From positions 60,001-92,000 of the forward strand of contig CP144768.1 of NCBI GenBank assembly GCA_036689225.1: a stretch of 32,000 nt of DNA, in the 5' to 3' direction. The DNA is from Candidatus Saccharimonadota bacterium (GTDB lineage: Bacteria; Pseudomonadota; Gammaproteobacteria; Enterobacterales; Enterobacteriaceae). Position 1 is the first letter of the stretch. The number at the start of each line of letters is the position of its first letter. Of the stretch, positions 1 through 32,000 are shown in pieces. The position numbers were made by a program, and so were the translations under genes. The notes under the pieces were generated by a model. That model ran no database searches. It had not been told where the DNA came from and worked only from the letters and a program-made list of their open reading frames with translations.

Positions 1-648
1 ATTTCATAATAATGAATTTCTATTTATTTGTTTAATATTATTAAAAGTAAATTTTTTTTTTTTATATATTTTATATGTTTTTGGAAATTTTTTTATTAAT
101 AAAATACTTAATTTTGCCATATCATATGATGATGTATATTGTTTTTTATGATCTAAACCATGTGAATTTATAAAATTAGTATTTTTTAAATTCATTTTTT
201 TTTTATATTTATTCATTAATTTTACAAATTTTTTTTCACTACCAGATAAATATTCTGCTATAGCTACACATGCATCATTTCCTGATTGAATTATCATTCC
301 TTTATTTAAATCAGATATTTTAACTTTTTCTTTATTTTTTAAAAACATTAGTGAGGATTCTTTAAAAATTGGATTTTTTCAAAAAGAATTATTATTAATT
401 TTTACTAAATCATTTTTATTAATTTTATTTTTTTTTAAAAAATCTGATAAAATATAACTAGTCATAATTTTAGTTAAACTTGCTGGATATAATTTAAGAT
501 TATGATTTTTTTTAGCTAATATTTTAGTAGATTTATAATCTACTAAAATATAAGATTTTACATTTATATTTTTAATTGTTTTAGAATATAAATTTTTATT
601 GTATAAATATAATAAAAATAATAATAATAATATTTTATGTTTTTTCAT
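1..648 (-). CDS. dacA: D-alanyl-D-alanine carboxypeptidase (PBP5/6 family). The 3' end runs off the left edge of the window.
   Basis: ORF pieces 379..648 and 4..348 lie in one frame, joined by TGA at 379-381. A second TGA at 4-6 continues past the window edge. There is a signal peptide ([16 protein letters not shown]), an SxxK motif (ASLTK) and an SGN motif (QSGNDAC). The sequence is colinear with E. coli DacA (NDAW / SSLMFLKP / NRNGLLW), and both W positions are TGA. Confidence 0.9.
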
Positions 649-651
649 ATT

Positions 652-1731
652 TTAATTAAATGTTTCTTTTTTTTTTAATGACATAATAATTCCAAATATA
701 GATATATTAATTACTAATGATGTTCCTCCATAACTTATTAATGGTAATGGTATTCCTACTATAGGAAATATACCACTTACCATACCTATATTAATTATAA
801 TATGTATAAAAAAGTTTATTATTAAATTAGATATTAATAATTTACTAAATATATCATTTATATTTATTGAAATTATTATAGTTTTTATTATTAATATTAT
901 ATATATTAATAATATAATACATATTCCTATAAATCCATGTTCTTCAGCTATTAAAGTAAAAATAAAATCAGTTTTATTTTCTGGTATAAAATTAAATTTT
1001 GATTGTGTTCCTAAAAATATACCTTTTCCATATAATCCTCCAGATCCTATAGCTATTTTAGATTGATTTATTTGATAACCATTATTTAAAATATCTGTAT
1101 TTTTATTAAATAAAGTTATTATTCTATTTTTTTGATATTTATGTAATAAAAATTTTCATGATAATGGTATACTTAAAATTATTAATATTGTAATAAAAAA
1201 AATAATTTTTTTGTTTATTCCACTTAAATATAAACCTATTGCTCCATATATTAATATTAATATAGAAGTTCCTAAATCTGGTTGTAAAAATATTAGTATA
1301 CTTGGTATTAAAGTTATAATTATTATTAATATAATATTTTTTATTTTTTTTATTGGATAATTATTATATAATATTTTTGTTATTAATAATGGTACAGCTA
1401 TTTTGGCTATTTCAGATGGTTGAAATTTTATAATTTTTATATTTATTCATCTTTTAGCTCCATTTATTATATATCCATACAAAAAAACATACAATAAAAG
1501 TATATTACATATTATATATATAATATATGCATTGTTTATATAATCTTGTTTTTTTAATTTTATTAAATATAACATTATTATTAAACTGAATATTATATGA
1601 AAAATTTTTTTATATATTATAATTATATTTTTGTTACTTGCACTGTATAAAATTAATAAACTATATATTAAAATAATAATTATACATGATATTATTATAA
1701 TATCTATTTTTTTTATATATTTTTTATTCAT
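652..1731 (-). CDS. mrdB: SEDS-family peptidoglycan polymerase RodA (rod-shape determining protein)
   Basis: ORF 1447..1731 ends GAKR+TGA, matching E. coli GAQRW. Hand translation continues in frame to TAA at 652-654 (359 aa). It gives FQPSEIAKIAVPL, QPDLGTS, QSKIAIGSGGLYGKG and GIPLPLISYGGTS, all colinear with E. coli RodA. Confidence 0.9.
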
Positions 1732-1735
1732 AAAA

Positions 1736-3502
1736 TTATGTTTTAATTTTATTTAAAATAATAAAATCTGTTATTTTTCTTACTATTTCTCCTATTTTAT
1801 CTCCATTACCTCCATGTTCTAATATAATTGTAATTGCAAATTTAGGATTTTTATATGGTAAAAAAGCATTCATTAATATATGATCTTTAAAAGATTTTTT
1901 TATATTTTTTTGTTTTTCATAATGATTTTTTATTGAATATACTTGTGCTGTTCCTGATTTTACAGCAATTTTATATTTTGTATTTATAAAATTTCAATAT
2001 GCTGTTCCATTTTTTTTATGTGCTACTCCATACATACCTTTTTTAATAATTTTTCAATTTTTATTTTTTATATTTTTTATTATATATTTTTTATTTTTTT
2101 TTTTATATTTATTTAATAATAAATGTGGTTTTATAATATATCCATTATTTATTAGAATTAATAATGCTTGATGAATTTGTATAGGTGTTGTAATTAAATA
2201 ACCTTGTCCTATACCTATAGATATAGTATCTCCTAAATATCATTTAGAATCATATTTTTTTTCTTTTCATTTTTTATTAGGTAAAAATAATTTTTTTTCG
2301 TTTGGTAAATCTATATTTGTTTTATTTCCAAATTTAAATTTTTTAATTCAATTTATTATTTTTTTTATACCTAAATGATATGATAATTGGTAATAAAATG
2401 TATCTGATGATTCTTCTATTGATTTAATTATATTTAGTTTATTATGTCCTGTTTTTTTTCAATCATGAAATATTTTGTTTGATTTAGGTAATTTTCATCA
2501 TCCTGGATCAAACATTTTAAAATTTTTATTTATTATTTTTTCTTCTAATGAAGCTATAGCTATATATGGTTTAATAGTTGAAGCAGGTGGATATATTCCT
2601 TGTATAACTTTATTAAATAAAGGAGAATCTTTATTATTTAATATTTTTTTATATTTTTTTTTTGATATTTTTTTTGTAAATATGTTTGGATTAAAACTTG
2701 GTACAGATATTAATGATAATATATTTCCATTTTTACAATTTGTTACTATTATAGATGCGTTATTATTTTTTATTAAATTATAAATAAATTTTTGTAATTT
2801 TATATCTATAGATAATTTTATATTTTTTCCTGCTTTTGGTAATTTTATAATATATTTTAATATTGTTTTTCCTTTATTATTTTTAATAATTTTTTTATAT
2901 CCTTTTTTTCCATATAATTTTTTTTCATAATATTTTTCTATTCCTGTTTTTCCAGTTATATTTTGTTTGTTTTTATTATTAATATTTATATATCCTATTA
3001 CATGTGACAATATATTTTTAAATGGATAATTTCTTTTTGTATATTTTTTTATTTTTACACCTTTTAATAATGGTTTATATATATAAAATTTTATTAAGTT
3101 ATTTTTATTTATAATATGTGATATTTTAATATTATATTTTTTATTATTTTTATATTTTTTTTTAAAATATTTTATTATTTTATTTGATATTTTTATTTTT
3201 TTAAATATATTTATAATATTTATAAAATTTTTTATTTTATGTGGTAAAATATTAATATAATAATAATTTTTATTTATAGCTATAGGTATGTTATTTCTAT
3301 CTAATATAATTCCTCTATGTGGTATAATAGATATTATTTTAATATAATTTTTTTTAGATAAAATATAATATTTTTTAAAATTTATTATTTGTAATTTATA
3401 TATACAATATATTATATATATTAATATAAATGTTAAAATAATTGTTATATATATAATTCTATAAATAAAAATTTTATTTTTTTTTTCATATATTAATTTC
3501 AT
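1736..3502 (-). CDS. mrdA: Penicillin-binding protein 2 (elongasome transpeptidase)
   Basis: ORF 2498..3502 ends FDPG and is followed by two consecutive TGA codons (2495-2500), matching E. coli FDPGWW. The frame continues to TAA at 1736-1738 (588 aa). Motifs present are STIK (SxxK), SSDTF (SxD) and KSGTAQV (KSG). It sits directly upstream of rodA, as in E. coli. Confidence 0.9.
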
Positions 3503-3627
3503 ATTTTTAAAATTTATAAATAATGTTATAAATAATTTATTATTATTTATTATAATAAATAAATTTTATAATTTATATAAATTATTATTTATATAATATA
3601 AATAAATTTTATTTTTAGGGAAAAATA

Positions 3628-5298
3628 ATGTTTAAAAATCCTATTAAAACAAAAAGTTGAAATAAAATATTAAATCATTTTAATTTTATTAAAAATATTA
3701 AAATAATTGATTTATTTAAAAAAGATAAAAATAGATTTGAAAATTTTTCAAAAAATTTTAAGAATAAAATTTTAATTGATTATTCTAAAAATAAAATTAA
3801 TTTAGAAACAATTAATTTATTTTTAGAATTATTAAATGAAATAAATTTTAAAGATTATATTTTATCTATGTTAAATGGTGAAAATATTAATTTTACAGAA
3901 AATAAACCTGTTTTAAATTTTTTATTAAGAGATTTAAATAATAAATTATTAAAAAAAAAAAAAGAATTATTAGATTATAAAAAAGATATAGATGCAAATT
4001 TAAGTAAAATTAAATTTTTTACAAATAAAATAATAAATGGAAATTGATTAGGATATTCTGGTAAAAAAATAAAAAATATAGTTAATATAGGAATAGGTGG
4101 TTCAGATTTTGGTCCTAGAATGATTATAAAATCATTATATAAATATAAAATTAATAATAATCAAAAATTTTATTTTATATCTAATATTGATGTTTCAGAA
4201 ATTTTAGAATTAATTAAAAAAATATCTCCTGAAAATACTCTTTTTATAATTTGTTCTAAAAGTTTTACTACTATAGAAACATTATTTAATGCTAATATAA
4301 GTAAAAAATGAATTTTAGATTATTATGATAATAATATTTCTTCTTTAAATAATCATTTTATATTAATATCTAGTAATTTTAATGAAGCAATAAAATTTGG
4401 AGTAAATTTAAATAATATTTTTATTGTAGATGATTGAGTAGGAGGTCGTTATTCTTATTGTTCATCTTTTGGATTATCTATATCTATTTTTATGGGTTTT
4501 AAAAATTTTAAAAAATTACTTTATGGAGCTCATGATGTAGATTTACATTTTTTTAATTCAAATTTTGAAAATAATATACCTATATTATTAGCAATAATAA
4601 GTATTTGATATAATAATTTTTTTAATTATTGTATAGAAGCTATTTTAGTTTATAATAATAAATTATCTTTTTTACCAACTTATTTACAACAATTAATAAT
4701 GGAATCTAATGGTAAATATGTAGATTATAATGGTAATTATATAAATAATTATTATACTTCTCCAATAATTTTAGGAGGAATTGGAACTATATCTCAACAT
4801 TCTTTTTTTCAATTATTACATCAAGGTACTTATATTATTCCTTGTGATTTTATAGTTGAAATATCTAGTTTTTATAATATTGATAATTCTCATTTAGTAT
4901 TATTATCTAATTTTTTATCTCAAACTCAATCTTTAGCTTTTGGAGATAAAATATTTAAAAATAATTTTTTAAATAAAAAAAATATTAATATTTATAAATT
5001 TATGAGATTTAAAGGTAATAGACCTAGTAATAGTATTTTAATTAATAAAATTAATCCATATAGTTTAGGTGTTTTAATTACTTTATATGAATATAAAGTA
5101 TTTACTCAAGGAGTTATATTAAATATTTCTAGTTTTGATCAATGAGGAGTAGAATTAGGTAAAAAATTATCTAAATTTATATATCCTTGTTTAAAAAATA
5201 AATGTGATATTAATAGTAATATTTATAAAAATAAAATTTATTTAGATAATTCTACTTTAAATTTGATAAATTATTTTAAAAAAAATTTTAATTTTTAG
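3628..5298 (+). CDS. pgi: Glucose-6-phosphate isomerase
   Basis: An AGGGA Shine-Dalgarno-like motif (3617-3621) lies 6 nt before the ATG at 3628. ORF pieces 4120..4311 and 4699..5145 are in the same frame and are linked by TGA codons that align with E. coli Pgi Trp residues (GEW, DWVGGRYS, IWYNNF, FDQWGVELGK). Other matches are NIGIGGSDFGP and MESNGKYVD. The gene ends with TAG at 5296-5298. Confidence 0.92.
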
Positions 5299-5322
5299 TT
5301 ATTTATTAAGGATTTTATAATT

Positions 5323-5583
5323 ATGCCTAATATTAAATCTTCAAAAAAAAGAGTTTTAATTAATAAATATAGAAGAAAAATTAATAATATTAATAAATCT
5401 ATATTAAAAACTTATTTTAAAAAAGTTAAATTTTTTATTAATAAAAATAATAAAAAAAAAGCATTAATTAATTTTTATAAATTTCAATCAATTATAGATA
5501 AATTATATATAAAAAAAATTATTTGTTTAAATAAATCTTCTAGATATAAATCTATTTTAATAAAATTAATTAATAAATTATAA
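5323..5583 (+). CDS. rpsT: 30S ribosomal protein S20
   Basis: The 86-aa ORF begins MPNIKSSKKR, against E. coli MANIKSAKKR, and is lysine-rich throughout. An AAGGA motif lies at 5308-5312, upstream of the ATG. Confidence 0.9.
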   Translation: MPNIKSSKKRVLINKYRRKINNINKSILKTYFKKVKFFINKNNKKKALINFYKFQSIIDKLYIKKIICLNKSSRYKSILIKLINKL

Positions 5584-6360
5584 TTATAATATTTTTTTAT
5601 TTAAATTTTTATTTATTATATAATTTATTATTTTACAATATTGTTTTATATTTATTTTATTAATTCTAATATTTGGATTAATATTTATTAATTTAAATTC
5701 TTTAATATTTATAAAGTTTTTTATATTATTATATATTTTTTTATTTTTTTTAAAAAAAATATTATTCATTATATGAATAAATAAGTTTATTTTTTTTATA
5801 TTATATTTATTTTTATTAGAAGTTAATTTTAATAATGTTGATTCTATTTTTGGTTTTGGTTTAAAATTATAATTTTTAATATTTATTATTTTTTTTATTT
5901 TAAATAATGAATTTAAAATTATAGTTGTTTTAGTTTTTTTTTTATTTTTTTTATTAAATATTAAATTATTTGCTAATTGTTTTTGTAATAATATATGTAT
6001 ATCTTTTATAAATTTATAATTTTTTATAAATTTATATATTATTTTATGAGATATATAATATGGTATATTTCCAATTATTCTTATTTTTTTTTCAATATTT
6101 AAATTGAAATTAAAATTTAATATATCTATGTTGATAAAATTTATATTTAATTTACTTTTTTTTTTACATAATTTAATTAAATTATTATCTATATCTATAG
6201 CTGTTATATTTTTTGTATATTTATATAATTCTTTAGTTAATATACCATTACCACATCCTATTTCTAAAAAAAAATCTTTTTTTTTTGGTTTTATATATTT
6301 TATTATTTTTTTAATTATTTTTTTATTAATTAAAAAAATTTGTCCTATATCTTTATACAT
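5584..6360 (-). CDS. rsmA: 16S rRNA (adenine1518/1519-N6)-dimethyltransferase
   Basis: The 258-aa ORF carries GQIFL (E. coli GQNFL), the SAM-binding motif EIGCGNG, and IIGNIPYYIS (E. coli FGNLPYNIS). The C-terminal QYCKIINYI matches E. coli QYCQMANYL. Confidence 0.88.
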   Translation of the reverse strand: MYKDIGQIFLINKKIIKKIIKYIKPKKKDFFLEIGCGNGILTKELYKYTKNITAIDIDNNLIKLCKKKSKLNINFINIDILNFNFNLNIEKKIRIIGNIPYYISHKIIYKFIKNYKFIKDIHILLQKQLANNLIFNKKNKKKTKTTIILNSLFKIKKIINIKNYNFKPKPKIESTLLKLTSNKNKYNIKKINLFIHIMNNIFFKKNKKIYNNIKNFINIKEFKLININPNIRINKINIKQYCKIINYIINKNLNKKIL

Positions 6361-6393
6361 TTTATTTTATTTTATAAATAATTTATAAATATT

Positions 6394-9204
6394 TTATATA
6401 AATTTTCTTTTTTCGCCATTTCCAAATAAATTTTTTTTACATCTTTTACATATATTATATTCTTTAATTTTGTATATATTTTTTACATAATGTCAACATC
6501 TTTTACATTTAATTCCTTTTATTTTTTTACATTTTATTTTAAAATTTTTATATTTTTTTTTTTTATTTAATATTTTTATTTTTAATTCTGATGTTATAAA
6601 AAAAAATTTTAATTCTGATTTAATTTTTTTAATTTTATTATAAAATTTTTTTTTTATATATAATATTAATTTTATTTCTAATGAAGATTTTATTTTTTTA
6701 TTTACTTTTTTTTTTTCTAAAATTTTATTAAAATTATTTTTTATATTAATTAATTTTTTTCAAATATTTTCATTTATTTTATTATTTTTATGTAAATAAA
6801 AAAGTTTATTAAATCAAGTTTCTTTATATATTGAAGAATTTTTTTTTCTATTTGGTAAATATTTAAATATTTCTTCTGATGTAAAAGATAATATAGGTGA
6901 TATTCATTTAGTTATTGATTCTAATATCATTCATATAGTAATTTGTAAACTATTATATGGAATAGTATTTTTTTTTATAGTATATTTTCTATCTTTTATT
7001 ATATTTAAATATATTGAACTTAAATATATTGTACAAAAATTTATAATTTTTTTAATTATTTTATAAAATTTAAATTTTTTATATAAATATATAATTTTTT
7101 TTTGTGTTTTTTTTGTTTTATGTATAATTCATTTATCTAATAATAAAATATTTTTTTTTTTTATATTTTTTTTAATAAAATCATAGTTGTCTAAATTTGA
7201 TATTAAAAATTTTATTGTATTTCTTATTTTTCTATATAATTCTATTGTTCTTAATATGATTTCATTTGATATATTTATATCATTATAAAATTTTGTTGAT
7301 GATGTTCATAATCTTAAAATATCTGATCCAAATTTTTTTATTATTTTATTAGGATTCATATAATTTTTTAAAGATTTTGACATTTTTTTACCATTTTTAT
7401 CTATTATAAATCCATGTGATATTATTTTTTTATATGGTGCACAATTATTTATTGCAGTATTTATTATTAAAGATGACATAAATCATCCTCTAAATTGGTC
7501 TGATCCTTCTATATATATATCACTTATTATATTTTTTTTAAATTTTGGATTAATTATTGTAAAACATGTTGCACCTGAATCAAATCATACATCTAATACA
7601 TCTTTTATTTTTTTATATTTTTTATGTTCTTTTCCTAAAATTTTTTTTTTATTTATATTATTTCAATATTCTGGACCAATTTTTTTAATTTTTTTTATTA
7701 TTTTTTTCATTAAAAATATTGTTTTTGGATGTATTTTTTTTGTTTTTTTATTTATAAATATTGGTATTGGTGTTCCTCATATTCTTTGTCTAGATATACA
7801 TCAATCAGGTCTATTAATTATCATTTTTTTAATTTTTTTATATCCTCATTTAGGTATTCATTTTACTTTTTTAATTGATGTAAGAAGTTTTTTTCTTAAA
7901 TTATTTTTATTTATATTTATAAATAATTGAGATGTAGATTTAATTAAAATTGGTTTTTTATGTCTTCAACAATGAGGATATTTATGTAATATATTTTCTT
8001 CTAATATTATTTTATTTTTTTTTTTTAATACATTAATTATTATTTTTTCTGCATTTAATATATTATTATTTTTTATATTTTTTATATATTTATATTTTAT
8101 ATATTTTCCATGTTTATTAATTAAATTAATTCCTTTTAAATTATTTTCCTTACATATTTTATAATCTTCTTCACCATGTTCAGAAGCTATATGAACTATA
8201 CCTGTTCCACAATTTTTATCTATATTATTATTTAATATTATAGGAGTTTTATTATTTGATATTGGATGAATTGCTAATATTTGTTTAAATAATTTTCCTT
8301 TAATTGAATATATTTTTTTATAATTTATATTTGTTTTTTTTATTATTTCTTTTATTTTATTTTTTAATATTATATATATATTTTTTTTTTTTTTTATAAG
8401 TGAATATTTATATTTTGGATGAATAATTATTCCACAATTTCCAGGTATTGTTCATGGTGTTGTAGTTCATACAATTAATTTTAAATTATGATTTTTATAT
8501 TTTTTATAATTTATATTTATTTTTTTAAAAAATTTTATTTTATTAAATATTTTAAATATGAAATATATTGATTTTGATATTTTATTTTTATATTCTATTT
8601 CTGCTTCTGCTAAAGAAGATTTGCATTGAGTACATCAATTTATAGGTTTTTTTTTTCTTTCTATAAAATTTAGTTTTATTAATTTTCTTAATACTTTTAT
8701 TGTATTTGATATAGTTTTAAAATTCATTGTTTTATAATAATTTTTTCAATCAGCTAATATTCCTAATCTTATGAAATTATTTTTTTGTTTTTCAATTTGT
8801 AAATTAACATATTTAAAGCATGATTTTTTAAAATTATTATAATATTTATTTTTAGATTTATTTTTTTTTTTTTTTAAAATTTCTAATTCTATAGGTAATC
8901 CGTGACAATCTCAACCTGGAATATAATTTATATTAAAATTCATAAAATTTTTATATTTTATTATTATATCTTTTAATATTTTATTATAAGCATGTCCTAA
9001 ATGTATATTTCCATTTGCATATGGAGGACCATCATGAATTATAAAATTTTTTTTATTATTTTTTTTTTTAATATTTAAATATAAATTATTTTTTTTTCAT
9101 TTTTTTAAAATATTAATTTCTTTTATATTCAAATTTGCTTTCATAGGAAAATTATTTTTTGGTAAATTAATTGTAGATTTATAATCTATATATTTTTTTT
9201 TCAT
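6394..9204 (-). CDS. ileS: Isoleucyl-tRNA synthetase
   Basis: No long ORF appears in the track because of the many TGA codons. Hand translation from the ATG at 9204 gives:
- [25 protein letters not shown], then [23 protein letters not shown] (HIGH motif)
- [13 protein letters not shown], with W encoded by TGA
- KMSKSLKN (KMSKS motif)
- a C-terminal zinc knuckle CKRCWHY...[18 protein letters not shown], against E. coli GDGEKRKFA
The stop is TAA at 6394-6396 (936 aa). I did not check every codone of the interior. Confidence 0.88.
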
Positions 9205-9345
9205 TTTTTATTTTAGAATGTTTTATATTTTAAATATTTATTTTAAATTTTTGTTAATAATAATTTTATAGATTATAATTATATATTAAAAGAAAAAAAA
9301 ATTATATATTTTATAATTTATATAAAATATTTTTGTATTTTCTAG

Positions 9346-9373
9346 TTGATATTTATAAGTATGTACTTATTAT
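9346..9373 (+). promoter_or_regulatory. Candidate dnaK promoter: TTGATA-N16-TATTAT. It can also be read as a decayed sigma-32-like TTGA-N14-CTTATTAT.
   Basis: TTGATA lies at 9346-9351 and TATTAT at 9368-9373, about 40 nt upstream of the dnaK ATG, inside the longest spacer of the window. -10-like hexamers arise by chance in sequence this AT-rich, so the only real information is in the G-containing -35. Confidence 0.3.
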
Positions 9374-9400
9374 ATCTTTATATAAGATTAAAATTTTAAT

Positions 9401-11328
<1,928 letters not shown>

Positions 11329-11363
11329 TATTAAAAATATGTTTATATAATATAGGTTTATAA

Positions 11364-12491
11364 ATGTCAAATAAAGATTATTATGATATTTTAGGTATTT
11401 CTAAAAAAGCTAATAAGCAAGAAATTAAAAGAGCATATAAACGTTTAGCTATTAAATATCATCCTGATAGAAATAAAGGTAATAAAATTTATGAAGAAAA
11501 ATTTAAAGAAATACAAAAAGCTTATGAAATATTAAATGATGAAAAAAAAAGATCTATGTATGACCAATATGGTCATACTGCTTTTAATCAAGAAAATTAT
11601 AGTAATGATTTTAATTATACTAATGATTTTAGTGATATTTTTGGAGATGTTTTTGGTGATATTTTTAGTTCGAAAAAAAAAAAATATTCTAATAATGATA
11701 ATATAAATTCTAATGTTATATATAAAATTAATATTACTTTAGAAGAAGTAATTAAAGGTGTTACTAAAAAAATTAAAGTTAATTTAATACAAAAATGTAC
11801 TATATGTAATGGAAATGGTTGTAAACCTGGTACAAATCGTAAAGTATGTTCTACTTGTAATGGTAATGGAAATATTCATATTAAACAGGGTTTTTTTACA
11901 ATTCAACAAACATGTCCTTCATGTAATGGTGATTGTTATATAATTAGTGATGTTTGTTATATTTGTAGAGGTTCAGGTACTAAGAAAGTATATAAAAATT
12001 TTTTTATTAAAATTCCTTATGGAATAAATAATGGTGATCGTATACGTGTAGTTGGAAAAGGTAATTATAATATATATAAATCTAAATTTGGAGATTTATA
12101 TATTGAAGTAAATGTTAAAAAACATTCTATATTTAAAAGATTTAATAATGATTTATATTGTAAAATTCCTATAAATTTTGCTATAGCAGCATTAGGAGGA
12201 AATATAAAAATACCTTCTTTAGATAAAAAAATAATATTTAAAATTCCTCCAGAAACTCAATCTGGTAAAATATTTCGTATAAAAAATAAAGGTATTAAAT
12301 CTTTTAAAGATAATAAATTTGGTGATTTATTATGTAAAATAATAGTAGAAACTCCTATTAATTTAAATAAAATTCAAAAAAAATTATTATATGATTTTGG
12401 TATAACTTTGAATAAATATAAAAAAAAAAATAATCCTAAATCAGAAAGTTTTTTAAATAATATAAAAAATTTTTTTAATTCTTTAATTTAA
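11364..12491 (+). CDS. dnaJ: Co-chaperone DnaJ (Hsp40)
   Basis: The J-domain carries YHPDRN. There are four zinc-finger repeats (CTICNGNG, CSTCNGNG, CPSCNGDC, CYICRGSG). The gene lies directly downstream of dnaK. Confidence 0.95.
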   Translation: MSNKDYYDILGISKKANKQEIKRAYKRLAIKYHPDRNKGNKIYEEKFKEIQKAYEILNDEKKRSMYDQYGHTAFNQENYSNDFNYTNDFSDIFGDVFGDIFSSKKKKYSNNDNINSNVIYKINITLEEVIKGVTKKIKVNLIQKCTICNGNGCKPGTNRKVCSTCNGNGNIHIKQGFFTIQQTCPSCNGDCYIISDVCYICRGSGTKKVYKNFFIKIPYGINNGDRIRVVGKGNYNIYKSKFGDLYIEVNVKKHSIFKRFNNDLYCKIPINFAIAALGGNIKIPSLDKKIIFKIPPETQSGKIFRIKNKGIKSFKDNKFGDLLCKIIVETPINLNKIQKKLLYDFGITLNKYKKKNNPKSESFLNNIKNFFNSLI

Positions 12492-13720
12492 TTTTTTATA
12501 TATATAGGGAATTTTTTACATATATTTAATATAATTTTTTTATTTTTTTTAATATTAATATTATTTTTTTTATTTAATATTTTACATATTATTTTTGTTA
12601 TTTTTATTATATATTTTTCTTTTATTCCTCTGCGAGTAATTGCAGATGTTCCTATTCTTATTCCAGAGGTAATAAAAGGTTTTTTTTTATCATTAGGTAT
12701 ACAATTTTTATTTACATTTATATTTATTTTATTTAATATATTTTCTGCTTCTAATCCTGATATTTTTTTATTTTTTAAATTTATTACAAATAAATGTGTT
12801 TCTGTACCATTTGAAATTATTTTATATTTTTTTTTTATAAAAATTTTTGACATTATTTTTGCATTTTTTATTACTTTTTTTTGATATTTAATAAAATTTT
12901 TATTTAGTGCTTCTTTAAATATTAAAGCTTTTGCTGCTATAGTATGCATCATAGGTCCTCCTTGTGTTTCAGGAAATATAGATGAATCAATTTTTTTATA
13001 TAATTTATAATTATTACCCTTTGCTAATATTATTGCTCCTCTTGGACCACATAATGTTTTATGTGTAGTAGTTGTTACTATATCTGCAAAATTTATTGGA
13101 TTTGGGTATATTTTTGCAGCTACTAAACCTGCTATATGTGACATATCTATCATTAATATACTATTATATTTATTTGATATTTCTTTAAATATTTTTCATT
13201 TACATATTTTAGAAAATGAAGAAAATCCTGCTATTATTATTTTTGGTTTATATTTTTTTGTTAAATATTCTACTTGATTATAATCAATATCTTCTTTTTT
13301 ATTTAATTTATATAATTTTGCATTATATATTTTTCCTGATAAATTAATTTTTGATCCATGAGTTAAATGTCCTCCATGATTTAATTTCATTCCTAATATT
13401 GTATCTCCTGGTTTTAATATTGCATTATATATAGCAAAATTAGCTTGTGAACCTGAATGAGGTTGTACGTTTACATAATTTGCATTAAATAGTTTTTTTG
13501 CTCTTTTAATTGCTATATTTTCTATTTTATCTATATATTTACATCCTGAATAATATCTTTTTTTATAATATCCTTCAGCATATTTATTTGTTAATATTGA
13601 TCCTTGTGCTTTCATTATATTTAAACTAGTATAATTTTCTGATGCTATTAAATTAATACTATTTTCTTGTCTTTTTTTTTCTAATTTTATTAATTTGAAA
13701 ATTTTATCTTTATATTTCAT
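12488..13720 (-). CDS. glyA: Serine hydroxymethyltransferase
   Basis: ORFs 13196..13720 and 12488..13153 share a frame and are joined through TGA at 13196-13198 (E. coli VDW). Matches include [21 protein letters not shown] and GGHLTHG, plus the PLP-lysine motif TTTTHKTL. The product is 410 aa. Confidence 0.95.
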
Positions 13721-13901
13721 ATTTTTAATGTATATATATATTTTATTAAAATAATTATAATAATATATGTATATATATATATGTTATTATATACGATATA
13801 GATTGTATTATTATTTTTTTAATAAAAATTAAATATTTTATTATTTTTTTATTTTTAAATTATATATAAATTTTATTTTTATTTTAATAAAAATATTTTT
13901 T

Positions 13902-14486
13902 TTAAAATAACATATATTTTGCTTTTGGATATATAATATAAATTTTTTTTTTATAAAAATTTTTTATTTTATTTTTAAATTGATAATTATTAACTATAAT
14001 TTTTATATTTTTTTTATATAAATTTTTAATTTTTTTTTTAAATTTTTTAAAACAATTATATTTTTTTATATATTTTTTTTTATTATTTATATTATTATAT
14101 GTAATAATATTATTTATATTATTATATATAATAATTGATATATTTTTATTTGTTATTTTTTTTATTTTTATATTTTTTAATATTATTTTGAAAGAGTTTA
14201 ATTTTATTATTTTAATTTTTTTATTTTTTAGTTTGAATATTTGTGCTATATTTAATGCTATTCTTGTTCCTATAATACTACCTGGTCCTTTATTTATTAA
14301 AAAATAATTTATTTTTTTTATTTTTATGTTGTTTTTTTTAAATATTTTATTTATTAATACTAATATATATTGATTTTTTTTTTTATTACTAAATTTATAT
14401 TTAGTAAATATTTTATTTTTATATTTTATTGCTACAGAATATAATTCTGTAGATATTTCTATTGCTATTATATTTTTATTAATCAT
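13902..14486 (-). CDS. tsaB: tRNA t6A37 threonylcarbamoyl-transfer protein TsaB (YeaZ)
   Basis: The 194-aa ORF has IIAIEISTELYSVAI (E. coli ILAIDTATEACSVAL) and GPGSIIGTRIALNIAQ (E. coli GPGSFTGVRIGIGIAQ). The C-terminal half is highly diverged. Confidence 0.7.
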   Translation of the reverse strand: MINKNIIAIEISTELYSVAIKYKNKIFTKYKFSNKKKNQYILVLINKIFKKNNIKIKKINYFLINKGPGSIIGTRIALNIAQIFKLKNKKIKIIKLNSFKIILKNIKIKKITNKNISIIIYNNINNIITYNNINNKKKYIKKYNCFKKFKKKIKNLYKKNIKIIVNNYQFKNKIKNFYKKKIYIIYPKAKYMLF

Positions 14487-14592
14487 TTATTTTTATATAT
14501 AAATTATATATATCTTTTAATATTTTTTGTTATATTATATAATAATATATATATTATAATAATTTTGTAAATTTTATATTTTTAATTTTAAA

Positions 14593-14982
14593 ATGAATAG
14601 TTTAAAATCAGATTCTTTAGGAAAAATTTTAGTTAAAGCAAGAAAATCTTTAAATTTATCTAAAAAAGATATATCTAAAAAATTATGTTTAAAATTAGAA
14701 ATTATTAATAATATAGAAAATGATATTTTATCTTTTTGTAAAATACCTAAAGTTTTTTTATATGGTTATATATATTCTTATGCACGTTTAGTTAATATTC
14801 CTAGAAGGAAAATACTTTTTTTTTTAAAAAAAAATAAAATTAATAGTTGTATAAATAGTAATTTTATTAATAAAATTTCTTATTTTAGTTTATTTATAAA
14901 TTTCATATATTTGAATCGTTTATATATTGTTAAATTATTAGTTTTAACTTTTTTATCATTTATTTATTTTTATGAATTTTAA
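14593..14982 (+). CDS. rodZ: Cytoskeleton protein RodZ, truncated form (HTH domain plus one transmembrane helix, no periplasmic domain)
   Basis: LGKILVKARKSLNLSKKDISKKLCLKLEIINNIEND...FLYGYIYSYARLVNIP aligns with E. coli RodZ [36 protein letters not shown]...FLRGYIRSYARLVHIP. A hydrophobic helix (LYIVKLLVLTFLSFIYFY) follows near the C-terminus. The stop is a genuine TAA at 14980-14982. The gene sits upstream of hisS, as in E. coli. Confidence 0.8.
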   Translation: MNSLKSDSLGKILVKARKSLNLSKKDISKKLCLKLEIINNIENDILSFCKIPKVFLYGYIYSYARLVNIPRRKILFFLKKNKINSCINSNFINKISYFSLFINFIYLNRLYIVKLLVLTFLSFIYFYEF

Positions 14983-15006
14983 TTATTTTATATATTATAT
15001 TAATAT

Positions 15007-16308
15007 ATGTGTAAATTAAAAGTGAAATCTTTAAAAGGTATGCATGATTATTTTTTTGAAAATATTTATTTAATTAATTATATAAAAAAAAGATTTAAAA
15101 AAATTATTTCACGTTATTCTTTTGAGGAAATAATTTTTCCAATATTAGAAAATAATTTTTTATTTACTAAATGTATAAGTAAAGATTGTAATCTTTTTTA
15201 TAAAGAAATGTATTCTTTTTTAGATAAAAAAAATATTTTTATAAGTTTAAGACCTGAAGGTACTGTAGGATGTTTAAGAGCTTATATACAAAATAAATTA
15301 TATTTAAATAATTTTTTAAATAAATTTTGATATATAGGTCCTATGTTTAGATATGAAAATACACAGAAAGGACGTTTTAGACAATTTTATCAAATTGGAT
15401 TAGAATCTTATGGTAGTTTAAATTTTAATATGGATATTGAATTATTATTGATAATTAATGATTTTTTTAAAAGTGTAAATATTAATAAATTTTTAATTTT
15501 AGAAATAAATACTATTGGATCTTTAAATGATAGAAAAAAATATATTAATTTTATATATGAAAAATATAATAAAATTATTAATAATAAATTAAATATTAAT
15601 AAAAAAATTAATTATTTTAAATTAATAGATAATAAAAATAAAAATTTTTTTAAAATATTTAATAATATACCTAAATTTAAAAAGTTTATTAATAAAAATT
15701 CTTTAAATAATTTTTATAATTTATGTAATAAATTAGATTTTTTAAATATAAATTATAAAATTAATTATAATTTAGTTAGAGGTATAGATTATTATAATGA
15801 TTTTGTTTTTGAATGAAAAATAAAATCAAAGTATATTAATAATAATAATAAAACTAATACTATTTGTGCTGGTGGAAGATATGATTTTCTTTCTAAAAAT
15901 ATATCTAGTTTATTTATACCTGCTGTAGGATGTTCTTTAGGTTTAGAAAGATTATTTATTTTTTTAAAAGATTTAAATAAAAAAAATATAAAAAAAAAAA
16001 ATATTGATATATATATTATATCATCTTATAATGATAAATCTAGATTATTAGGAATGTTTATATTTAAAGAAATATTAAATTCTAATTTAAATAATATTAA
16101 AATTTTTAATGATCATAAATTTTATAATAAAAATTTAAATAATGTTATTAAAATGGTAATAAAAAATAATGTACGTATATTAATTATTATAGATAAAAAA
16201 GAAATAAAATATAATTATATAACTATTAAAGATTTATATTTTAATAAACAAAAAAGAATAAATAAATTTTCTGTATTAAAAACTATAAATATTTTTTTAA
16301 AATTATAA
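15007..16308 (+). CDS. hisS: Histidyl-tRNA synthetase
   Basis: Three ORF pieces (15007.., 15343.., 16054..) share one frame. The TGA at 15328-15330 gives FWYIGPMFRYE (E. coli LWYIGPMFRHE). The TGA at 15814-15816 gives VFEW (E. coli VFEW). Other matches are LRPEGT, GRFRQFYQ, CAGGRYD and GLERL. The product is 433 aa. Confidence 0.93.
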
Positions 16309-16314
16309 TTTTTT

Positions 16315-17730
16315 ATGTTAACTATAGCTATAGTAGGAAATTTTAATGTAGGAAAAACAAGTTTGTTTAATTTTTTAACTAATACTAATTTTTCATTTTC
16401 TAATAATTATAAATATTTTACTTTAGATTATAATTATGGTTTTTTAGATTATAATTATATTAAATTTAATAATAATATTATTTTAATTGATACTAATAGT
16501 ATTGAAAAAAAGGTTTTTAAAAAAAATAAAAATAATAATAATATTTTATTACATTTTAAAAAAAAATTTTTATATTTAATTAAAAATGTGAATTTTATTT
16601 TTTTTTTAGTTGATTCTCATATTATTACAGATAAAGATAAATATTTATCAAGATATTTATTTAAATTTAATAAAAATATAATTCTTTTATTAACTAAAAA
16701 AGATTTAAATATTAATTCAATATTAAATAAGAAATATTTTTATTGTTTAAAAGTTAATAATATATATTATATTTCTATATATGATAAATATAGTATATAT
16801 AAATTATTAAATGATTTATTAAATAAAAAAAAAATAGAAAATAAAAATTTAAATTTTTATATAAGTAATATAAATTATTGTGTTAATTTAGATAAAAATT
16901 ATTATATACATAAAAAATATTTATTAAATAATAAAAATAATATATATAATTATAAAATTATAAAATTTATTATATTAGGAAAGGATAATGTTGGTAAATC
17001 TAGTTTATTAAATTTATTTTGTAATAAATATAGATCTGTTATATCTAATGTATCTGGATGTACAAAAGATTTTATAATGTCATTATATAAATATAATAGT
17101 AATTTTTATTATTTAATTAGTGATTCTCCTGGTTTATGTAAAAATAAATATTATTATAATGAAATAATTTCTATAGTTAATTTAAATTTTAAAATAATTT
17201 TATATGTTATAGATATTAATTTAAATATTTCTAAATTTGATTTAAATATATTAAATTTTTTTTTTAAAAAAGGTAAATATATATTATTATTATTTAATAA
17301 ATGTGATAATGTAAATAATAATTTTTTAAAAATATATAAAAATAATTTAATTAAAAAATATGATTTTATGAAATATATTAATATATATTTTTTATCTTGT
17401 ATAAATTGTAATTTTAATATTTTAAATAAATTATTTAAAGATATATATTTAAATTATATTAATATTTTTTTAAATTGTTTAGATAATTTTAAAGTAAATT
17501 GTATTTTAAAAAAATTTAATAAAAATCAAAATAATTTGATTTTTAATTTAAAATATGCTTTTATTTATAAATATTATCCTTTAATAATATGAATATGTGG
17601 AAATAAAATTAATATGATTAATAATTCTTATAAAAAATATTTATTAAATTTTTATATGAATCAATTAAATTATAAAGGTTTTAAAATATTTTTAAAATTT
17701 AAAGAAATATATAATAATTGTAAAAATTAA
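16315..17730 (+). CDS. der: Ribosome-biogenesis GTPase Der (EngA), with two GTPase domains plus a KH-like domain
   Basis: The two P-loops are GNFNVGKTS and GKDNVGKSS. ORF 16315..17592 reads through TGA at 17590-17592 to TAA at 17728-17730. The C-terminal NSYKKYLLNFYMNQL...IFLKFKE matches E. coli DSYKRYLMNYFRKSL...IRIQFKEG. The product is 471 aa. Confidence 0.85.
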
Positions 17731-17732
17731 GT

Positions 17733-18143
17733 AAATATTTAATAGACAATCGCTATTTATATTAAATTAAGTAGAGGAAAGTCCGGACTCCATAGGATAA
17801 GATGCCAGTTAATATCTGGAAAAATATTTATTTTATGAATAGTGCAACAGAAAATAACCGCCTATTTTAAAATTGGTAAGGGTGAAAAAGTATGGTAAGA
17901 GCATACTATATATTGTAGTAATATAATATATGTGTAAACTCCATCTGGAGCAAAGCTAAATATAAAAATTAAGATATTTATATTTATTTATATAAATAAT
18001 ATAATACAATGTATTTTTCCTTACATATATTTTATTTTTTATGGTAAGCTGCTTGAATTAATAAGTGATTATTAATCTAGATAAATGATTGTCTTTATTT
18101 TAAAATAAATAAACAGAATCCGGCTTATAATTAAATATTAATT
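17733..18143 (+). ncRNA. rnpB: RNase P RNA (M1 RNA, bacterial type A). The ends are approximate, within a few nt.
   Basis: This is a GC-enriched island carrying the universal core blocks:
- GAGGAAAGTCCGGACTCCATAGG
- AGTGCAACAGAAAATAACCGCC
- GGTAAGGGTGAAA
- GGTAAGAGC
- GTAAACTCCATCTGGAGCAA
- GGTAAGCTGCTTGA
- CTAGATAAATGATTGTC
- ACAGAATCCGGCTTAT
P1 can form between 17734-17743 (AATATTTAAT) and 18130-18139 (ATTAAATATT). P2 pairs AGACAATC with GATTGTCT. Confidence 0.93.
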
Positions 18144-18164
18144 TTTTAATTAAATTGATAATAT

Positions 18165-19556
18165 ATGTTAAAAATATTTAATACTTTAAATAATAAAAAA
18201 GAATTTTTAAATTTTAATAATAAAAAAATAATAAATTTATATGTTTGTGGTGTTACTGTATCTGATTATTGTCATATTGGTCATGCTAGAACATTTTATT
18301 TTTTTGATATTTTAATAAAATATTTAAAATATTTAAATTATAAATGTAATTATATTAGAAATATAACTGATATTGATGATAAAATAATTTTAAATTCATA
18401 TAAATATAATATTTCTATTAAAAATTTTTCTAATTTAATGATTTTAAATATGAATAAAGATTTTAAAGATTTAGATTTTAAAAAACCTAATTTTGAACCA
18501 AAAATAAGTAATTATATAAATTTAATAATTTTTTTTATAAAAAAATTAATTAAAGATAATTATGCTTATATTTCATATAATGGTGATGTTTTATTTAATA
18601 TTAAAAAAATTAAAAATTATGGTATGAATATATTAAAAAATTTTAATATTATTAAAAATAATATTAATAATAGTAATTTTGTTTTATGAAAATTAAATAT
18701 AAATTCTAAAATAAAATATTTTGGTTGAAATTCTCCTTGAGGTATAGGTAGACCTGGATGACATATTGAATGTTCTATTATGAGTTATAAATATTTAAAA
18801 AATATTGATATTCATGGTGGTGGTTTAGATTTAATTTTTCCTCATCATGAAAATGAATTTATATTATCTAAATGTTTATTTAAAAATAAATATTTAGTTA
18901 AATATTGAATGCATACTGGTATGGTTATAAATAATATGGGTAAATTATCTAAATCTAAAAATAATTTTTTTAAAATAAAAAATTTATTAAAAATTTATCA
19001 TCCCGATATTATAAAATTTTTTCTTATGTCTACTCATTATAGAAAAAATTTAAATTTTAATTTTTTTGATTTAAATAAAGCTAAATTATGTATAAATAAA
19101 ATTTATTTTTCGTTAAGAAATTTAGATTTAAATATATCTTTGTTAGATAAAGATATATTTTTTTTAAAAAAATTTGATTATTATTTTAATTTATATATGA
19201 ATAATGATTTTAATATACCTAAAATATATTGCTTATTTTTTAATATGATTAATAAAATTAATATTTTAAAAAAAAAAAAAAATTATATTTTAGCTAGTAA
19301 AATAGGTATTAAACTTAAAAGATTTGCTAATTTATTAGGTTTATTAAATGATGATAGTATAAATTATTTTTTAAATAAAAAAAATAAATTAAAAAAAAAA
19401 ATTTTTATAATTAAAATTAATAAATTTATTAATTTACGTAATAAAGCTCGTTTATTAAAAAAATGAAAATTAGCAGATTGAATAAGAAATAGATTATTAA
19501 AGAATAATATTTCTATAGAAGATAATGAAGATATTACTAATTGATATTTCAATTAA
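18165..19556 (+). CDS. cysS: Cysteinyl-tRNA synthetase
   Basis: The gene starts MLKIFNTL, identical to the E. coli start. It has the HIGH-type motif [18 protein letters not shown] with W encoded by TGA, and KLSKS (KMSKS). ORFs 18165.. and 18909.. share a frame. Read-through of several TGA codons reaches TAA at 19554-19556 (463 aa). Confidence 0.93.
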
Positions 19557-20406
19557 TATTTTTTTTATATATTTTAATAATATTTTTTAATAATATAGAT
19601 ATTGTCATAGGTCCTACTCCTCCGGGAATAGGAGTAATATATTTTATTTTTTTTATTATTTTATTATTTAATTTTATATCTCCTTTTATTTTATTATTTT
19701 TGATATTAAATCCTATATCTATAATTATACAATTTTTTTTAATATTTTTAATAGAATATTTATTATATTTTCCTATTGCACTTACTAATAAATCAGAATT
19801 ATTTATATAATTATTAATATTTTTAGTTTTTTTATTTACTATTGTAATAGTACATCCATGATTAAATAATTCCATACTCATTGGTTTACCTACTAAATTT
19901 GATGATCCTATTATTAAAGCATTTAATCCTTTTAGTTTTATATTATTTATTTTTAATAATTTTATTACTCCATATGATGTACATGATCTTATATAAGGAT
20001 TTCCTTGACATAATTTACCTATATTATATGGATGTATTCCATCTACATCTTTATTATAATTAATATGATTAATTATTTTATTTGTATTTATTTTTTTTGG
20101 TAGTGGAAGTTGTATTAGTAAACAATCAATATTTTTATTTTTATTTATTTGTTTTATTTTTTTTATTATTATTTTTTCATTAATATATTTATTGTAGTTA
20201 TATATTTTATATTTTATATTAGTATATTTAAAATATTTACATTTTTGGTTTATATAAATTATTGATGATTTATTTTTTCCTATATTTATTATATTTATAT
20301 TAGGTTTTCTATATTTTTTTTTTTTAAAATATTTTATTTCTTTTTTTATTTTTTTTTTTGTTAAATTAAGATATTTTTTACCATATAAAAATTTATATTT
20401 TTTCAT
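19537..20406 (-). CDS. folD: Bifunctional methylene-THF dehydrogenase / methenyl-THF cyclohydrolase
   Basis: Matches include LLIQLPLP, KDVDGIHPYNIGKL, IIGSSNLVGKPMSMEL and TPIPGGVGPMTI. The track ORF ends at TGA (19549-19551). Read as Trp, the frame runs three more codons to TAG at 19537-19539 (289 aa). Confidence 0.92.
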
Positions 20407-20412
20407 TTTAAT

Positions 20413-20445
20413 TTGACTTTTATATTATATTAATGTTAGTATAAT
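20413..20445 (+). promoter_or_regulatory. Candidate promoter for tRNA-Arg: TTGACT-N18-TAGTAT, overlapping a TATAAT
   Basis: The near-consensus -35 TTGACT lies at 20413-20418. TAGTAT lies at 20437-20442 and TATAAT at 20440-20445, about 20 nt upstream of the mature tRNA 5' end. The -10 is weak evidence in this AT-rich background. Confidence 0.3.
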
Positions 20446-20462
20446 TATATTTTTTTTAAAAA

Positions 20463-20535
20463 GCGCTCTTAGCTCAGTGGATAGAGCAACAGCCTTCTAA
20501 GCTGTAGGTCACAGGTTCAAATCCTGTAGAGCGTG
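20463..20535 (+). tRNA. tRNA-Arg, anticodon UCU (reads AGA/AGG)
   Basis: The 73-nt cloverleaf folds by hand as GCGCTCT/TA/GCTC-AGTGGATA-GAGC/A/ACAGC-CTTCTAA-GCTGT/AGGTC/ACAGG-TTCAAAT-CCTGT/AGAGCGT/G. The anticodon TCT lies at 20496-20498. It closely resembles E. coli argU. No 3' CCA is encoded (TTT follows). Confidence 0.93.
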
Positions 20536-20537
20536 TT

Positions 20538-22880
20538 TTATTTTTTTTTAAAAGGATTTTTTTCAAGTGAAATTTTTAATACTTGTTTAATATTTTTTAA
20601 ACAATAAATTTTTATTTTTTTTTTTATTTTTTTTGGTATTTCTTCTAAATTTTTTTTATTTCCATAAGGAATTATTATATTTGTAATTTTTTCTTTAATA
20701 GATGCTAATATTTTTTCTTTTAATCCTCCTATAGGAAGTATGTTTCCATGTAAAGTTATTTCTCCAGTCATAGATATATTTTTTCTTACAAAAATTTTTG
20801 TTAAAGTTGATATAATTGATGTACAAATTGTTATTCCTGCACTTGGTCCATCTTTAGGTATAGCTCCTTCTGGAACATGTACATGTATATCTTTATTAAA
20901 ATAGAAATTTTTTTTGATATTTAATTTTTTATATAATGATTTAACTACTGTTAATGATATTTTTATAGATTCTTTCATTACTTTTCCAAGGGATCCTGTA
21001 TATATTAATTTTCCTTTTCCTGGAGTACATAATGTTTCTATTAATAATATTTCTCCTCCCATTTCAGTTCATGCTAATCCTATTACTTGTCCTATTTTAT
21101 TTTTTTTATATATTTTTTCTTTATAAAATTTTTTTATACCTAAATATTTTTTTATATTTTTTTTATTTATTTTTATATTTTTACATTTTTTATTAATTGT
21201 TATTTTTTTAACTGTTTTTCTACATATTTTAGCTATTTCTCTTTCTAAAGATCTTACTCCTGATTCTTTTGTATAATATTTTATTATTTTTATTATTACA
21301 TTATTATTTATTTTTAATTCATTTTTTTTTAAAAAATTATTTTTTATTTGTTTAGGTATTAGATATTTTTTTGCTATATTAATTTTTTCGTATTCATTAT
21401 ATCCAGATAATTTAATTATTTCCATTCTATCTAATAATGGTATAGAAATATTATTAATTGAATTAGCTGTAGCTATGAACATTATTTTTGATAAATCATA
21501 ATCTATTTCTATATAATGATCATTAAAATAATTATTTTGTTCTGGATCTAATACTTCTAGTAATGCAGATGATGGATCACCTCTTATATCAGAAGATATT
21601 TTATCAATTTCGTCTAATAAAAATAATGGGTTTTTTACTTTTGATTTTGTTATTTTTTGTATTATTTTACCTGGCATAGATCCTATATAAGTTTTTCTAT
21701 GTCCTCTTATTTCTGCTTCATCTTTAATTCCTCCTAATGACATTTTAATATATTTTCTTCCAGTTGCTTTTGCTATAGATTTTCCTAAAGAAGTTTTACC
21801 TACCCCTGGTGGTCCTATAAAACATAATATTGGACCTTTTATTTTATTAGATCTATTTTGTACAGCTAAATATTCTAAAATTCTTTCTTTTATATGTTTT
21901 AATCCATAATGATCTTTATCTAATATTTTTTTTGCTTTATTTAAGTTTTTTTTTATTTTAGTTTCTTTGTATCATGGTATTTGTATAATTCAATCTATAT
22001 AACTTCTTATTACTGTAGCTTCTGCAGATAATGGAGACATTATTTTTAATTTTTTTGATTCTAATTTTATTTTTTTTTTTATTTCATTTGGTAATTTTAA
22101 TTTTTTAATTTTTTTTTTTAATATATCATATTCATTTAAATTTTTATTTTTATTGTTAAGTTCTTTTTGTATAGCTTTTATTTTTTCATTTAAATAATAT
22201 TTTTTTTGATTTTTTTCTATTTGTTTTTTTATTCTTTTTTTTATTTTTTTTTCTATTTTTAAAAATTCTATTTCTGATTGAATTATTAATAGAATATATT
22301 TTAATATTTTATTTATTTCTGATAATTCTAATATATATTGTTTATGTTTTAATTTTATTGGTAAATGTGTTGAAATAATATTTGTAAATTTTTCTATATT
22401 ATTTATATTATTTAATGAATTTAATATTTCTATAGGTATTTTTTTATTTAAATTAATATAATATTTAAATTGATTTTTTATTGTTTTTACTAAAATATTT
22501 TGTTTTTTAATATTTTTTTTTTTTATTTTAATTTTTTTAATAAATCCTATAAAATATTTTCCTTTATCTTGTATTTCTATTATTTTAGCTCTATATATTC
22601 CTTCAACTAATATTTTAACTGTATTATCAGGTAATTTTATCATTTGTAATATATTTGATAATGTTCCTATATTATATAAATCTTTTATATTTGGATCATT
22701 ATCAAAAGGGTTTTTTTGAGCTACTAACATAATTTGTTTATTTTGTTTTATAGATAATTTTAAACAAAATATAGATTTTTTTCTTCCTATAAAAAGAGGT
22801 ATAATTGTATTAGGATATATAATTATATCTCTTAATGGTAGAATTGGAATCTCAATATTTTTTTGAGATTTTATATGCAT
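20538..22880 (-). CDS. lon: ATP-dependent Lon protease
   Basis: Three ORF pieces share one frame. TGA codons fall on E. coli YIDW, VPW and GLAW. Hand translation of the 21744-21989 gap gives the Walker A motif [11 protein letters not shown]. The catalytic motif PKDGPSAGI is present. The stop is TAA at 20538-20540 (780 aa). Confidence 0.95.
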
Positions 22881-22883
22881 ATT

Positions 22884-24101
22884 TTATTCCTTTATTTTTT
22901 TAAATATAATTTTAGGTTTTTTATTTTTTTTTATTGTATTTTTATTTATTATTATTTTTTTTATATTTTTTTCTGATGGACAAGTATACATAATATTTTT
23001 TAAAATATTTTCTATTATATTTTTTAAACTTCTAGCACCTATTTTTTTTTTAATTGATTTTTTTACTATTTCTTTAAGAGATTTTTTTGTAAATATTAAT
23101 TCTATATTTTCTAATTTAAATAAATATTTATAATATTTTATTATAGAATTTTTAGGTTTAATTAATATTTTAAATAAAGAATTTTTATTTAATTTATTTA
23201 ATTTTATTATTATTGGTATTCTTCCTATAAATTCTGGTATTAATCCAAAATTTATTAAATCTTTTGTTTCTATATTTTTATTATAATAATTATTTTTTTT
23301 TTTATTTAAATTAGCATTAAAACCAATATTATTATAATTATTTAATCTTTTATCTATAATTTTATTTATTCCATTAAATGTACCACTACATATAAATAAT
23401 ATATTTTTTGTATTTATAGGTATATAATTATCTTGAGGATGTTTTCTACCTCCTTTTGGAGGTATATATACTATACTTCCTTCTATCATTTTTAATAATG
23501 ATTGTTGAACTCCTTCACCTGATACATCTCTAGTTATGGATATATTTTTTGATTTTTTTGCAATTTTATCTATTTCATCTATAAAAATTATACCGTTTTC
23601 TGTTTTTTTTATATCAAAATTACATTTTTGTAATAAATTATATATAATATTTTCAACATCTTCTCCAACATATCCTGCTTCTGTAAATCTTGTAGCATCT
23701 GTTATACAAATTGGAATATTAAATTCTTTTTCTATTATTTCTGCTAATAATGTTTTACCACAACCAGTTGGACCTATTAATAATATATTAGATTTATTTA
23801 AAGTATATTTATAATTATTATCATTAATAATTTTATAATGATTATATATTGTTGTAGATATTATTTTTTTTGCATCATTTTGATTTATAATATATTTATC
23901 TAATATATTTTTTATATTTATAGGTTTATATTTATTTATATTAAAATATATATATTTTTTTTTATTATTTTTATTTTTTTTATTAAAAAAACATATACAA
24001 TTATTACATATATATATATTTTTATTTATTAAAATTTTTTTATTATTTTTTTTACATATTGAACAGTATATTTTTTTATTAATTTTATTTTCTATATTCA
24101 T
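22884..24101 (-). CDS. clpX: ATP-dependent Clp protease ATP-binding subunit ClpX
   Basis: This is a single 405-aa ORF. It has an N-terminal C4 zinc motif (CSICKK...CNNC), a Walker A motif (GPTGCGKT), and the segments [13 protein letters not shown] and [14 protein letters not shown]. Confidence 0.96.
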
Positions 24102-24111
24102 ATTAAATTTT

Positions 24112-24717
24112 TTAATTTTTTTTTTTAATAAAATATTTACGTTTAGTTAATATTTTATCTATTATTCCATATTTTAGTGCCTCTTTTGGTGATAAAAATT
24201 TATCTCTTTCTGTATCTGTTTTAACTTTATTATATTTTTGTCCAGTATTATTAGAAAGTAATTTAGTAATTTTTTTTTTAATTTTAATTATTTCTTTTAC
24301 TTGTATTTTAATATCTGTAACTTGTCCTTTAAAATTTCCTAAAGGTTGATGTATCATAATTCTTGAATTAGGTAAACTAAATCTTTTATTTTTTTCTCCT
24401 GAAGATAATAATATTGCTGCCATTGAACATGCTTGACCTATACATATAGTATTTATTTTTGGTTGTATAAATTTCATAGTGTCATATATAGACATGCCTG
24501 AAGTTATAACTCCTCCTGGAGAATTTATATACATGTATATATCTTTTTTTTTATTTTGTGATTCTAAATATAGTAATTGTGTAATTATTATATTTGATAT
24601 TTCATCTTCTATATATCCTGTTAAAAATATAATTCTGTTATTTAATAATTTTGAATATATATTATATATGTTTTTATTTTCATTAAATATATTTTTATTT
24701 TTTTTATATAAATACAT
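24112..24717 (-). CDS. clpP: ATP-dependent Clp protease proteolytic subunit ClpP
   Basis: This is a single 201-aa ORF. It has [19 protein letters not shown], the catalytic Ser in GQACSMAA, the catalytic His in MIHQPLG, and DTERDKF. Confidence 0.96.
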
Positions 24718-24762
24718 AAATTTTATTTTTATTTTTAATTAATATTATATATATAATATATA

Positions 24763-25197
24763 TTATTTTTTATATTTTTTTATAATATTATCTAATATTT
24801 TATTTATTAATTTATAACTATTATATGCTCCAAATTTTTTTGCTAATAATATACTTTCATTTATTATTATTTTATAAGGTAGTGTTTTTTTTATTTTTAA
24901 TTCATATATTGATATATATAATATAGAATATTCTATTTTTCCTATATATTTTGTATTTTTATATATGTATTTATTTATTATATTATTTATGTGTTTATAA
25001 TATTTTTGTACTCCTTTTAAAATTTTAATTAAATATTTTATGTTTATATTATTTAATATATTTTTTTTAATTTTTTTAAATTCTTTAATTTTATATTTTA
25101 TATTTTTTTTTTTTTTTAATATATTTCATGAATATATAATTTGTAATGCTAGTTCTCTTGTTTTAATATTTTTATTAAATTTTTTATTTTTTTGCAT
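24763..25197 (-). CDS. nusB: Transcription antitermination factor NusB
   Basis: The gene is absent from the ORF track because of an early in-frame TGA. Hand translation from the ATG at 25197 gives MQKNKKFNKNIKTRELALQIIYSW..., against E. coli RECAVQALYSW. Further on, EYSILYISIYELKIKKTLPYKIIINESILLAKKFGAYNSYKLINKILDNI matches E. coli EKAVLRIALYEL...[33 protein letters not shown]. The stop is TAA at 24763-24765 (144 aa). Confidence 0.88.
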
Positions 25198-25200
25198 TTA

Positions 25201-25422
25201 TTATTTATTACTTCTAAAAATTATTCTTCCTTTTTTTATATCATATGGACTTATTTCTACTGTAACTTTATCTCCTTTTAATATTCTAATATAATTTTTT
25301 CTCATTTTTCCTGATATATGAGCTATTATTTTATATCCGTTGTCTAATTTAACTTTAAACATAGTATTTGGTAATGTTTCTATTACTATACCTTTTATTT
25401 CTATATTTTTTTCTTTTATCAT
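25201..25422 (-). CDS. infA: Translation initiation factor IF-1
   Basis: The 73-aa ORF contains [46 protein letters not shown], nearly identical to E. coli InfA. Confidence 0.97.
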
Positions 25423-25423
25423 T

Positions 25424-26428
<1,005 letters not shown>

Positions 26429-26468
26429 TTATTTTAATTTTATTTTAAATTTATTTTAAATTATATTT

Positions 26469-27764
26469 ATGTTAAATATTAAATTAATATTAAATAATAT
26501 TTCTTATTTTGAAAAAAAAATTAAAATTCGTAAAAAAAATTTTAATATAAATAAATTATTAAATATTTATATTATTTATAAAAAAATGTTAAAAGAAATA
26601 GAATTTATTAAATATAAACATAATTTTTTATCTAAAAAAGTTTTTTTATATAAAAAAAAATTTTTTCATTTAATTTATTTAAAATATTTTATTAAGTTAA
26701 TAAAATATAATATTATTTTTAAAAAAAAAAAATTAAAATTAATATTTATTAAATTAAATAAAATTATGTCTTATATACCAAATATTATAGATGATGAAGT
26801 TCCATTGGGTAAAAATGACAATTTTAATAAAATTATATATAAATGAGGAAAAATTAGAAAATATAATTTTAAAATTATAGATCATATTAATTTTGGTAAG
26901 TTTAATAATAGTATAGATTTAGAAACTTCTAGTATTATTAGTGGTTCTTCATTTAGTATTTTAAAAAATGATATTTGTATGTTATATAGAGCTATTTCTC
27001 AATTTATGTTAGATACTCATGTTATTTTAAATAAATATTCTGAAATATATGTTCCATATATAGTTAAAAATATATGTTTATATGGTACAGGACAATTACC
27101 TAAATTTAAAAATTATTTATTTCATATATTTAATAAATATGAAAAAGAAAAATTATCTTTAATTCCTACAGGTGAAGTTTCTTTAGTTAATTTATTTAGA
27201 AATAAGATATTATATGATAAAGATTTACCAATTAAGTTAGTTTCATATACACCTTGTTTTAGATATGAATCTAAATCTTATGGAAAAAATAATAGAGGTT
27301 TAATTAGATTAAATCAATTTGATAAAGTTGAATTGATACAAATAATTAAATCTGATTTTTCATCTATATGTTTAGACAAATTAACATTAGATGCTGAAAA
27401 AATATTAAAAATGTTAAAATTACCTTATCGTAAAGTTTTATTATGTAGTGGTTCTATGAATTTTAGTTCTTCTAAGACATATGATTTAGAAGTTTGATCT
27501 CCTATAACTAATTCTTATATAGAAGTTTCTTCTTGTTCAAATACTTTAGATTTTCAATCTAGAAGAATAAATTTACGTTATAAAAATATTAATAGTAAAA
27601 AAAAAGAGTTTTTACATATTTTAAATGGATCTGGATTAGCTATTGGAAGAATTTTAGTATCTATAATAGAAAATTTTCAAATTAATAGTGGTTTAGTTAA
27701 AATACCTAAAGTATTACATAAATATATGAATAAAAAAAAATATATTAATTGTTTTGAAAAATAA
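26469..27764 (+). CDS. serS: Seryl-tRNA synthetase
   Basis: ORFs 26469.. and 26979.. share a frame. TGA codons give YKWG (E. coli SRWG) and LEVWSP (E. coli LEVWIP). Other matches are YGTGQLPKF, TPCFRYES, RLNQFDKVE and LNGSGLAIGR. The stop is TAA at 27762-27764 (431 aa). Confidence 0.93.
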
Positions 27765-27768
27765 TAAT

Positions 27769-28779
27769 ATGAATATACATAAATTTTCTGTTGCTCCAAT
27801 GTTAAATTTTACTGATAAATATTGTCGTTATTTTTATAGTTTATTAAGTAAAAATATAAAATTATATACTGGTATGATAAATACTAGTTCTTTTTTATTT
27901 AGATATAAAAATAATAATTTATCTTATAATAATATTAAAAATAATATTGTTGCTATACAATTTATAGGTAATATACCTAAAGATTTATATCTTTGTTCAC
28001 AAATAGTTGAAAAATTAAATTTTTCAGAAATAAATTTTAATATAGGTTGTCCTTCTTTAAATTGTAAAAAAAATAATTTTGGTTTTTTTTTATATAAAGA
28101 TATACAAAAAATTATAGATTGTTTAAATGCTATAAGTTATGGATCATCAAAAATAATTTTATCTATTAAATTAAGAATTAATTTTTTATATTCTTATGAA
28201 AAATTTTTAAATTTTATTTATAAAATTTATATTAATACTAAATGTAAAATTTTTATTATTCATGCAAGAAGTATTATAAAAAATAATTTTTCTACAAAAT
28301 TTAATTTAAAACATCCATATTTAAATTATAATTGAGTATATAAAATTAAAAAAGATTTACCTAATTTAATAGTAATTATTAATGGTAATATTAATAGTAT
28401 TGAAAATATTGATTATCATTTAAAATATGTTGATGGAGTAATGATAGGAAGATATATATATAAGAATCCATTATTTTTATTAAATATTAATGAATATATA
28501 AAAAAAAAAAAAATATTTAATAATAATAAATTATTTAAATATAATTATAAAATAAATTTTAATATAAGAAAAATATTATTATATTTATATATTTATATTA
28601 AAAAAGAAATGTATTTAAAAAATATTAATCCTATTAATATTATTAAACATGTTTCTAATATATTTTATAATGTTAATAATTCTTTTAAATTTCGTAATAA
28701 TATTATTAAATCTTGTTATATATTTAAAAATTTTTATAATTATTTAAATTTTGAAAAATTTATTATTAAAGGATATTAA
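27769..28779 (+). CDS. dusA: tRNA-dihydrouridine synthase A
   Basis: KFSVAPMLNFTDKYCRYFY matches E. coli RFSIAPMLDWTDRHCRYFL. The gene also has NIGCPS with the catalytic Cys, FIIHARS, and VDGVMIGRYIYKNP. ORFs 27754.. and 28441.. share a frame through TGA at 28336-28338. I chose the ATG at 27769 over the TTG at 27754 used by the track. Confidence 0.85.
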
Positions 28780-28833
28780 TATTTTTTTTAAAAATATAAA
28801 TTTTAAAAAATAAATTTATAATAATTTTATTTT

Positions 28834-30495
28834 TTATTTATTTTTTGCTATTTTGAAAGCTTCAACCATACTATTATATAATATATTTTCTTTTTTTTTA
28901 TTATTATTATTATTTTTATATTTTTTTTTTGTTTTATTTATTATAAGATAAATTATTCTTTTTTTAATATCTATATTTATTATTTTTGTATTTATAATAT
29001 CATTTATTTTTTTTTTTTTTGTTATATATTTATATTTTTTATTTTTTTTATCTTTTATATTTATTTGTCCTTCTATATTATCTTTAAATATAACAAATAT
29101 TATATTATTTTTTATTTTAGTAATTTTAGATTTTATATTTTTTTTATTTTTATATATTTTTATATATTTATTAAGAGGATCTTCTTTTAATTGTTTTAAT
29201 CCTAAAGATATTCTTTCTTTATTTATATCTATTTGTAATATTATAGTAGTTATTTTTTCACCTTTTTTATATATATTTTTAAAATTATTATTTTTATTTA
29301 TTCAAGATATATCTGATGTATGAATTAATCCGTCTATGTCATTTTCTAATTTTATAAAAATTCCAAATTCAGTAATTGATTTAATAATACCATTAATTTT
29401 TTTTCCTATTTTATATTTTTTTGAAAAATTAATTCATGGATTAGGATTACATTGTTTAATTCCTAATGATATTCTCCTTTTTTCTTTATTTATATTTAAT
29501 ATTATTGCTTTTGTTTTTTGTCCTATTTTAAAAATTTTAAAAGGATTAATATTTTTATTTTTTCAATCCATTTCTGATATATGTACTAATCCTTCTATTC
29601 CTTCTTTTATTTCTATAAAACAACCATAATCAGTTATATTTGTTATTTTACCTTGTATTTTAGTATTTATTGGATATTTTTTTTCTATAGATTTTCATGG
29701 ATCTTTAGTTAATTGTTTTAGTCCTAAAGATACTCTTGTTTTTTCTTTATCAAATTTTATTACTTTTAATTTTATTTTTTGACCTATATTTAATATTTCA
29801 CTTGGATGTTTTACTCTTTTTCATGCTATATCTGTTATATGTAATAATCCATCTAATCCACCTAAATCTATAAATGCTCCATAATCTGTTAAATTTTTAA
29901 CTGTTCCATATAAATAAATTCCTTCATATATTTTTTTAAGTAATTTTTCTTTTTCATAGTTATTTTCATTTAAAATTATAGCTTTTCTAGATAATACTAT
30001 ATTATTTTTTTTTTTATCTAATTTTATTATTTTAAATTCTAATTCTTTTCCTTCTATTTCTGATATATCTTTTATTGGTTTAACATCTATTAATGAACCT
30101 GGTAAAAATGCTTTTATTCCATCTATATTTACAGTTAATCCACCTTTAACTTTACCATTAATAATTCCTTTAATATTTAGTGATTTATTATATGATTTTT
30201 CTATATTTAATCATGTTTCATATTTTTTAGCTTTTTCTCTTGATAATAGAGTTTCTCCTCATTCACTTGCTATATCATCTATAGATAAATCTACTATATC
30301 ATTTATATTTATGTTTATTTTTCCATTTATATCTTTAAATTGTTCTATTGGTATATATGATTCTGATTTTAATCCTGAATCTATAATTACTATATTATGT
30401 TTTATGTCTATAACTTTTCCTTTAATTATAGAACCATATTTTAAATTTTTTTTTTTGATTGATTTTTTAAATAATTTATTAAATAATTTATTCAT
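28834..30495 (-). CDS. rpsA: 30S ribosomal protein S1
   Basis: ORF 30259..30495 ([11 protein letters not shown]...[11 protein letters not shown]) continues through many TGA codons. Hand translation gives [37 protein letters not shown] and SEMDWKNKNI (each W is TGA). The C-terminus is [13 protein letters not shown]. The stop is TAA at 28834-28836 (553 aa), colinear with the six S1 repeats of E. coli RpsA. Confidence 0.92.
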
Positions 30496-30536
30496 ATTAT
30501 TTTATATATATGTATATTTTTAGTTTAAATATAATT

Positions 30537-30995
30537 TTAAAATGTTAAATCATCGAAATCTATAGATAAATCTTCATTTTTATTATTATCTATTTTTTTT
30601 TTTTTTATATTATTATTATTATTATTATTGTTATTAATATTATTATTTTTATTACCTAACATTTTCATTGTTCCTTTTGAATTTACTATTATTTCTGTTA
30701 TATATTTTTCATATCCATTTTTATCTTTTCATTTTCTTGTTTGTAATGATCCTTCTATATATATTTGTGATCCTTTTTTTAAATATTTTGAAGCTATTTC
30801 TGCTAATTTACCAAATAATATTACTTTATGTCATTGTGTTTTTTCTTTTTTTTCCCCTGTTTTTTTATCTTTTCATATTTCTGATGTAGCTATACTTAAA
30901 TTTATAATTGCATTTCCATTTGAAGTATATTTTATTTCTGGTTTTTGACCTAAATTACCTATTAAAATTACTTTATTTATACCTTTACTAGTCAT
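30537..30995 (-). CDS. ssb: Single-stranded DNA-binding protein
   Basis: Hand translation from the ATG at 30995 gives [94 protein letters not shown]. This is highly similar to E. coli SSB, and its three Trp residues are all TGA. A poly-Asn linker follows, then the acidic tip SIDFDDLTF (E. coli MDFDDDIPF). The stop is TAA at 30537-30539 (152 aa). Confidence 0.93.
30609..30650. repeat. Trinucleotide microsatellite, (ATT)7 followed by degenerate ATT units. On the coding strand this is (AAT)n, a poly-Asn tract inside ssb.
   Basis: ATT repeats seven times in perfect register at 30609-30629. It is followed by GTT ATT AAT ATT ATT ATT TTT ATT, in frame with ssb. Confidence 0.8.
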
Positions 30996-31107
30996 TTTAT
31001 TATTTTAGATTAATATTTTTATATATATTTAATTATAATGTATATATATAAAAATATATATATTAATTATTTTGTTTTTTTATATTATATATATTATAAT
31101 ATTTATT

Positions 31108-32000
31108 TTAATTATAGTTATCAAATTTTGATATTTCTCCATTAAATATTAGATTTATTTTTCCTATAGGTCCATTTCTTTGTTTACCTATTATTATTTC
31201 AGCAATTCCTTTAGATTTTATTTTATCATTATATAATTCATCTCTATATATAAACATTATTAAATCTGCATCTTGTTCTATTGATCCAGATTCTCTAAGA
31301 TCTGAATTAACTGGTCTTTTGTCTATTCTTTGTTCAGAAGATCTATTTAATTGAGATAAAGCTATTATAGGTATTTTTAATTCTTTAGCTAATAATTTTA
31401 ATGAACGTGAAATATCTGCTATTTCTAAAGCTCTATTTTCTAATGTAGAAGATGATTTCATTAATTGCAAATAATCTATCATTACTAAACTTAATCCTTT
31501 ATTTTCTTTGTATATTTTTCTAGTTTTTGATCTTATTTCATTATGTGTAATTGTACATGAATCATCTATAAATATATTATTTTTTTTTTTAAGTAAGTCT
31601 ATTATATTTGATATTTTTATTCAATCTTGATAATTTAGTTTACCTGTTTTTATTTTACTTTGTTCTATTCTAGATAAAGAAGATATTATTTTTATTATTA
31701 TTTGTTCTGATGACATTTCTAAACTAAATATTAATACTGGTTTTTTTTGATTAATTGATATATTTTCACATAAATTAATAGCAAATGTTGTTTTACCCAT
31801 TGATGGTCTACTTGCTATTATTATTAAATCTGATTTTTGTAATCCAAAAGTTTTTTTATTTAAATCTTTATAACCTGTATCTATTCCTGTTATATCAAAA
31901 CTTGGATTTTTATATAATTTTTTTATTTTTTTTTTAGTTTTTTTTAATATAGAATTTATGTTAATTGGATTATTATTTTTATTAATTTTTTTTTCTGATA
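31108..32000 (-). CDS. dnaB: Replicative DNA helicase DnaB. The 5' end lies beyond the right edge of the window.
   Basis: ORF 31108..31482 is nearly identical to the E. coli DnaB C-terminus (IDYLQLM, LSQLNRSSEQRIDKRPVNSDLRESGSIEQDADLIMFIYRDE, GKQRNGPIG, FDNY). The frame stays open upstream to position 32000. That stretch gives the Walker A motif ASRPSMGKTTFAINL and PVLIFSLEMSSEQI, and contains one TGA (QDW). Confidence 0.95.

Follow-up and report, generated by a model that had tools for sequence, protein, structure and literature searches.

The analyzed window (32,000 nucleotides, 15.0% GC) contains 27 protein genes, one tRNA-Arg(TCT) gene, and rnpB. In the list below, numbered residues are those of the E. 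coli ortholog lying opposite the in-frame TGA codons, and the visible stop codon of a protein gene is TAA unless another is named.

1..648, minus strand: dacA, 5′ part, with the 3′ end beyond the window; 47% identity to E. coli DacA; TGA at 379-381 and 4-6, the latter opposite W232
652..1731, minus strand: mrdB/rodA; TGA at 1447-1449 and 1156-1158, opposite W102 and W199
1736..3502, minus strand: mrdA (PBP2); TGA at 2498-2500, 2495-2497, 2459-2461, 2348-2350, 2267-2269, 2240-2242, 2054-2056, and 1994-1996; seven of eight opposite Trp, the DPGWW pair included, and 1994-1996 opposite Lys532
3628..5298, plus strand: pgi; TGA first bases 3658, 4045, 4309, 4435, 4606, and 5143, all six opposite Trp; stop TAG
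5323..5583, plus strand: rpsT (ribosomal protein S20); open reading frame in the pgi-rsmA gap with an S20-like N-terminus by eye; no TGA
5584..6360, minus strand: rsmA/ksgA; 26% identity to E. coli RsmA; no TGA
6394..9204, minus strand: ileS; 21 TGA with first bases 9097, 8911, 8746, 8635, 8467, 8452, 7966, 7858, 7846, 7801, 7777, 7663, 7585, 7483, 7306, 7129, 6931, 6904, 6814, 6760, and 6493; 20 opposite Trp, and 6931-6933 opposite Tyr753
9415..11328, plus strand: dnaK; 74% identity to the E. coli protein; TGA at 9718-9720, opposite W102
11364..12491, plus strand: dnaJ, the gene used for the tree; no TGA
12488..13720, minus strand: glyA; TGA at 13196-13198, opposite W183
13902..14486, minus strand: tsaB; weak alignment to E. 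coli TsaB (20% identity); no TGA
14593..14982, plus strand: rodZ, truncated to the N-terminal ∼130 amino acids and aligning to residues 1-135 of the 337 of E. coli RodZ; no TGA
15007..16308, plus strand: hisS; TGA at 15328-15330 and 15814-15816, opposite W106 and W271
16315..17730, plus strand: der; TGA at 17590-17592, opposite Val421
17734..18143, plus strand: rnpB (RNase P RNA; Rfam RF00010, 191 bits, E=1.4e-60), unrelated to the code change
18165..19556, plus strand: cysS; TGA first bases 18687, 18726, 18738, 18759, 18906, 19464, 19479, and 19542; seven of eight opposite Trp under Trp scoring of TGA, and 19479-19481 opposite Ala437
19537..20406, minus strand: folD; TGA at 19549-19551, four codons ahead of the stop, TAG
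20463..20535, plus strand: tRNA-Arg (anticodon TCT), from ARAGORN and Rfam
20538..22880, minus strand: lon; TGA at 21990-21992, 21972-21974, and 21069-21071, opposite W297, W303, and W603
22884..24101, minus strand: clpX; 46% identity to E. coli ClpX; no TGA
24112..24717, minus strand: clpP; no TGA
24763..25197, minus strand: nusB; TGA at 25126-25128, opposite W20
25201..25422, minus strand: infA (IF-1); open reading frame in the nusB-trxB gap, identified by eye; no TGA
25424..26371, minus strand: trxB; TGA at 26219-26221, opposite W53 of the ENWPG motif
26469..27764, plus strand: serS; TGA at 26844-26846 and 27495-27497, opposite W126 and W346
27769..28779, plus strand: dusA; TGA at 28333-28335, opposite Arg210
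28834..30495, minus strand: rpsA; TGA first bases 30259, 30211, 29821, 29695, 29563, 29434, and 29302; six of seven opposite Trp, and 30259-30261 opposite Phe79
30537..30995, minus strand: ssb; TGA at 30873-30875, 30831-30833, and 30729-30731, opposite W41, W55, and W89
31108..32000, minus strand: dnaB, 3′ part, with the 5′ end beyond the window; TGA at 31621-31623, opposite W294

Stop-to-stop frames amounted to 41.3 kb with translation table 4 compared to 28.7 kb with table 11. The 25 large genes, rpsT, and infA yielded 74 in-frame TGA codons, but two of these precede the true starts of dnaK (9400-9402) and dusA (27727-27729); setting them aside leaves 72 in-gene TGA, carried by 19 of the 27 genes. 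When the proteins were aligned globally to their E. coli K-12 orthologs and TGA was masked (X), Trp was opposite 63 of the 72, and scoring TGA as Trp raised this number to 65; the chance expectation, using Trp as 1.1% of E. coli ortholog residues for the background, is ∼0.8 Trp-aligned TGA of 72 (binomial P≈3e-113). The initial annotation had proposed just such a comparison of the two tables against orthologs, and the result of 63-65 matches agrees with its reading. According to a per-codon table against the same orthologs, the specificity of TGA for Trp (88%) was on par with that of GGA for Gly and CCA for Pro, and no codon besides TGA departed from the standard code. The codons that the annotation had located in DnaK, PBP2, RodA, DacA, Lon, and Der are each TGA. 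It had noted two TGA opposite residues other than Trp, whereas we found seven, in mrdA, ileS, der, cysS, folD, dusA, and rpsA. The Val that it reported for der was recovered, as was the Arg for dusA, although the latter codon had been misplaced by one triplet (28336-28338 is GTA). The dacA codon at 379-381, previously assigned to a Trp column, adjoins W105 and is opposite Ala when masked; it falls opposite W105 only if TGA is scored as Trp. The folD codon, opposite Pro285 in a poorly aligned C-terminal tail, is the sole TGA for which a role as stop codon is just as plausible.

No in-frame TGG was present among the ∼10,270 codons of the window genes, as had been supposed from the positions checked initially, while 193 TGG occurred in the other frames of the coding strands. 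NNG codons were generally avoided, with AAG:AAA at 19:1665 and GAG:GAA at 6:336, and ACG, CCG, GCG, CGG, and CTG each had a count of zero in the window genes. The absence of TGG is thus in line with an extreme A/T pressure that has purged almost all NNG codons. The visible stops numbered 26, with rpsT and infA taken in, rather than the 25 first reported; the described pattern held, with 24 TAA and two TAG (pgi and folD). None of the 26 genes ended in TGA, and ileS, tsaB, clpP, nusB, and ssb, whose E. coli orthologs stop at TGA, end in TAA here. Gene ends in the window match those of the E. coli orthologs, no TAA or TAG interrupts any window gene, and termination in the window appears to use only UAA and UAG. 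The TGA codons at conserved Trp columns, the missing TGG, and the lack of genes ending in TGA support the table 4 reading and indicate that UGA specifies tryptophan as a sense codon in the window.

The lineage was narrowed to Candidatus Stammera capleta, the tiny-genome, extracellular, pectin-degrading gut symbiont of Cassidinae (tortoise leaf) beetles. The top DnaK matches in the genome collection were two records titled Ca. Stammera capleta (82% and 78%), the window DnaJ was 100% identical to NCBI protein P0001, and a DnaJ neighbor-joining tree nested the window inside a clade bracketed by those records. NCBI taxonomy classes Stammera under Enterobacterales, which along with the DnaK similarity and the tree backs the earlier suggestion of an Enterobacterales-derived endosymbiont. 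Known Stammera genomes are 0.22-0.34 Mb with 14-20% GC, have UGA as Trp in most coding sequences and UAA as 88-97% of stops, and ∼50 published ones were annotated with code 4 by their authors (García-Lozano et al. 2023/2024). The gene order dacA-rodA-mrdA-pgi-rsmA-ileS-dnaK-dnaJ-glyA…tsaB-rodZ-hisS is common to the Stammera relatives, and the genes of locus L090 that are syntenic to rsmA and tsaB match Pfam RrnaAD and TsaD, respectively. Stammera loci L090, L001, and L044 had 38, 37, and 23 TGA along with 5, 2, and 4 TGG at columns that hold Trp in E. coli; these loci, spanning 22 kb or less, keep 2-5 TGG each, compared to zero in-frame TGG in the 32 kb of the window. Window TGA positions match TGA or TGG in the relatives, and the two codons interchange at shared positions between Stammera strains. 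With synteny and TGA positions common to three strains, the window and Stammera represent the same lineage and differ in nothing of kind. By comparison, Nardonella (18.5% GC) and Dasytiphilus, also reduced Enterobacterales symbionts, have only TGG at Trp columns.

Table 11 breaks 19 of the 27 genes and pseudogenes do build up in reduced symbiont genomes, so the TGA codons might be viewed as nonsense mutations of a genome that keeps the standard code and is undergoing decay. We regard this possibility as vanishingly small. The frames are broken by TGA alone and never by TAA or TAG, though the latter are far more accessible at 15% GC; they remain intact up to E. coli-equivalent ends; and the interrupted genes include the essential ileS, rpsA, dnaK, and ssb. 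Moreover, TGA or TGG is kept at matching sites in diverged strains (55-82% protein identity), and the concentration of TGA on conserved Trp columns refutes decay. That same specificity bears on which amino acid is inserted, given that the other bacterial reassignment of UGA is to glycine (table 25) and that UGA can also specify selenocysteine. Trp was opposite 88-90% of the TGA codons, and neither Gly nor Cys was ever found there when TGA was masked; the total alignment score was 22,108 with TGA as Trp and fell to about 21,280 with Gly or Cys in its place; and, according to published surveys, Stammera has neither tRNA-Sec nor selB. Recoding to glycine, selenocysteine, or cysteine accordingly has a negligible likelihood.

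A further question is whether the window marks a separate emergence of code 4 in the Enterobacterales that had not been described before. DnaK identity to the nearest species-representative genomes is just 78-82%, as might be expected of a separate lineage, but NCBI already holds the identical DnaJ, the window lies deep inside Stammera in the tree, and synteny and shared TGA positions point to the same placement, making a new origin very improbable. Code 4 has been reported for Stammera since 2017, with later papers crediting the finding to Salem et al. 2017, and the UGA-to-Trp assignment, though correct, is not new. Stammera appears among the known UGA-to-Trp lineages in the literature, where it is counted apart from the Mollicutes, Hodgkinia, Zinderia, and Nasuia, consistent with the independent origin that the initial annotation had considered possible.

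Taken jointly, the sequence evidence makes it nearly certain that the window belongs to the chromosome of Ca. Stammera capleta, in which UGA encodes Trp under table 4, with loss of RF2 and reading by a CCA tRNA as the probable route. The RF2 loss that the initial annotation expected is described in the literature for most, though not all, Stammera strains, with prfB kept in 15 of 49 genomes, and this loss would have left UGA free of competition. A/T mutational bias may then have pushed UGG to UGA nearly to completion. Only five Stammera genomes are predicted by published surveys to use table 11, compared to the 15 with prfB; thus, within the clade, RF2 loss and the reassignment do not always go together. 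ARAGORN and Rfam detected no tRNA-Trp in the window, where tRNA-Arg(TCT) is the sole tRNA, and prfB is likewise absent from it. The reported Stammera tRNA-Trp has only the CCA anticodon, without a tRNA-Trp(UCA), and its anticodon stem is an ordinary 5 bp. UGA could be read by this tRNA via a C34·A third-position mismatch or, alternatively, by virtue of a tRNA-Trp(CCA) modification or a feature of the tRNA body.

A parallel in decoding is Ca. Zinderia insecticola, a betaproteobacterial spittlebug symbiont that also reads UGA as Trp with tRNA-Trp(CCA) and no UCA tRNA, has lost prfB, and shares the extremely low GC content (13.5%). It belongs to a class other than that of Stammera, so its origin is independent, and the anticodon stem of its tRNA-Trp(CCA) is 4 bp long, in contrast to the 5 bp reported for Stammera; tRNAs with the shorter stem have been shown in E. 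coli to promote the reading of UGA. Hodgkinia cicadicola (Alphaproteobacteria, GC-rich) and Nasuia deltocephalinicola (Betaproteobacteria) are likewise tiny-genome insect symbionts with UGA as Trp and prfB lost; however, in both the anticodon of tRNA-Trp has become UCA, a full cognate of UGA, unlike the Stammera CCA. The Mycoplasmatales (Mollicutes, phylum Bacillota), the classical table 4 group, also lost RF2, but nearly all have a dedicated tRNA-Trp(UCA). Providencia is a member of the Enterobacterales, and the gammaproteobacterial leech symbiont Ca. Providencia siddallii PSAC is the second published UGA-to-Trp case in that order. It keeps tRNA-Trp(CCA), as does Stammera, but prfB is present, itself interrupted by UGA, and about nine genes may stop at UGA, compared to none in the window. 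Its reassignment is incipient, with UGA in only 20% of coding sequences, whereas in-frame TGA occurs in 19 of the 27 window genes.

The window has a GC content of 15.0%, inside the 14-20% range of Candidatus Stammera capleta, the symbiont of Cassidinae leaf beetles. When TAA and TAG were taken as the only stops, it was covered by long, non-overlapping frames totaling 41.3 kb from stop to stop, compared to 28.7 kb when TGA was added to the stops, which bears out the reading by translation table 4 proposed in the initial annotation. The window carries 27 protein genes, including partial dacA and dnaB at its ends; this total, like that of 26 visible stops, includes the small genes rpsT and infA.

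Features of the window (coordinates, strand where assigned, identity)
Protein genes: dacA (partial), mrdB/rodA, mrdA, pgi, rpsT, rsmA, ileS, dnaK, dnaJ
Protein genes, continued: glyA, tsaB, rodZ (truncated), hisS, der, cysS, folD, lon, clpX
Protein genes, continued: clpP, nusB, infA, trxB, serS, dusA, rpsA, ssb, dnaB (partial)
5323-5583, + strand: rpsT (S20, 86 aa), small gene in an apparent intergenic gap, without TGA, stop TAA
17734-18143, + strand: rnpB, RNase P RNA (Rfam RF00010, 191 bits)
20463-20535: tRNA-Arg(TCT), the sole tRNA of the window
25201-25422, - strand: infA (IF-1, 73 aa), small gene in an apparent intergenic gap, without TGA, stop TAA

The apparent 431-bp gap that separates der from cysS is occupied by rnpB, which, at 21.8% GC, is one of the least AT-rich parts of the window. 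Several products are shortened: RodZ (14593-14982, + strand) is cut to the N-terminal ∼130 of the 337 residues found in E. coli, TsaB (13902-14486, - strand) is shorter than its E. coli counterpart by ∼35 C-terminal residues, and SSB (30537-30995, - strand) has 155 aa versus 178 aa in E. coli, with a poly-Asn/Lys run replacing the linker and the acidic C-terminal tip kept up to its final Phe (…DFDDLTF). No genes for the secreted pectinases typical of Stammera (polygalacturonase, rhamnogalacturonan lyase) were found within these 32 kb.

Each of the 25 larger gene products was aligned globally with its E. coli K-12 MG1655 ortholog; TGA codons were written as X throughout to keep the alignments from favoring Trp. 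The stop-to-stop frames hold 74 in-frame TGA codons, two of which (9400-9402 and 27727-27729) precede the actual start codons of dnaK and dusA; the other 72 are in genes. As the initial annotation had claimed, these codons fall on conserved Trp columns: 63 of the 72 were opposite an E. coli Trp in the masked alignments, and 65 were so when TGA was scored as Trp, a treatment that resolved two one-column slips (dacA 379-381 and cysS 18726-18728). Trp makes up 1.1% of the E. coli orthologs (117 residues), and only ∼0.8 TGA would be expected on Trp by chance (binomial P = 3e-113). Counted from the reference side of the masked alignments, the 117 E. coli Trp positions correspond to 63 TGA and 0 TGG codons in the window, with the remaining positions mostly occupied by Tyr, Phe, Ile, Leu, or Asn codons or left unaligned. 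The initial annotation had noted two TGA codons away from Trp, in dusA opposite Arg and in der opposite Val. Both residues were confirmed; the dusA codon lies at 28333-28335, since 28336-28338 reads GTA, and the full number of such in-gene codons is seven: mrdA 1994-1996 (opposite K), ileS 6931-6933 (Y), der 17590-17592 (V), cysS 19479-19481 (A), folD 19549-19551 (P), dusA 28333-28335 (R), and rpsA 30259-30261 (F). Seven is not a striking number for proteins with 27-74% identity to those of E. coli. Comparison of the whole 64-codon table with the aligned E. coli residues revealed no other reassignment; E. coli has Ile, Val, and Leu opposite ATA, not Met, and Arg opposite AGA. Judged from these alignments and the gene ends, UGA is shown to be a sense codon for Trp in the window, with termination at UAA or UAG only. 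Table 4 is thus the code with which the window has to be translated; 19 of its 27 genes appear disrupted when table 11 is applied.

The 26 visible gene ends, one more than had been counted initially, consist of 24 TAA and two TAG codons (pgi and folD), with no TGA terminator, so that the earlier description of stop usage stands apart from its total. The ends match those in E. coli within a few residues, and five genes that stop at TGA in E. coli (ileS, nusB, clpP, ssb, and tsaB) all end with TAA here. The folD TGA (19549-19551) is located four codons ahead of the TAG, at a position without Trp in the E. coli protein, and is the sole TGA for which termination is an equally possible reading. The converging cysS (+ strand) and folD (- strand) genes overlap at their 3' ends by 20 bp (19537-19556), and the overlap holds one TGA for each gene, at 19542-19544 in cysS and at 19549-19551 in folD. 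The latter may be an ancestral stop codon across which translation now continues.

Also correct was the observation that TGG is missing in frame: we found none in ∼10,270 codons, with 193 occurrences out of frame on the coding strands. Codons ending in G or C are nearly gone from the coding frames of the window, as illustrated by the ratios AAG:AAA (19:1665), GAG:GAA (6:336), CAG:CAA (2:172), and TTG:TTA (14:790), and AAA alone accounts for ∼16% of all codons. The codons with zero in-frame uses are ACG, AGC, CCG, CGA, CGG, CTC, CTG, GCG, GTC, and TGG. For a TGG synonymous with TGA and subject to the general 1-2% ratio, about one occurrence is expected in 72 Trp codons, and its complete lack therefore agrees with mutational bias on two codons that can replace each other freely.

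The same columns were examined in three loci from other Stammera strains and in two loci from reduced Enterobacterales symbionts outside Stammera.

Codons at E. coli Trp columns in the comparison loci
CP043985.1, Stammera: 38 TGA, 5 TGG
CP144859.1, Stammera: 37 TGA, 2 TGG
CP144822.1, Stammera: 23 TGA, 4 TGG
Nardonella locus, 18.5% GC: 0 TGA, 4 TGG
Dasytiphilus locus: 0 TGA, 23 TGG

TGA codons of the window are opposite TGA in the three Stammera loci at 43, 36, and 22 positions and opposite TGG at 6, 2, and 3 positions. Such pairing is what would be expected, on codon comparison, if TGA and TGG were synonyms and purifying selection maintained Trp. The Nardonella and Dasytiphilus loci contain no in-frame TGA, and low GC alone is therefore insufficient to produce the pattern. 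An interpretation of the interrupted frames as pseudogenes, with TGA codons arising as nonsense mutations, is excluded by the identity of the interruptions, which are TGA only and in no case TAA or TAG, although these two are far more easily reached, and by the conservation across strains of TGA on Trp columns. Reading of UGA as Gly, Cys, or Sec is excluded by the spectrum of aligned residues and by the alignment scores. The initial finding is thus accurate, and its interpretation as reassignment of UGA to Trp is supported.

The host lineage of this code was established from DnaK, DnaJ, and gene order, and the earlier assignment to an Enterobacterales symbiont was upheld. In a DnaK search with one genome per species, the best matches were two Stammera capleta records (82% and 78% identity), with all other Enterobacterales at ∼75% or less. 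The gene order from dacA to hisS is collinear with that around the first of these matches, the encoded proteins being 55-82% identical, and collinearity with CP144859.1 and CP043985.1 extends across dacA…hisS/clpP. Searching with DnaJ gave ∼30 close relatives, encoded on NCBI contigs 212-325 kb long; one of these proteins is 100% identical to that of the window. In a neighbor-joining tree of DnaJ (a distance tree built on one gene, with no support values), the window is deep within a clade bracketed by two titled Stammera genomes and well apart from Purcelliella, Buchnera, the Donacia symbionts, Providencia, and others. NCBI taxonomy places Stammera under Enterobacterales. A Mollicute origin of the DNA was also considered and rejected.

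Gene content differs locally among these strains. The one-carbon/folate genes glyA (12488-13720) and folD (19537-20406) are present in the window and absent at the syntenic sites of the sister strain CP043985.1, namely its dnaJ-tsaB site (11129-11514 of that locus) and its cysS-lon site (17274-17517); this strain, with a DnaJ identity of 83%, is the nearest relative retrieved for comparison. CP144859.1 has ∼4.3 kb between glyA and tsaB (∼14270-18540 of that locus) with no counterpart in the window.

Placement of the window inside Stammera excludes a new, undescribed origin of UGA-to-Trp reassignment. Stammera is a recognized lineage with this code, for which later papers credit Salem et al. 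2017 (Cell); code surveys (Codetta, gTranslate) list it among the UGA-to-Trp lineages, and García-Lozano et al. (bioRxiv 10.1101/2023.12.12.571295) annotated all their Stammera genomes with genetic code 4. Both the reassignment and the lineage are already published, with ∼50 Stammera genomes available, and neither is new here.

Neither tRNA-Trp nor prfB, the RF2 gene, is encoded in the window, and the CP144859.1 and CP144822.1 loci contain no tRNA genes; the decoding apparatus must be taken from published genomes. The Stammera type genome is described as having no prfB, a tRNA-Trp with anticodon CCA, and UGA in 62% of its coding sequences. Across 49 Stammera genomes, tRNA-Trp(CCA) is present, tRNA-Trp(UCA) is not found, and 88-97% of stops are UAA. 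Table 2 of PMC13462651 lists prfB in 15 of 49 genomes, and a 2026 preprint (bioRxiv 10.64898/2026.05.24.727570) reports the basal five Stammera genomes as using table 11 and retaining prfB; taken as given in these two sources, the numbers suggest that ∼10 strains carry an annotated prfB despite reading UGA as Trp.

A plausible sequence of events would begin with the loss or weakening of RF2. The tRNA-Trp(CCA) may then have read UGA via a C·A mismatch at the third position, or by virtue of some other feature, and A/T pressure would have turned UGG into UGA. We tentatively raise the possibility, which we consider rather unlikely, that UGG has gone from the coding sequence of this strain altogether and that every Trp is inserted by a CCA tRNA for which no cognate codon is left; this extrapolates genome-wide from 0 TGG among 72 Trp codons in 27 genes and takes the tRNA-Trp traits from reports on the clade. 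If true, it would need a fully efficient C34·A mismatch, with an undescribed C34 modification or a change in the tRNA body or ribosome as other candidates, and a strain devoid of UGG would offer an uncluttered natural setting in which to ask how a CCA tRNA reads UGA. In Zinderia, a 4-bp anticodon stem has been proposed to explain UGA reading, and a 4-bp-stem tRNA has been assayed in E. coli with a reporter of UGA read-through (PMC13092985). In contrast, the reported Stammera tRNA-Trp(CCA) has an ordinary 5-bp anticodon stem, and the Zinderia explanation is therefore not applicable to Stammera.
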